A stretch of DNA of 37,355 nt, from the IMG/VR virus record IMGVR_UViG_3300028829_002503. One strand, 5' to 3'. The position numbers and the translations under genes were made by a program. This document shows, one piece after another, positions 1 through 37,355 of the stretch. The notes below the pieces were generated by a model. The model ran no database searches, was not told the origin of the DNA, and was given only the letters and a program-made list of their open reading frames with translations. Source of the DNA: a virus. Each line of letters starts with the position of its first letter. Positions within the stretch are counted from its first letter, which is position 1.

Positions 1-1144
1 CCCATTCAGAACTAGATATAGATTGTAGTCTTTTCATTTCTTCTGCAATTATCTCAGCACGTTTTAATGGATTGAATTCGCTGTCATAACTGTGATTAAT
101 CCATTTATCAAAAACGTTATATCCTTGGTCACGTAAAGCCTGAATTGTGTACATATCGCCATATGTTATAAAAGGTTGTGCTAACATGAATGGCTTAAAT
201 GACTTCTCACTTAAGAAACAAGTTTTTCCTGCTGTCGCCCACGTTTCAATAATAAACTGAAAATTTGTATTTAACACATGGTCATCGTTCAGAGTGTTAA
301 CTAGATTATAATGCAAATCTTCTGTTGCTGGTTTGCCATTCTGAAGATTTTTCCACGTAGATACTTCATCATATGATTTTTCATACTTAAAGCCACCCAT
401 ACACTTTGGAGAAAGATGAAATCGTTTCAGACTATAGTTCCAATTTATACCTCCATCTACTTCGCCACCCCAACTCCAGTTTGTTCTTTCTAATAGATTA
501 TTGTGGTGCATAATCATCATCATATTAATTCTATGATTTCTAATTCGTCTATTATAATATGTACACATCTTATCTCTTGGTATTCTGTCTTCAACTAATT
601 TTAGTTGTTTTGTTCTCAATTCTGAAATACTGATATCATGTTTATCGTATGCTAATGCACATGCTCTTTCCCACCAATTACTATAATGCAGTTCTACGGG
701 AGAATTTAATGTTAATGTATTCCAATCTCCAGATATCCAAATAATATCTTTATACTCACAAGAGAATACATATTTTAGAAACTCCCAACGAATCCCCCAA
801 TATCCTTCTGTTGAGTGGTCAATCATAAATCTACATCTTCCAGACAAAACATCTTCTTTAATTCTATCTGGCAACTCTTTTGCTATTCCTCTTCTATACT
901 CGTCTCTACATTTTATGTGATTTGAATCTTCATCATCAATGTATGTACTAACAGATTCCATAGATAATGCTTTTGTAACATAGTTAGAAGTTTCTTGCCA
1001 ATGTAGATGATAGTAGTAAGTCTCGCCATCATACTTCCAGTCTTCTAGTTCATGCTTATTTTTGAATTCTATTCTAGGATTGTCTGGATGCACATATCTA
1101 TCGTCTGCATGATAATAGTCTCCAGAAAGAAATACAGTTTTCAT
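1..1144 (-). CDS. GT10 (fucosyltransferase)-like putative glycosyltransferase, 3'-partial (absent from the ORF track)
   Basis: Translated by hand. ATG at 1144 overlaps the upstream TAA (TAATG), and the frame is open to the window edge: MKTVFLSGDYYHADD...YNRRIRNHR...FQFIIETWATAGKTCFLSEKSFKPFMLAQPFITYG...GYNVFDKWINHSYD. The E-x(n)-SEK segment resembles the GT10 FEN...TEK motif. Paralog of 9514..10728. Confidence 0.7.
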   Translation of the reverse strand, partial: MKTVFLSGDYYHADDRYVHPDNPRIEFKNKHELEDWKYDGETYYYHLHWQETSNYVTKALSMESVSTYIDDEDSNHIKCRDEYRRGIAKELPDRIKEDVLSGRCRFMIDHSTEGYWGIRWEFLKYVFSCEYKDIIWISGDWNTLTLNSPVELHYSNWWERACALAYDKHDISISELRTKQLKLVEDRIPRDKMCTYYNRRIRNHRINMMMIMHHNNLLERTNWSWGGEVDGGINWNYSLKRFHLSPKCMGGFKYEKSYDEVSTWKNLQNGKPATEDLHYNLVNTLNDDHVLNTNFQFIIETWATAGKTCFLSEKSFKPFMLAQPFITYGDMYTIQALRDQGYNVFDKWINHSYDSEFNPLKRAEIIAEEMKRLQSISSSEW

Positions 1145-1983
1145 TAGACGTACCATCCTTTTGTTTTATTATAAAGAACTTTAGAAATTCGTTTTATCCC
1201 AGATGGACTCCAGTGTCCATCATCTTCAGCAAGTTCGTCAGATTTTTCGTGTTCAATGCTTCCGCCCCATACAATATTTTCATTAAATACTGATGTAGAA
1301 GATATTCTTTTTTCTTCATTTTCTGTCATAAGAGTATCGGGAATATTCCAGAAGTATAATTTAAATCCATGGACTATTGATAAGTTAATTACTGACATCA
1401 AAACTGTTTCTAACTTTACCATACTATTTAACTTTGAAGACTGTTTTTCAAATGTTGATACTAACATTTTGTGATGGTCAGTCATTTGTGAGGGATTTGA
1501 AGGAATATAATTAAATCTATTAGACGTTACACTATCTATGTCTGAATTCCAACTCCAGTCTGTGTCTGTGTACCAATACATATCTCTAGCAATTGAAGTT
1601 ATATTAAAGTAAACCGAATGTATTTGATTTCCGTGAGTATTACACCATTGTTGTAATCTCAATAAAGAAAGAGAATTGCTGCCGCCTGGCATAGCAAGAT
1701 TAAAACACGAATAATCAGATGACAATAATTCTTCAAATCTTTTGCCAAACTCGTCTTCTCTCTTTACTCCATGACAGAATGTAAAACTATCACCAAGAAA
1801 CATTACATGCTTCTTACTAAGTGTTTCGGAATTTATCTCACTCCTAGAATAGTAGTCATTTTCCCAAGTATCAAACCCAGTAATCATTCCACTACTATCT
1901 TTTATTGCGTAAGGACATTGAACTCCACGAAATTCACTATAAACATCTGGTCCTGACAATGAACTCCAACCATCTATTTCCAT
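1144..1983 (-). CDS. SGNH/GDSL-fold protein (putative O-acyl esterase/transferase)
   Basis: Block I FLGDSFTF, block II NLAMPGGSN, C-terminal DDGHWS (catalytic His). Paralog of 10722..11687. Confidence 0.75.
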   Translation of the reverse strand: MEIDGWSSLSGPDVYSEFRGVQCPYAIKDSSGMITGFDTWENDYYSRSEINSETLSKKHVMFLGDSFTFCHGVKREDEFGKRFEELLSSDYSCFNLAMPGGSNSLSLLRLQQWCNTHGNQIHSVYFNITSIARDMYWYTDTDWSWNSDIDSVTSNRFNYIPSNPSQMTDHHKMLVSTFEKQSSKLNSMVKLETVLMSVINLSIVHGFKLYFWNIPDTLMTENEEKRISSTSVFNENIVWGGSIEHEKSDELAEDDGHWSPSGIKRISKVLYNKTKGWYV

Positions 1984-2013
1984 TTATCTTCCTTATTATA
2001 TACTTATATAATC

Positions 2014-2021
2014 TATTTATT
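2014..2021 (-). promoter_or_regulatory. Possible T4-type late promoter variant (AATAAATA)
   Basis: One mismatch from TATAAATA, ~30 nt upstream of the ATG at 1983. AT-rich context, so weak. Confidence 0.35.
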
Positions 2022-2043
2022 AACAAAAAAAATAGCGAAAAAC

Positions 2044-2071
2044 TTGACAAGAATCAATTTTATGCTATAAT
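2044..2071 (+). promoter_or_regulatory. Consensus sigma70 promoter with extended -10
   Basis: TTGACA (2044-2049), 16-nt spacer, TGcTATAAT (-10 at 2066-2071), A-tracts upstream, SD GAGAGGT at 2092-2098 before ATG 2106. Confidence 0.85.
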
Positions 2072-2105
2072 ATATGTATATTAATAAAACTGAGAGGTAT
2101 ATAAT

Positions 2106-3575
2106 ATGAATAAAATGTTATCATTTACCCTAATAGCAATGTCGTTATGGGGTTGTACGGGCATGACGCAAGCCGCATCTTGTCCAAATGGAGTTGATGC
2201 AGTTAAGACTGACGCAGGTGGATACTGGGTTTATAAATGTCCAGACACTAAAAGTTCAGTATCTAGTGGTGGAAAAAAATTATTAGCAGGAATAGACATT
2301 GAGAACGACCCCAATGTTGACTTCTTTAAGCCACACAAAACACCATGGACAGTCTTAAAATTCTTTCAACACAAAGAAGATTGGCAAATTGCTGATTTCA
2401 ACAATGATGGATATGTTGACGTTCTTTACATAGGAGGTATGAAAGCCGAAGCACTTACGGGTGAAGCCTTAGAACTTTTTGCTAAAGACCACAACACTAC
2501 AGTAGATGAACTTGAGGGCAATACAGGAATACATTGTGGGGACAATGCTTGTAAGGGCGTAATGCCATTGCCTCAGTTATACTTAAGTGATGAAAATGGC
2601 AAACTTACTGTAGCAGAAGGACTTATTATTGATAATCGTAAATCTCCCGGAATGTCTTTAGCAAAAGATATTCTTCTTGCTGATTATAATAATGATGGCA
2701 CTATAGATTTTTTCATTCCTGACCACGGACTTGGAACTGATAATGGAGTCAGAGACAGTTACTATCTAAGTCAACCCAATGGTACTTGGTTAGAATCAAG
2801 TAGCACCCATTTGAGTCACCCTAATTTTGTAATATTTGACCACGGTGGTGCTGTTGGTGATATTGATGGTGATGGTGATATGGATGTTGTTGTTACCCAC
2901 ACTGGTCCATCGTCATATAACACACCGCATAGACTGATGTGTTGGATGAATGATGGCAAAGGTTTTCTTAAGAAGCGTGGATGTGGTGGCAATTTTTCTT
3001 TTGCAATTGAACTTGGTGATATGGATGGCGATGGTGATTTAGATATAGTGCAGGGTGGATTAGAAAAATCAGATTGTAAACATTGTAATATTACTGCAAT
3101 TGTTTGGAATGATGGCAGAGGTAACTTTAGTAAACATAATACTACTAAGTTGCCACAATACCCAGAAGTTTATTTCAATATACCCGAGGTCTCAATGGCA
3201 GACTTAGATAATGATGGTGACTTAGATATCGTATTGAGTAGAGCCGGACATATGTATGTCGGAACAGCGGTCAGTATTATTGAAAACTTAGGTAACAAGA
3301 AGTTTAAAGACCGTGGCTTGATTGAAGTGCGTCCAGCACCTGAAGGTTATACCTCTAATTGGGAAGGTAATCCTTGGAATGCTTTTATAGTGATGATTAA
3401 GTTCAGAGACTTTGATGAAGATGGAGACATGGATGTATATTTCGGAGGTGGCTCTAATTGGACCAATGGAATGGTGTTACTAAATGAAGGTGATTTTAAT
3501 TTTGAATTATTAAAGCCTAATGACGCATCGTACCTATACGATAGAGTTGGACCAGGCCTTAAGATAGGCAACTAA
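2106..3575 (+). CDS. Secreted/lipoprotein FG-GAP (VCBS) repeat beta-propeller protein
   Basis: N-terminal signal peptide (MNKMLSFTLIAMSLWGC, lipobox-like LWGC). Six Ca-binding repeats: DFNNDGYVD, DYNNDGTID, DIDGDGDMD, DMDGDGDLD, DLDNDGDLD, DFDEDGDMD. Confidence 0.85.
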   Translation: MNKMLSFTLIAMSLWGCTGMTQAASCPNGVDAVKTDAGGYWVYKCPDTKSSVSSGGKKLLAGIDIENDPNVDFFKPHKTPWTVLKFFQHKEDWQIADFNNDGYVDVLYIGGMKAEALTGEALELFAKDHNTTVDELEGNTGIHCGDNACKGVMPLPQLYLSDENGKLTVAEGLIIDNRKSPGMSLAKDILLADYNNDGTIDFFIPDHGLGTDNGVRDSYYLSQPNGTWLESSSTHLSHPNFVIFDHGGAVGDIDGDGDMDVVVTHTGPSSYNTPHRLMCWMNDGKGFLKKRGCGGNFSFAIELGDMDGDGDLDIVQGGLEKSDCKHCNITAIVWNDGRGNFSKHNTTKLPQYPEVYFNIPEVSMADLDNDGDLDIVLSRAGHMYVGTAVSIIENLGNKKFKDRGLIEVRPAPEGYTSNWEGNPWNAFIVMIKFRDFDEDGDMDVYFGGGSNWTNGMVLLNEGDFNFELLKPNDASYLYDRVGPGLKIGN

Positions 3576-4465
3576 TCTAAAGTCTTAATTAGCCCGTCTT
3601 TAAGTGAAGTGAATTCATAATCACCAACTAAAGACAACATTTTAGAAACATCGGCGCATCTTCTGGAAACACTTCCAGCAGGTGCGTTTTTGTATGTAGG
3701 TTCTCTATCAACTCCAATAATCTCACGCACAATCTTTGCTACGTCTCCTATCGAACTCTCTATTGGATTACCAATATGAATTGTATCGTTGTTAAGTTTT
3801 TCACCTACCATCAAAGTCAGTTCAGCCGCATCATCAATATAGATAAACGCACGAGTTTCATCGTGTCCATATAACACATTATCACCTTCTCTTAATCGGT
3901 CAGCATACTCTGGAATAAAATGATTCTTCTGCTCTTTGCCGTATGCATTGTGATATCTAATAATAACATACTCTAGTCCATGTTCTTCGTGTGCGGCATG
4001 TACCGCAATCTCGCCCATAAGTTTACTACCAGCATAACTCCATCTTGTGTTGTCTATTTCATTGATTACACCCACATTGACTTCGGGTGTTGGTATTTCT
4101 GTGATACCTAGTTGAACACCACCAGCATATATCTCACTACTACTTGCATATACAAACTTTGTTTTTGAATACTTGTATCTATGAAGTAGGTTAATAGTAG
4201 GAGTCATAGTGCTATCTATAACAGATAATGGTTTTGTATAGAAGTGTGCTGTGTTATTATACGCACACAAATGATATACTATATCTGCTTCAGGCAAATA
4301 TGCAACGGCTTCTGTGTTTGTTAAATCACATGTGTCAAAAGTGTGTCCGTATGTGTTAGCAGGCTCATGTATATCGGTTAATCTAACATCATGCTCACTA
4401 TTCTCTAGTTGCTTTGCTAATGCTTGACCAATAAATCCAGAGGCGCCAGTTATTAGTATTTTCAT
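3572..4465 (-). CDS. NAD-dependent NDP-sugar epimerase/dehydratase (extended SDR)
   Basis: ILITGASGFIG Rossmann motif, ASSSEIY, catalytic YAGSK (YxxxK), RYHNAYG. Confidence 0.92.
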   Translation of the reverse strand: MKILITGASGFIGQALAKQLENSEHDVRLTDIHEPANTYGHTFDTCDLTNTEAVAYLPEADIVYHLCAYNNTAHFYTKPLSVIDSTMTPTINLLHRYKYSKTKFVYASSSEIYAGGVQLGITEIPTPEVNVGVINEIDNTRWSYAGSKLMGEIAVHAAHEEHGLEYVIIRYHNAYGKEQKNHFIPEYADRLREGDNVLYGHDETRAFIYIDDAAELTLMVGEKLNNDTIHIGNPIESSIGDVAKIVREIIGVDREPTYKNAPAGSVSRRCADVSKMLSLVGDYEFTSLKDGLIKTLD

Positions 4466-5253
4466 TTTCTCATACCCTCAAACACTGTTTTCTTAAACAG
4501 TTTATTTTCTTTATCAATATACTCAAATAGTTTATTTGGTATGCCTAGTTTCTTACATGCATTGTTCATCGCTAGTACATCTTTCGGTAAACAAGCACCG
4601 CCGTATCCTCTGAGTTCTGGCTTAACATCTAAGTATTCATCAGGCAAATCAGTGTTACGTAAGAATGCTTCTTTTACTTTATCGTAATCTGCACCCATCT
4701 TATCACTTATCTCAAACATTACATTAGAGAATACTACACGCAACGCATTAAATGTATTGTGATAGTACTTCATAAGTTCTGCTTCTGTTGGCGAAACTCT
4801 CATAATATCTTCTGGTAGTTTACCATGTGAACGTTGTACGAGGTAATAATAGTTTACATTGTTTGTTCCAACTAGTAACAACTTGTGGTCAAATATAAAG
4901 TCATACTCTGCACTTCGTTCTTTTAAGAACTCTGGGACAAATACAATTCTATCATCATATTGTTCTACTAGTCTTTTAGTAGTACCTGGTTCTACTGTTG
5001 ACTTAATACCTATTACGCCTTCATAGTTTGCTTGACGTAATTCAGCAACGACACTTTCTACAATACTTGTGTCGCATTCACCTTTGTCGTTTGTTGGTGT
5101 AGGCACACATAGATATACAATCTCTGCTTCTAACAAATCTTCTATCTTTGTGTCGAGTGTAATGTCATGTGGTATAACTGTATACCCACAATGTTCAAAG
5201 CCTGTCTTACATGCTTTGCCTACTACTCCTAATCCTACTACTCCTATTTTCAT
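4462..5253 (-). CDS. UDP-glucose/GDP-mannose dehydrogenase family, short form lacking the C-terminal domain
   Basis: GLGVVG, CVPTP, KSTVEPG, PEFLKE, AELMKY, catalytic GYGGACLPKD. Start placed at ATG 5253 (ATGA overlap with the upstream stop). Confidence 0.9.
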   Translation of the reverse strand: MKIGVVGLGVVGKACKTGFEHCGYTVIPHDITLDTKIEDLLEAEIVYLCVPTPTNDKGECDTSIVESVVAELRQANYEGVIGIKSTVEPGTTKRLVEQYDDRIVFVPEFLKERSAEYDFIFDHKLLLVGTNNVNYYYLVQRSHGKLPEDIMRVSPTEAELMKYYHNTFNALRVVFSNVMFEISDKMGADYDKVKEAFLRNTDLPDEYLDVKPELRGYGGACLPKDVLAMNNACKKLGIPNKLFEYIDKENKLFKKTVFEGMRK

Positions 5254-5771
5254 AAATTCTTCCACTTTACACTACAACCAAATGATGGATTTGGTTCCCA
5301 ATCAATTGACTTGCCTACTAATGTTAAATCTAAGGCATGCCGCAGACTGCTACCAGTTGGCATCAAATCATTACTTGTGTGACTTGGGTCTAGTTCACCA
5401 TGATACACAATAGTATCATCTTCATCAATGACATAAAACTCTGGAGTACAAACTGCGCCATATTCCTTTGCTATGCTTTGGTCTTCATCAAATATATAAT
5501 CACACGCCACTCCATACTTGTTTACAAAATCTTCCATAAACTCTGGTGCATCTTCTGGACTACTATCGTCTGTGTCTGGACTTGCATCGTTACTGTTGAC
5601 TGCAATACAATGTACTCTATCGTTATACTCTTTTACTATCTTTGATATTGCCGGCATTCTAAACAAGACATAAGGACAATGGTTACAAATAATCATTACT
5701 AGTCTTACACCCCTAACATCGTCAATTGGATATGCTTTCTTGCCTATCATGTTTTCACTTGTTAATAACAT
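5250..5771 (-). CDS. Thioredoxin-fold AhpC/TSA (peroxiredoxin-like) protein
   Basis: ICNHCPYV (CxxC), VNSND, AVCTPEF, GCSVKW. Start placed at ATG 5771 (TAATG coupling). Confidence 0.85.
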   Translation of the reverse strand: MLLTSENMIGKKAYPIDDVRGVRLVMIICNHCPYVLFRMPAISKIVKEYNDRVHCIAVNSNDASPDTDDSSPEDAPEFMEDFVNKYGVACDYIFDEDQSIAKEYGAVCTPEFYVIDEDDTIVYHGELDPSHTSNDLMPTGSSLRHALDLTLVGKSIDWEPNPSFGCSVKWKNL

Positions 5772-6541
5772 TACGTCAACCTCACTATTGAAATAGCACA
5801 ATCATCTATCTCTTGTGTGTATACAAATTTATCGTTAAAGAACTCATCTACAACTTCGTGTACTCCAGAAAACATATTATAATCATCTATATGGATTACT
5901 CCACCCACTGGTATCAAGTCCCATATATGTTCTAGTGTATGTTTGGTTGGTGCCGCAATATCCATGTCTAATCGTATAAAAGATATTTGTTCTGGCAATG
6001 TTGTAGGTATTGTATCGATAACTGAACCCTCAACATATATCACTGTATCATCTATAATATCTTTTATTTCTTCACTATTATATTTGTTGTTCGTTTGATT
6101 TTTAGTATGTTCTAAAACATTTTGTTTAACTTCATCTAAATCACAGTAGCACCATTTATCATCAACGTATCTACTTTCTACACTCTCTCCAGAACCTTCA
6201 TTGTTCATCAGTATGTGAGTATCATTGTCTATCAATTCATTTTTAGGCACACCAGAAAATGTGTCATATGCCCAGAAAGAACGATTTATATTCAATCTTT
6301 TCATCTCACCAATAGACAGTGCAATATTGCCTCCCATATAAACACCACATTCTACTAAGTCACCAGGAATCTTTTTTCTTTCAACATATCTGATAGTTTC
6401 TAATATGGCATTCATCCGTGAAGTACTCATTGTAGATATAGTAGATATTTCCATCATCTTTCCAATATCACTTTTTGTCCATTTTGAGCGATAATTGTTT
6501 TTTATTTCGCTATATATTTCTTTGTAAATAAAATCATTCAT
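5771..6541 (-). CDS. TylF/MycF/NovP-family sugar O-methyltransferase
   Basis: GDLVECGVYMGG, YDTFSG, IRLDMD, GGVIHIDDY. Confidence 0.9.
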   Translation of the reverse strand: MNDFIYKEIYSEIKNNYRSKWTKSDIGKMMEISTISTMSTSRMNAILETIRYVERKKIPGDLVECGVYMGGNIALSIGEMKRLNINRSFWAYDTFSGVPKNELIDNDTHILMNNEGSGESVESRYVDDKWCYCDLDEVKQNVLEHTKNQTNNKYNSEEIKDIIDDTVIYVEGSVIDTIPTTLPEQISFIRLDMDIAAPTKHTLEHIWDLIPVGGVIHIDDYNMFSGVHEVVDEFFNDKFVYTQEIDDCAISIVRLT

Positions 6542-7740
6542 CAGCCTATCACCTCAAACTCTGGTGTACAGAATACAAGTTTTCCGCCATCTTTAATCCA
6601 GTCTTTTAAAATTCTATTAACAAACAATTCTTTAAAGTGAAATGGGAACACTAAGAAGTAATCTGCTTTCTCTTTTGCTTCGTCTTCGTGTACAATAGGA
6701 ATACTACTACCAACTAGATACTTACCAATCTTATCTGGATGTATCTCTGCCGCACCACTAATCACATCACTATCTAGTCCATAGTATTGCATAATTGTAT
6801 TGCCTTTTGTACTAGCACCCATGATATAAACTTTCTTTCCGTTTTCTACTTCTGAACGTAAGAAGTTCATAGTGTCATCTCTATTCTTATCGATGTTTGT
6901 TTTCCAATCAGTGTATCGTTCTACTGAACAATTCTCTTCGTACTCACAACTACCTTCATTCAAGTGTCGAATATAAAGTTGATAACTGCCACCATTGATG
7001 TCGTTCTCACGTACTTGATATATCTCTAATCCATTACGTTCTAATAGGTTTACTAGTGATTGATACGAGTAGTATTCAATATGTTCATGTATCACATTGC
7101 CCAAGTCGTTAGTATCTAACATTGGTCTTGCAGTCATTAATTGGCAGACCCAAACACCACTTTCGTCTAATATATGTTTGATATCTTGTACGAATTCATT
7201 TGGATTATCTAAGTCATAGAACATAGCGACAGTAGTAACAATCTTTGCTTTACCATACCAGTCACCAATTTGCTTTTCCCAATTCTTCTTGTTGAAGAAG
7301 TCGCCTATCATAATATCACAGTTCTCTTTTAATTCTTTGTGAATATTCTGTGCTGGGTCAATGCCAACTTTTATCACGTTGTCAGGATAAAAACTTAGAA
7401 GTGTGCCGTCGTTTGCACCAATATCAACAACTAAGTCTTCGTCTTTTAGTTCCACTTCATACGATGCTTCTACTGTTATACTCTCTAAGTTATCAACAAT
7501 CTTTTTGTTCAACCTAGATAGATACCAATAATTTTTATACAGGTCTTCTTCTCGCACAGTATGAGTTAGTTGTACTAAATCACATTCTTTACAATGCACT
7601 AAGGCAAGTGGTGCTGTTCCTACATCTAAGTTTGGTTCTTTGACAAATGCATTAATTTTCAAATCTCCAATATCAAATACTGTGTTAAGGTCTTTGTTAC
7701 CACAACTTCGACATTCTTCTATTTGCTTAATATTTGCCAT
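6541..7740 (-). CDS. NDP-sugar C-methyltransferase (NovU/TcaB9-like, Zn-binding N-terminus)
   Basis: CRSC...CKEC zinc site, DIGANDG SAM motif, HEHIEYYS, C-terminal GASTKGNT domain. Confidence 0.9.
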   Translation of the reverse strand: MANIKQIEECRSCGNKDLNTVFDIGDLKINAFVKEPNLDVGTAPLALVHCKECDLVQLTHTVREEDLYKNYWYLSRLNKKIVDNLESITVEASYEVELKDEDLVVDIGANDGTLLSFYPDNVIKVGIDPAQNIHKELKENCDIMIGDFFNKKNWEKQIGDWYGKAKIVTTVAMFYDLDNPNEFVQDIKHILDESGVWVCQLMTARPMLDTNDLGNVIHEHIEYYSYQSLVNLLERNGLEIYQVRENDINGGSYQLYIRHLNEGSCEYEENCSVERYTDWKTNIDKNRDDTMNFLRSEVENGKKVYIMGASTKGNTIMQYYGLDSDVISGAAEIHPDKIGKYLVGSSIPIVHEDEAKEKADYFLVFPFHFKELFVNRILKDWIKDGGKLVFCTPEFEVIG

Positions 7741-8345
7741 TATAACTCCTTTATATAACTGATGTCAGGATACGTATATGACCCTGCAACATCTTCGTTG
7801 TATACTTTATTCTTAATAAAATTATGTAATCCTAACTCAGCAGTTTCTGGTGTCATAAACATATGATATCCCAAAACTTTCATCTTATCTTCTTCGTATG
7901 GAACACTCATATCTCTTCCATCATGTACCGCAAGTTGCGCCCAATCGTAAAAATCTTTATCATCAGTGAGTATCATTCCACCTTTAATAGTACTTAGTAT
8001 CTTTTTAAATTGAAAACTCAAGCAATGGTATGTTCCTGGTATATACATATCTTTTGTAAATCTAGGAGCACCATCTACGATGTTTGTAGGTTCAATTGGA
8101 TAAACACCTTTCCATTCTTTGTCTACAAAATTCACATCAAACCCAGCATGTATCATTTGCATTGGCGCACTAACATAAGTATTTTTTGGCATCTCAACAG
8201 TACAAGTTCCGTGTTTCTTCTTATAGTATATAGCACTTAAAAATATAGCATGACTACAACAGTCAGTTGCAATACTATATGGTGCATTGGCATAATCAGC
8301 CACTACTCTCTCAAACTTATGTACTGTGTCAAATGGATTTACCAT
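7740..8345 (-). CDS. DegT/DnrJ/EryC1-type PLP aminotransferase, short form
   Basis: FE...ADY...ATDCCSHAIFLS, PKNTYVS, IVDGA (PLP Asp), LSFQFKKIL (PLP Lys), GGMILTDD. Only 201 aa. Confidence 0.8.
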   Translation of the reverse strand: MVNPFDTVHKFERVVADYANAPYSIATDCCSHAIFLSAIYYKKKHGTCTVEMPKNTYVSAPMQMIHAGFDVNFVDKEWKGVYPIEPTNIVDGAPRFTKDMYIPGTYHCLSFQFKKILSTIKGGMILTDDKDFYDWAQLAVHDGRDMSVPYEEDKMKVLGYHMFMTPETAELGLHNFIKNKVYNEDVAGSYTYPDISYIKEL

Positions 8346-9139
8346 GTTATATCTACCAAAGTTGCAGTAATTGTATTTCCATAATTTCCATCTACTATAT
8401 TCGCAAACGGAATATCAGAATATTTCTTTTCTGTGCTGTTGTATTTTTTTAGCCAATTATGAAAAGCATCACTACTATATAGTTTCTTACGTCTTTCATT
8501 CTGAAAAAGAAATAAAGGTCCTACACTATCTATGTCCATTATATCTGAATTGCTAGGATTATCATCGTGTGCCCATGCTTCTTCAAAACTTCTTCCAACT
8601 CTACATTCATCATTTAAATATACATCTGCGGTTGTATCTAAAATATTGTCTTCAGTTACATGAAAGGCATATTCTTGTTGATTATGAGTTATATCAAATC
8701 CAAAAATATAATCGTTACCAACAGTTGCTTGTATATCCATATAATTTGGTGTAACTAAAGAATCTTCGTAATCATGTATGTTATGGTTGATTAATTGTAA
8801 ATCTTGTATATTATATCCACCTTTATTAAATGCAGTTGTAAATTGTCTATGTATTATATTACATTCTTCAATAGTCAATGAGTTGCCAATCGTAACTGCG
8901 GGTTCAATGCCAGTTAATCTAAAACCTTTTCTTAAATTTTCCAAAGCATCAATAGGTGTTTTTGTAAGCCAATGGCCCGAATAAGAGCGCCCTATTTCTG
9001 GTGGCAGTGGTCGTTGGTATAATTCAACATTATTTGTTTTACAGACTTTACAGATTTCTAATACTTTTTGATTCGTGGCGGTGTCGAACACGTCAAGTGT
9101 TAGGGTTTCGTTATTGTCAAATTTAAATTTCATTTCCAT
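8339..9139 (-). CDS. Hypothetical protein
   Basis: 266-aa ORF overlapping both neighbours. No family recognised. Start could be at 9133. Confidence 0.7.
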   Translation of the reverse strand: MEMKFKFDNNETLTLDVFDTATNQKVLEICKVCKTNNVELYQRPLPPEIGRSYSGHWLTKTPIDALENLRKGFRLTGIEPAVTIGNSLTIEECNIIHRQFTTAFNKGGYNIQDLQLINHNIHDYEDSLVTPNYMDIQATVGNDYIFGFDITHNQQEYAFHVTEDNILDTTADVYLNDECRVGRSFEEAWAHDDNPSNSDIMDIDSVGPLFLFQNERRKKLYSSDAFHNWLKKYNSTEKKYSDIPFANIVDGNYGNTITATLVDITW

Positions 9140-9530
9140 TTTTGTTCACTTTCACAATCGGGTCATTACATTTATCCCAATGTTTTGTTAACATACTGAC
9201 AAAAGAATAATCTTCTAATGCTCTGAATTTGTGAGATGTTCCAATAGGTATACGAATACTATCTCCTACTTCTAAGGTAATAGTAATATCTTCATTGTCA
9301 GACACAAATTCAGTATACTCACATCTACCAGAGACTACCATCATATACTCATTAAACTCTGGATGATAATGATATCCCCTTTCGTCACCTTTCTTAGTGA
9401 CCATAAGATTGTATTCAGTCAAGTTATCATCAATAGGAAAACTAAAGATTGTGCCACGACTATCTTTAAAGATGTCGGCAGATACCATTTCTGTTTTACT
9501 ATTCTCTTTAATCTTATTGTATCGCATCAT
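9123..9530 (-). CDS. Cupin, probable NDP-sugar epimerase/ketoisomerase (RmlC/FdtA-like)
   Basis: DSRG motif, RGYHYHP..NEY, GDSIRIPIGTSHKF cupin motifs; sugar-gene context. Confidence 0.75.
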   Translation of the reverse strand: MMRYNKIKENSKTEMVSADIFKDSRGTIFSFPIDDNLTEYNLMVTKKGDERGYHYHPEFNEYMMVVSGRCEYTEFVSDNEDITITLEVGDSIRIPIGTSHKFRALEDYSFVSMLTKHWDKCNDPIVKVNKNGNEI

Positions 9531-10728
9531 CTAACCATTTATAAACATTATCAAAATATGATTTTGTTATTTCTCTGAACTCTTTACTAAAATATCTTTT
9601 CTTATTATACACCAATCTGTCTTTCAATTCAAGTGTTTTTTCTGCTAATTCTTCTGGTGTTAATTGATTTATAATTTCCATCTGTTCAATAACCATCTCT
9701 ATACGTTTAAACATATCCTCTTCCAGGTCATAACTGTTATCAAATACATCATCAAAAGTATCAAATCCCCAATGTCGAAGAACTTCTAATGTTCTAGGTT
9801 GACCTATAATCATAAAAGGATGCATAAAGACAATTGCTTTAAATACTACTTCTGATACATAACAGCCAGGTCCTACAGGGCTACTTTCGGTTAACACACT
9901 CATAAAAGAGTTTTGATAAAATGATGCTGAACTCCATAAGGTATCATCATAGAAGCAACCATTTTCTTGGAATTCATCAACGTCAAGCACTAGTGGCAAA
10001 TCGTTCATAAATTTGTTCGCTTCTGTTCTCAATTTCTCAATATTGACAAGGTTATACTTATCATATATCTCACCATGTTTTTCTTTATCTGCTACTATCC
10101 ATTCAATGTGTTCTTCGAATGTCTCACCATCCATAGTCTTTGCACAACTTATCAGATTATTATCTAACATATTCATCTCACGCAATCTTAATAAGAAATA
10201 CATTCTATGAGGTTTATGTATTCTGTTGAAACTTAGAAATGTGTTATTGAATGTTCGTTGGTCTATAAATGTATTTGGTATATCATACTTAAATCCACCA
10301 GTTTTTGCTTCTTCCCAATAGTAATGATTCCATCCAGGAACAAAGAATGTCTTTATATTTGATTTGCTATTGTCTGATACAAAGAAGTCACCAGATGCCC
10401 AACAAGTATTTTTTATGTCTGCACCATGTTGCTCTAGTTTTTCATCAATGTTTATATTCTCATGGTAAAAGAAATTACCTTCAGAACATATAGGCTCTTG
10501 TACTGTGCTAATTACAACCCTTGATTCTTTGGGTAACTTCTTTGCTATACTACCATCTTTGACACATTCTATTCCTGCGTTTCCCAACTCTTGTGAAATT
10601 CTAGGTTCATATATTAATCTATTACTTTCTTCAAATTTTATATTATAATCGAAGAACATATTGTAAAGACACATCCACCATTGGTCGTCTCCCAAATTCT
10701 TGAATCTGGTTATGTCTATTGTTAGCAT
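9514..10728 (-). CDS. GT10-like putative glycosyltransferase
   Basis: FLSFNRIHKPHR, SFMSVLTES...YVSEVVFKAI..MHPFMIIG...GFDTFDDVFDNSYD. Paralog of 1..1144. Confidence 0.6.
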   Translation of the reverse strand: MLTIDITRFKNLGDDQWWMCLYNMFFDYNIKFEESNRLIYEPRISQELGNAGIECVKDGSIAKKLPKESRVVISTVQEPICSEGNFFYHENINIDEKLEQHGADIKNTCWASGDFFVSDNSKSNIKTFFVPGWNHYYWEEAKTGGFKYDIPNTFIDQRTFNNTFLSFNRIHKPHRMYFLLRLREMNMLDNNLISCAKTMDGETFEEHIEWIVADKEKHGEIYDKYNLVNIEKLRTEANKFMNDLPLVLDVDEFQENGCFYDDTLWSSASFYQNSFMSVLTESSPVGPGCYVSEVVFKAIVFMHPFMIIGQPRTLEVLRHWGFDTFDDVFDNSYDLEEDMFKRIEMVIEQMEIINQLTPEELAEKTLELKDRLVYNKKRYFSKEFREITKSYFDNVYKWLDDAIQ

Positions 10729-11687
10729 CCATCTATTCCATTGTGGACCATGTCAGTAGGTATATTATCTGTATTGAATGACAAATATCTCTTCATTGCT
10801 TCTGCCATAACCCAGTTTCCTTTTTTACTCATATGTCCGTCTTCTTTAGAGATAACCATGTCTTCTTCTTCAATTTTATTCTGTTTCATTACACGGTCTA
10901 TATCCGAAGTTAGATTCATATATATAAAATCATAACTTTCAAGTGATTCTCTATAATCTTTATTATATTTCCACCAATCATAATTGCCCCAATCTTGCAT
11001 CGTCCACCAAAAAACTTTCACATTGTGTATTTTGCTCAATCCTTTAACGAGTAATAAATTTCTTTGAAAATCTGATTGGTCGTTCTCTTCTGTATTTAAA
11101 GTCTCAAAAGCAGTTTGTATCTTAGTTACTAAACGTAAGTTGGTGGGATTCCAAGAATGTCCAGGAGAAATATTAACAGTTGAGTAGTGTAATTTATTCT
11201 CTTCAGTCCTATTTGTAAAGTATGTTCTTCTTGCATTGAACGAGAATCCACAGATAACATTCTCTATTTGATTTCCATATCTGTTACAATATTTTGAAAG
11301 AATATTTGTAATTAATGTATTACTTGCACCACGTATACCAACATTTATAACTTTGTAATCTTTGTATACGGAATCTTGTAAGTGCTTAGTCCACGTATCT
11401 TTATAATACATGCCATCACAAAACGTAAAACTATCACCCACACAAAGTACAATCTTATCTTCAGGATTTATTTTTTCTTCAGGTGAAAGACTTCTTGTTT
11501 GTAATTCTACATTCCAGTCATCACATATTTCATAGTGTCCTTCTCCGCATAAAGGATTCCGATGAGTTGCAGGAAGAATTGTATCAAGTGGAGAAAACAA
11601 TTGATTATCTGGTCGAAGATGATTTGGATCCTTGTCAGATTCTTTCCAATCATCTGCTTCTTTAAACGTCATCACGCAAATATCCAT
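10722..11687 (-). CDS. SGNH/GDSL-fold protein (putative O-acyl esterase/transferase)
   Basis: CVGDSFTF, NVGIRGASN, EDGHMS. Confidence 0.75.
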   Translation of the reverse strand: MDICVMTFKEADDWKESDKDPNHLRPDNQLFSPLDTILPATHRNPLCGEGHYEICDDWNVELQTRSLSPEEKINPEDKIVLCVGDSFTFCDGMYYKDTWTKHLQDSVYKDYKVINVGIRGASNTLITNILSKYCNRYGNQIENVICGFSFNARRTYFTNRTEENKLHYSTVNISPGHSWNPTNLRLVTKIQTAFETLNTEENDQSDFQRNLLLVKGLSKIHNVKVFWWTMQDWGNYDWWKYNKDYRESLESYDFIYMNLTSDIDRVMKQNKIEEEDMVISKEDGHMSKKGNWVMAEAMKRYLSFNTDNIPTDMVHNGIDGC

Positions 11688-12993
11688 CTAGTTCATAACT
11701 CAATTCAGGAAATGTCATTCTGAAATTTTCATTTCTTAATTTGTCTAATTCTTCATTATGTTCTAATGCTTTTTTTAGAGAATCGATATCTGTTGGTGCA
11801 GATTCATATGAAACTAATTGATTTATCAATGTGTGTATTGCCCATTCTCTTTCACCAGAGTCAATTGCCTCTAATGGTCCGTCTTTCTCAAAGTAGTTTC
11901 TCATTTCTTCTGTGACTAATTTTCTTAATTCTTGTGGCAAAACATTTACACTATAGTAGTCTGGTTGAGTAACAAAATTGTGATGAACTTGAAGTTCATT
12001 GGCTGCCGCCCATTCTAACATATCTACTAGATAAAAATAATTCATCCAACTTACTGTCTGTGTTACTGAGAATTTAAATTTTTTCTTTTGATGAAATGGT
12101 AAATCTTTTCTTGCTTTTTTAAGCATATTAACTGATTTTGTAACATCTGTCCATTTTGTAGGATGTCTTATGTATTCGTTTCTATCTTCAACATCATCTA
12201 TACTAAATCCAACCTCAACATAATCGAATTGTTTCCAAATTTCAATTATTTCTTCAGTCATGTTAGTCATATTGATGTTATACCATAATTTTACATTAGT
12301 TCTTCCTGCTTTAATCATTCGTTTTAAAAATCTAAAGTGTTCTTTAATTAAAGTAGGCTCTCCACCATTGATATAAAATACTTTGGCATTTTTTGAATTT
12401 TCGAACAAGTCGTCCCAGAACTTTTCTTGCTCTGGCCAATCGAATTGATTCATCCCCTTGTCAAATAAATCCAGAGTAGTAAATTTACTTTGCAATTTGT
12501 TATAGTCTGCTATCCATTTACTACTACTCCAAGGATTACATGTTCTGCATTTAGCATTGCATATATTGCCTAATCGTAGTTCAATGAATTCTAAATTAAT
12601 CTCTTTTATAGACCCATCTTCATTTGTGTTCGCTCTTGCTATTTCTTCAGTGTGATGAGAATATATTTCATTCTCTCTAAGTCTCTTACTATGAATTCCA
12701 TTCTCTTCTTCTCTAAAGCATCTTTTACATGTAACTGGCTCTTCTCCATTTAACATCTGAAGCCTTAGTTCATTAAATGAATCTGCATTCATTAATTGCT
12801 CAATTGAGTGGTCTTTTAGATTTAAGAACTCATCATTACCAACATTATTTGGTAAGACATTTTTTCTAACTGGTGCCCAGTTTCTTGCCCTAGATATTCC
12901 ACCTTCATGATTCGCAACACAACAAATTGTTGTTCCGCCGTGTGGGTGTGATGCTAAGTGCATCCAAGGTAATGAACAGAATACTTTACTCAT
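11662..12993 (-). CDS. N-terminal twitch domain radical SAM protein
   Basis: FCSLPW...ICC...CKRC at the N-terminus, CNAKCRTC, INGGEP. Start placed at ATG 12993 (MSKVFC), overlapping the upstream stop. Confidence 0.9.
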   Translation of the reverse strand: MSKVFCSLPWMHLASHPHGGTTICCVANHEGGISRARNWAPVRKNVLPNNVGNDEFLNLKDHSIEQLMNADSFNELRLQMLNGEEPVTCKRCFREEENGIHSKRLRENEIYSHHTEEIARANTNEDGSIKEINLEFIELRLGNICNAKCRTCNPWSSSKWIADYNKLQSKFTTLDLFDKGMNQFDWPEQEKFWDDLFENSKNAKVFYINGGEPTLIKEHFRFLKRMIKAGRTNVKLWYNINMTNMTEEIIEIWKQFDYVEVGFSIDDVEDRNEYIRHPTKWTDVTKSVNMLKKARKDLPFHQKKKFKFSVTQTVSWMNYFYLVDMLEWAAANELQVHHNFVTQPDYYSVNVLPQELRKLVTEEMRNYFEKDGPLEAIDSGEREWAIHTLINQLVSYESAPTDIDSLKKALEHNEELDKLRNENFRMTFPELSYELDGYLRDDV

Positions 12994-14392
12994 CCCAACA
13001 CTCCATCCACCAATCGTATAGTTCAGGACAATGCTCTTGGTAAATGTCTTCGATTGTAGGCATACCAATTTGTTTATCTTTTCTTATTTCACTTAATTTT
13101 GCTTGGAACTGTCTACCGCCAACTGATGGCTCGTGGTGGTCATTCCATTGTTCTGCAAATGTTGGTCTATTTTTCATTTCATGTAATGTTTTAATTAGTG
13201 TATCTTGGTTTCTATCTGCAAGTGGTTCCATATAATCTAGGTTGTCTTGTATAACTTTATCAAGTATGTGCCTAGGCCATGCAAATGGAGAGAATACCAT
13301 ATCTGGATGGAATGCAAACATCATCTTTGTTTCCATTCTTACACCAAGTTCTTGGCTCAAATCGAATAATTCTTTTAATGAGAACATACCTGGACCTGTG
13401 ATTGTTAGGTCTAATAACATCTTGTCTTTACCACCAGGTAACATACAACCCTGTTTGAAGTTTTCTAACCACTCTTCCCACACTAAACCAGTTCGAATGA
13501 ATTCACCAATTTTACCTGTACCATCAATACTTGCACACATCATCCAATCTTTAAACTGTGGTAAATAGTCATACAAGTTTTTACCTTTGAATGTAACCCG
13601 AGACAAGTTAGAATTATATCGAAGATAACAATCTTTGGCAGTTCCTGCTTGTGTCATCTTTTCTAATGTTTCCCAATGAATATCATACATGAGAGGTTCA
13701 CCACCAACCCAATATATTTCTTCTACAATGCCCTCGTCAATCGCTTTTCTAAACTCTGGCTCGACAACATTAACAGTAAATGAATTCATTTTCTTTTTTA
13801 CATCTGGTATCATAAACGGATGCTCTTCAGGTGACCACAACTTGTGTGTCTTTTTTTCTGCTTCCCAACTTGAACTCAATAGTTCTCCGCACATTCTACA
13901 CTTGAAGTTACATAGATTACTGAAGCGGTAATCGAATGAGATTGTAGGCATAGATGTTCTACCCTCATCATCTGTCTTCTCAAATGCTTCTTCAATCTTA
14001 TGTTTGAATAGATGACCTGTAAACCATTTCTTATATGAACTCAAACTTAGGATGTCATCGTTACAAACGTCACACTGTGGAATAGTTTCACCTGCCATAA
14101 GTTTCTTTCTTATGTTCATCATATATGGTGAGTTCCAATGTTCTTCTAATGTAAGTGGATTGAAATCGTCTGCTTTTGTTTTGACTTTCTTTTCTATACC
14201 GTACGAGTCATCATTTGATGCATCAATGTATTGTTTTTGAAACTGGTGTTCCTCACGTGATGCACAGCACATTCTTCTTTCACCTTGTGGTGAAATGTAA
14301 GTGTGTGTCCATGGTGCCATGCAAAAAGTTTTGTTTTTACTTTCTTCAGCACAACTGCCATCATCTTTCCATATTGGTATAATTTTACTCAT
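12986..14392 (-). CDS. N-terminal twitch domain radical SAM protein
   Basis: FCMAPW...MCC...CDVC, CNFKCRMC, VGGEP, SIDG. Confidence 0.9.
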   Translation of the reverse strand: MSKIIPIWKDDGSCAEESKNKTFCMAPWTHTYISPQGERRMCCASREEHQFQKQYIDASNDDSYGIEKKVKTKADDFNPLTLEEHWNSPYMMNIRKKLMAGETIPQCDVCNDDILSLSSYKKWFTGHLFKHKIEEAFEKTDDEGRTSMPTISFDYRFSNLCNFKCRMCGELLSSSWEAEKKTHKLWSPEEHPFMIPDVKKKMNSFTVNVVEPEFRKAIDEGIVEEIYWVGGEPLMYDIHWETLEKMTQAGTAKDCYLRYNSNLSRVTFKGKNLYDYLPQFKDWMMCASIDGTGKIGEFIRTGLVWEEWLENFKQGCMLPGGKDKMLLDLTITGPGMFSLKELFDLSQELGVRMETKMMFAFHPDMVFSPFAWPRHILDKVIQDNLDYMEPLADRNQDTLIKTLHEMKNRPTFAEQWNDHHEPSVGGRQFQAKLSEIRKDKQIGMPTIEDIYQEHCPELYDWWMECWDE

Positions 14393-15666
14393 ATTAGACT
14401 CTTCTCAACATGCATACTTTCTAATGTTTCTTTTATAATAGTGTTAGTTTCTTTACCACAAAATATAGAGCAAGATTTTAATCTCTTTTCTCTTATATCT
14501 CTATTTTCAAATGTTTCCATATATCCTGTTGTGTATATTTCACTGTCAATTATTTCTTTCATAGTGTGATGTTCTAATGAAATAGCATTATCACCAAATG
14601 AGTGTATAAATTTTCTTAGCGGTAAAACCATATCTCCTCCACCAAACTCGTCATCATATTGTGCGGCATGATAACAGCACGGAAAAACTAAACCGTAACT
14701 ATTAACAAATATATGCTTATCTTCAATCGCTTGGCAGTTTATATCACATTTACCTAGACGCTCTTCATGTGGAGTCAATTCTCTCCATTTACTTGAGTCA
14801 GGAATTTCTGAATATGGGGCTGAATATATCCCCCAGTTTACAGGCTCAAGCGGAATTATAGAGTTAGATAAGTCTTCTGTTATGTCCTTAAGATATCCAG
14901 TTATATCATTATCTGTAAGTTCCTTATTTTCAGCACATTCACCTAAATTACGACCATCTTGCTGTTCATTCACATTTTCATATTTATTAAGAGGTGGCTT
15001 AATTGTATATTGATATTCTCCATATCTTCCATATACCCGCATATCATGTTTTTCGTCACCGTTTTTGTCCGTAACTGCATGAAATCCCATTGCCTTTTTA
15101 GCATAGAACCTATCAAATCCTAGTTCTAAAGAAAGTTGGCGTGCTTCTTCTACTTGATGTTCGTTGTGTCTAAAGACAAGAAATTCCCATTGTGCTAATG
15201 CACCAGTTGATATAAAAGATTTCATAGCAACCATTATCTTATCCCAATGTGTGCCTTTTCTATATATCCAATTCGTGTCTTCAAGTCCGTCAACACTAAA
15301 GATTAATTCTCCATTTCCTTTAAATAGTTTACCTAATTCTTGCCAAAACTCTTGGTCTCTTCCACTGGCATTTGTATTCATGCGAAATCGTATAGTCGGG
15401 TTTACAGACCTAAAATATTTTAGAATAGGAATCAACTCTGGATTAGTCATCGAATCCCCATAATTTCCACACATTGTTAACAATTTTAATTGTTTAATAA
15501 AGTCTTCTGGAAACCATTCCTTGACTTGTTTGAGGGTCATATATGTTTCTGTGAATATTTTATTTTTTATTCCACCACTTGCTCTCCTAGAACACGATGG
15601 ACACTCAGCGTTACATAAACTACTAGTCTCTATATCTAATCTTGTTATGTGTTTATATTCAATCAT
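14389..15666 (-). CDS. Radical SAM protein with C-terminal SPASM/twitch domain
   Basis: CNAECPSC near the N-terminus, CGNYGD, FSVDG, C-terminal C...GLVFPCC...CSIFC. Start placed at ATG 15666. Confidence 0.9.
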   Translation of the reverse strand: MIEYKHITRLDIETSSLCNAECPSCSRRASGGIKNKIFTETYMTLKQVKEWFPEDFIKQLKLLTMCGNYGDSMTNPELIPILKYFRSVNPTIRFRMNTNASGRDQEFWQELGKLFKGNGELIFSVDGLEDTNWIYRKGTHWDKIMVAMKSFISTGALAQWEFLVFRHNEHQVEEARQLSLELGFDRFYAKKAMGFHAVTDKNGDEKHDMRVYGRYGEYQYTIKPPLNKYENVNEQQDGRNLGECAENKELTDNDITGYLKDITEDLSNSIIPLEPVNWGIYSAPYSEIPDSSKWRELTPHEERLGKCDINCQAIEDKHIFVNSYGLVFPCCYHAAQYDDEFGGGDMVLPLRKFIHSFGDNAISLEHHTMKEIIDSEIYTTGYMETFENRDIREKRLKSCSIFCGKETNTIIKETLESMHVEKSLI

Positions 15667-16252
15667 ATTTTTTCCAAGCCTCCATAACTTCAGGCATATT
15701 GTCAATAAGGTTCATCTTTTCTTCTTTTGTATTCTGTTTTACAAATTTTCCTTTATATTCTTTAACATTAATGTCTTCATATGCAATATTTATGATTTTA
15801 AACTTATGACTTAATTCTTGTAGTGCGTTCTGGTAATCTTTATCAACCCGGTGAAATGTCTTTACTTTTTCATCTACGTCTTTTATCTTAAATTTTTTAT
15901 ATTTTTCTTTATTCTCACTATTCCAGTGTTTACTATTATAACTTATATGCCAACTTAAGAATTGTTCAAGTAAATCTTTTCTGTAACTATTAATAATCAA
16001 ATCAGGATTTACAACTTCAACGATATCTATGGGATTATATTGTGGCAAATCAGATGGATATTCATCAAAGAATAGTTTACAAGACCAATTCTTTTCTATT
16101 GTTAGTCTACTAATACTTTTTTTAAATTCTGATTCGCCCTTATCAAGGATAATACCTTCACCGAGCATATTAAGATTTAATTTATTTGCCCAAATAGTTT
16201 GCACTATAGTTGTGCCACATCTGCCATGTGAAGATATAACCAGTAATTTCAT
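15659..16252 (-). CDS. Stf0-like PAPS-dependent sulfotransferase
   Basis: 5'-PSB loop SHGRCGTT, LGE, 3'-PB motif RKDLLEQFLS, IAYED. Confidence 0.75.
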   Translation of the reverse strand: MKLLVISSHGRCGTTIVQTIWANKLNLNMLGEGIILDKGESEFKKSISRLTIEKNWSCKLFFDEYPSDLPQYNPIDIVEVVNPDLIINSYRKDLLEQFLSWHISYNSKHWNSENKEKYKKFKIKDVDEKVKTFHRVDKDYQNALQELSHKFKIINIAYEDINVKEYKGKFVKQNTKEEKMNLIDNMPEVMEAWKKYD

Positions 16253-17797
16253 TTAACTTCCTAAGTTATCAGTTTCAGTATTCCAACCTGGAACATTTTT
16301 TACCTCATGTTCGTCATCTCCACCCTCGTATTTTTCAGTAGTTGCAGGGTCTGCCATAAATATTTCCATTGTATTAGTTGGATTATTAGAATTCAAAATT
16401 TGGTCACGGTTGGGTACTTCTGCGTCTAAAGATTTAAACCATTCTGCCAGAGGTCCAGGAAAAGTAGATACAAAGTCTTTATTTCTACGAACATCATATT
16501 GTGAAAAGAATGATTTAAAATCGTTGTATAACTTCGGAGTCTCCGCAGTATTTTTGTGTGGAGTTTTTATGATATCTAAGTAGTCAATTAGTCTCTGTAC
16601 ACTAGCCTTTTCACCCTCGTCAAGCATTGATTGTGGTCTTTCACTTATAAACCAATCATTGAGTTTTTCCATATAATGTGTCTTAATGTCTTCAGGTAGA
16701 ATTGCCGCACTTTGAAACGATGGGAATCTTAAAATATTAAGAGACAACACTGGCGCACGTTCTTTGTATTCTTCACGCAAGTCTAACATCTCATCTAAAA
16801 ACTCTGTTATAGAGTTTAGACAAAGAGAATTGATTGTCATCATCATAAACAATTGTGACACATTTCCTTCTTTAAGAAGACGATGTATATTTTCCATCCA
16901 GTATTTGTAGTCTAGTCCATCACGGATGTACTCGCCTTGTATACCTGTTGCTTCCATAGATGTGTATATGTGAAGATTAGGAATATTGTGTGATTTTTCA
17001 ATCAACTTATCAAAAACTTTAGGAGTTTCTGGACATAAATTACTATTAATCGCAAAACGCATCTCACGGTTTCTACCTGGATTATTCTCAAACCAATCAA
17101 ACAATTTCCATGTGCCTTTATGCATAATAGGTTCACCACCAGTGATACGTATCTCTTCTAAAGAATCTGCTAAGTCACTTTCCCACCATTTGTGGAATGC
17201 TTGAATGTATGGATTATCTTCTTGTTTTCTTGTTGCGGGTTCTGCCCAAGGTGCTGTATCTTGGAAGTGTCCACGACCATCAGACTGGATGTTCTGATAT
17301 CCACCATAGTCATTAATGTCTTTAACCCATGCTGTACTAAATGCTGGATTACAATAAGAACATTTAAAGTTACACGCCCTATCAAAAGATATCTCAAGTG
17401 TCTTTAAATTTACATTCTCTTCCCATGGCATTGTCGCTGTTTTTTTAATATCTTCATCTGTAAATATTTCAGTTTTAAATGTTCTATCTGAAATATGTCC
17501 TTTGCCCATATCTTCAACTTTCCAACAATACTCACACTCAGATGGACGTTCTCCTTCTTGCATCATCTTACGCATCAATTTCTTATGAGGTGTATTATGA
17601 ATTGCCGAGGGATTATCTTTTAATTCTTCGAGTGGAATCCAATGTCCCGGTGGGTGATGACAACTTGTAGTTTGTCCATGTCCCAACCAGATAGTAGCAT
17701 TGTACCATTTAGCGGCACAATAAGAGGGACTGATAACATCAATTACTCTTTTTTTGTATTCTGGGTAAGTCTCAATACCAATTCTTCCTCTATTCAT
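16253..17797 (-). CDS. N-terminal twitch domain radical SAM protein
   Basis: CAAKW...SCHHP...CEYCW, CNFKCSYC, ITGGEP; acidic C-terminal extension. Confidence 0.9.
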   Translation of the reverse strand: MNRGRIGIETYPEYKKRVIDVISPSYCAAKWYNATIWLGHGQTTSCHHPPGHWIPLEELKDNPSAIHNTPHKKLMRKMMQEGERPSECEYCWKVEDMGKGHISDRTFKTEIFTDEDIKKTATMPWEENVNLKTLEISFDRACNFKCSYCNPAFSTAWVKDINDYGGYQNIQSDGRGHFQDTAPWAEPATRKQEDNPYIQAFHKWWESDLADSLEEIRITGGEPIMHKGTWKLFDWFENNPGRNREMRFAINSNLCPETPKVFDKLIEKSHNIPNLHIYTSMEATGIQGEYIRDGLDYKYWMENIHRLLKEGNVSQLFMMMTINSLCLNSITEFLDEMLDLREEYKERAPVLSLNILRFPSFQSAAILPEDIKTHYMEKLNDWFISERPQSMLDEGEKASVQRLIDYLDIIKTPHKNTAETPKLYNDFKSFFSQYDVRRNKDFVSTFPGPLAEWFKSLDAEVPNRDQILNSNNPTNTMEIFMADPATTEKYEGGDDEHEVKNVPGWNTETDNLGS

Positions 17798-19197
17798 TTT
17801 TTGTCTCCGGCAGTTTTTATACTATCATACCAATCTACGATGATAGGGTCAAAAGTCTTTCTAAAATCTTTATTTCTTCTTTTATCATATTGTGTATAAA
17901 ATGATTTAAAATCAATTTGTCTCTGTTCGAGTTTATCGGCAGTAATAGGGTTATTTATGATGTCGTTAAGTTGGGACAACAATCTTGTTACATGGACATC
18001 TTCAATATCAATTAACTCTGCTTTTCTTTTGTCATACCACTCCTGTATTTCATCAGTGTAGTGTTGTAGTATATGAGTTGGCAATGTAGACATACTCTGA
18101 AATTCTGGATTATATACAGGATTTAACGACAATATTGGTCCACGAAGCATTCTCGTATTTATAGGTTTATCTTTTCTTATATCTAATATTTTGTCCATAA
18201 ACTCTGTTATCGAATTTAGACACAAAGCATTTATTGTCATCATTACATATACCCTTTGTACTTGTGTTTCATTTAGTATTCTTTCAACATTTATTACCCA
18301 TCTATCGTAATCTATTCCATCTCTAATATACTCTGCATGGGCACCTACAGATTCATTGCTTGTAAATATTTCAAAATTCGGAACACTATCTGCTATATCT
18401 AATAACTTCTGAAATGTTTTTTCTTTGTCTGGAACGAGATTAGAATTAATAGATAACCTAATATTATCACCTCGACCTGGATTTTCTTTAAACCATTCAA
18501 ATAATCTCCAAACACTTGGATGCATAATAGGTTCGCCACCCGTAATACGAAGACCCTCTAACGTGTCTACTAATCCGCCTTCTACATCCCACCATTTCCA
18601 AAATGCTTGAATATAAGGATTCACTTCTTCTGATTTAGGTGCAATTTCTGCCCATTCTGCGTCACTTTTATAATGCATTCTTTTATCGCTATCAAGACCG
18701 ATATACGGTCCATTGTCTTTGATATCTTTTGCCCATGTCGTACTAAATGTTGGACCACAATATGAACAAGCAAAGTTACAGGCTCTATCGAATGATATTT
18801 CTAATGTTCTTAAAAATGTGTCTTTATCCCAGTTTACTAACGGAATTTGATTTAAATCATTCTCAGTATAGTTTACAGTCTTAAGCACTCTTTCAGATAA
18901 GTTCTCTTCTTGTAAATCTTCTACATTCCAACACTTGTAACATTCTGCAGGTCTTTCACCTTCTAGCATTGACAATCGTTGTTGTTTTTTATGATTTGTG
19001 TTATGAATTGCTGTAGGATTATTTTTGAGTTCACTTATCGGAATTTCATGGGCGGCGGGAAGATGACAACTAACTGTGTGTCCATGTCCGAGCCATATAG
19101 TCGCTCCGTGCCATTTCGCACCACAAAACGTAGGACTAATTGGATCCATAACCCTTTTCTTATATTCTAAAAGTGTTTCGGATTCTAACTTTTTCAT
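17794..19197 (-). CDS. N-terminal twitch domain radical SAM protein
   Basis: CGAKW...SCHLP...CYKCW, CNFACSYC, ITGGEP. Close paralog of 16253..17797. Confidence 0.9.
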   Translation of the reverse strand: MKKLESETLLEYKKRVMDPISPTFCGAKWHGATIWLGHGHTVSCHLPAAHEIPISELKNNPTAIHNTNHKKQQRLSMLEGERPAECYKCWNVEDLQEENLSERVLKTVNYTENDLNQIPLVNWDKDTFLRTLEISFDRACNFACSYCGPTFSTTWAKDIKDNGPYIGLDSDKRMHYKSDAEWAEIAPKSEEVNPYIQAFWKWWDVEGGLVDTLEGLRITGGEPIMHPSVWRLFEWFKENPGRGDNIRLSINSNLVPDKEKTFQKLLDIADSVPNFEIFTSNESVGAHAEYIRDGIDYDRWVINVERILNETQVQRVYVMMTINALCLNSITEFMDKILDIRKDKPINTRMLRGPILSLNPVYNPEFQSMSTLPTHILQHYTDEIQEWYDKRKAELIDIEDVHVTRLLSQLNDIINNPITADKLEQRQIDFKSFYTQYDKRRNKDFRKTFDPIIVDWYDSIKTAGDKK

Positions 19198-21005
19198 CTA
19201 TGATATTTGTCCTGGTACTCTTCTGCCGCTTCATCCCAAAACTCCTTCATCTCAGGAAATGTTTCTAAGAAGTTTAATCCACGTCTTTTATCATATTGAG
19301 TGAAGTATTGGTAAAATCGAATCAGTCTATCACTTAATTCGTCTTCATACATTGCTTCGCCCTCTTTAGCCCATGCTAAATCCCTCTCAAGTTTTAATAC
19401 TTCGTAGTTTTTAAATCCTTTATAAGTTTTTCCATAAACTTCATCAGAACAAACATTCGCTTTCATATAATCGATGTTGTCTTCTATAACTGTTAACAAC
19501 TCTTGGTCGCACAATTGAATATTAAACCAATTAGGGTCTCTTAAATATGGCAAATCAAACCAAATCTTCTGAGCCAAGACTTTATGTTTGTTATCTATTT
19601 GATATTGATACCCGTATTTTTCTCTTAGTTCTAACATATAATTTAAAAATCCACGCAAAGAAGGAACACTCAATAAGTTAAATGTGTTAATAAATGTCAC
19701 ACTAACTCTAGTGGTCTCTGTAAGAAGTCGGTCAACATTACGTTTCAATTTCTCAAAATCTAAGCCGTCACGCATGTACTCTGCTTGTGGTCCTATGCCA
19801 TCTACGCTAATAAAAACACTAATATGTTTACATGCAACGTTGTCAAATATATGATTCCACTTGCCCCATTCGTTGTTTCTTTTATAGTGATTCATGTATA
19901 AGAAACTATTGTCATCTGGTTCTATGCATGGACCTAATCCAGTGAACTCCTGTTTGATATCTTCAGCCGATATAGTATCTACATTAGGTTGAATTTCGTG
20001 TGGAATAATACCATGTAATGTTTCTTCTAAAATATACTGTGTCCAAGTTTTCCAATGACTTCCATCTTTTGGGTCTTTTACATAGAATATAATATTTCTA
20101 AGTCCGTCATCATTTGATTTTGGCTTTTCAAACAACGTGTCGAAATCTACCTCTACTACAGTTGGGTCATTTTCTGCAATAAGTGGTTCTTCTAATACTT
20201 TTACTTTCTCAATAAACTTATCAAATAATGCATCATCTGGAGGACACATATTCGTAGTCAGTGAAACTTCTAAATCAGGATTTGGATTATCTCTAATATA
20301 ATCTAATACTTTAAAAGTATTTTTATCCATAAGAGGTTCACCACCAGTCATACGAAAAATCTTTAGATTAGAATATATATCCGGAAACCATTTCCAAAAT
20401 GCTTCAATATAAGGATTATCTTTACGTGCAACTTCTAATGGCATTAAGCCAATAGTTTTGAGTTCTTGTACGTTATTATGGCCACCACCGTCATCGAAAT
20501 TAAATGAACCATGTTCTTTGATATCATCTTCCCATGCAGTAGACAAGTGAGGCGAACAATATGCACACTTGAAGTTACATGCTTGATTAAAATTGACTTC
20601 GACATATCTAGGAGCAATGTCATGGTCCCAAGCATTTTCTACTACTTCATTCCAAGCATCTTTAACCCACCACTCACTACTGCGATAATGTCTATCACTT
20701 AGTCTGCCACCTTCTGGTGGATTTGCGGCATCTTCTACATTCCAACAGTACTGACATCCCTTTGGTCTGTCACCATTTAACATTTGTCTACGTTCATGTA
20801 GTTTAAACTGTGTATTATGTAGTGCGTTTGGATTTGCCTTTAACTCATCTAATGGAATAGCATGAGTAGGGGGATGATAGCAACTGTGAGTTCTACCTTG
20901 TGGAAGATGCAAACTGACTTGTAGCCATTTTGCCATACACATTGAAGGCGATATGTCGTTTAACTTGCCTCTTGTAGCAATCGCATCATCATCGTAGTTT
21001 GCCAT
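19194..21005 (-). CDS. N-terminal twitch domain radical SAM protein with a large internal insertion
   Basis: CMAKW...SCYHP...CQYCW, CNFKCAYC, MTGGEP, SVDG; C-terminal YDKRR motif shared with its neighbours. Confidence 0.9.
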   Translation of the reverse strand: MANYDDDAIATRGKLNDISPSMCMAKWLQVSLHLPQGRTHSCYHPPTHAIPLDELKANPNALHNTQFKLHERRQMLNGDRPKGCQYCWNVEDAANPPEGGRLSDRHYRSSEWWVKDAWNEVVENAWDHDIAPRYVEVNFNQACNFKCAYCSPHLSTAWEDDIKEHGSFNFDDGGGHNNVQELKTIGLMPLEVARKDNPYIEAFWKWFPDIYSNLKIFRMTGGEPLMDKNTFKVLDYIRDNPNPDLEVSLTTNMCPPDDALFDKFIEKVKVLEEPLIAENDPTVVEVDFDTLFEKPKSNDDGLRNIIFYVKDPKDGSHWKTWTQYILEETLHGIIPHEIQPNVDTISAEDIKQEFTGLGPCIEPDDNSFLYMNHYKRNNEWGKWNHIFDNVACKHISVFISVDGIGPQAEYMRDGLDFEKLKRNVDRLLTETTRVSVTFINTFNLLSVPSLRGFLNYMLELREKYGYQYQIDNKHKVLAQKIWFDLPYLRDPNWFNIQLCDQELLTVIEDNIDYMKANVCSDEVYGKTYKGFKNYEVLKLERDLAWAKEGEAMYEDELSDRLIRFYQYFTQYDKRRGLNFLETFPEMKEFWDEAAEEYQDKYHR

Positions 21006-21998
21006 TTAGTGTCCGCTCCACCCTGTGGATTTTTCTGTCGCTAATGGATTATCACTTCTTGGTGGATTTGTATAAACCTCTTTAAAGAATGAACTTGTTT
21101 CTGGTGTAGGGTCTGTTATTTGCATTCTGATTCTTTCACTTAGAATATCACCAATTCGTAAAGCCTCATCATATAACTTTTCGTAATCCCATTCTACACC
21201 GGTTCTACTACATTTTTCACTATTATTATCACTTGAACAAGTGGGCAGTACTTCTTCTTCAAAATATGACTTGAACCAATCAAACGATGAGATATTTTCT
21301 AGTTTATAATCTTCCACAAAGTTTACATCATAGCACCCAAGCCTTGCTCCGTAACAAGCCCATAGACCATTTTCAACATCAGCACCAACGTTACACCATG
21401 TTAATAGTCTTTGATAATTTTTATGCCATATTCTCTTTTTAAAGTCTTCGATTGGCACTGTTTTGCCTTCGTCTAACGACATTTTAACACCCTCACGGTA
21501 TCCTGCACGAAATGCCTGAAATGGTGAGCCTGCATTATATACCTCTGAGTATATGTTGTTCATCTGGATATAATTCAAATCCCAACAGAAGTCTACTTTC
21601 TTTGTTTCATCTTCTGCATTCTCGTGTGTTTTCATTTCTAACACCAAGTCTACCGGCCAACATTTAATACCACCATTACCATATACAAGACCATTTATCA
21701 TGTTCTTTGCACTCCAACTAACTATAGAGTTTGCTAGGTCAGTATCTTCTGGAAATGAAATTGCTAAATCAAAAAACTTTTCATCAACAATATTGTCTCC
21801 ATCTATTGTTATAAATCTTTCTGTTTCACTTTGCTTTGCACATTCTTTATGTGCATTGTCAAATCCTTTTACTCCGTCAACTCTCTTAGCAAAAGGAAAC
21901 TTCATCATTAGATTCGCCCAATGTTCTTCCTTTGCTGGTTCATCGTAACTGATGTAAAATACATCTAAGTCACCGATTATTACTTGCTTCGATTTCAT
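21006..21998 (-). CDS. Putative GT-A fold glycosyltransferase-like protein
   Basis: DVFYISYDE first strand, FITIDGDN (DxD after a hydrophobic strand), GNGGIK. Confidence 0.55.
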   Translation of the reverse strand: MKSKQVIIGDLDVFYISYDEPAKEEHWANLMMKFPFAKRVDGVKGFDNAHKECAKQSETERFITIDGDNIVDEKFFDLAISFPEDTDLANSIVSWSAKNMINGLVYGNGGIKCWPVDLVLEMKTHENAEDETKKVDFCWDLNYIQMNNIYSEVYNAGSPFQAFRAGYREGVKMSLDEGKTVPIEDFKKRIWHKNYQRLLTWCNVGADVENGLWACYGARLGCYDVNFVEDYKLENISSFDWFKSYFEEEVLPTCSSDNNSEKCSRTGVEWDYEKLYDEALRIGDILSERIRMQITDPTPETSSFFKEVYTNPPRSDNPLATEKSTGWSGH

Positions 21999-22001
21999 AA
22001 T

Positions 22002-22568
22002 TTACTCCCACGAATATTTGTCAAAATACTTCTGAGTGTATACACTCACATTGTATTTATTATATGATAACTTAATGCTTTTTCCAGAAGACAAAAGTTC
22101 TGAGAATGGCACTAATATTGTCTTTATTAAGAAATCAGGTCTATCTTTGTGGGTCACGAAGAACACATGTTCTGTCTTGCCAGCAATAGTTACTACTTGG
22201 TTTTCATCTATTCCTATCACTTCTTTGAGTTTGTCGTTAGCAGTGAACACTAATGTCTCGTCCTCTAGTGAAAGTAGTATATCTGCATCTTCTGTTTGTT
22301 GTATCTTATGTAGTTGATTATCTTTGTTTCTTCTTTTGATATCAACTTTTGTTTTAATAATTTCGAAAATGAGTGGATTATCAGTTCTACTAACTATGTA
22401 ATCAGAGAACTTATATTTTCCTTCAAGGAATGGCTTAATATCTTCTACTTCAAACCAAGCACATAAGTCCTTTGTGTCTTGTATTTGCCTTGATATTTGT
22501 GTGATAGCACTAAATCCATCAAAGTAAACAGCACGGCATGTATCAGTCTTTTCTAGCACACTTTTCAT
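22002..22568 (-). CDS. Hypothetical protein
   Basis: 188-aa ORF, ATGA-coupled to the upstream gene. No motif recognised. Confidence 0.7.
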   Translation of the reverse strand: MKSVLEKTDTCRAVYFDGFSAITQISRQIQDTKDLCAWFEVEDIKPFLEGKYKFSDYIVSRTDNPLIFEIIKTKVDIKRRNKDNQLHKIQQTEDADILLSLEDETLVFTANDKLKEVIGIDENQVVTIAGKTEHVFFVTHKDRPDFLIKTILVPFSELLSSGKSIKLSYNKYNVSVYTQKYFDKYSWE

Positions 22569-23521
22569 AATACTGCATCCTCAAGTTGTTTAATTTTAGT
22601 ACTGTCCATCCAATTCTTCTCTACATAATGCACAGGCAGTGTTTGAGTAAAGTTACCAATCTTAACTTGTAAATCATCTCCCATCTCACTTGTTATGCTT
22701 TTAGTCCAGATAGAGTTTATTTCGCTTTCTGGTATATTCTGTACCATACTTTTCATATGAACAAAAGTCGGAACATCTTTGATATTATAGTCACATGTTT
22801 CCTCTTCGATGTCTAATAGTTGAATAGCCAATGCATATGCGATATCGGCACTCATCCAGTTCTGTCCCATTCCACTAAGAAACTTATCAAAGTAAGCATT
22901 CCAATGTGTCATAATCAATTCAACCATTTTGAAGAACATAAATGTTTCTTGTGATTTCTTAAAATAAGTAAAATTACTATATATATTTGGTAAGTTTAAT
23001 AGTGTAAACTTCTTTCTATAATAGTCACTCGTTACATCTTCGTTTCTGAAAGTCTTAACATTCGTACAGAACCAAAGATTTTTTGTTGATAGATAATCCC
23101 ACCAGTGGTCAACACTATCAGTGAATATCATATCACTATCTAGGATAATTGTTTCATGGTAAGGTGTCATATGTGAATATTTCCACTTATTATGTATCTT
23201 CCATTTATCACCCTTTGCATCATCATTCCAGGGAATATCAACGATGGCATCAAATACTTCTCTATGTCTGTCTGTAATTAACTTTTTAGTTTCTTCGTCT
23301 ACACATACACAAAGTTTATTAATTTTCTGTGTTGCTTTTAAACTTAGGGCAAGAGCATATGACATTTCTAAATAATCATTGTCTTCACTATTTTGAGCAA
23401 TAGTTATATATCCTTTAGTCGATGTGGGATTTTTAAACCAATCTGGATTCTCTTTTACTTTATCTCTCCAATCACTCCAGTCTGGATTAACTGGTGGAAC
23501 ATAAGTATCTTTTTCAACCAT
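22565..23521 (-). CDS. GT-A fold glycosyltransferase-like protein (GT8-like)
   Basis: KGYITIAQN, ALALSLK, TPYHETIILDSDM (DxD), SADIAYALA, FVHMK. Confidence 0.7.
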   Translation of the reverse strand: MVEKDTYVPPVNPDWSDWRDKVKENPDWFKNPTSTKGYITIAQNSEDNDYLEMSYALALSLKATQKINKLCVCVDEETKKLITDRHREVFDAIVDIPWNDDAKGDKWKIHNKWKYSHMTPYHETIILDSDMIFTDSVDHWWDYLSTKNLWFCTNVKTFRNEDVTSDYYRKKFTLLNLPNIYSNFTYFKKSQETFMFFKMVELIMTHWNAYFDKFLSGMGQNWMSADIAYALAIQLLDIEEETCDYNIKDVPTFVHMKSMVQNIPESEINSIWTKSITSEMGDDLQVKIGNFTQTLPVHYVEKNWMDSTKIKQLEDAVL

Positions 23522-24389
23522 TTACTTTTTCTCCATGTTTCAGAAAGTCATCAATAAGTCTTCCTATTGCTTTCTTATTCATAATATGAATATCTGTTTT
23601 AGTGAACCTTGATAATAGGTGATTACTAATTTGTTCTGCATCAGCACAATACATAATAATATCTTCATGTGAATTTATTCTAAAGATATCATCAAGGTCG
23701 AAACTATTACTAAGATAGTCTATAGGCAAAGATGGAACTTCAAAAGCAACCCCACCATTCAATATATGTAATGCCATAGAAAATGCAAAATCATTTCTAT
23801 ATAAATTGCCACTACAGTTATATAGATAATAATAATACTTATAATTGTATTTTATATGATTTACAAGAGTGAATAGATTTTCTGCATATTCAGATTTTTT
23901 AAAGTAGACTATTGTTGCCCAGAACATAGGAATACTAAAATTATCAATATATTCAATGTTCACTTTGTGTCTGTCTGCAATATCTCTGAACTTAGAGTTA
24001 ATCATTATATCATTTTCACTGCCCCATACTTGGTCGAGAACATCGTTCATAATGAAATAGTCACTATCTATGACTAACGTTTCGTCATATGGAGACAAAT
24101 CATATACATCGCCTCTACCTAAGTTCTTAAAGGATGCATACTCAGTGTTTTTCACGGTGTCTTTAAATAATCTTACATTATCAGGTTGAAAAGTATCGCT
24201 AATAATTACTTTATCAAAGTATTCATTTATCTTTTCAGCATTAGAAACAAGTGTCTCTGTGTTTGTTATTAGGCATATCTCATCAAACAATGACAGATTT
24301 TTTCTGGCAAAGCCAGCACAAGCACATGCCTGTGAAGCATAATCGACATACTCATTATTTTGAGCAAATATTATAATACCTTTACTCAT
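23514..24389 (-). CDS. GT-A fold glycosyltransferase-like protein (paralog of 22565..23521)
   Basis: KGIIIFAQN, SPYDETLVIDSDY (DxD), RNDFAFSMA, HIMNK. Confidence 0.7.
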   Translation of the reverse strand: MSKGIIIFAQNNEYVDYASQACACAGFARKNLSLFDEICLITNTETLVSNAEKINEYFDKVIISDTFQPDNVRLFKDTVKNTEYASFKNLGRGDVYDLSPYDETLVIDSDYFIMNDVLDQVWGSENDIMINSKFRDIADRHKVNIEYIDNFSIPMFWATIVYFKKSEYAENLFTLVNHIKYNYKYYYYLYNCSGNLYRNDFAFSMALHILNGGVAFEVPSLPIDYLSNSFDLDDIFRINSHEDIIMYCADAEQISNHLLSRFTKTDIHIMNKKAIGRLIDDFLKHGEKVNG

Positions 24390-24390
24390 A

Positions 24391-24783
24391 TTAAATTTCT
24401 AAGACTTTTTGAATTTTACGTGAACTTCTTAATTTCTGATATTCGTTATAATAATCATTGACTACTTCAAAATATAAACTTGATATTTCACTTAGAAATT
24501 TTTCTGTATCTTCAATGAAAATAGGAATTTGATTTTTATCAAGTATTGATATTTCTGTTTTGCCGGATGAAACAACAAAATGCATGAAAGAAATAAGTGA
24601 TTGGTCAACCGCAAACGAACCACCACTAGTACTGTGGCTTAGTAAGTTTTGGGTCTTGACTTTTAGATTGTTTTTATTTAAATTGAAGGTTTTCATTGTG
24701 TTAGAGAATTCAAGTGCTTTCTCTAAACGCTCTAAATCTTCTGCTGATGCTTCTGTTTTTACCTCTGGTGTGGTGCTAGCCAT
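24391..24783 (-). CDS. Hypothetical protein, first gene of the glycan/radical SAM run
   Basis: Start re-placed at ATG 24783 (MASTTPEV) because GGAG lies at 24795-24792 and the track's TTG start falls on the promoter -35 box. Confidence 0.75.
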   Translation of the reverse strand: MASTTPEVKTEASAEDLERLEKALEFSNTMKTFNLNKNNLKVKTQNLLSHSTSGGSFAVDQSLISFMHFVVSSGKTEISILDKNQIPIFIEDTEKFLSEISSLYFEVVNDYYNEYQKLRSSRKIQKVLEI

Positions 24784-24808
24784 ATATTTTTCTCCTATAA
24801 TAGTACTT

Positions 24809-24837
24809 ATAATACTATATATAGGGCAAAAAGTCAA
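24809..24837 (-). promoter_or_regulatory. Sigma70-type promoter for the 22-gene run
   Basis: Minus strand TTGACT (24837-24832), 17-nt spacer, TATTAT (24814-24809), followed by SD and ATG. Confidence 0.7.
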
Positions 24838-24874
24838 CCCTAAAGTGAAGAAATATCTGTTAAATTAGTAGAGG

Positions 24875-24922
24875 ACAAAAGAATATCGCCAACCAGATAA
24901 ACTAGTTGGCGATTATTTTTGT
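24875..24922 (-). terminator. Rho-independent terminator, possibly bidirectional
   Basis: Minus strand ATCGCCAACTAG-TTTAT-CTGGTTGGCGAT (12-bp stem with one G-U pair) followed by ATTCTTTTGT. The plus strand also has a T-tract after the stem. Confidence 0.75.
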
Positions 24923-24924
24923 TA

Positions 24925-25050
24925 TTAACACTTTGGTAGCATAAAACATTGAAGTTAAATATATCTCACAATGAGGTTGTTACGCTTTTAGGCTCATGCA
25001 ACAACGAGATTTCTTAACATCATCCCGAGTTGTTTGCTCCCAAGTATTAA
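24925..25050 (-). ncRNA. Candidate structured RNA (bulged rod-like hairpin), unassigned
   Basis: Nested complementary segments: UUAAUACUUGGGAGCA/UGCUACCAAAGUGUUAA, UGAUGUUAAG..AUCUC/GAGAU..UUUAACUUCA, GUUGUUGC/GUAACAAC. The G-U pairs work only on the minus strand. Confidence 0.4.
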
Positions 25051-25055
25051 TTATA

Positions 25056-25973
25056 TTACAAACTATCGGTTACTGTAAAAGTTGGATTAGCAATAACAAC
25101 TGAACCCGAAGCATTTGTTGGTTTTAAAGAAGCAATCGTCACTGTTGATGTTCCAGGTACAGTATCAGCACCAGTCCAAGACCATGCTCCACCATAACCA
25201 GAGCCACTGCCTGAACGGGCAACGTGAGCATCTGCTAATTCTGTTTTAATATAAAGATTAGCACCATCAACATATGATGAAACTTGAATATAGTTTGCAC
25301 TATAATCAGAGTCATCTGCTATCTCTTTCTTATGAGCAACATAAGAAGTTGTGATATCACTGTGCTTGTATCTTGTACGAGCATCAATTGAACTTGAATC
25401 TTCAGGTCTTACTGAGTATGTAAATGTTCCCATTTCAGAAGTAAGTTGTTCCCAAGAAGTACCTTGTTGGTTTGAAGTTGTATCGTTATGTGATGCTGAA
25501 ACTCTAAGTTCAGCGCCTGATGAGAACCAAGCATTCATTGTGTTCACATCTGCCCATGTAATACGAACAACTTGTGTTCTTGTACCGTTCCAGTTTGATA
25601 CTGTTTCTTGTGTTTCATTTTGGACACTTGTGTCCCAGTTCGATGCGGCATATGTCCAAGGATTATCGAAACGAGTGTTAATATCAGACGTGAATGTTGC
25701 GGCAACATTAGCGTAGTGATTCCAATCGATTACTGTGCCGGCATCAACTGCTGTGAATGGATTTGATATGTTATAATAATTACTAATCTTCGCCGCGGCA
25801 CTGTAAAGTGAATCGTGATATGCATCATCGATTGAATCCGAGGTAGAAGGATTTGCTGATACTGTATGAGACTGGTCGTAACCGCCGTGTACACCGGTTC
25901 CATTCAGTATTGTATTCATTGCGTCTCTCAAACTTGATAAGTCTGAGTTTGTTATAAGTGAGCCTGAAGCCAT
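25056..25973 (-). CDS. Putative virion structural protein (Ser/Thr-rich, tail/baseplate region)
   Basis: AGGAG SD at 25985-25981; S/T/N/D-rich, beta-strand-like composition; last gene of the structural block. Confidence 0.6.
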   Translation of the reverse strand: MASGSLITNSDLSSLRDAMNTILNGTGVHGGYDQSHTVSANPSTSDSIDDAYHDSLYSAAAKISNYYNISNPFTAVDAGTVIDWNHYANVAATFTSDINTRFDNPWTYAASNWDTSVQNETQETVSNWNGTRTQVVRITWADVNTMNAWFSSGAELRVSASHNDTTSNQQGTSWEQLTSEMGTFTYSVRPEDSSSIDARTRYKHSDITTSYVAHKKEIADDSDYSANYIQVSSYVDGANLYIKTELADAHVARSGSGSGYGGAWSWTGADTVPGTSTVTIASLKPTNASGSVVIANPTFTVTDSL

Positions 25974-25990
25974 TGTTATACTCCTAAATT

Positions 25991-26638
25991 TTAACTAATT
26001 TGAATTGTAACTGTATAGTCAATTACAATTGTTCTGTTCGCTGACAGTAACACGGGATGGAATGTTACATGCGTCATCATTAATGTTTTTGTTTTGTCTA
26101 ATGCACCACTGTTGGTAACACCAGCCATCAGACCGATTTCATCAAATGTATAATCATCATTTGTCAGACTATCATTCGTTGGTATCGTTCCTCCTACTGC
26201 GGCTTGATAAGCAGTGTGGTCTACGTTCACACTAAACTTTACTTTTGCAGTATTGTTTGGTACTAATTCTCCAGCCCCCATGTCCTCTCCTGGAAAATAC
26301 ACGACATTTGTTGTCAACTGTTCATACGTTGGGATATATAATGATGCATTGCTTGCCGTGATTGCTAATTCATCATATGTAGCGTTTACTCTAGGAGACT
26401 TATATGAAAGTGTCGTTGTAGACGTACTTCCACCATTACCAAATTGCATCCAGTTAATGTGAGGTGCATCTCCTGAACTATTTACACTCGTTGGCTGACC
26501 AGCAAGTGCAGAAGCCATGACATATGCCATATTTCCTGGGTGAATAGCGTTTTTCTTCTGAACAAGTACTTCGCCACTTTCTTTATCATATATTTTAAGT
26601 GTACCAACTACTTGTGATTTTATTTCGTCTTTAAACAT
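25991..26638 (-). CDS. Putative baseplate/tail-fibre attachment protein
   Basis: MQFGNGG, FDEIGL and THVTFHPV...IDYTVTI resemble tail-collar/fibre N-terminal domains; preceded by TATAAATA. Confidence 0.6.
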   Translation of the reverse strand: MFKDEIKSQVVGTLKIYDKESGEVLVQKKNAIHPGNMAYVMASALAGQPTSVNSSGDAPHINWMQFGNGGSTSTTTLSYKSPRVNATYDELAITASNASLYIPTYEQLTTNVVYFPGEDMGAGELVPNNTAKVKFSVNVDHTAYQAAVGGTIPTNDSLTNDDYTFDEIGLMAGVTNSGALDKTKTLMMTHVTFHPVLLSANRTIVIDYTVTIQIS

Positions 26639-26683
26639 GTTATATCCGTCTCTTAGATTATATCTTATATTTATCTACTATTG

Positions 26684-26691
26684 TATTTATA
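26684..26691 (-). promoter_or_regulatory. T4-type late promoter TATAAATA
   Basis: Exact TATAAATA in the only large gap inside the structural block, ~46 nt upstream of ATG 26638. A variant GATAAATA lies at 26675-26668. Confidence 0.6.
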
Positions 26692-26722
26692 CGTTTTCTC
26701 ATATACTTCTATTCTACTTAAA

Positions 26723-29700
26723 TTATAGAAGATTCTCTAAATTTTTGTCGTTATTTCTAACTAATTGCATAGGAGTTTCAAGTACATACACTGTGTCATT
26801 ATTAGAAAAATTGTATCCTAAACCACTATAAAGCATTCTATCACTAATATTCAAGGTCGTAGTATCTTTGTTATCATACATCATAAATTCGATGTTATTA
26901 GTGCCTGCTTTCTGAACTGCTATTAGTTTTCGGTTATCAGTAGATGCACTATCATCAAATTTTGCAGAAGTATTCACTACTATGGTGTCTCCGGTGAATG
27001 ATGAAATAGTGTCTGAACTACTAACTGCAATGCTGTAACCTCTACCATATACATCATACACATAAAATTCTGTTTTGTCAAGGTGTAATGTCGATAAATC
27101 TGCACCTTCTACATTCGAATCTGCTCCACCAACAGTATCCGTATAATTTTGTAATACTAATACTGCCGATTCCAATGTTCGTGCGTCAACTTGTCCCGAA
27201 TCGAATCCTACTGTTGATTGAGTAGGATAGAACCTATCTCCTATTTCAAGTGCTTTTCCTGTACCTGTTCCGACTCCATTTGCAACGAACTGAGTACCAA
27301 TATTATTATCAGCCGAGCCAATTAACGTGAAATCTGTTGTTCCGACTAACTGTATTTGGTACTGAGTTCCAATTTCGAAGAAACCCGCTTCAAATGTTTT
27401 GCCTGATTTTGGTATTAATGAGCCTTGCTCATATACGCCATCATCAATATTAGCGGACGCATTACCATCATATAACGCCAAATCATATCTACTGCCGTTA
27501 CCAATATCTATTGTGATATTCATATTTTCACTAATAGTTGTGGTTGCGTCAACTGTGTCTTCTGTTGCTCTTGTTCGGGAAATTTCTCTTATCTTAACAT
27601 GATATGGTTTTGATTCTTTAATATAATCTAACACATCCTGTTCACTATCTCTTTGATATACCGCATATTGTTTTAAATCTCTGTTGTATAAATTTAAATC
27701 TATGTAACTTGTCTTAAACAACCATTCAGGATATGTTTTCTCTGTATATAAGTATTGAACCATACCAAAGAATATGTCATTAATAAATTTGGTATCTGGG
27801 TAATCTTGTATTAGATTCATTAATTCATGAATCTGGACTCCTACTGCATTGGCATAATATCCATTAAATGATTCTTCTGGAAACACAAGATTAGTTAGTG
27901 ATATGTTTAATGCACTTTTACTTCTGTTTACCAATTGTAAGATATCTAAGTGTTCAAAATAATATTCATCATGTGTTGGTAATTTTAATTTAAATGATTT
28001 TATTCCTTTGTTGTACTCTGCAATCATATCGAAGTTTCTAGTTGTTGAGAGATAAGAAAATACATCTATACTCTTAAACTTTTTATCTATATACCAATCA
28101 CCCAAACTAAAGATAATATCACTAGTATCTACATATTGTTCATAGTTGGTGTATAATGCAGTTAGCATCTTATTGCCCATATGTTCATTTATAATTGAAG
28201 TGAAGTTATTTCTTGCTTTTTCAGTATCCGAGAACCAATTATCTTCCTTGTATCCTAACTTGTACACTCGTAAAACATCACCTTCTGCTAGATTAGTACT
28301 ACCGATGCGAGATATTTGTAAGTCTGAACCGACAATACTTAAATCGCTGGCTCTTACTGTCATACTATCAATAGTTACTACCAAGTTATCATCTATAATT
28401 AAATCTGTAATCCAAGAAATTGGAATTAGTGCATATTGTGGATTACTTAATTGAGAACTCGTAAGTCTTCCTGTGTATGTTTCTTTTATAGTAGTTCCTG
28501 CCAATGATTCAATCATGTCAGTTAAGAACCTCTTAGGAACAGAATAATCAGAAGATTTAGATAACAATTCCCAATCAGAATTTGTAGTGCGAACTTCTTC
28601 GTCTTGCTGATATTCGAATGTTGTACTAATAGTAGAATTATCATAAGTTGTTGCATTGTTACTTATAATAACTTTTTTCGTTCCAACTGGTAAGAATTTA
28701 TTCTTAGGTCCTTCAGAATTTATCAACATTGCAATTTCTTTACAATCGTCATCATCTGGAGACCAGAAGAAATACTCAGTCACTTCTTTGCCTGCTACAA
28801 CATCATAGTATGTCTTCGTATTATATGATTCTACTAGAGTTGGTATTGTTCTGGATTTTGTCCATTTACTTACTACCACATTCGAGTTTGCAACTAACTT
28901 GCCCCAATATTTTTTAGCATAGTCAGTGTTTATGTTTCCGTTCGAATCGCCATAGTCGTTATATCTATAAAATCTGGCTAAGTCAGTGTCCCACCATATC
29001 TTGCCAAGTTTTTCATCTAACCAAATATCAGAACTGCCTGATACGTCATATTTTGCTGGGTCATTCCATGCAACATATTCTAGTTTAGAAGTAATTGCGC
29101 CTGGCATTTTCAAGTTCAATGGGTCATATAGTGAATGATTAGTAAAGTTTTCTCCATCTTTAACAATTATTCTTTTAACAAAATCAGTATTAATTGTGGC
29201 CGCTTGTCTGGCATATATTGAATATGCACCATTTTTGAAATTGAGGACTGCCCAACCATTTGCATCATAATCGTCTACCCACAATTTACTTTCACTATTC
29301 AATCCTAAAGTAGTTGCAAAATTAGAGAACGTAGCGCCATTAAAGTTCGGCGTATATCTCAATGATTTCCAAATCATTGCTTTGAAGTTTGCACTACTTG
29401 TTACGTTTGAGTATTCTAATCGAAGTCCTATTCTTGTTAATATAGTGTCAGATGTTCCTGAGAATGTCATACTAACATTATCGTTTGTGAATATCATTCT
29501 TCCGTCACTTGAAACTGATACAACCACGTCTGTGGCAGCCGTAATTTGTGATGCAAAATCAACTGCACTAGAACTTAATACTGATGTGTTTGTAAATGTG
29601 CCTGATGAAATTCCTATATCAGAAAGTGGATTGCCTGATATATTAGAAGTAACTATACTACTTTCTGAACTTGTAATTAATACTTGTCTGTCAGATTTAG

Positions 29701-32700
29701 ATGCTGTAGTTGTCACACCTTGAAATACTTGTGTGTTCAAGTCAGATATTATTGTGTCTGTGGCATCTATAGAAACTGTAGTGGTTGCATAACCTAATCT
29801 ACTCATAGCACCTGCGGTTACTTCAACTATATCTAAATTATGATTTGTGCTTGTGACTTTAATTGTGCCAGTAACAACGGAAGCAGTTACACCTAAAATG
29901 TTTAATGCGTTTATCTGTTCTACAACACTTGTTTGTGTTGGGTCATCGTTTGCATTATAAGTTCCAGGAGTAATACCCAATTCTGGCAATGCTGTTCCAG
30001 ATATAACCATAGAGGACCCAGAACTAGCAATAGTCATATTTGTTGCAACTGAACAAGTAATATTAGATATTGTATTAATCTCTGTTGCTAGATTTTGTAA
30101 TTTAGATTCTTCATATAAATTTGTTGTTGAAAGTCCTAAGTCTATTAGAACACCGCCGTTTAATACCATCTTAGAGAGTGATGTTGTGAGGACTAAATTG
30201 TTTCCAACATTCGATGCGATTACTTTTGTAGTGCTACCGTTAATAGCATCTACTATCGCAGTCAAGTCATCACCATTTGTTAATGTAATTGTATCACCAT
30301 TGATTACTAATGGCTTAGTTGCTGTCATAACAGGAGAAGAAACTGTTCCAGTAACTTCTAAGTCTGCTACTGCCTTTGTTACACCATCGATAGTAACTGT
30401 GTTGCCAGTTGTTAACAGAGAATTCTCTGTGGCACTTGATGTTAATGATATACTTTGTGAACCACTGTAATCAACAGTCAATGTTGTTCCGTCAATTGTT
30501 ACTTGGTCTCCTACTGTTGGAGTAAACGACCCCGTTGTCTTTGCAACAGTTCCTGAAAATGTTACTGTTGTGTTTGTGTTATTTGCCACTAATCCACTAT
30601 TATTGTAGATAACAAAACTTGCTTGTTCTCCCTCAGATACCACTGGGTTTGCAACTGTACCGAGTATTGATATACCAGATGCTGACGCAGATGATGGAAC
30701 ATAACTTACATTTGCACCATCTATGTATATTGTATCACCTGATGTGAAGACAGGATTACTCACGGAACCAATTGCTTCTACACCAGAGTCAGTGTTTGTT
30801 GGAACAAATACACTATTTGTTGTCTCTGAATCTATCTCAACGATTAGTGGTTCGAAATCTTCTTCGAATACTAGATATTCATATATTGTATTTCCATCTA
30901 CTGTCTTTGTGCCATTTGCAGAAAGTAAATAATATCCAGCAATGTTTGGGTCTACATTATCACTAGAAATTTTTATGTATATGGCTTTATTAGTATAAGA
31001 TGTTGATATTTCAGTTACCATTCCAATATATAATTGGTTATCAGATGTTTCGCCTATATAACTTATTTCAGAAACTTCACTAAGTCTCATCACATCCCAA
31101 TCTCTATCAGTGTCAAACTGTACCCATGCAGTATCTCCTTCATACAACTTCGATGATGCTAAGTCTGTTAGTCCAGCATGAGTATCAGTAACGTAGTTTA
31201 CATCAGACTCGTCTACATAGCCAGTTGTTCTCAATGCTACACTATTCTTTTCAGTACTAGTAATAAGTGGTTTATTTGTATCATATTCTATTAAGAATGG
31301 GTCACTAATCATATCATTGACTGTTATATCTTTCGTCATCGTAAGATTAGAAGGACCTCTTCCATAGTCACTTAACTTAATTGCCCAAATATCATTGTGA
31401 GTTATATTCTTAAAGTTTCCATTGTTGTTGATAATCTTATCAATACTTGAAACTGTTCCTTTGTGTGATAAGAAGCCTTTATAAAATTCTAACTGTGACT
31501 CCCTTTCAACTCCATGATTTGATAGATATGGTCTTGTTGTGTATCCGTAATGGTTAGATTTTAATTTATTAACCATTGAAATGCCTTGGTCAACTACTGT
31601 GTTTCTATAATGACGTGTTTCCTCAATCATTGTATCAAAATTTGGTATTAACTCGTTGTTACTAACAATATAACCATCAATTGTCATAGTGCCGTCCCAA
31701 TCAACAGTTCGGTTACAATCAATTTGCATTCTAAGATTTCTAGTATGCGTGTGTGGGTCATATATTATATCATCGTAACTGTCAACTCTATCAACAACAA
31801 ATGCATGTTCTATATCTCTGATATCTACTTTCATTCCATAAATGGGAACAGTACTAGTAAATGATATTTTGGTGCCATCTGTGTGTATTGTAAGTTCAGT
31901 TTTTGGAATAACTCTACCTGACGCATCTATAACTCGGTAAAAGTTTTTAAAGGTTTCACTAGTGATACTCGCAACACCGTTAGTTGAATTAAAACTTCCG
32001 CCAGTTAGCAATGGAGTAAGAGTAATAAAATCTCCAATATCGTGGCTTTCAGTTTGCCATTCTAAGAATTTATATAATAAGTTTTCCCAATCAATTACTT
32101 CACCAAATTCATCTGTGTCTGTGAATTCCCATCCTAATAGTTTTAGATAGTGTTCGTAGCCAATTATCAAATGTGCAACATCGTCTACTGTCTCTAATAT
32201 ATCACCATAGTTGTAATTTTTTATCGTATCATCTACTAATTTGTTGTAACCCTTTGCTAATGTTTTGTTTGTTGTTGGCCATTCTGTCAATGCTTTCCAT
32301 TTTTTGATATCATCATCAAAAATAGTAGTTGAAGTGTGTGCATCTAAGCAAATATATGGAACATCATTGTATAATATATACGTGTCTGTTCTGTAATATT
32401 CTCCCGATTGCCAATGGGTTAATGTAAGTTTGTCTCCTGCAGTCGTAAATGCTTTCTCTCCACTTGCTTTGTCCCATCCCATAGAATAGAATGTTGGATT
32501 TATTTCATCATATCCATGAACTTTAAATCCAAACTTATTAGTCTTTGGTTGTGATATTTGTGTCCAACTTGCATAGTCAAAGTTTATTGTTGCTCCAGAT
32601 TCTTTTGTAGATACTCCGTCTATTTTTCTTTTGTAGTATTTTCCGTCTCCAGTATTTAAAACAACTAGACCTTTGTAGTATGTTGCTACATCTGAAAGTG

Positions 32701-35635
32701 AATATACCGGATGTGCTAAGTCAAGTGACACTTTTTCTAATACGATAGCACTGAAGAACTCACTTCTATTTGGCACACCTGCGTGAACTACTAAGTCAAA
32801 GTTATCAGAAGGTAGTTCTGTAAATCTACTATTCGCTAATGAATTGTTTTCTGATTGTAATTTAAAGTTGTTAACAAAGCCACCCAGTTTTGAACCTAAT
32901 TTAAATGTATAGTCGGGTTTTAAAGCAACAACTTCGGCAGTATTAATGCCCTCATTATTGTTAGAGTAAGAAATAATATTTTGTATTTGTGTGCTATAGT
33001 CGTAAATAATTTTAAATGGATTTGACAACATCATCAACATAAATTCGGCAAAAGGAAATTCACTACTTCTTGTCCATGCTAATTCTATAGGAGAGTTGTC
33101 TCCAAATTCCCATGATTGTTTCATCAACTCTATTTCTTCATTAGAAAAAGAAACTGAACCGAAGAATAATTCACTAGGCGTTTTTAAGTTTCCTGAACCA
33201 TCAACTGGAATCGGGCAAGTTAAACTGTTTGCGTTTATTAATGTTGACCAAAAAGATGTCAGCGTGTAATCTGAACCGTAGAATGTATCAAAGTTTGCTG
33301 GTTTTTGTGATAGTTTTATTGCTTTCCAAGGTTCTTGTAATGGTCTGTCTGTTCCATATGCATGTAACAACTGTCCTCTCCAGTAACCTGATACTGTTTC
33401 ATTTTTTGCTCTATAGTTCCACGTTTTAAGTTCAGTAGAATCAAATGAATCATTATCTAGGCTGTCAATATCATTTCGCATTAACCATTTCTTAAAAAAT
33501 GGATACATGATAAATTTCTTTTCAGAGTTTGAATAATCAGTATAAGATGTACCATATAAACCATAGTTCATGCTATCAATATCAGAACGTGTATTATCAG
33601 ATAGATTATTAAATACCAAAGTTTCAAAAGCAAGAATAATATTATCCGTTCTTGTATTATATTTTGGTATTAATGACCCATCGTGTCCTTGAATGAAAGA
33701 AACAGAAGGACTATATCCACTATCTGTTATGAATGTTGGTTCATACGCTGGCGCAATCTTCAGTGAAGTTGCACTTGGTGGAATATAAGTTTCTTTTATA
33801 TTAGTATAATGTCTTACAGTTAAGGTGTCTCCGGAAGATAATGCTGATGTAAAGTTTATCTCTGTTGCGCCAGATGATAAAGTGTAATCTATATTTAATC
33901 GCTGAATAATATCATTTAAAATTACAACTACATCTTTATCATTTGTTATCGAGTCTGTAAATGACGGCATAACCTGTTCAGTTGCATTTGCTATGACCGT
34001 AGCATCTAGTGTTTGGTAATGAGAAAACTTCTCGCCAAAGTTCAACATAGTGCTGTCTTTAAAAATACTAACACTTGATTGTTTTCCTAGTGCAATAATT
34101 CCTATCGCTTCTTCTAAAATTTCTAAATCAGTTTTTGTTGTACTTGCACTTGATTCTAAGATAGTAAGAATTGTTGTTATTAGTTTGTTTTTATAGCCAT
34201 TATATGCACCAGATAAGAACTCTGTTCCTTTTATAGGGTTATAGTCTTCTCTTGTTAGTGCAAAATATGCCTCTTTGATATCCACGGTATTTCGAATAAG
34301 AATGCTACCTTGATTTGCAAATCTTAACTTGTCTGTATTTGTGCCTGATGTTCTATAGTTATTGTTCGCTATTGGACTTCCAGTTAATCCAGTAACAGTC
34401 TCAATTATTCTAACGAAATGTTCAAAAACAACAGAGTACGTTATCTCTGTGTTATAGTATGTTTTATTATCTATGTTGTATTCTACTGATGGGTCAATAC
34501 GCTGAAAGACTTCTTGTCCATCATATATAACTGATGTATCAGTACAGTAGTCTACATATATGTTACCACTAACTTCTTCAGTCATAGTTATTGTGTCATC
34601 TGCACTATCATATGTGTAGTTTTCTATTTGTTTCTGTCCGTCAACATATAAATCTATTGTATTAGAATTCTTTGGTGTCTGTAAAAGTTCAATCTTAGAA
34701 ACAGAAATCTTATCACCAATCTCTTGTCTGAAGTTTCGATAATCAAATATAGTAGTTGTATACAATGGTTTATAAGCAGTACTAAGTTTGTATGTTGATG
34801 TTTCTGGTAAATCTATATTAAATACATACTCACTATTATAGTCACCCGCTTTCTCTTTTGGTCGCATGCCCAACTCAGTATCATTTGGGTAAATACTTCC
34901 TGTTACATAGTGAAATATTTTTATGTCATCAAGTGAAGTTGTTCCAGTAGAATCGTATGATTTAAACTCAGGAACAGTAAATGATGATGCTACTGTTGTT
35001 GCCGCACTCGTATCACTTAATTCAATATTTTTATCGAATTCAATAATAGGTCTTAGTGCTTGAGATATTAAAGTAAAATTAGAATCTGTAATTAAGGATT
35101 TGATATCATCATAGTGATACCAAGAGTTATTAGTTTTCCAGAAGTCTGTAGGAACTGGAGTATCTGTTGATAATTTTTTATCAATTGTTACATAATGCTT
35201 TTTTGTTGAACCTGTTATCGAAGAATCAAAACCAGGAGATACCCAGTAATACATACTGTAGTTTACAAATTTATCTAAGTCAATTGGCAATTGAACTGTT
35301 TCTTTTGTACTTTTAAATAATCGTCTATGGTCGTTTGTTAACGCACCTTTATTGTATAACGAATTCAGTAAGTCATCATAAAATATATTATCAGATGCAT
35401 CTACATTTGTGAAAGTTGGTTCTAATCCGTAATTATCTCTTGTATATGCTGTCGCTGGAAACGTAAGATAAGAGTCTTTACTATTGTATATTCCCTTTTC
35501 TTTTCTGCCGACAAATGCTTTTGTTTTCTCCATTTTACCGGTAGAAAACACACGTTCAAGTGTCGTTTCAAATATTGTTTCTAACTCACTATTCTTTAGA
35601 TAATCTGGAAGAAAGTCATAAATCTTCTTTGCCAT
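26723..35635 (-). CDS. Giant virion structural protein (baseplate/tail-associated, 2970 aa)
   Basis: Follows a gp6-like gene. Contains small beta modules (e.g. VILND...DYTL...INFTSALSSGDTLTV), a CBM5/12-like motif, a Ser/Thr-rich repeat region and YIKESKPYHVKIR near the C-terminus. Confidence 0.75.
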   Translation of the reverse strand: MAKKIYDFLPDYLKNSELETIFETTLERVFSTGKMEKTKAFVGRKEKGIYNSKDSYLTFPATAYTRDNYGLEPTFTNVDASDNIFYDDLLNSLYNKGALTNDHRRLFKSTKETVQLPIDLDKFVNYSMYYWVSPGFDSSITGSTKKHYVTIDKKLSTDTPVPTDFWKTNNSWYHYDDIKSLITDSNFTLISQALRPIIEFDKNIELSDTSAATTVASSFTVPEFKSYDSTGTTSLDDIKIFHYVTGSIYPNDTELGMRPKEKAGDYNSEYVFNIDLPETSTYKLSTAYKPLYTTTIFDYRNFRQEIGDKISVSKIELLQTPKNSNTIDLYVDGQKQIENYTYDSADDTITMTEEVSGNIYVDYCTDTSVIYDGQEVFQRIDPSVEYNIDNKTYYNTEITYSVVFEHFVRIIETVTGLTGSPIANNNYRTSGTNTDKLRFANQGSILIRNTVDIKEAYFALTREDYNPIKGTEFLSGAYNGYKNKLITTILTILESSASTTKTDLEILEEAIGIIALGKQSSVSIFKDSTMLNFGEKFSHYQTLDATVIANATEQVMPSFTDSITNDKDVVVILNDIIQRLNIDYTLSSGATEINFTSALSSGDTLTVRHYTNIKETYIPPSATSLKIAPAYEPTFITDSGYSPSVSFIQGHDGSLIPKYNTRTDNIILAFETLVFNNLSDNTRSDIDSMNYGLYGTSYTDYSNSEKKFIMYPFFKKWLMRNDIDSLDNDSFDSTELKTWNYRAKNETVSGYWRGQLLHAYGTDRPLQEPWKAIKLSQKPANFDTFYGSDYTLTSFWSTLINANSLTCPIPVDGSGNLKTPSELFFGSVSFSNEEIELMKQSWEFGDNSPIELAWTRSSEFPFAEFMLMMLSNPFKIIYDYSTQIQNIISYSNNNEGINTAEVVALKPDYTFKLGSKLGGFVNNFKLQSENNSLANSRFTELPSDNFDLVVHAGVPNRSEFFSAIVLEKVSLDLAHPVYSLSDVATYYKGLVVLNTGDGKYYKRKIDGVSTKESGATINFDYASWTQISQPKTNKFGFKVHGYDEINPTFYSMGWDKASGEKAFTTAGDKLTLTHWQSGEYYRTDTYILYNDVPYICLDAHTSTTIFDDDIKKWKALTEWPTTNKTLAKGYNKLVDDTIKNYNYGDILETVDDVAHLIIGYEHYLKLLGWEFTDTDEFGEVIDWENLLYKFLEWQTESHDIGDFITLTPLLTGGSFNSTNGVASITSETFKNFYRVIDASGRVIPKTELTIHTDGTKISFTSTVPIYGMKVDIRDIEHAFVVDRVDSYDDIIYDPHTHTRNLRMQIDCNRTVDWDGTMTIDGYIVSNNELIPNFDTMIEETRHYRNTVVDQGISMVNKLKSNHYGYTTRPYLSNHGVERESQLEFYKGFLSHKGTVSSIDKIINNNGNFKNITHNDIWAIKLSDYGRGPSNLTMTKDITVNDMISDPFLIEYDTNKPLITSTEKNSVALRTTGYVDESDVNYVTDTHAGLTDLASSKLYEGDTAWVQFDTDRDWDVMRLSEVSEISYIGETSDNQLYIGMVTEISTSYTNKAIYIKISSDNVDPNIAGYYLLSANGTKTVDGNTIYEYLVFEEDFEPLIVEIDSETTNSVFVPTNTDSGVEAIGSVSNPVFTSGDTIYIDGANVSYVPSSASASGISILGTVANPVVSEGEQASFVIYNNSGLVANNTNTTVTFSGTVAKTTGSFTPTVGDQVTIDGTTLTVDYSGSQSISLTSSATENSLLTTGNTVTIDGVTKAVADLEVTGTVSSPVMTATKPLVINGDTITLTNGDDLTAIVDAINGSTTKVIASNVGNNLVLTTSLSKMVLNGGVLIDLGLSTTNLYEESKLQNLATEINTISNITCSVATNMTIASSGSSMVISGTALPELGITPGTYNANDDPTQTSVVEQINALNILGVTASVVTGTIKVTSTNHNLDIVEVTAGAMSRLGYATTTVSIDATDTIISDLNTQVFQGVTTTASKSDRQVLITSSESSIVTSNISGNPLSDIGISSGTFTNTSVLSSSAVDFASQITAATDVVVSVSSDGRMIFTNDNVSMTFSGTSDTILTRIGLRLEYSNVTSSANFKAMIWKSLRYTPNFNGATFSNFATTLGLNSESKLWVDDYDANGWAVLNFKNGAYSIYARQAATINTDFVKRIIVKDGENFTNHSLYDPLNLKMPGAITSKLEYVAWNDPAKYDVSGSSDIWLDEKLGKIWWDTDLARFYRYNDYGDSNGNINTDYAKKYWGKLVANSNVVVSKWTKSRTIPTLVESYNTKTYYDVVAGKEVTEYFFWSPDDDDCKEIAMLINSEGPKNKFLPVGTKKVIISNNATTYDNSTISTTFEYQQDEEVRTTNSDWELLSKSSDYSVPKRFLTDMIESLAGTTIKETYTGRLTSSQLSNPQYALIPISWITDLIIDDNLVVTIDSMTVRASDLSIVGSDLQISRIGSTNLAEGDVLRVYKLGYKEDNWFSDTEKARNNFTSIINEHMGNKMLTALYTNYEQYVDTSDIIFSLGDWYIDKKFKSIDVFSYLSTTRNFDMIAEYNKGIKSFKLKLPTHDEYYFEHLDILQLVNRSKSALNISLTNLVFPEESFNGYYANAVGVQIHELMNLIQDYPDTKFINDIFFGMVQYLYTEKTYPEWLFKTSYIDLNLYNRDLKQYAVYQRDSEQDVLDYIKESKPYHVKIREISRTRATEDTVDATTTISENMNITIDIGNGSRYDLALYDGNASANIDDGVYEQGSLIPKSGKTFEAGFFEIGTQYQIQLVGTTDFTLIGSADNNIGTQFVANGVGTGTGKALEIGDRFYPTQSTVGFDSGQVDARTLESAVLVLQNYTDTVGGADSNVEGADLSTLHLDKTEFYVYDVYGRGYSIAVSSSDTISSFTGDTIVVNTSAKFDDSASTDNRKLIAVQKAGTNNIEFMMYDNKDTTTLNISDRMLYSGLGYNFSNNDTVYVLETPMQLVRNNDKNLENLL
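29423..30785 (-). repeat. Protein-level repeat region: five 'A' half-repeats followed by five 'B' half-repeats
   Basis: A: (G)xVxxPxxxxGDxxxIDG-like, five copies. B: amphipathic helix ending IN/LN/IT ... LxxLG(L/I/Y), five copies. Confidence 0.65.
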
Positions 35636-35637
35636 GT

Positions 35638-37355
35638 TTATTCGCCTACTAATTCAGATTGTGCTAATTGTGTAATTATTTTTACATCATTTGATGTAGT
35701 AACTGCCATAAATATTTCATTCAATGCACATGATATACTTAACAAGTTTGTAAAGTTGTTCGATGCATATTTTGGTGTAATAACTACACTAGATATATAG
35801 TCTCCTAGTTCTTTGTGAAGGTATGCCGCTAACTCTGAGAAATAGAATGTGTCTCCAAATTCCCAATTATCAAGGGCAAAGTATTCATTTACTTTTGTAG
35901 ATACTGCTGTTTTAATTTCACTATCAGTATATCCTACACCTAGTTTCTTAATGACTTTAAAAATCGCTTGGTTCTCATTTTTTGCATATGAACCAAACAG
36001 ATATTTAAATTCTACAGGTATATAAGCAATATGGTCAGCCATTGCTGCCTTTGGTTCTATACTGTCCATTATTTTAGATAGTTCAAAGTTGTTAGGAGCG
36101 ACTGGTGTAGTTGCTGTAAAATTGCCTGCTACCCATTCGTTTACTTCTCTGACATAATCAGAACCCAATACATACATGTCAACAATATTACTAGTACTTG
36201 GATTTATTCTCTTATCTATGTCAGCATAGTGTTCCCATCTGAAACTCGTAAACCTGTCTTCAACAAAAGTTGTTCCTTCTACTACTCTATACTGAATACT
36301 ATTATAATTAATTTGTATTAAATCACCAACTGATTGGTCTACGTGTCCTGTTAATGGACTCCAAGCACCCAACTCTCTTCTTCTCCAGATGCCATCTGTT
36401 GTATTGTAGTAGATTGATGCTGTGTCTGGAACTAAATTTGCATTAGAAGCCGCCACAACACTGACTGATGCTCTTTCGAATGTTATGTTATTATCTATAT
36501 ATTGTTCTAAAACGATTTTCTCATCTTCAGTCACCTCAAGAATTGCAAAAGGATTGTCATTTATATCTGATGTTAGCAACTTAACTTTAGTATTATCTAT
36601 GTAACCGCTCAATGTAGTGTAATCATCATGGATATATGATGCAACTGTTTTATACGTAATAGTAGTATTAGAATTATTATTTGCTATATCAAACGTTGCT
36701 TTAACTCTTACTGAATAGTTTGCAAGGTCAGATAACGTTGGTGCAACTCCAAGGAATACATCAATAAGGTCTCCAACATTCACTGCATATGTCCAGAAAA
36801 CAATCTTGTATGTCGTTCCTGTTGTGTTCGTAACTGTAATATGTTCATTATCTAACACAACTCCATTTGCGTCTCTTAGTACAATGTTACTTGTAGTAAG
36901 CGGGTCAGTTCCAGTAGCATTTGTTATTGTAAACTCACCATAAGCATATTGTTTAAATTTTATATCATTATCTAGGTAATTTATTGTTCCTGAATCTGTA
37001 GTAGATATAGTGAATGTATATTCATCTGTAGCCGGTGATGGTCCAGAATATGTTGTTATGTAATTGTTACTTTCAAAGTTATCAGATTCATCTCTCCAAA
37101 CAAAATTACTTGTAGTTGCCGCAGAGTTAAAATAAGCCAACGATACTTTTCCTTTGAATCCCAAATCTTCTATATTCTGTGTAGATTTTACAGTATGTGC
37201 ATCAACATTGTCTGCCACATTACCAGTATATCCACCTGTAAATGCAACTACGTCAACTGATAAGTTTGTATCTGATGAGGAACTTGTTGGGACATCTTGT
37301 TGTATAGAAGTAGACAAGTCTGTTAAATCTGCTAGGTCTGATACTGCGAAACTTA
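35638..37355 (-). CDS. Baseplate wedge protein (T4 gp6-like C-terminus), 5'-partial
   Basis: The frame stays open from 37317 to the window edge, so the track's TTG is not the start. The C-terminal VNEYFALDNWEFGDTFYFSELAAYLH...ISSVVI resembles gp6/baseplate-J C-terminal domains. Confidence 0.65.
   Translation of the reverse strand, partial: SFAVSDLADLTDLSTSIQQDVPTSSSSDTNLSVDVVAFTGGYTGNVADNVDAHTVKSTQNIEDLGFKGKVSLAYFNSAATTSNFVWRDESDNFESNNYITTYSGPSPATDEYTFTISTTDSGTINYLDNDIKFKQYAYGEFTITNATGTDPLTTSNIVLRDANGVVLDNEHITVTNTTGTTYKIVFWTYAVNVGDLIDVFLGVAPTLSDLANYSVRVKATFDIANNNSNTTITYKTVASYIHDDYTTLSGYIDNTKVKLLTSDINDNPFAILEVTEDEKIVLEQYIDNNITFERASVSVVAASNANLVPDTASIYYNTTDGIWRRRELGAWSPLTGHVDQSVGDLIQINYNSIQYRVVEGTTFVEDRFTSFRWEHYADIDKRINPSTSNIVDMYVLGSDYVREVNEWVAGNFTATTPVAPNNFELSKIMDSIEPKAAMADHIAYIPVEFKYLFGSYAKNENQAIFKVIKKLGVGYTDSEIKTAVSTKVNEYFALDNWEFGDTFYFSELAAYLHKELGDYISSVVITPKYASNNFTNLLSISCALNEIFMAVTTSNDVKIITQLAQSELVGE

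What the first reader, a model, noticed from the sequence alone, without database searches (positions are those of the whole stretch)
3572..24837. Phage-encoded glycan assembly line with six radical SAM enzymes, next to the baseplate genes
Seen: 22 same-strand genes with overlaps or gaps of at most 3 nt behind one promoter. They encode four glycosyltransferase-like proteins, NDP-sugar enzymes (dehydrogenase, SDR epimerase, cupin, DegT, C-methyltransferase), tailoring enzymes (TylF O-methyltransferase, sulfotransferase, SGNH) and six twitch radical SAMs. Known: this enzyme mix is typical of antibiotic deoxysugar/aminocyclitol pathways (NovU/NovP; twitch enzymes BtrN and HygY act on aminocyclitols). 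Inference: the phage makes a branched, methylated, aminated, sulfated and radical-edited glycan. The adjacent Ser/Thr-rich baseplate/tail proteins are the simplest acceptors (virion glycosylation); host surface polymer or DNA are alternatives. No flippase, polymerase or membrane protein is apparent in the run, which favours a cytoplasmic acceptor.
Basis: partly seen in the sequence, partly recalled or inferred. Interest (0 to 1): 0.9.

Follow-up and report, generated by a model that had tools for sequence, protein, structure and literature searches.

The report
Phage glycan operon with radical-SAM array
An uncultured marine giant phage carries, right behind its baseplate and tail-fibre genes, a 21-kb operon of 22 soluble enzymes (four sugar-transferase folds, sugar-tailoring enzymes, six iron-sulfur "radical SAM" enzymes) that most likely builds and chemically edits an unusual sugar decoration, probably on a protein; the core is widespread in phages but what it makes is unknown.

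Summary
Window 3572-24837 (minus strand) is one run of 22 overlapping or abutting genes. It sits behind a terminator and a sigma-70-type promoter that is kept in 28 of 28 relatives. The neighbouring structural genes carry T4-type late motifs instead. Four glycosyltransferase folds are now shown: two GT8-like, one GT-A, one GT-B. Also present are an SDR, short NDP-sugar dehydrogenase and DegT forms, a cupin, a C-methyltransferase and a TylF O-methyltransferase, with weaker sulfotransferase-like and SGNH-like calls. Five radical SAMs belong to the unstudied NF033640 N-twitch family; the sixth has the same cysteine domain at its C-terminus. No protein has a membrane helix.

The order fibre genes, two GT8-like genes, GT-A, radical SAMs recurs in over 50 IMG/VR contigs and in culturable Ralstonia phage RsoM2USA. 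The sugar-tailoring cassette varies between relatives.

New here: relatives of the GT-A occur fused to GT-B enzymes in bacterial peptide-modification (RiPP-like) clusters, one with two N-twitch radical SAMs. This favours a protein acceptor, though the acceptor and the chemistry are untested.

The scan found the same kind of array in at least 10 other genomes. A 2020 pelagimyophage paper noted similar cassettes. I class this as a new variant of a known kind.

The parts
24809..24837 (-). sigma-70-type promoter TTGACT-N17-TATTAT of the operon
   Evidence: The same TTGAC[AT]-N17-TAT(T/A)AT lies about 53 nt before the first gene in 28 of 28 distinct relatives; a late motif occurs in only 1 of 28.
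24885..24913 (-). intrinsic terminator (12-bp stem, T tail) ending the upstream late unit u2-u1
24391..24783 (-). g22, small conserved protein of unknown family, first gene of the operon (ATG 24783; the ORF list gives TTG 24837)
   Evidence: Homologues of 115-131 aa in 28 loci and RsoM2USA ORF354. No family or PDB match.
23514..24389 (-). g21, GT8-like GT-A paralogue (DxD: IDSDY)
   Evidence: hhalign 99.8% to the g20 profile. D108 and D110 invariant. Found in 53 loci.
22565..23521 (-). g20, GT8-like (glycogenin-like) glycosyltransferase
   Evidence: Profile against PDB: glycogenin-1/2, E 5e-5 over about 107 residues. D130 invariant. Found in 53 loci.
22002..22568 (-). g19, conserved protein of unknown family
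   Evidence: Found in 33 loci. No Pfam, NCBIfam or PDB match.
21006..21998 (-). g18, GT-A fold transferase with C-terminal helical domain (invariant DGD 66-68)
   Evidence: AF2 pLDDT 83. Foldseek hits are all GT-A, including SunS/ThuS, TarP and WrtF. VIA Z about 10. 1536 relatives; fused to GT-B in bacteria.
19194..21005 (-). g17, N-twitch radical SAM (NF033640) with a roughly 130-aa insert
   Evidence: 303.6 bits in two stretches. CX3CX2C at residue 143; N-terminal Cys 23, 42, 84, 87.
17794..19197 (-). g16, N-twitch radical SAM, 51% identical to g15; present only in the closest clade
   Evidence: 289.3 bits..
16253..17797 (-). g15, N-twitch radical SAM, core member
   Evidence: 317.4 bits. 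50-80% identical orthologues in 80 IMG/VR loci; 53% in RsoM2USA.
15659..16252 (-). g14, sulfotransferase-like P-loop protein (weak call)
   Evidence: Invariant G10 R11 G13 T15, R91 D93 S100. Atlas neighbours at 0.96-0.97 carry Sulfotransfer_3/1. No Pfam or PDB hit.
14389..15705 (-). g13, radical SAM with the auxiliary Cys domain at the C-terminus (usual order)
   Evidence: Radical_SAM plus SPASM below cut-offs. NF033640 57 bits. Cys 324, 343/344, 412, 416.
12986..14392 (-). g12, N-twitch radical SAM, core member
   Evidence: 305.6 bits. Up to 96% identical orthologues.
11662..13068 (-). g11, N-twitch radical SAM, core member (likely start 12993)
   Evidence: 359.3 bits. 1223 homologues at E<=1e-10.
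10722..11687 (-). g10, SGNH/GDSL-like protein (weak)
   Evidence: Pfam E 1e-3, below cut-off. GDS motif seen by eye.
9514..10728 (-). g09, GT-B fold glycosyltransferase
   Evidence: AF2 pLDDT 89, pTM 0.89. Foldseek hits are all GT-B: TarM, SenB, glycogen synthase, exostosin, T4 alpha-GT.
9123..9530 (-). g08, cupin (sugar isomerase/epimerase-type)
   Evidence: Cupin_2 38.7 bits.
8339..9139 (-). g07, unknown protein
   Evidence: No family. Found in 4 loci.
7740..8345 (-). g06, short (201 aa) DegT/DnrJ/EryC1-like protein
   Evidence: Pfam 52 bits, covering only parts of the 360-position profile. Length 201-202 aa is conserved in 5 loci at 70-92% identity.
6541..7740 (-). g05, NDP-hexose C-methyltransferase (Zn ribbon + methyltransferase + C-terminal domain)
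   Evidence: PF08421, PF13489 and PF08484, all above cut-off.
5771..6541 (-). g04, TylF/NovP-type O-methyltransferase; unique to this window among the relatives
   Evidence: PF05711 96 bits. 0 of 81 loci.
5250..5801 (-). g03, Redoxin/AhpC-like thioredoxin-fold protein (CxxC)
   Evidence: PF08534 43 bits.
4462..5265 (-). g02, short NDP-sugar dehydrogenase-like protein (no C-terminal domain; GGxCxxKD cysteine kept)
   Evidence: TIGR03026 146.6 bits, below the 189.8 cut-off, positions 64-304 of 413. Short forms recur next to radical SAM triplets in L070-L079.
3572..4465 (-). g01, extended SDR (epimerase/dehydratase/decarboxylase type; SSE...YxxxK)
   Evidence: PF01370 139 bits. Best NCBIfam hits are LegB, GalE and UXS/ArnA-type, none above cut-off.
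25056..25973 (-). u1, Ser/Thr-rich (27%), Cys-free fibre-like protein; candidate acceptor
   Evidence: Family conserved in 23 loci. No match in any phage isolate.
25991..26638 (-). u2, core virion protein of this jumbo-phage group, behind late motifs at 26668-26691
   Evidence: phrog_11259. Homologue PA5oct gp357 was detected in virions by MS, per the record annotation. Late motif present in 25 of 33 relatives.
26723..35635 (-). u3, 2970-aa giant virion structural protein
   Evidence: phrog_10938, E 6e-166. Homologues in PA5oct, SCTP-2, Atu_ph07 and others.
35638..37353 (-). u4, baseplate wedge subunit (runs off the window)
   Evidence: phrog_10646, E 6e-58. tblastn.

Best explanation
The operon is a self-contained, cytoplasmic glycosylation and editing module of a marine jumbo phage, transcribed from its own conserved sigma-70-type promoter.

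Proposed working:
- The variable downstream cassette turns host nucleotide-sugars into unusual donors (keto, amino, C-methyl, O-methyl, perhaps uronic or pentose forms). It comprises the SDR, short dehydrogenase, short DegT, cupin, C-methyltransferase, TylF, a GT-B transferase and sulfotransferase-like and SGNH-like proteins.
- The conserved core (two GT8-like transferases and the g18 GT-A) attaches sugars to a protein acceptor. The most likely acceptors are the phage's own Ser/Thr-rich fibre and baseplate proteins encoded immediately upstream.
- The six radical SAM enzymes, each with an auxiliary four-cysteine cluster, then carry out hydrogen-abstraction chemistry on the attached sugars or at the sugar-protein junction. 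Candidate reactions are epimerisation, oxidation, dehydration or C-C/C-X coupling.

What is shown: the folds and families, the operon structure, the promoter class, the conserved synteny and the absence of membrane proteins. What is inferred: the acceptor, the order of steps and every reaction.
For: Enzyme identities:
- Family calls.
- Four glycosyltransferase folds.
- All six radical SAMs keep CX3CX2C and a four-cysteine auxiliary motif. The GGEP motif is present in the five N-twitch enzymes but absent from g13.
- The N-terminal domain of the family profile aligns weakly with the BtrN twitch domain, E 0.0017.

Conserved linkage:
- The order giant virion protein, u2, u1, g22, g21, g20, (g19), g18, radical SAMs is kept in more than 50 IMG/VR loci at 25-87% identity.
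- It is kept in culturable Ralstonia phage RsoM2USA, beside MS-confirmed virion protein ORF356 (PMC8504454).
- It is kept in a distant phage contig behind tail-collar proteins.

Protein acceptor favoured:
- g18's structural matches include the peptide S-glycosyltransferases SunS and ThuS.
- g18-like domains are fused to GT-B enzymes in bacterial clusters that also hold C39-peptidase ABC exporters and double-glycine-leader precursor peptides.
- One such cluster (L120) also holds two full-length N-twitch radical SAMs.

Support functions and context:
- A complete 342.6-kb relative has 11 N-twitch radical SAMs over the cut-off plus 4 weaker matches. It also has MetK, a flavodoxin and an MtnN/Pfs nucleosidase directly upstream of one radical SAM.
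- It has no RmlA-type nucleotidyltransferase, so donors probably start from host NDP-sugars.
- No membrane helix occurs in any of the 22 proteins.
Against: - No glycan, glycoprotein or enzyme activity has been observed for any member of the core.
- The operon's promoter class (sigma-70-type) differs from the late motifs of the structural genes. A terminator separates the two units. Co-location could therefore reflect a permissive hypervariable island rather than a functional link.
- In relatives the accessory genes around the arrays are mostly unknown to Pfam. Only a few are sugar enzymes: 2 epimerases, 1 carbamoyltransferase, 3 fatty-acid desaturases among 147 ORFs.
- Bacterial neighbours of N-twitch radical SAMs are only mildly enriched in sugar genes.
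- Two pathway enzymes are truncated forms of uncertain activity.
- The peptide-cluster context was seen in only about 4 independent loci. No such leader peptide exists in the phage loci.
- Close cultured relatives (PA5oct, SCTP-2 and others) lack the module, so it is not needed to build this kind of virion.
Confidence: 0.45

Rival explanations
1. Host-envelope remodelling. The soluble transferases act at the cytoplasmic face on host LPS core, O-unit or capsule precursors, and host machinery exports the product. This would change the infected cell's surface, for example to exclude superinfecting phages or to stop progeny adsorbing to debris.
For: - The conserved sigma-70-type promoter resembles the early promoters of T4-like phages, whereas the structural neighbours have late motifs.
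- GT8 is the family of soluble LPS-core transferases. The published reading of similar islands in pelagimyophages is host O-chain modification (PMC7029224).
- A lipoprotein-like FG-GAP gene with a perfect sigma-70 promoter lies next to the operon.
Against: - No polyprenyl-phosphate transferase, flippase, polymerase or ligase is present, and no membrane protein at all.
- The core keeps its place behind fibre genes in phages of very different hosts, including Ralstonia and marine hosts.
- Cellular relatives of g18 sit in peptide-modifying clusters, not LPS clusters.
- Up to 15 radical SAMs for a transient surface change seems costly. This last point is inference.
Confidence: 0.2
2. RiPP-like protein maturation. 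The radical SAMs modify the polypeptide itself, through crosslinks, epimerisation or C-H functionalisation of a phage protein such as u1, g22 or another virion protein. The transferases add only simple sugars, and the sugar-tailoring cassette is an add-on.
For: - L120 couples two N-twitch radical SAMs with double-glycine-leader peptides and a C39 exporter.
- The best sequence match to a solved structure for the radical SAM core is the sactisynthase SkfB, E 2e-5.
- SPASM/twitch enzymes are mostly peptide maturases (PMC10114670, listed).
Against: - No leader-type precursor is found in 81 phage loci.
- u1 and u2 contain no cysteine, so thioether links are excluded.
- There is no RRE-like domain; the N-terminus is taken up by the twitch domain.
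- The core is always joined to three GT-A genes, and in this clade to NDP-sugar enzymes.
Confidence: 0.12
3. Small-molecule product. The operon makes an aminoglycoside-like or nucleotide-sugar-derived metabolite, such as an antibiotic, signal or inhibitor, rather than a polymer or glycoprotein.
For: - The enzyme mix resembles antibiotic deoxysugar pathways: C-methyltransferase, TylF, DegT, cupin, SDR and twitch radical SAMs as in BtrN (PMC10337720).
- A cyanophage paper read a similar radical SAM plus aminotransferase pair as 'antibiotic genes' (PMC12801897).
- The promoter is sigma-70-type, like early promoters of T4-like phages.
Against: - There is no scaffold-forming enzyme such as a cyclitol synthase, PKS or NRPS, and no exporter or resistance gene.
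- Four transferases and a stable position behind fibre genes fit a macromolecular acceptor better.
- The tailoring cassette is variable while the transferases and radical SAMs are the conserved part.
Confidence: 0.08
4. DNA hypermodification. The sugars are attached to phage DNA bases and edited there.
For: - Phage glycosyltransferases often act on DNA, and T4 alpha-glucosyltransferase is among the GT-B structural matches of g09.
- The promoter is sigma-70-type, the class of T4 early promoters; from textbook knowledge, T4 DNA-modification genes are early genes.
Against: - No base hydroxymethylase, kinase or transglycosylase lies in or near the operon.
- The complete relative has an ordinary high-scoring ThyA and a separate FolE-QueE 7-deazaguanine gene set, which is a more likely DNA-modification route.
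- The operon lies in the fibre region in all relatives.
Confidence: 0.03

Closest known systems
NCBIfam NF033640, N_Twi_rSAM (twitch domain-containing radical SAM protein; no characterised member)
   Same: Five of the six radical SAMs score 289-359 bits against a cut-off of 170. They match end to end, with CX3CX2C and an N-terminal C-x17/18-C-x41/63-C-x2-C motif.
   Different: The family is only a sequence model and no function is attached to it. Here the members form an array of anciently diverged paralogues (21-51% identity) in a phage operon. g13 has the auxiliary domain at the C-terminus and does not reach the cut-off.
BtrN-type twitch radical SAM enzymes acting on aminocyclitols and sugars (BtrN oxidises 2-deoxy-scyllo-inosamine; PMC10337720)
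   Same: Both have one auxiliary cluster site with four cysteines beside the SAM cluster. The N-terminal domain aligns weakly with BtrN residues 214-258, E 0.0017. Both keep company with sugar-pathway genes.
   Different: The domain order is permuted (auxiliary domain first). Sequence similarity is marginal. SkfB, MoaA and the radical SAM decarboxylase BlsE score as well or better. The substrate is unknown.
Host recognition cluster of pelagimyophages and cyanomyophages (Zaragoza-Solas et al. 2020, PMC7029224)
   Same: Both are a hypervariable island in the structural region, after the giant baseplate protein. Both hold tail fibres, GT8 transferases, UDP-glucose dehydrogenase and swappable radical SAM cassettes.
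   Different: Those are 130-165-kb T4-like phages, and the genes were only listed and read as host O-chain modification. Here a jumbo phage of the PA5oct/Rak2 type has a defined, promoter-bounded 22-gene operon with a conserved core. Homology of u3 to VrlC was not tested.
Virus-encoded virion glycosylation (mycobacteriophage capsid and tail glycosylation, Freeman et al. 2023, cited in PMC12801897; chlorovirus and mimivirus glycans, from my own knowledge)
   Same: Soluble, virus-encoded transferases next to structural genes, with no lipid-linked export machinery.
   Different: Those systems have no radical SAM enzymes and, as far as I recall, no comparable NDP-sugar tailoring cassette. Here the operon has a different promoter class from the structural genes, and glycosylation is not demonstrated.
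Glycocin-type RiPP clusters (SunS/ThuS S-glycosyltransferases with a C39 ABC exporter)
   Same: g18 has a GT-A domain plus a helical domain and matches SunS and ThuS structurally, Z 8.7-9.2. g18-like domains occur in bacterial clusters with double-glycine-leader peptides and C39 exporters.
   Different: The phage operon has no leader peptide, protease or exporter. The bacterial enzymes are GT-B plus g18-like fusions. Those clusters are themselves uncharacterised.

Membership tests
NF033640 N_Twi_rSAM | Whole-protein score above the curated cut-off (170 bits), matched end to end | tested here: met
   g11 359, g12 306, g15 317, g16 289, g17 304 bits. g13 scores only 57.5 bits and is not a member.
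NF033640 N_Twi_rSAM | CX3CX2C radical SAM cluster motif, plus a four-cysteine auxiliary motif N-terminal to it | tested here: met
   Cysteine positions listed. C6, C25, C89, C92, C145, C149 and C152 are invariant in a 10-sequence alignment.
NF033640 N_Twi_rSAM | Reductive SAM cleavage and a defined substrate | not testable with these tools
   Needs anaerobic reconstitution. No member of the family has been assayed; no paper was found.
Twitch radical SAM (BtrN type) | Truncated SPASM domain with one Cys4 auxiliary cluster, C-terminal to the core | tested here: not met
   Five enzymes have the domain at the N-terminus. Only g13 has the usual order. The cysteine pattern itself fits a single Cys4 site.
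Twitch radical SAM (BtrN type) | Detectable homology of the auxiliary domain to BtrN | tested here: inconclusive
   Profile positions 43-85 against BtrN 214-258, E 0.0017, 20.7 bits.
GT8 (glycogenin / LPS alpha-glycosyltransferases) | Sequence membership (Pfam PF01501 or a profile match) | tested here: inconclusive
   No Pfam hit at E 0.01. The g20 family profile hits glycogenin-1/2 at E 5e-5 over the N-terminal 107 residues. g21 joins only through g20.
GT8 (glycogenin / LPS alpha-glycosyltransferases) | DxD metal and nucleotide-sugar motif | tested here: met
   Invariant D130 in LDSD (g20) and D108/D110 in IDSDY (g21).
GT-A fold glycosyltransferase (g18) | Nucleotide-diphospho-sugar transferase fold with DxD | tested here: met
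   pLDDT 83. All Foldseek hits are GT-A, probability 0.97-1.0. Z is 9-10 over residues 5-156, but MobA/IspD nucleotidyltransferases score similarly. D66 and D68 are invariant. Fusions to GT-B enzymes support a transferase role.
GT-B fold glycosyltransferase (g09) | Two-Rossmann-domain GT-B fold | tested here: met
   pLDDT 89, pTM 0.89. The top 50 Foldseek hits are all GT-B enzymes. A GT10 lead from the Atlas scored only 0.78.
NDP-hexose C-methyltransferase (TylC3/NovU type) | Zn ribbon, SAM methyltransferase and C-terminal domain, each above the Pfam cut-off | tested here: met
   PF08421 49 bits, PF13489 47 bits, PF08484 94 bits.
DegT/DnrJ/EryC1 aminotransferase | Full-length fold-type I PLP enzyme (about 360 positions) | tested here: not met
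   g06 is 201 aa and matches profile positions 24-95 plus a second short stretch. The short length is conserved in 5 loci. An SFxxKK lysine motif is visible by eye.
Nucleotide-sugar dehydrogenase (TIGR03026) | Three domains and a score above 189.8 bits | tested here: not met
   146.6 bits, profile positions 64-304 of 413. The C-terminal domain is absent.
Sulfotransferase | PAPS-binding P-loop and 3'-phosphate-binding motif, with family membership | tested here: inconclusive
   No Pfam, NCBIfam or PDB sequence hit. GRxGT and R91/D93/S100 are invariant. Nearest Atlas clusters (0.96-0.97) carry Sulfotransfer_3 in 51% of members.
O-antigen / LPS modification by phage (Gtr- or Wzx/Wzy-type) | Membrane flippase, polymerase or polyprenyl-phosphate transferase | tested here: not met
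   No hydrophobic 19-residue window typical of a membrane helix in any of the 22 proteins. No such Pfam family was found.
Virion glycosylation operons (mycobacteriophage type) | Transferase genes transcribed with the late structural genes | tested here: not met
   The operon has its own sigma-70-type promoter in 28 of 28 relatives. The late motif lies before u2 only, and in the window a terminator lies between the two units.
Virion glycosylation operons (mycobacteriophage type) | Glycans on capsid or tail proteins | not testable with these tools
   Needs glycoproteomics of virions.

The most novel reading that the evidence does not exclude
The core (g18-type transferase plus N-twitch radical SAMs) is a phage version of an uncharacterised bacterial glyco-peptide (RiPP-like) maturation system. 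In phages it would act on whole virion fibre proteins. Radical SAM enzymes would edit a protein-linked glycan or the sugar-protein junction after attachment. That would be the first radical-SAM-matured virion glycoprotein and a new class of glycan-editing radical enzymes, with swappable radical SAM cassettes diversifying the fibre surface.
Probability: 0.25. Interest if true: 0.9.

Novelty: new variant of a known kind. Interest (0 to 1): 0.65.

Why it matters
This phage lineage spends a great deal on the system. The window has six radical SAM genes. A complete relative has 11 over the family cut-off plus 4 weaker matches, along with its own SAM synthetase, flavodoxin and 5'-deoxyadenosine/MTA nucleosidase.

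The enzyme family (NF033640) has never been assayed. The g18-type transferase family has about 1500 sequence clusters and no known function.

If the product decorates tail fibres or the host surface, it bears on how giant marine phages recognise hosts or evade defences. It would also add radical chemistry to the known ways of editing glycans or glycoproteins.

A culturable phage, RsoM2USA, carries a minimal one-radical-SAM version of the core. Bacterial clusters with obvious precursor peptides offer a second, simpler system. Both make the question directly testable.

Tried and rejected
- Megablast of the 21-kb run against 50,697 phage records found no match.
No RNA evidence was obtained and read laying was not used.
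- No whole genome is held for the window. A complete relative, G001, was used instead.
- Profile searches against PDB sequences gave nothing usable for g18, g14, g09, u2, g22 (MutL at E 0.01 judged chance) and g19.
- u2 is not homologous to the MS-confirmed RsoM2USA virion protein ORF356 (hhalign probability 0.1%).
- Literature searches for the radical SAM family in phages found no functional study.
- Pfam tallies of neighbours were done for 125 ORFs in 11 bacterial loci and 147 unmatched ORFs in 25 phage loci. They showed only mild enrichment of sugar genes. 'The company it keeps' is therefore weaker evidence than earlier notes suggested.
- A scan for double-glycine-leader/Tyr-Gly peptides in 31 bacterial N-twitch loci and 81 phage loci found none.
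- The conserved u1 loop SGSGSGYGGAWSW resembles the bacterial core-peptide starts. I rejected it as evidence because u1 is 74% conserved overall.
- Complex prediction was not used. No claim here rests on a specific protein-protein contact, and enzyme-substrate pairs are poor subjects for it.
- T4-type late motifs are not the operon's promoter. Only 3 occur in the window, 2 of them before u2.

Full report
**What is in the window.** One search lists 22 minus-strand ORFs between 3572 and 24837. They overlap by a few bases or are separated by 0-3 nt once likely ATG starts are used. The run converges on a plus-strand FG-GAP gene (2106-3575).

Upstream lie four structural genes:
- u1 (25056-25973), 27% Ser+Thr
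- u2 (25991-26638), phrog_11259
- u3 (26723-35635), a 2970-aa virion structural protein, phrog_10938
- u4 (35638 onward), a baseplate wedge subunit, phrog_10646

The nearest cultured relatives of u2-u4 are jumbo phages: PA5oct, SCTP-2, Atu_ph07, CBB, GAP32 and the 350-kb E. coli phages. Identity is 25-38%. PA5oct's u2 homologue gp357 carries an ESI-MS/MS note in the record. Earlier notes on this same genome describe an uncultured marine jumbo phage with a T4-like replisome.

**Enzyme identities.** Pfam and NCBIfam give the following:
- g01: extended SDR
- g02: short nucleotide-sugar-dehydrogenase-like protein (146.6 bits against a 189.8 cut-off; no C-terminal domain)
- g04: TylF-type O-methyltransferase
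- g05: three-domain NDP-hexose C-methyltransferase
- g06: 201-aa DegT-like protein
- g08: cupin
- g10: weak SGNH
- g11, g12, g15, g16, g17: NF033640 N-twitch radical SAMs, 289-359 bits against a cut-off of 170
- g13: radical SAM with a C-terminal SPASM-like region

The short DegT is not a fresh pseudogene. It is 201-202 aa in five distinct relatives at 70-92% identity. Short dehydrogenase-like genes of 248-276 aa also recur directly before radical SAM triplets in a more distant clade.

All six radical SAMs keep CX3CX2C. The five N-twitch enzymes also keep GGEP and an N-terminal C-x17/18-C-x41/63-C-x2-C motif. g13 lacks GGEP and carries the same kind of cysteine pattern at its C-terminus. The paralogues are old: 21-27% identity between subfamilies and 34-51% within the g15/g16/g17 group.

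**The genes without a family.**
- g20: a 17-sequence profile hits glycogenin-1/2 (GT8) at E 5e-5.
- g21: a paralogue of g20, hhalign 99.8%. Both keep an invariant DxD aspartate.
- g18: the AlphaFold model has pLDDT 83. It matches only GT-A enzymes by Foldseek: hyaluronan synthase, WrtF, ThuS/SunS, RmlT and TarP. Z is about 10 over residues 5-156. Nucleotidyltransferases such as MobA score nearly as well. The invariant DGD motif and the fusions described below favour a transferase.
- g09: the model has pLDDT 89 and is a GT-B enzyme; all top 50 Foldseek hits are GT-B.
- g14: an invariant GRxGT P-loop and R/D/S motif. Its closest language-model clusters carry sulfotransferase families. It has no HMM hit, so the call is provisional.
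- g22, g19 and g07 remain unknown.

None of the 22 proteins has a membrane-helix-like segment.

**Transcription.** After u1 there is a 12-bp-stem terminator (24913-24885). TTGACT-17-TATTAT follows at 24837-24809, about 25 nt before the ATG at 24783.

In 28 of 28 distinct relatives, including those where g22 is only 32-37% identical, TTGAC[AT]-N17-TAT(T/A)AT lies about 53 nt before the g22 start. Only one of them has a T4-type late motif there.

By contrast, [TG]ATAAATA lies 33-39 nt before u2 in 25 of 33 relatives, and none has a sigma-70-like site. The window has only three such motifs, two of them before u2.

The operon is therefore a separate unit with a sigma-70-type promoter, embedded in a late structural region. 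That it is expressed early is an inference from T4-like phages.

**Conservation.** A search with g15 returned 80 IMG/VR loci. tblastn maps show the order u3 C-terminus, u2, u1, g22, g21, g20, g19, g18, g17, (g16), g15, g12, g11 in more than 50 of them. The number of radical SAMs varies from about 3 to 10.

The g05-g10 and g14 cassette occurs only in the closest clade (6-13 loci). TylF occurs in none.

The only phage isolate with the core is Ralstonia phage RsoM2USA. Its ORF354-348 are g22-like, g21, g20, g19-like, g18, one radical SAM and a g18 paralogue. They lie next to the u1-like ORF355 and ORF356. ORF356 was found in virions by mass spectrometry. The sheath, a giant structural protein and the baseplate wedge lie just beyond (PMC8504454).

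A contig binned as a Fischerella MAG is in fact phage DNA: it has tail-collar proteins, ThyA and DHFR. It has the same minimal core plus a full-length DegT.

**Support functions in a complete relative.** G001 is 342.6 kb with terminal repeats, and its g15 orthologue is 74% identical. It has:
- 11 N-twitch radical SAMs above the cut-off and 4 weaker ones, in at least six places
- MetK
- a flavodoxin, next to FolE and QueE
- an MtnN/Pfs nucleosidase, 197 bits against an equivalog cut-off of 169, shortly upstream of a radical SAM with one small HIT-like ORF between

It has no RmlA-type nucleotidyltransferase. The FolE-QueE set is a more likely route to DNA modification than this operon.

**Which substrate class?** Bacterial relatives of the radical SAMs are mostly in Bdellovibrionota MAGs, often also as arrays. 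A Pfam tally of 125 neighbouring ORFs found 3 carbamoyltransferases, 2 epimerases, 2 GT7 and 2 GT1 proteins. That is only a mild sugar signal. A tally of 147 unmatched ORFs in phage relatives was weaker still.

A more telling result came from g18:
- Its profile finds 1536 cluster representatives.
- About 15 of the best 150 are 730-810-aa fusions of a GT1/MGT/MurG-like GT-B domain with a C-terminal g18-like domain.
- Where they could be looked up, these genes lie next to a C39-peptidase ABC exporter and an HlyD/AprE-like protein. Small ORFs of 56-87 aa lie nearby, with a canonical double-glycine leader (LSxxELxxxxGG) and cores beginning (G)Y(G/P).
- In locus L120, two full-length N-twitch radical SAMs sit between the transferase fusions and four precursor genes. 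They score 198 and 196 bits, end to end, against an HMM of my alignment A6.

So at least one cellular system couples a g18-type transferase and N-twitch radical SAMs to ribosomal peptides. Together with g18's structural likeness to SunS and ThuS, this moves the odds towards a protein acceptor for the phage operon.

It is not proof. The phage loci contain no such leader peptides, and only about four independent bacterial loci were seen.

**Mechanism proposed, with its status.**
- Shown: folds and families, operon structure, promoter class, synteny, absence of membrane proteins, and support genes in a relative.
- Inferred, step 1: host NDP-sugars are retailored by the variable cassette. An SDR with an S-x-E / YxxxK site, as in 4,6-dehydratases and UXS/ArnA decarboxylases, would make a keto sugar. 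The cupin, C-methyltransferase, DegT-like protein and TylF would then isomerise, methylate, aminate and O-methyl it.
- Inferred, step 2: the GT8-like pair and g18 attach sugars to a protein, most simply the adjacent fibre or baseplate proteins. g09 extends the chain. g14 and g10 may sulfate it or (de)acylate it.
- Inferred, step 3: each radical SAM abstracts a hydrogen at a different position of the attached glycan or the linkage. The Cys4 auxiliary cluster would act as electron conduit, as proposed for BtrN (PMC10337720).

I put 0.45 on this reading. The rivals are host-envelope remodelling at 0.20, peptide-backbone (RiPP-like) maturation at 0.12, a small molecule at 0.08 and DNA at 0.03.

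**Comparison with what is known.** The closest sequence family is NF033640, which has no studied member. The closest published description is the 'host recognition cluster' of pelagimyophages and cyanomyophages. There, GT8 genes, UDP-glucose dehydrogenase and radical SAM cassettes were listed after the giant baseplate protein and read as host O-chain modification (PMC7029224). A cyanophage paper read a radical SAM plus aminotransferase pair as antibiotic genes (PMC12801897). Neither paper defines the operon, its promoter, the conserved core or the link to peptide clusters.

This scan has reported the same kind of array in at least 10 other genomes, with the same provisional reading. My independent checks agree. 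They add the promoter contrast, the fold of g09, the support genes and the bacterial peptide-cluster context.

**Verdict.** The feature is real, conserved and widespread, and its chemistry is unknown. It is a new variant of known kinds: virus-encoded glycosylation, and radical SAM tailoring. Interest 0.65.

Noticed in passing
window 2044-3575 (+): An FG-GAP/VCBS-repeat protein (489 aa) has a lipoprotein-type signal (…SLWGC…). It sits behind a perfect sigma-70 promoter (TTGACA-16-TATAAT with TG, 2044-2071) and converges on the operon with a 4-nt overlap. It may be a host-surface-acting early gene. RsoM2USA also has a VCBS-repeat protein (ORF155, PMC8504454).
   Followed up: partly
window 2-1983 (-): The two ORFs beyond the FG-GAP gene (279 aa; 385 aa, running off the window) have 23-33% identical homologues inside radical SAM arrays of other phages (L021, L033, L050). 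The functional island may therefore extend past 3572, and the FG-GAP gene may be an insertion.
   Followed up: partly
L120 (Logan SRR22411500 contig), also L117-L119, L121: These are uncharacterised bacterial RiPP-like clusters. They hold GT-B plus g18-like fusion transferases, a C39 ABC exporter, an HlyD-like protein and 56-87-aa double-glycine-leader peptides whose cores start (G)Y(G/P). L120 also holds two N-twitch radical SAMs.
   Followed up: partly
window 25190-25230 (-), u1 residues about 252-266: u1 carries a nearly invariant loop SGSGSGYGGAWSW. It is the only Gly-rich Tyr-Gly match in any frame of the window and loosely resembles the bacterial core-peptide starts. The lead is weak because u1 is 74% conserved overall.
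   Followed up: partly
window 7740-8345 and 4462-5265 (-): These are conserved miniature forms of two sugar enzymes: a 201-aa DegT-like protein (same length in 5 relatives) and a roughly 265-aa NDP-sugar-dehydrogenase-like protein without the nucleotide-binding C-terminal domain. The latter recurs next to radical SAM triplets in L070-L079.
   Followed up: partly
window 19194-21005 (-), g17 residues about 265-395: g17 has an insert of roughly 130 aa inside the radical SAM core. NF033640 matches in two stretches, and there is a weak GH10-like hit at E 0.002. In relatives, g17 tblastn hits also come in two pieces, so the insert is variable.
   Followed up: no
G001 = IMGVR_UViG_3300020469_003050 (L114, L115): The complete 342.6-kb relative encodes FolE and a QueE-like radical SAM beside flavodoxin and MetK, which suggests 7-deazaguanine DNA modification. 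It also encodes an MtnN/Pfs nucleosidase, a HIT protein and an APS-kinase-like P-loop protein just before an N-twitch radical SAM.
   Followed up: partly
L106 (JANZYY010000027, 'Fischerella' MAG) and L098 (PBPT01000082, 'Neomarinimicrobiota' MAG): L106, binned as bacterial, carries phage genes (tail collar, ThyA, DHFR, DUF2201) and the g21-g20-g18-radical SAM core, so it is probably a mis-binned phage contig or a prophage. L098 carries the same core order (u1-, g22-, g21-, g20-, g18- and g15-like genes) and may be phage-derived too; its flanking genes were not examined.
   Followed up: partly
whole window: The T4-type late motif [TG]ATAAATA is depleted: 3 matches against 11 expected from shuffles. 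Two of the three lie in the 84-nt spacer before u2. The third (18156-18163) lies inside g16.
   Followed up: no
phage relatives L010-L080: Fatty-acid desaturase genes (3 of 147 unmatched ORFs) and a B12-binding radical SAM occur among the accessory genes of related arrays, so some cassettes may handle lipids as well as sugars.
   Followed up: no

Follow-up and report, generated by a model that had tools for sequence, protein, structure and literature searches.

We analysed a window of 37,355 nucleotides of viral DNA, the IMG/VR record IMGVR_UViG_3300028829_002503. Six intact radical SAM ORFs, all on the minus strand, co-directional and tightly packed, lie at positions 11662-21005, and each holds one CxxxCxxC motif, which confirms the six genes claimed in a preliminary description of this DNA. 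Neighbouring genes of the array touch or share 4 nt, which leaves no space for a further small ORF. We call the genes A to F. Gene A (11662-13068; orthologues in 37 loci), with its likely start at the ATG at 12993, and gene B (12986-14392; a core member with orthologues in 65 loci and the motif FCxxPW...CC) belong to class 2 of the N_Twi_rSAM family. Gene C (14389-15705; likely start at the ATG at 15666) has the usual domain order, a Pfam Radical_SAM core at residues 26-166 followed by a C-terminal SPASM/twitch domain at 324-413. Cys residues conserved across the family of C stand at 31/35/38, 79, 324, 343, 344, 412 and 416. The remaining three genes are of class 1. D (16253-17797) is the most conserved core member and has at least 7,978 homologues, with identities of 59-99% among the 120 matches listed. 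E (17794-19197), a paralogue of D and its sister in the tree, is found in the closest relatives only. F (19194-21005), a core member with CxAKW...SCY and an orthologue cluster in 69 loci, is 603 aa long, with an insertion of ~125 aa after the GGEP strand and Cys at 23/42/84/87 and 143/147/150. Since each gene has significant family matches and orthologues occur in 80 related loci, the array is not a product of chance.

The array is interrupted by a single 197-aa ORF between C and D (15659-16252, minus strand), a variable member of the cassette with homologues in 11 loci. The preliminary description was right in naming it as the sole interruption, but its label of a sulfotransferase had an SxGRxGTT-like motif as the only basis. 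We find no Pfam, NCBIfam or PHROGs match for this ORF and reject the label as unsupported. The count of six genes is correct for this window but understates the phenomenon, as whole relatives give 7-21 family matches per record (five related phage records).

Scoring the whole proteins against the NF033640 (N_Twi_rSAM) HMM, which has a curated cut-off of 170 bits, we find that A (359.3 bits), B (305.6), D (317.4), E (289.3) and F (303.6) exceed the cut-off. These scores of 289-359 bits confirm the earlier assignment of five genes to an N-terminal-twitch family. C, at 57.5 bits, falls below the cut-off and is not a member. The proposed division into three subfamilies also holds by identities and motifs. 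D, E and F share CxAKW...SC(H/Y)...CxxCW with four N-terminal Cys (D/E 51%, D/F 41% and E/F 34% identical), A and B share FCxxPW...CC...CxxC at 25% identity, and C stands outside both motif groups. Twitch and SPASM domains are normally C-terminal. Pfam places SPASM before the core in A (31-117) and B (24-111), and the four Cys are also invariant in D, E and F. All six matched PF04055 with E-values of 2e-9 to 1.5e-5; the gathering cut-off of 29.5 bits was passed by A, B and E and narrowly missed by C, D and F (25.6-28.7 bits). The SAM-binding motif GGEP is invariant. We rejected two other identities: TIGR02666 (MoaA) gave 32-33 bits against a cut-off of 284, with the match restricted to the GGEP strand, and NF038283 (viperin) gave 15-24 bits against a cut-off of 180. 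N_Twi_rSAM comprises 8,826 clusters at 50% identity (E<=1e-30), and in the sample examined its class-1 (CxAKW...SCH) lineage occurs on phage or phage-like contigs only. We found no solved structure and no characterised member of the family; literature searches on the family name, on phage or viral radical SAM and on jumbo-phage radical SAM returned no functional study.

Seven Cys are invariant in the N-twitch enzymes, the three of CxxxCxxC and four N-terminal ones (C27, C46, C88 and C91 in D numbering), which are unchanged in 24 paralogue representatives. Outside the core these four are the only invariant Cys, accompanied by one class-specific Cys. Judging from these residues, the four Cys point to a single auxiliary [4Fe-4S] cluster, ligated entirely by Cys and with a role in electron transfer, and the seven together fit the earlier estimate of about two [4Fe-4S] clusters per enzyme. 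The N-terminal profile aligned with the twitch of BtrN (residues 183-259, E-value 6e-6). BtrN has a four-Cys, low-potential auxiliary cluster that is proposed to accept an electron during a two-electron, sugar-like oxidation; in MoaA, only three Cys ligate the cluster and one Fe site is open (PMC9012708). No family-wide extra Cys able to act as the H-donor of known radical epimerases is present.

The AF2 model of D (pLDDT 89.9) matched BlsE, SkfB and MoaA best (Z 11.7-12.9), with BlsE on top (Z 12.9, 239 residues aligned) and tied with the other two. Foldseek and VIA recognised a generic radical SAM barrel and put no family clearly above the others; SkfB, SuiB and anSME were the top Foldseek matches. 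By sequence profile, the core is closest to the RiPP enzyme TigE and then to SkfB, and single-sequence PDB searches gave nothing meaningful. Comparing the C-terminal domain of C with the N-terminal twitch profile by hhalign, we could align only the C...CC hairpin (E-value 0.002-0.003, probability 10-13%). Direct homology of the C-terminal and N-terminal twitch thus rests on the shared Pfam SPASM matches.

We also checked the surroundings of the array. Next to F lies g21 (21006-21998, minus strand), which encodes a glycosyltransferase-like protein with a probable GT-A fold and an invariant DxD (D66, D68; AF2 pLDDT 86) and falls into the atlas cluster 'Glycosyltransferase 2-like'. Its Foldseek matches to TarP, WrtF, RmlT and PBCV-1 A64R reach a probability of 0.9-1.0 but a TM of only ~0.3, and it has no Pfam match. 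The g21 gene heads the array in 55 loci, usually directly before F. Downstream of the array (3572-11687, minus strand), Pfam matches reveal sugar-tailoring genes, several of which recur after the array in relatives: an SDR epimerase/dehydratase, a short UDP-sugar dehydrogenase, a redoxin, a TylF O-methyltransferase, a sugar C-methyltransferase, a short DegT, a cupin, a 404-aa unknown and an SGNH esterase. Upstream, a co-directional block of conserved synteny (22002-37353, minus strand) holds g22-g27, a 2970-aa virion protein and a baseplate wedge subunit, with PHROGs matches to phrog_10646 (baseplate wedge) and phrog_10938 (virion structural protein). Scanning for promoters and terminators gave chance-level results except for a strong terminator at 24913-24885, upstream of g25; no strong terminator-like site follows from ~24837 down through the array. 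In RNA libraries from a single study (four runs), contigs span 8000-27000 with an even depth of ~10x, which signifies presence and not transcription, as DNA carry-over would look alike. The cassette, which follows the baseplate and fibre genes in the genome of an uncultured marine jumbo myophage, probably runs as a single co-directional unit.

The array in this window is the scaled-down form of a cassette found throughout the lineage. The gene order g21, F, (E), D, B, A recurs in 80 related IMG/VR loci; within 10 kb of D in either direction, these loci have as many as 10 radical SAM genes, and the paralogue repertoire amounts to 47 clusters across ~80 loci. CxxxCxxC is present in every one of the 480 array ORFs that reach 300 aa, a sign of functional constraint. 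D and B hold 61% and 63% identity where four upstream neighbours average 31%. The paralogue classes are 20-25% identical to each other, and each is kept at 55-95% across phages with its position retained. Phage neighbours in these loci include epimerase, UGDH, DegT, methyltransferases, SGNH, carbamoyltransferase and 2OG oxygenases. Natural fusions of two or three modules, found in at least 33 clusters, join adjacent array members, for instance F-like with D-like in array order, and speak for functional coupling. A search for proteins above 1,057 aa in length came back empty; an exhaustive profile search then yielded many fusions of 770-1,200 aa. Open frames of 1037 aa were rejected as fusions, since ORF calls show separate genes there. 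Some family members carry fused TPR or Sel1 repeats, which are usually protein binders; a fused NDP-sugar-binding domain was found in none of the members examined. The large demand for iron and SAM anticipated earlier has its answer in the relatives' own genes, as a complete relative encodes an A-type Fe-S carrier, a flavodoxin and a SAM synthetase. At the nucleotide level, the array had no Megablast match among 50,697 phage records; at the protein level, the matches were limited to Ralstonia phage RsoM2USA (53% identical to D) and a pair of Vibrio phages (23%).

Only 3 of 301 sampled Bacteroidota genomes have an N_Twi_rSAM member, against the 7-21 matches in each of the five phage records, and the diversity of the family is concentrated in large aquatic phages. 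The 133 genes neighbouring bacterial homologues, a sample seeded with class-2 sequences and therefore biased towards class 2, include 11 further radical SAM genes, six GT2, five PhyH and three carbamoyltransferases, as well as TPR genes. These neighbourhoods are heterogeneous (115 Pfam families), with glycosyltransferases at only ~5%. By BLAST, a carbamoyltransferase is common to the phage cassette and eight bacterial loci. The sugar-gene context that had been proposed from the sequence holds in this window and across the 80 related loci of phages; in bacteria it is weaker. The sugar epimerase, dehydrogenase or dehydratase chemistry proposed along with it would be a set of candidate activities.

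With a probability of roughly one half, we take the six genes to encode functional enzymes of a cassette with which the phage tailors a glycan or sugar. Sugar or glycan tailoring is favoured because the neighbours are sugar genes. The data show family membership, cluster-binding residues, synteny, conservation and the support genes, and from these we infer the substrate class, the two-electron oxidation and the target. Each N-twitch enzyme would bind a SAM-cleaving [4Fe-4S] cluster on CxxxCxxC and an auxiliary [4Fe-4S] cluster fully ligated by the four invariant Cys, in an N-terminal twitch homologous to the C-terminal twitch of BtrN. The 5'-deoxyadenosyl radical may take hydrogen from one specific sugar C-H, whereupon the auxiliary cluster would accept the second electron, as proposed for BtrN, to give a keto or otherwise activated sugar. 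Products of the neighbouring genes, namely the DegT-like aminotransferase, C- and O-methyltransferases, SDR, SGNH esterases and, in relatives, the carbamoyltransferase, could then process it, and the GT-A-like g21 and other transferase-like genes could build the glycan or attach it. The conserved core, made up of F, D, B and usually A, would work on a conserved scaffold, which E, C and the many extra paralogues of relatives may diversify. Possible acceptors include the virion surface and the host envelope. Several findings count against this reading: the members examined have no fused NDP-sugar-binding domain but do include TPR and Sel1 fusions, the bacterial neighbourhoods are heterogeneous, the core is closest in profile to TigE, and the fold matches are tied among sugar, peptide and cofactor enzymes.

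One rival reading takes the paralogues for redundant or decaying duplicates without distinct roles. Their tandem arrangement and the recent D/E duplicate would suit this, and nothing else does. None of the 480 ORFs has lost a catalytic or cluster Cys, and the lineages are old, conserved across phages and fixed in position. On this conservation pattern we reject redundancy as highly improbable. A protein or peptide maturase function deserves more weight, though we consider it rather unlikely. Each paralogue would then radically modify a virion protein (e.g., the 2970-aa fibre-like one) or another phage or host protein by crosslinking, epimerisation or oxidation, as anSME, SuiB and EpeE do. Most characterised SPASM/twitch enzymes work on peptides or proteins, the profile and Foldseek matches described above (TigE and SkfB; SkfB, SuiB and anSME) point the same way, and so do the Sel1/TPR fusions, the TPR genes near bacterial homologues and the position of the array directly behind virion genes. 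However, Pfam detects no RRE/PqqD-like domain (a divergent RRE would escape), the packing of the array leaves no space for a precursor gene, and one four-Cys auxiliary cluster is predicted instead of the seven-Cys, two-cluster SPASM motif. The constant company of glycosyltransferase-like, sugar-nucleotide and O-carbamoyltransferase genes, in phages and bacteria, also speaks against maturases.

A free small molecule is another improbable product in our judgement. The enzymes would perform BtrN-, DesII-, BlsE- or AprD4-like steps on soluble intermediates, yielding an aminocyclitol- or deoxysugar-type metabolite or a modified nucleotide for DNA hypermodification. The BtrN-type twitch domain and the top fold match to BlsE agree with this, DegT, the TylF-type O-methyltransferase, the sugar C-methyltransferase and the TobZ/NodU-type carbamoyltransferase are typical of antibiotic sugar pathways, and a fixed small substrate would accord with D, F and B being so strongly conserved. 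Yet the most constant partners are glycosyltransferase-like genes, the cassette sits in the structural module and not among replication genes, and the variable repertoire is closer to surface-antigen diversification than to a fixed metabolite pathway. Returning to glycan tailoring, we tentatively suggest a more specific form, which is less likely than not. The phages would encode a self-supporting assembly line of radical chemistry, in which each of the ordered N-twitch paralogues, probably hetero-oligomeric, oxidises or rearranges a C-H at its own position on a polymer-level virion glycan or glycoprotein. The Fe-S carrier, flavodoxin and SAM synthetase would be supplied by the phage, and the repertoire would diversify like a surface-antigen locus.

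These phages live in surface seawater that is poor in iron, yet devote 10-20 kb to iron-sulfur enzymes that are sensitive to oxygen. Because of this cost and of their own Fe-S carrier, flavodoxin and SAM synthetase, the product must be important to the phage. Identifying it would give chemistry to the orphan family N_Twi_rSAM, could reveal new radical sugar or protein chemistry and could explain a feature of marine jumbo-phage virions or infected cells that is both conserved and variable. If C-H editing of a virion glycan or glycoprotein is true, it would represent a new type of post-assembly glycan editing, and a family of ~9,000 clusters would gain its first function.

Comparing the array with known systems, we find the order described for NF033640, an N-terminal twitch, a CxxxCxxC core and a helical C-terminal domain, common to both; here, however, the members form an ordered multi-paralogue phage array. 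BtrN, the 2-deoxy-scyllo-inosamine dehydrogenase of butirosin biosynthesis (PDB 4M7T), shares the twitch with a four-Cys, fully ligated auxiliary [4Fe-4S] cluster (predicted here), and it acts on a sugar-like substrate adjacent to an aminotransferase step. Its twitch is C-terminal, unlike that of five of the six array genes, and there is no overall sequence similarity beyond the twitch and the generic core. BlsE (cytosylglucuronate decarboxylase), DesII and AprD4 have the sugar-pathway context in common with this cassette, which includes a UDP-sugar dehydrogenase-like gene, but the domain order differs and identity is 12-14%. The RiPP and protein SPASM maturases TigE, SkfB, SuiB and anSME have an auxiliary cluster for electron transfer, as predicted here, in a domain at the opposite end. 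The same phenomenon has been reported in the T4-like marine viral genome TARA_ERS488813_N000010, with 12 radical SAM genes and an A-type Fe-S carrier, mentioned in passing with no family assignment, synteny or function given (Nishimura et al. 2017, PMC5332604).

We scored the six radical SAM proteins of the array (A to F) against the NCBIfam model NF033640 (N_Twi_rSAM; cut-off 170 bits). A (359 bits), B (306), D (317), E (289) and F (304) exceeded the cut-off, in agreement with the preliminary description, which had placed five genes in an N-terminal-twitch family; these five are members of this catalogued family. C reached only 57.5 bits; its Radical_SAM domain (residues 26-166) precedes a SPASM domain (324-413). 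The three subfamilies proposed earlier were borne out by pairwise identities of 51% for D/E, 41% for D/F and 34% for E/F (class 1, CxAKW...SC), 25% for A/B (class 2, FCxxPW...CC) and about 20% between classes. Behind its GGEP strand, F (19194-21005, minus strand) has some 125 aa inserted (residues about 268-394) that D and E lack, and its orthologues occur in two size forms of about 522 and 600 aa.

The 37-kb window comes from an uncultured marine jumbo myophage and has almost every gene on the minus strand. At its right end, the gene for a baseplate wedge subunit (phrog_10646) adjoins that for a 2970-aa protein with a PHROG match to 'virion structural protein'. The six ORFs, each with one CxxxCxxC motif, span 11662-21005 on the minus strand: A (11662-13068, likely ATG start 12993), B (12986-14392), C (14389-15705, likely ATG start 15666), D (16253-17797), E (17794-19197) and F. 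Neighbouring genes either abut or share 4 nt, and the sole interruption is a 197-aa ORF (15659-16252, minus strand). Its former label, a sulfotransferase, found no support in Pfam, NCBIfam or PHROG searches.

The strongest terminator-like hairpin within 9-27 kb (24885-24913, minus strand; 12 bp stem and T run) lies just upstream of g25, one of the genes upstream of the array. No strong terminator-like site was found downstream of it on the coding strand through the array; the g25 hairpin is followed only by two weak 5-6-bp stems (24638-24622 and 22048-22033). In one study, four metatranscriptome libraries yielded contigs that covered window positions 8000-27000 at a flat ~10x, as DNA carry-over would also give. 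In two of the RNA-library runs (X3 and X4), contigs joined 16004 to 9590 via 39 unrelated letters, which indicates a co-occurring strain in which A, B, C, SGNH2 and the 404-aa gene are missing, together with most of the 197-aa ORF.

Aligning 24 representatives of the paralogue lineages, we checked which residues are conserved (D numbering). Four N-terminal cysteines, C27, C46, C88 and C91, were invariant, as were the core cysteines C142/C146/C149 and also S154, GGEP (220-223), N253, S280, R292 and R438, the last within a C-terminal YDxRR..F..FPE motif. Class-2 proteins have one additional Cys (the CC pair), and no further Cys was conserved family-wide in this alignment. Profile positions 7-86 aligned to BtrN residues 183-259, the C-terminal twitch domain of BtrN (E 6e-6), while the core of the same profile matched TigE (1e-11), SkfB and BlsE. 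In BtrN, four Cys ligate the auxiliary cluster, whose potential is very low and which is proposed to act as electron acceptor in a two-electron oxidation; in MoaA, the cluster is ligated by three Cys and binds substrate (PMC9012708). Judged by their four cysteines, the N-twitch proteins appear to be of the BtrN type. The AlphaFold2 model of D was confident (pLDDT 89.9, pTM 0.88), and neither Foldseek nor VIA found a solved structure with its whole architecture. Foldseek gave TM-scores of about 0.3 (SkfB, SuiB, anSME), and the VIA Z values were tied at 11-13 (BlsE 12.9, SkfB 12.4, MoaA 11.7).

Scoring the best 8,000 candidates, we found at least 7,978 homologues of D, and the 120 listed were 59-99% identical; an exhaustive profile search of 1.84 billion cluster representatives returned 8,826 at E<=1e-30. 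Across a sample of 80 IMG/VR loci, the gene order was kept on one strand as (2970-aa protein)-g27...g22-g21-F-(E)-D-[variable]-B-[variable]-A-[variable], with up to 10 radical SAM genes within 10 kb either side of D. At 45% identity, the 480 ORFs of this kind with 300 aa or more formed 47 clusters, and all of these ORFs kept CxxxCxxC (480/480). Where the four upstream neighbours averaged 31% identity to the window, the D and B orthologues remained 61% and 63% identical, so that the enzymes are conserved about twice as strongly as their surroundings. Counts were higher for whole records: the complete 342.6-kb relative G001, which has terminal repeats, gave 15 matches, of which 11 exceeded the NF033640 cut-off, and partial related records gave 7-21 each. 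The cultured jumbo phage Ralstonia phage RsoM2USA (L001) carries a D-type N-twitch gene, gp202, 53% identical and annotated hypothetical, and is a possible experimental model.

Two complete N-twitch modules were naturally fused in 33 of the top 150 representatives, one of which had three. P0126 joins an F-like to a D-like module in array order, and P0135 and P0123 are fusions between neighbours of another array. Such Rosetta-stone fusions suggest cooperation between adjacent paralogues, perhaps in hetero-oligomers. G001 (the record of locus L035) also encodes an A-type Fe-S carrier (33777-34079), a flavodoxin (68932-69318) and a SAM synthetase (72898-73299), a support kit for radical SAM chemistry. 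MetK recurs in two partial relatives and the Fe-S carrier in the partial relative G005. Thus, the large iron and SAM demand foreseen in the preliminary description is answered in relatives by these genes. They agree with the A-type carrier of a marine T4-like genome, for which Nishimura et al. 2017 noted in passing 12 radical SAM genes and that carrier (PMC5332604).

What the array acts on was approached through its neighbours. The gene heading it, g21, occurred in that position in 55 loci, usually directly before F. Pfam gave g21 no match. Its model (pLDDT 86) matched TarP, WrtF, RmlT, SunS and PBCV-1 A64R, all GT-A glycosyltransferases, with Foldseek probability 0.9-1.0 but TM about 0.3; its DxD motif is invariant, and it falls in a viral 'GT2-like' cluster (Atlas). 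Downstream of the array, the window encodes an SDR epimerase/dehydratase, a sugar C-methyltransferase and a TylF-type O-methyltransferase, a UDP-sugar dehydrogenase and a DegT (both short), SGNH esterases, a redoxin and a cupin. The dehydrogenase-like (4462-5265, 267 aa) and DegT-like (7740-8345, 201 aa) products are far shorter than their families and 70-92% conserved in relatives, and may thus be shortened or split versions that remain in use. The variable part in relatives holds the same kinds of gene plus carbamoyltransferase and 2OG oxygenases.

Among 133 neighbours of bacterial homologues we counted further radical SAM genes (11), GT2 (6), PhyH (5), B12-binding domains (4), which are typical of B12-dependent radical SAM enzymes, and carbamoyltransferase (3); by BLAST, a carbamoyltransferase was common to 8 bacterial loci. 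Because sugar genes surround the array, recur in relatives and lie near bacterial homologues, we favour a role in sugar or glycan tailoring, at a probability of about 0.5. The evidence is not decisive, since the bacterial contexts are heterogeneous and some metagenomic family members (P0182, P0212, P0174) fuse the N-twitch radical SAM protein to Sel1 or TPR repeats. Such repeats usually bind protein, so these fusions speak for a protein substrate; set against the sugar genes, a protein-maturase role seems unlikely to us. Action on a free metabolite or in DNA modification we likewise regard as improbable.

If the array does tailor sugars or glycans, each enzyme would make a 5'-deoxyadenosyl radical at its CxxxCxxC cluster and abstract one specific hydrogen, and the second electron would pass to the fully ligated N-terminal cluster. 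By analogy with BtrN, we infer a two-electron oxidation. The Cys-donor mechanism of known radical epimerases is disfavoured, since no extra Cys is shared across the family. The product would be a sugar unit in keto form or activated in some other way; the adjacent aminotransferase, methyltransferases, SDR, esterases and carbamoyltransferase could then elaborate it and the transferase-like proteins assemble it. The fixed core F-D-B-A might build a conserved feature, which the variable paralogues might diversify.

The family is rare in cells. Of 301 Bacteroidota genomes sampled, three reached the NF033640 cut-off. A single copy each was present in three named assemblies other than MAGs, those of Agaribacillus aureus, Reichenbachiella faecimaris DSM 26133 and a Paenibacillus sp. 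In a FastTree phylogeny of 134 sequences, whose bacterial sample is biased by its class-2 seed queries, the class-1 clade (D/E/F) held only phage sequences and three MAG contigs with the whole phage-order cassette, and the majority of bacterial sequences fell in one class-2 sub-branch. These MAG-filed contigs, L085 and the Haliscomenobacter contigs L091 and L093 (148 and 183 kb), each carry 5-6 N-twitch genes and g24-g23-g21-F-D-...-B orthologues in phage order, and are probably prophages or wrongly binned jumbo-phage contigs.

In the literature searched, we found no functional study of the NF033640 family and no description of such arrays beyond a gene count. Compared with known twitch enzymes, the N-twitch set is a domain-order variant with a cluster that appears to be of the BtrN type. 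The phage set differs from them in its ordered, diversifying, multi-paralogue deployment.

Follow-up and report, generated by a model that had tools for sequence, protein, structure and literature searches.

The window, i.e., the whole stretch of 37,355 nt that we analyzed, derives from an uncultured marine jumbo phage. Its minus strand encodes a giant virion protein of 2970 aa (P0001) and, upstream of it, a baseplate wedge subunit. Within P0001 lies a segment, here referred to as the nest, in which the parts listed below were delimited; levels are numbered from the outside inward, and A and B denote the N-side and C-side motifs of a level. Strand and model positions refer to the first of two AlphaFold2 models (model 1) unless stated otherwise.

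35638..37353, minus strand, leaving the window: baseplate wedge subunit gene in gp6-like position, upstream of P0001 (phrog_10646, E 6.6e-58)
26723..35635, minus strand: giant virion protein P0001, 2970 aa, putatively of the baseplate region (ORF list and phrog_10938 match)
30680..30787, minus strand, residues 1617-1652: level 1, N-side, motif A1, three strands (DSSP 35-38, 51-54, 57-60)
30551..30679, minus strand, residues 1653-1695: level 2, N-side, motif A2 (DSSP strands 71-74, 87-93, 106-108)
30452..30550, minus strand, residues 1696-1728: level 3, N-side, motif A3 (DSSP strands 112-115, 127-130, 133-136)
30368..30451, minus strand, residues 1729-1756: level 4, N-side, motif A4 (DSSP strands 145-148, 162-165, 168-171)
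30104..30367, minus strand, residues 1757-1844: level 5, motifs A5 and B5, predicted nest tip and sole contiguous domain (superpositions of model 173..259)
29963..30103, minus strand, residues 1845-1891: level 4, C-side, motif B4 (DSSP and discontiguous superpositions; helix 261-269, strands 275-279, 283-287 and 291-295, helix 299-302, strand 307-310)
29768..29962, minus strand, residues 1892-1956: level 3, C-side, motif B3 (DSSP and superpositions)
29585..29767, minus strand, residues 1957-2017: level 2, C-side, motif B2 (DSSP and superpositions)
29408..29584, minus strand, residues 2018-2076: level 1, C-side, motif B1 (DSSP and superpositions; lower pLDDT, 63-90)

P0001 corresponds to phrog_10938, a 'virion structural protein' (E 5.6e-166, 555 bits), and we infer its function and virion position from gene order only. 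A tblastn search gave matches to 90 phage records, and the homologues include PA5oct gp355 (whose record has an ESI-MS/MS note), SCTP-2 gp140 and Atu_ph07 gp180. A wedge gene followed by the giant protein gene is common to PA5oct, Phosso and Atu_ph07; in PA5oct the series runs hub/lysozyme, wedge, wedge, giant protein and gp10-like, with an ESI-MS/MS note on every one. The baseplate location suggested in an earlier note, which had been made from the sequence, is compatible with this gene order and with the wedge gene upstream of P0001.

All 15 motifs that had been reported there (5 A and 10 B pieces) were found where claimed, at residues 1623-2071 (window positions 29423-30769), and A5-B5 is indeed the only contiguous A-B pair. 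In profile-profile comparisons with hhalign, using for each unit an alignment of about 50 homologues, B units matched each other with 80-97% probability in 8 of 10 pairs. Among the A units, A1-A5 (95%) and A1-A3 (85%) stood out and the remaining pairs reached 1-60%, which suggests that A2 and A4 are divergent. At the sequence level the repeats exceed chance, the B units being clearly homologous to one another and the short A units less clearly so. Pooled A and pooled B HMMs aligned poorly and were dropped in favor of one HMM per unit; these matched other units within the nest region (E 1e-4 to 3e-6) and gave no match in the rest of the 2970-aa protein. There were no DNA-level repeats of note, indicating that the duplications are old. 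By eye, the similarity matrices of the A units, which are very short, and of the B units were uncorrelated, A1-A5 being the top A pair while B1-B5 was middling, so that the order of duplication cannot be read from them. The composition of the nest is also distinct: serine and threonine make up 30.4% of it versus 18.9% of the remainder of P0001, consistent with the Ser/Thr richness already noted, and charged residues 11.1% versus 22.6%.

The nest was modeled in two AlphaFold2 runs on different crops, with an input alignment of only 55-60 fairly close sequences. Both runs returned pLDDT values above 90 almost throughout and identical secondary structure, with pTM values of 0.58 and 0.40. Given the level boundaries used, DSSP assigned the same set of elements to each level of model 1. 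In rigid superpositions, single compact PDB domains (FliD D3, flagellin outer domains and phage sheath insertion domains) fell on five mutually enclosing discontiguous ranges of the model, 173..259, 142-145..305-307, 112-113..366-372, 68-70..425-433 and 25-33..484-497, and the aligned lengths of 65-88 are those of the residues that remain after the inner levels are skipped. The model is therefore a five-level nest. Level 4 superposed over 70-77 residues (rmsd 2.3-2.9), level 3 over 73-75 and level 2 over 79-88; the level 1 superpositions were weak and involved unrelated folds (Z 3.5-3.8). Levels 4 and 5 were reproduced in model 2, where level 4 spans 298-301..460-462. The A:B pairing, which the earlier note had proposed to seek by structure prediction for A1:B1 to A4:B4, was thus found for A1 with B1 through A5 with B5 via discontiguous superpositions in the two models, the A:B contacts of each level being derived from the first and last aligned residues and the aligned lengths. 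No host domain around the nest was resolved in the second run, in which the flanks were beta-rich or disordered and the linkers 1594-1616 and 2078-2091 had pLDDT below 50.

The central domain had been described as an intact small domain of the flagellar and sheath kind, and the searches bore this out. The top Foldseek match in the PDB was H. pylori FliD, over 368 columns. In the predicted model, range 173..259 superposed on Vibrio cholerae flagellin (Z 11.3, rmsd 1.9 Å, 83 aligned; Z 11.3-11.5 overall), on D3 of E. coli FliD (104..209; Z 9.5, rmsd 1.9 Å, 81 aligned, 25% identity) and on the sheath of cyanophage A-1(L) (Z 8.1). Superpositions of two domains were obtained on H. pylori FlaB (116 aligned, rmsd 3.1, Z 10.0) and on C. 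jejuni flagellin (131 aligned, rmsd 3.7, Z 8.1). P0001 itself had no match to PF07196 (Flagellin_IN, the flagellin hook IN motif) even at E<=1, and the Pfam scan of the complete protein gave only a sub-threshold CBM_5_12. The homologue P0055, 38-41% identical in the nest region, scored 35.8 bits against PF07196 (gathering score 22.7 bits) at the central domain, in 3 stretches; the match covers the hairpin and the helix and hence spans the A|B junction. Fragments P0082, P0086 and P0087 (61-66% identical) have precomputed PF07196 assignments. PDB sequence searches with P0001 and with the product of the upstream gene found no match, and the best hits of the family profile among PDB sequences were a chitin-binding domain (E 0.25) and V. 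cholerae flagellin B (E 0.58). We also considered an axial flagellar protein (flagellin, FliD, FlgE/K/L) and rejected it, as P0001 has no D0/D1 coiled-coil core; none of the Pfam flagellin N/C or FliD families matched the 2970-aa protein. What P0001 has in common with flagellar proteins is the outer-domain fold alone.

We then compared the nest across homologues. According to the unit HMMs, the order A1..A5 B5..B1 is kept in 59 of 59 full-length homologues; in P0044 and P0057-P0060, one or two inner A units fell under the HMM cut-off or were labeled as a different A. Gain and loss of A and B halves, the comparison that had been recommended, were matched: 5+5 (n = 59), 3+3 in P0062, 2+2 in the fibre-like proteins P0090-93 (A-A-B-B), and 1+1 domains in the likewise fibre-like P0094 (one contiguous A+B domain) and P0095 (two such domains). 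P0062 (885 aa) has a single HSP to residues 1700-1955, exactly A3..B3 (E 1e-31), and its IMG/VR relatives match its N-terminal 320 residues only. The exception is P0073, a distant relative in locus L009 of another phage, whose gene context was taken from IMG/VR: its units number 1 A against 5 B, and next to it P0074 shows four A-like hairpins but no B. P0073 breaks the matching of A and B unless it is completed in trans, and this arrangement suggests that B units may stand without A strands in cis. All indels over 40 aa among the homologues are central, with insertions of 82-208 aa at A5|B5 in 10 homologues, similar gaps in 4 further ones, and large indels at A4|A5 in P0037 and within B5 in P0038. 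Lineage-specific divergence of each A unit follows that of its B unit, the nested pairing ranking second among 120 possible pairings. Six cultured jumbo phages (PA5oct, SCTP-2, Vibrio 2.275.O, EJP2, Phosso and Atu_ph07) lack the nest, the unit HMMs giving one marginal match in about 23,600 aa of these distant homologues, and they are consequently uninformative on matched gain and loss.

The part that varies among full-length homologues consists of extra tip domains of other folds. The proposal that length is tuned by copy number did not hold within this family, since all 59 have five levels; the nested architecture, the fold, the matched halves and the fit to a baseplate did stand. We also observed that one and the same Ig-like domain is enclosed by the nest in some proteins and itself encloses a nest in another, suggesting that both folds are natural hosts for domain insertion, a property useful to protein engineers.

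Taken together, we consider it probable that residues 1617-2076 are five self-nested homologous domains, built by repeated insertion and likely forming a side arm of the baseplate. The five domains, of about 90 residues each, would be of the Flagellin_IN / FliD-D3 / flagellin-outer-domain / sheath-insertion-domain kind, each predicted to comprise three strands, an insertion point, a helix, three strands, a short helix and a strand. In the four outer domains, the loop that joins the N-terminal strands to the helix would house the next domain inward, so that the chain goes out through A1-A5 and returns through B5-B1; the segment would start and finish at the same, proximal end, with domain 5 as the distal tip. 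Such a structure may have arisen if the same loop repeatedly received a copy of the domain or an already nested block. Because copies would always enter the same loop, the two ends of the chain remain fixed in the baseplate protein, leaving the tip open to new domains. Any inner block from A_k to B_k is contiguous in the DNA and would be a self-contained fold, which explains how A3..B3 could move between proteins, as in P0062. The nest would most likely serve as a side arm that presents its tip from the periphery of the baseplate, and the extra tip domains of relatives would probably function in adhesion to the host surface.

Alternatively, A and B could form two independent tandem arrays, a stack of beta-hairpins followed by five alpha/beta beads, with the nest being an AlphaFold artefact. 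A-only and B-only runs do exist in nature, as P0074 and P0073 show, and the A:B contacts were derived indirectly, from the superpositions. However, two separate arrays are hard to reconcile with five enclosing superpositions, with a canonical Pfam model that crosses the A|B junction, with the matched architectures, with the transplantation of an exact A3..B3 block, with the confinement of large indels to the center, and with the joint divergence of A_n and B_n. We therefore regard this reading as very unlikely indeed.

It is also conceivable, though on balance rather unlikely, that the nest exists as described yet acts as an inert spacer, a decoration or a docking scaffold for baseplate or fibre proteins, or that P0001 resides elsewhere in the virion. 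Within its five levels there is no binding site, no catalytic motif and no receptor-binding fold of a known kind; sheaths, T7-type tail proteins and FliD bear the same fold as a structural decoration; P0001 has no additional domain at its tip; and PHROGs places phrog_10938 in the category 'head and packaging'. Against this, the neighbors of P0001 are baseplate genes, Ig-like and other small domains sit exactly at the nest tip in relatives, as display would predict, and the nest site is hypervariable among jumbo phage homologues, with 157-1560 aa of other sequence, which is typical for host-facing parts. The outer domains of flagellin are O-glycosylated in Campylobacter and Helicobacter, and the common fold, together with the high serine and threonine content, makes the nest a candidate acceptor of a phage-made glycan. 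We think this improbable, as a combination of high Ser/Thr and low charge is often met in beta-rich domains of phage fibres and in flagellin variable domains, glycosylated or not. Quite improbable, in our estimate, is a broader reading in which the nest is at once a glycosylated flagellin-like display arm and a general, reciprocally insertable scaffold that hosts and is hosted by the Ig-like domain and is possibly split over two polypeptides in a third phage; if true, such an arm would parallel, in a phage, the glycosylated outer domains of flagellin.

Returning to the side arm built of self-nested domains, we compared it with known systems. The giant proteins of PA5oct, SCTP-2, RaK2-like phages and Atu_ph07 resemble P0001 in their homologous blocks (residues 4-1450 and about 2100-2740) and in being encoded after a large baseplate wedge gene, but they lack the nest at that site, which each type fills otherwise. 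The baseplate wedge protein gp7 of T4 is analogous by gene position only, following a gp6-like gene, with no PDB sequence match of the protein or the family profile. The insertion domains of phage sheaths (A-1(L) 8kee, PhiTE, Mu, Milano, E217 and Bas63) and T7-type tail tubular protein B have this small fold too (Z 5.4-8.1, rmsd 2.2-3.1, 70-88 aligned), which there forms a loop insertion on the tail exterior. In the solved structures, however, it is one contiguous domain of about 90-120 residues, whereas P0001 would have five concentric ones in a giant protein of the wedge region. Predicted models of long sheath and baseplate-J-like proteins in BFVD aligned over 400-650 columns. These likenesses link flagellar outer domains and phage tail parts as one widespread plug-in fold, and the nest neatly illustrates how a long phage surface arm can arise in nature from one small insertion-tolerant domain.

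The D2-D3 domains of FliD (HAP2) and D2/D3 of flagellin likewise have an out-and-back topology with inner domains within outer ones, but the nest of P0001 is deeper, all its levels are homologous, and it has no D0/D1 coiled-coil core. A search of the literature under nested-domain or Russian-doll naming found nothing relevant. A precedent in principle is the flagellin of Geovibrio thiophilus, in which D5 is described as a duplication of D4 inserted in a D4 loop, D4 being related to FliD D2 (PMC11532411). Its D4/D5 (PDB 9au6) are of the same fold class as the nest (9au6_A, Z 4.7, 77 aligned), with a target domain that is discontiguous in its own right (176..585); the known likeness is structural, and a flagellin with two levels stands against a phage baseplate-region protein with five. 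In the Si3 insertion of cyanobacterial RNA polymerase beta', HABAS/SBHM domains are recursively inserted (PMC11515920). Many homologous domains are thus inserted in each other as in the nest, but the fold is unrelated, the protein is a cellular enzyme, and the domains are partly domain-swapped and interdigitated, with no simple concentric A1..A5 B5..B1 order. The principle of self-nesting is therefore already published for flagellin, at two levels, and for Si3, and P0001 offers an instructive deep case of it.

The repeat region is part of a minus-strand ORF of 2970 aa (window 26723-35635), which encodes the giant virion protein P0001. All five A motifs and all pieces of the B motifs had been placed correctly in the earlier note, at residues 1623-2071. 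We compared the ten units as profiles with hhalign, with about 50 homologues behind each profile. The B units were mutually related, 8 of the 10 pairs having probabilities of 80-97%; the short A units were less clearly related (A1-A5 95%, A1-A3 85%, other pairs 1-60%). Unit HMMs matched sister units within the repeat region, had no match in the rest of the 2970-aa protein, and gave one marginal match across distant homologues totalling about 23,600 aa. No DNA-level repeat survived. The ten-unit repeat pattern is real and not due to chance. Serine and threonine make up 30.4% of the nest versus 18.9% of the protein elsewhere, and the nest is poor in charge. Within the region coding for it, an ORF of 113 aa runs on the opposite strand (window 29382-29723, plus strand); the gene is low in GC, and this ORF is probably there by chance.

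Two AlphaFold2 models were obtained, one of residues 1585-2110 (model 1, 55 sequences in the alignment) and one of residues 1430-2250 (model 2, 60 sequences). Mean pLDDT in model 1 was 85.5, exceeding 90 over almost the entire repeat region; model 2 agreed with it in secondary structure and likewise exceeded pLDDT 90 in the nest. When each level is taken to begin with the final strand of the A motif before it, all levels share one set of elements: three strands, the insert, a helix, three strands, a short helix and a strand. A structural aligner was then used as a probe, rigidly superposing single PDB domains, compact and about 90-120 residues long, on the model.

Superpositions of single PDB domains on the five levels of the nest (model 1 numbering)
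Level 5: model 173..259; 79-86 residues aligned; Z up to 11.3; rmsd about 1.9
Level 4: model 142-145..305-307; 70-77 residues aligned; Z up to 7.5; rmsd 2.3-2.9
Level 3: model 112-113..366-372; 73-75 residues aligned; Z 4.5-5.4; rmsd 3.0-3.5
Level 2: model 68-70..425-433; 79-88 residues aligned; Z 3.4-5.7; rmsd 3.1-3.6
Level 1: model 25-33..484-497; 65-77 residues aligned; Z 3.5-3.8, unrelated folds; rmsd 3.0-4.8

The superposed ranges far exceed the number of residues aligned, their ends fall at every level on strands assigned to that level, and the aligned length corresponds to the residues left after subtracting the inner levels. Levels 5 and 4 recur in model 2, shifted by the expected 155 residues. 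These discontiguous superpositions, each enclosing the next, indicate that A_n and B_n together form one domain in both models, as the earlier note had proposed. In the models the chain runs out and back through the nest, with both ends of the 460-residue segment at the base and domain 5 at the far end; two low-confidence linkers in model 2 tie the nest to the rest of the protein.

The fold had been described as flagellar and sheath-associated, and the structural matches agree. The best are to V. cholerae flagellins, H. pylori FlaB and the FliD D3 domains of E. coli, Salmonella and Serratia, followed by the phage sheaths of A-1(L), PhiTE, Mu, Milano, E217 and Bas63; T7-type tail tubular protein B and the XM1 baseplate also matched. 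Among predicted viral structures, long sheath and baseplate-J-like proteins of uncultured phages aligned over 400-650 columns. In homologue P0055, Flagellin_IN (Pfam) matched over the hairpin and helix (35.8 bits), so that the Pfam model spans the A|B junction. We rejected an identity as an axial flagellar protein for P0001, which lacks the D0/D1 core.

The order A1 to A5, then B5 to B1, is kept in 59/59 full-length homologues (54 from the first search and 5 from a further search); in P0044 and P0057-P0060, one or two of the inner A units score below the HMM cut-off or receive another A label. All indels above 40 aa are central in the nest, as a distal tip predicts: ten homologues carry A5|B5 insertions of 82-208 aa and four more have similar gaps, P0037 has 46 aa between A4 and A5, and P0038 has 125 aa within B5. 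The last insert follows the first strand of the innermost B unit and precedes its later strands, a second site at which this domain takes an insertion. Excess divergence of A_n and B_n across homologues correlated with a mean r of 0.36 on the diagonal and -0.14 off it, ranking the nested pairing 2nd among 120 possible A/B pairings; this support is modest because the sequences are related to each other.

Three kinds of load occur at the tip in relatives. An Ig-like domain is centrally inserted in the five-level nest of about ten giant-protein homologues (P0045-54; residues about 1780-1875 in P0045/P0052). In P0062, which is 885 aa long and has a different N-terminus, the same domain (E 3e-20 to 5e-19; residues 416-475 and 745-790) encloses a three-level nest. 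The nest fold and the Ig-like fold can each host the other. The second load is a mini-domain ("GTTDF") about 50 aa long whose core reads GTTDFTLIG; it is also present near the P0001 C-terminus (residues 2744-2795; window 27251-27406, minus strand); the copies at the nest tip in P0037 and P0038 are 60% identical to it and 85% to each other. Short repeats make up the third. At residues about 300-450 of P0038, short tandem repeats of the GSGYTSAP-VTI type and the GTTDF mini-domain are inserted.

Matched gain and loss of A and B halves, expected under nesting, was seen in most cases. P0062 gave one HSP, to residues 1700-1955 (A3 through B3 only, E 1e-31), and A1, A2, B2 and B1 are absent from it together. 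Thus 3+3 units stand beside the 5+5 of the full-length homologues, with 2+2 in the fibre-like P0090-93 (order A-A-B-B) and 1+1 domains in P0094 (one contiguous A+B domain) and P0095 (two). The suggestion that length is tunable by copy number is not supported within the family, since all 59 full-length homologues have five levels; other proteins have nests one, two or three levels deep.

The unmatched case is P0073 (696 aa; L009:6001-8091, on a 194-kb viral contig), in which one complete A+B domain is followed by four B-only units, the last broken by a CBM-like insert. Either B units do not need A strands, in which case the view that A and B halves form two tandem arrays would gain some ground, or P0073 and its neighbour P0074 may together make up one nest of five levels, divided at the A4|A5 junction and complemented in trans. 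P0074 lies directly upstream with a one-base overlap (the two genes span L009:4172-8091, IMG/VR record IMGVR_UViG_3300023235_001889) and has four A-like hairpins and zero B units; these four orphan A units and the four orphan B units of P0073 fit the split-nest reading. Both proteins share a C-terminal domain with the neighbouring P0075 (L009:8110-9099).

P0001 falls in phrog_10938 ("virion structural protein", E 5.6e-166); its identity to the matching giant virion proteins of PA5oct, SCTP-2, RaK2-like phages, Phosso and Atu_ph07 is 24-28%. Its upstream neighbour encodes a baseplate wedge subunit (phrog_10646). The order in PA5oct is hub/lysozyme, small wedge, 1319-aa wedge, giant protein gp355 and gp10-like protein, all five with an ESI-MS/MS note in the database record, and wedge-then-giant order also occurs in Phosso and Atu_ph07. 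Gene order therefore places P0001 at the position of gp7 in T4; PDB sequence searches with P0001 or the family profile found no sequence link to T4 gp7. Unit HMMs found no nest in the cultured-phage homologues, which have 157-1560 aa of unrelated sequence between the conserved blocks (query ~1450 and ~2100). The nest is a lineage-specific occupant of a hypervariable site. The segment matched just 20 proteins among 1.84 billion representatives, and close relatives are marine metagenome proteins, some of TARA mesopelagic origin. Separately, P0001 has a sub-threshold match to CBM_5_12 (chitin-binding) at residues 1075-1102 (window 32330-32413, minus strand; 15.6 bits), P0055 has one of 21.4 bits, and PA5oct-like homologues carry the annotation chitin-binding type-3 domain protein.

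We propose that the nest segment would form a side arm of five beads at the baseplate periphery, onto whose tip further domains would be loaded in relatives. Since relatives carry these extra domains (Ig-like, GTTDF, short repeats) at the tip, they suggest display towards the host surface. In the literature searched we found no phage baseplate protein with a five-deep nest of Flagellin_IN type whose levels are all homologous, no transplanted inner block and no reciprocal nesting with the Ig-like domain. Self-insertion of this fold and deep recursive insertion are already published: in Geovibrio thiophilus flagellin the very fold seen in the nest is inserted into itself, D5 lying within D4, which is related to FliD D2 (PMC11532411), and RNA polymerase Si3 shows deep recursive insertion of HABAS domains (PMC11515920).
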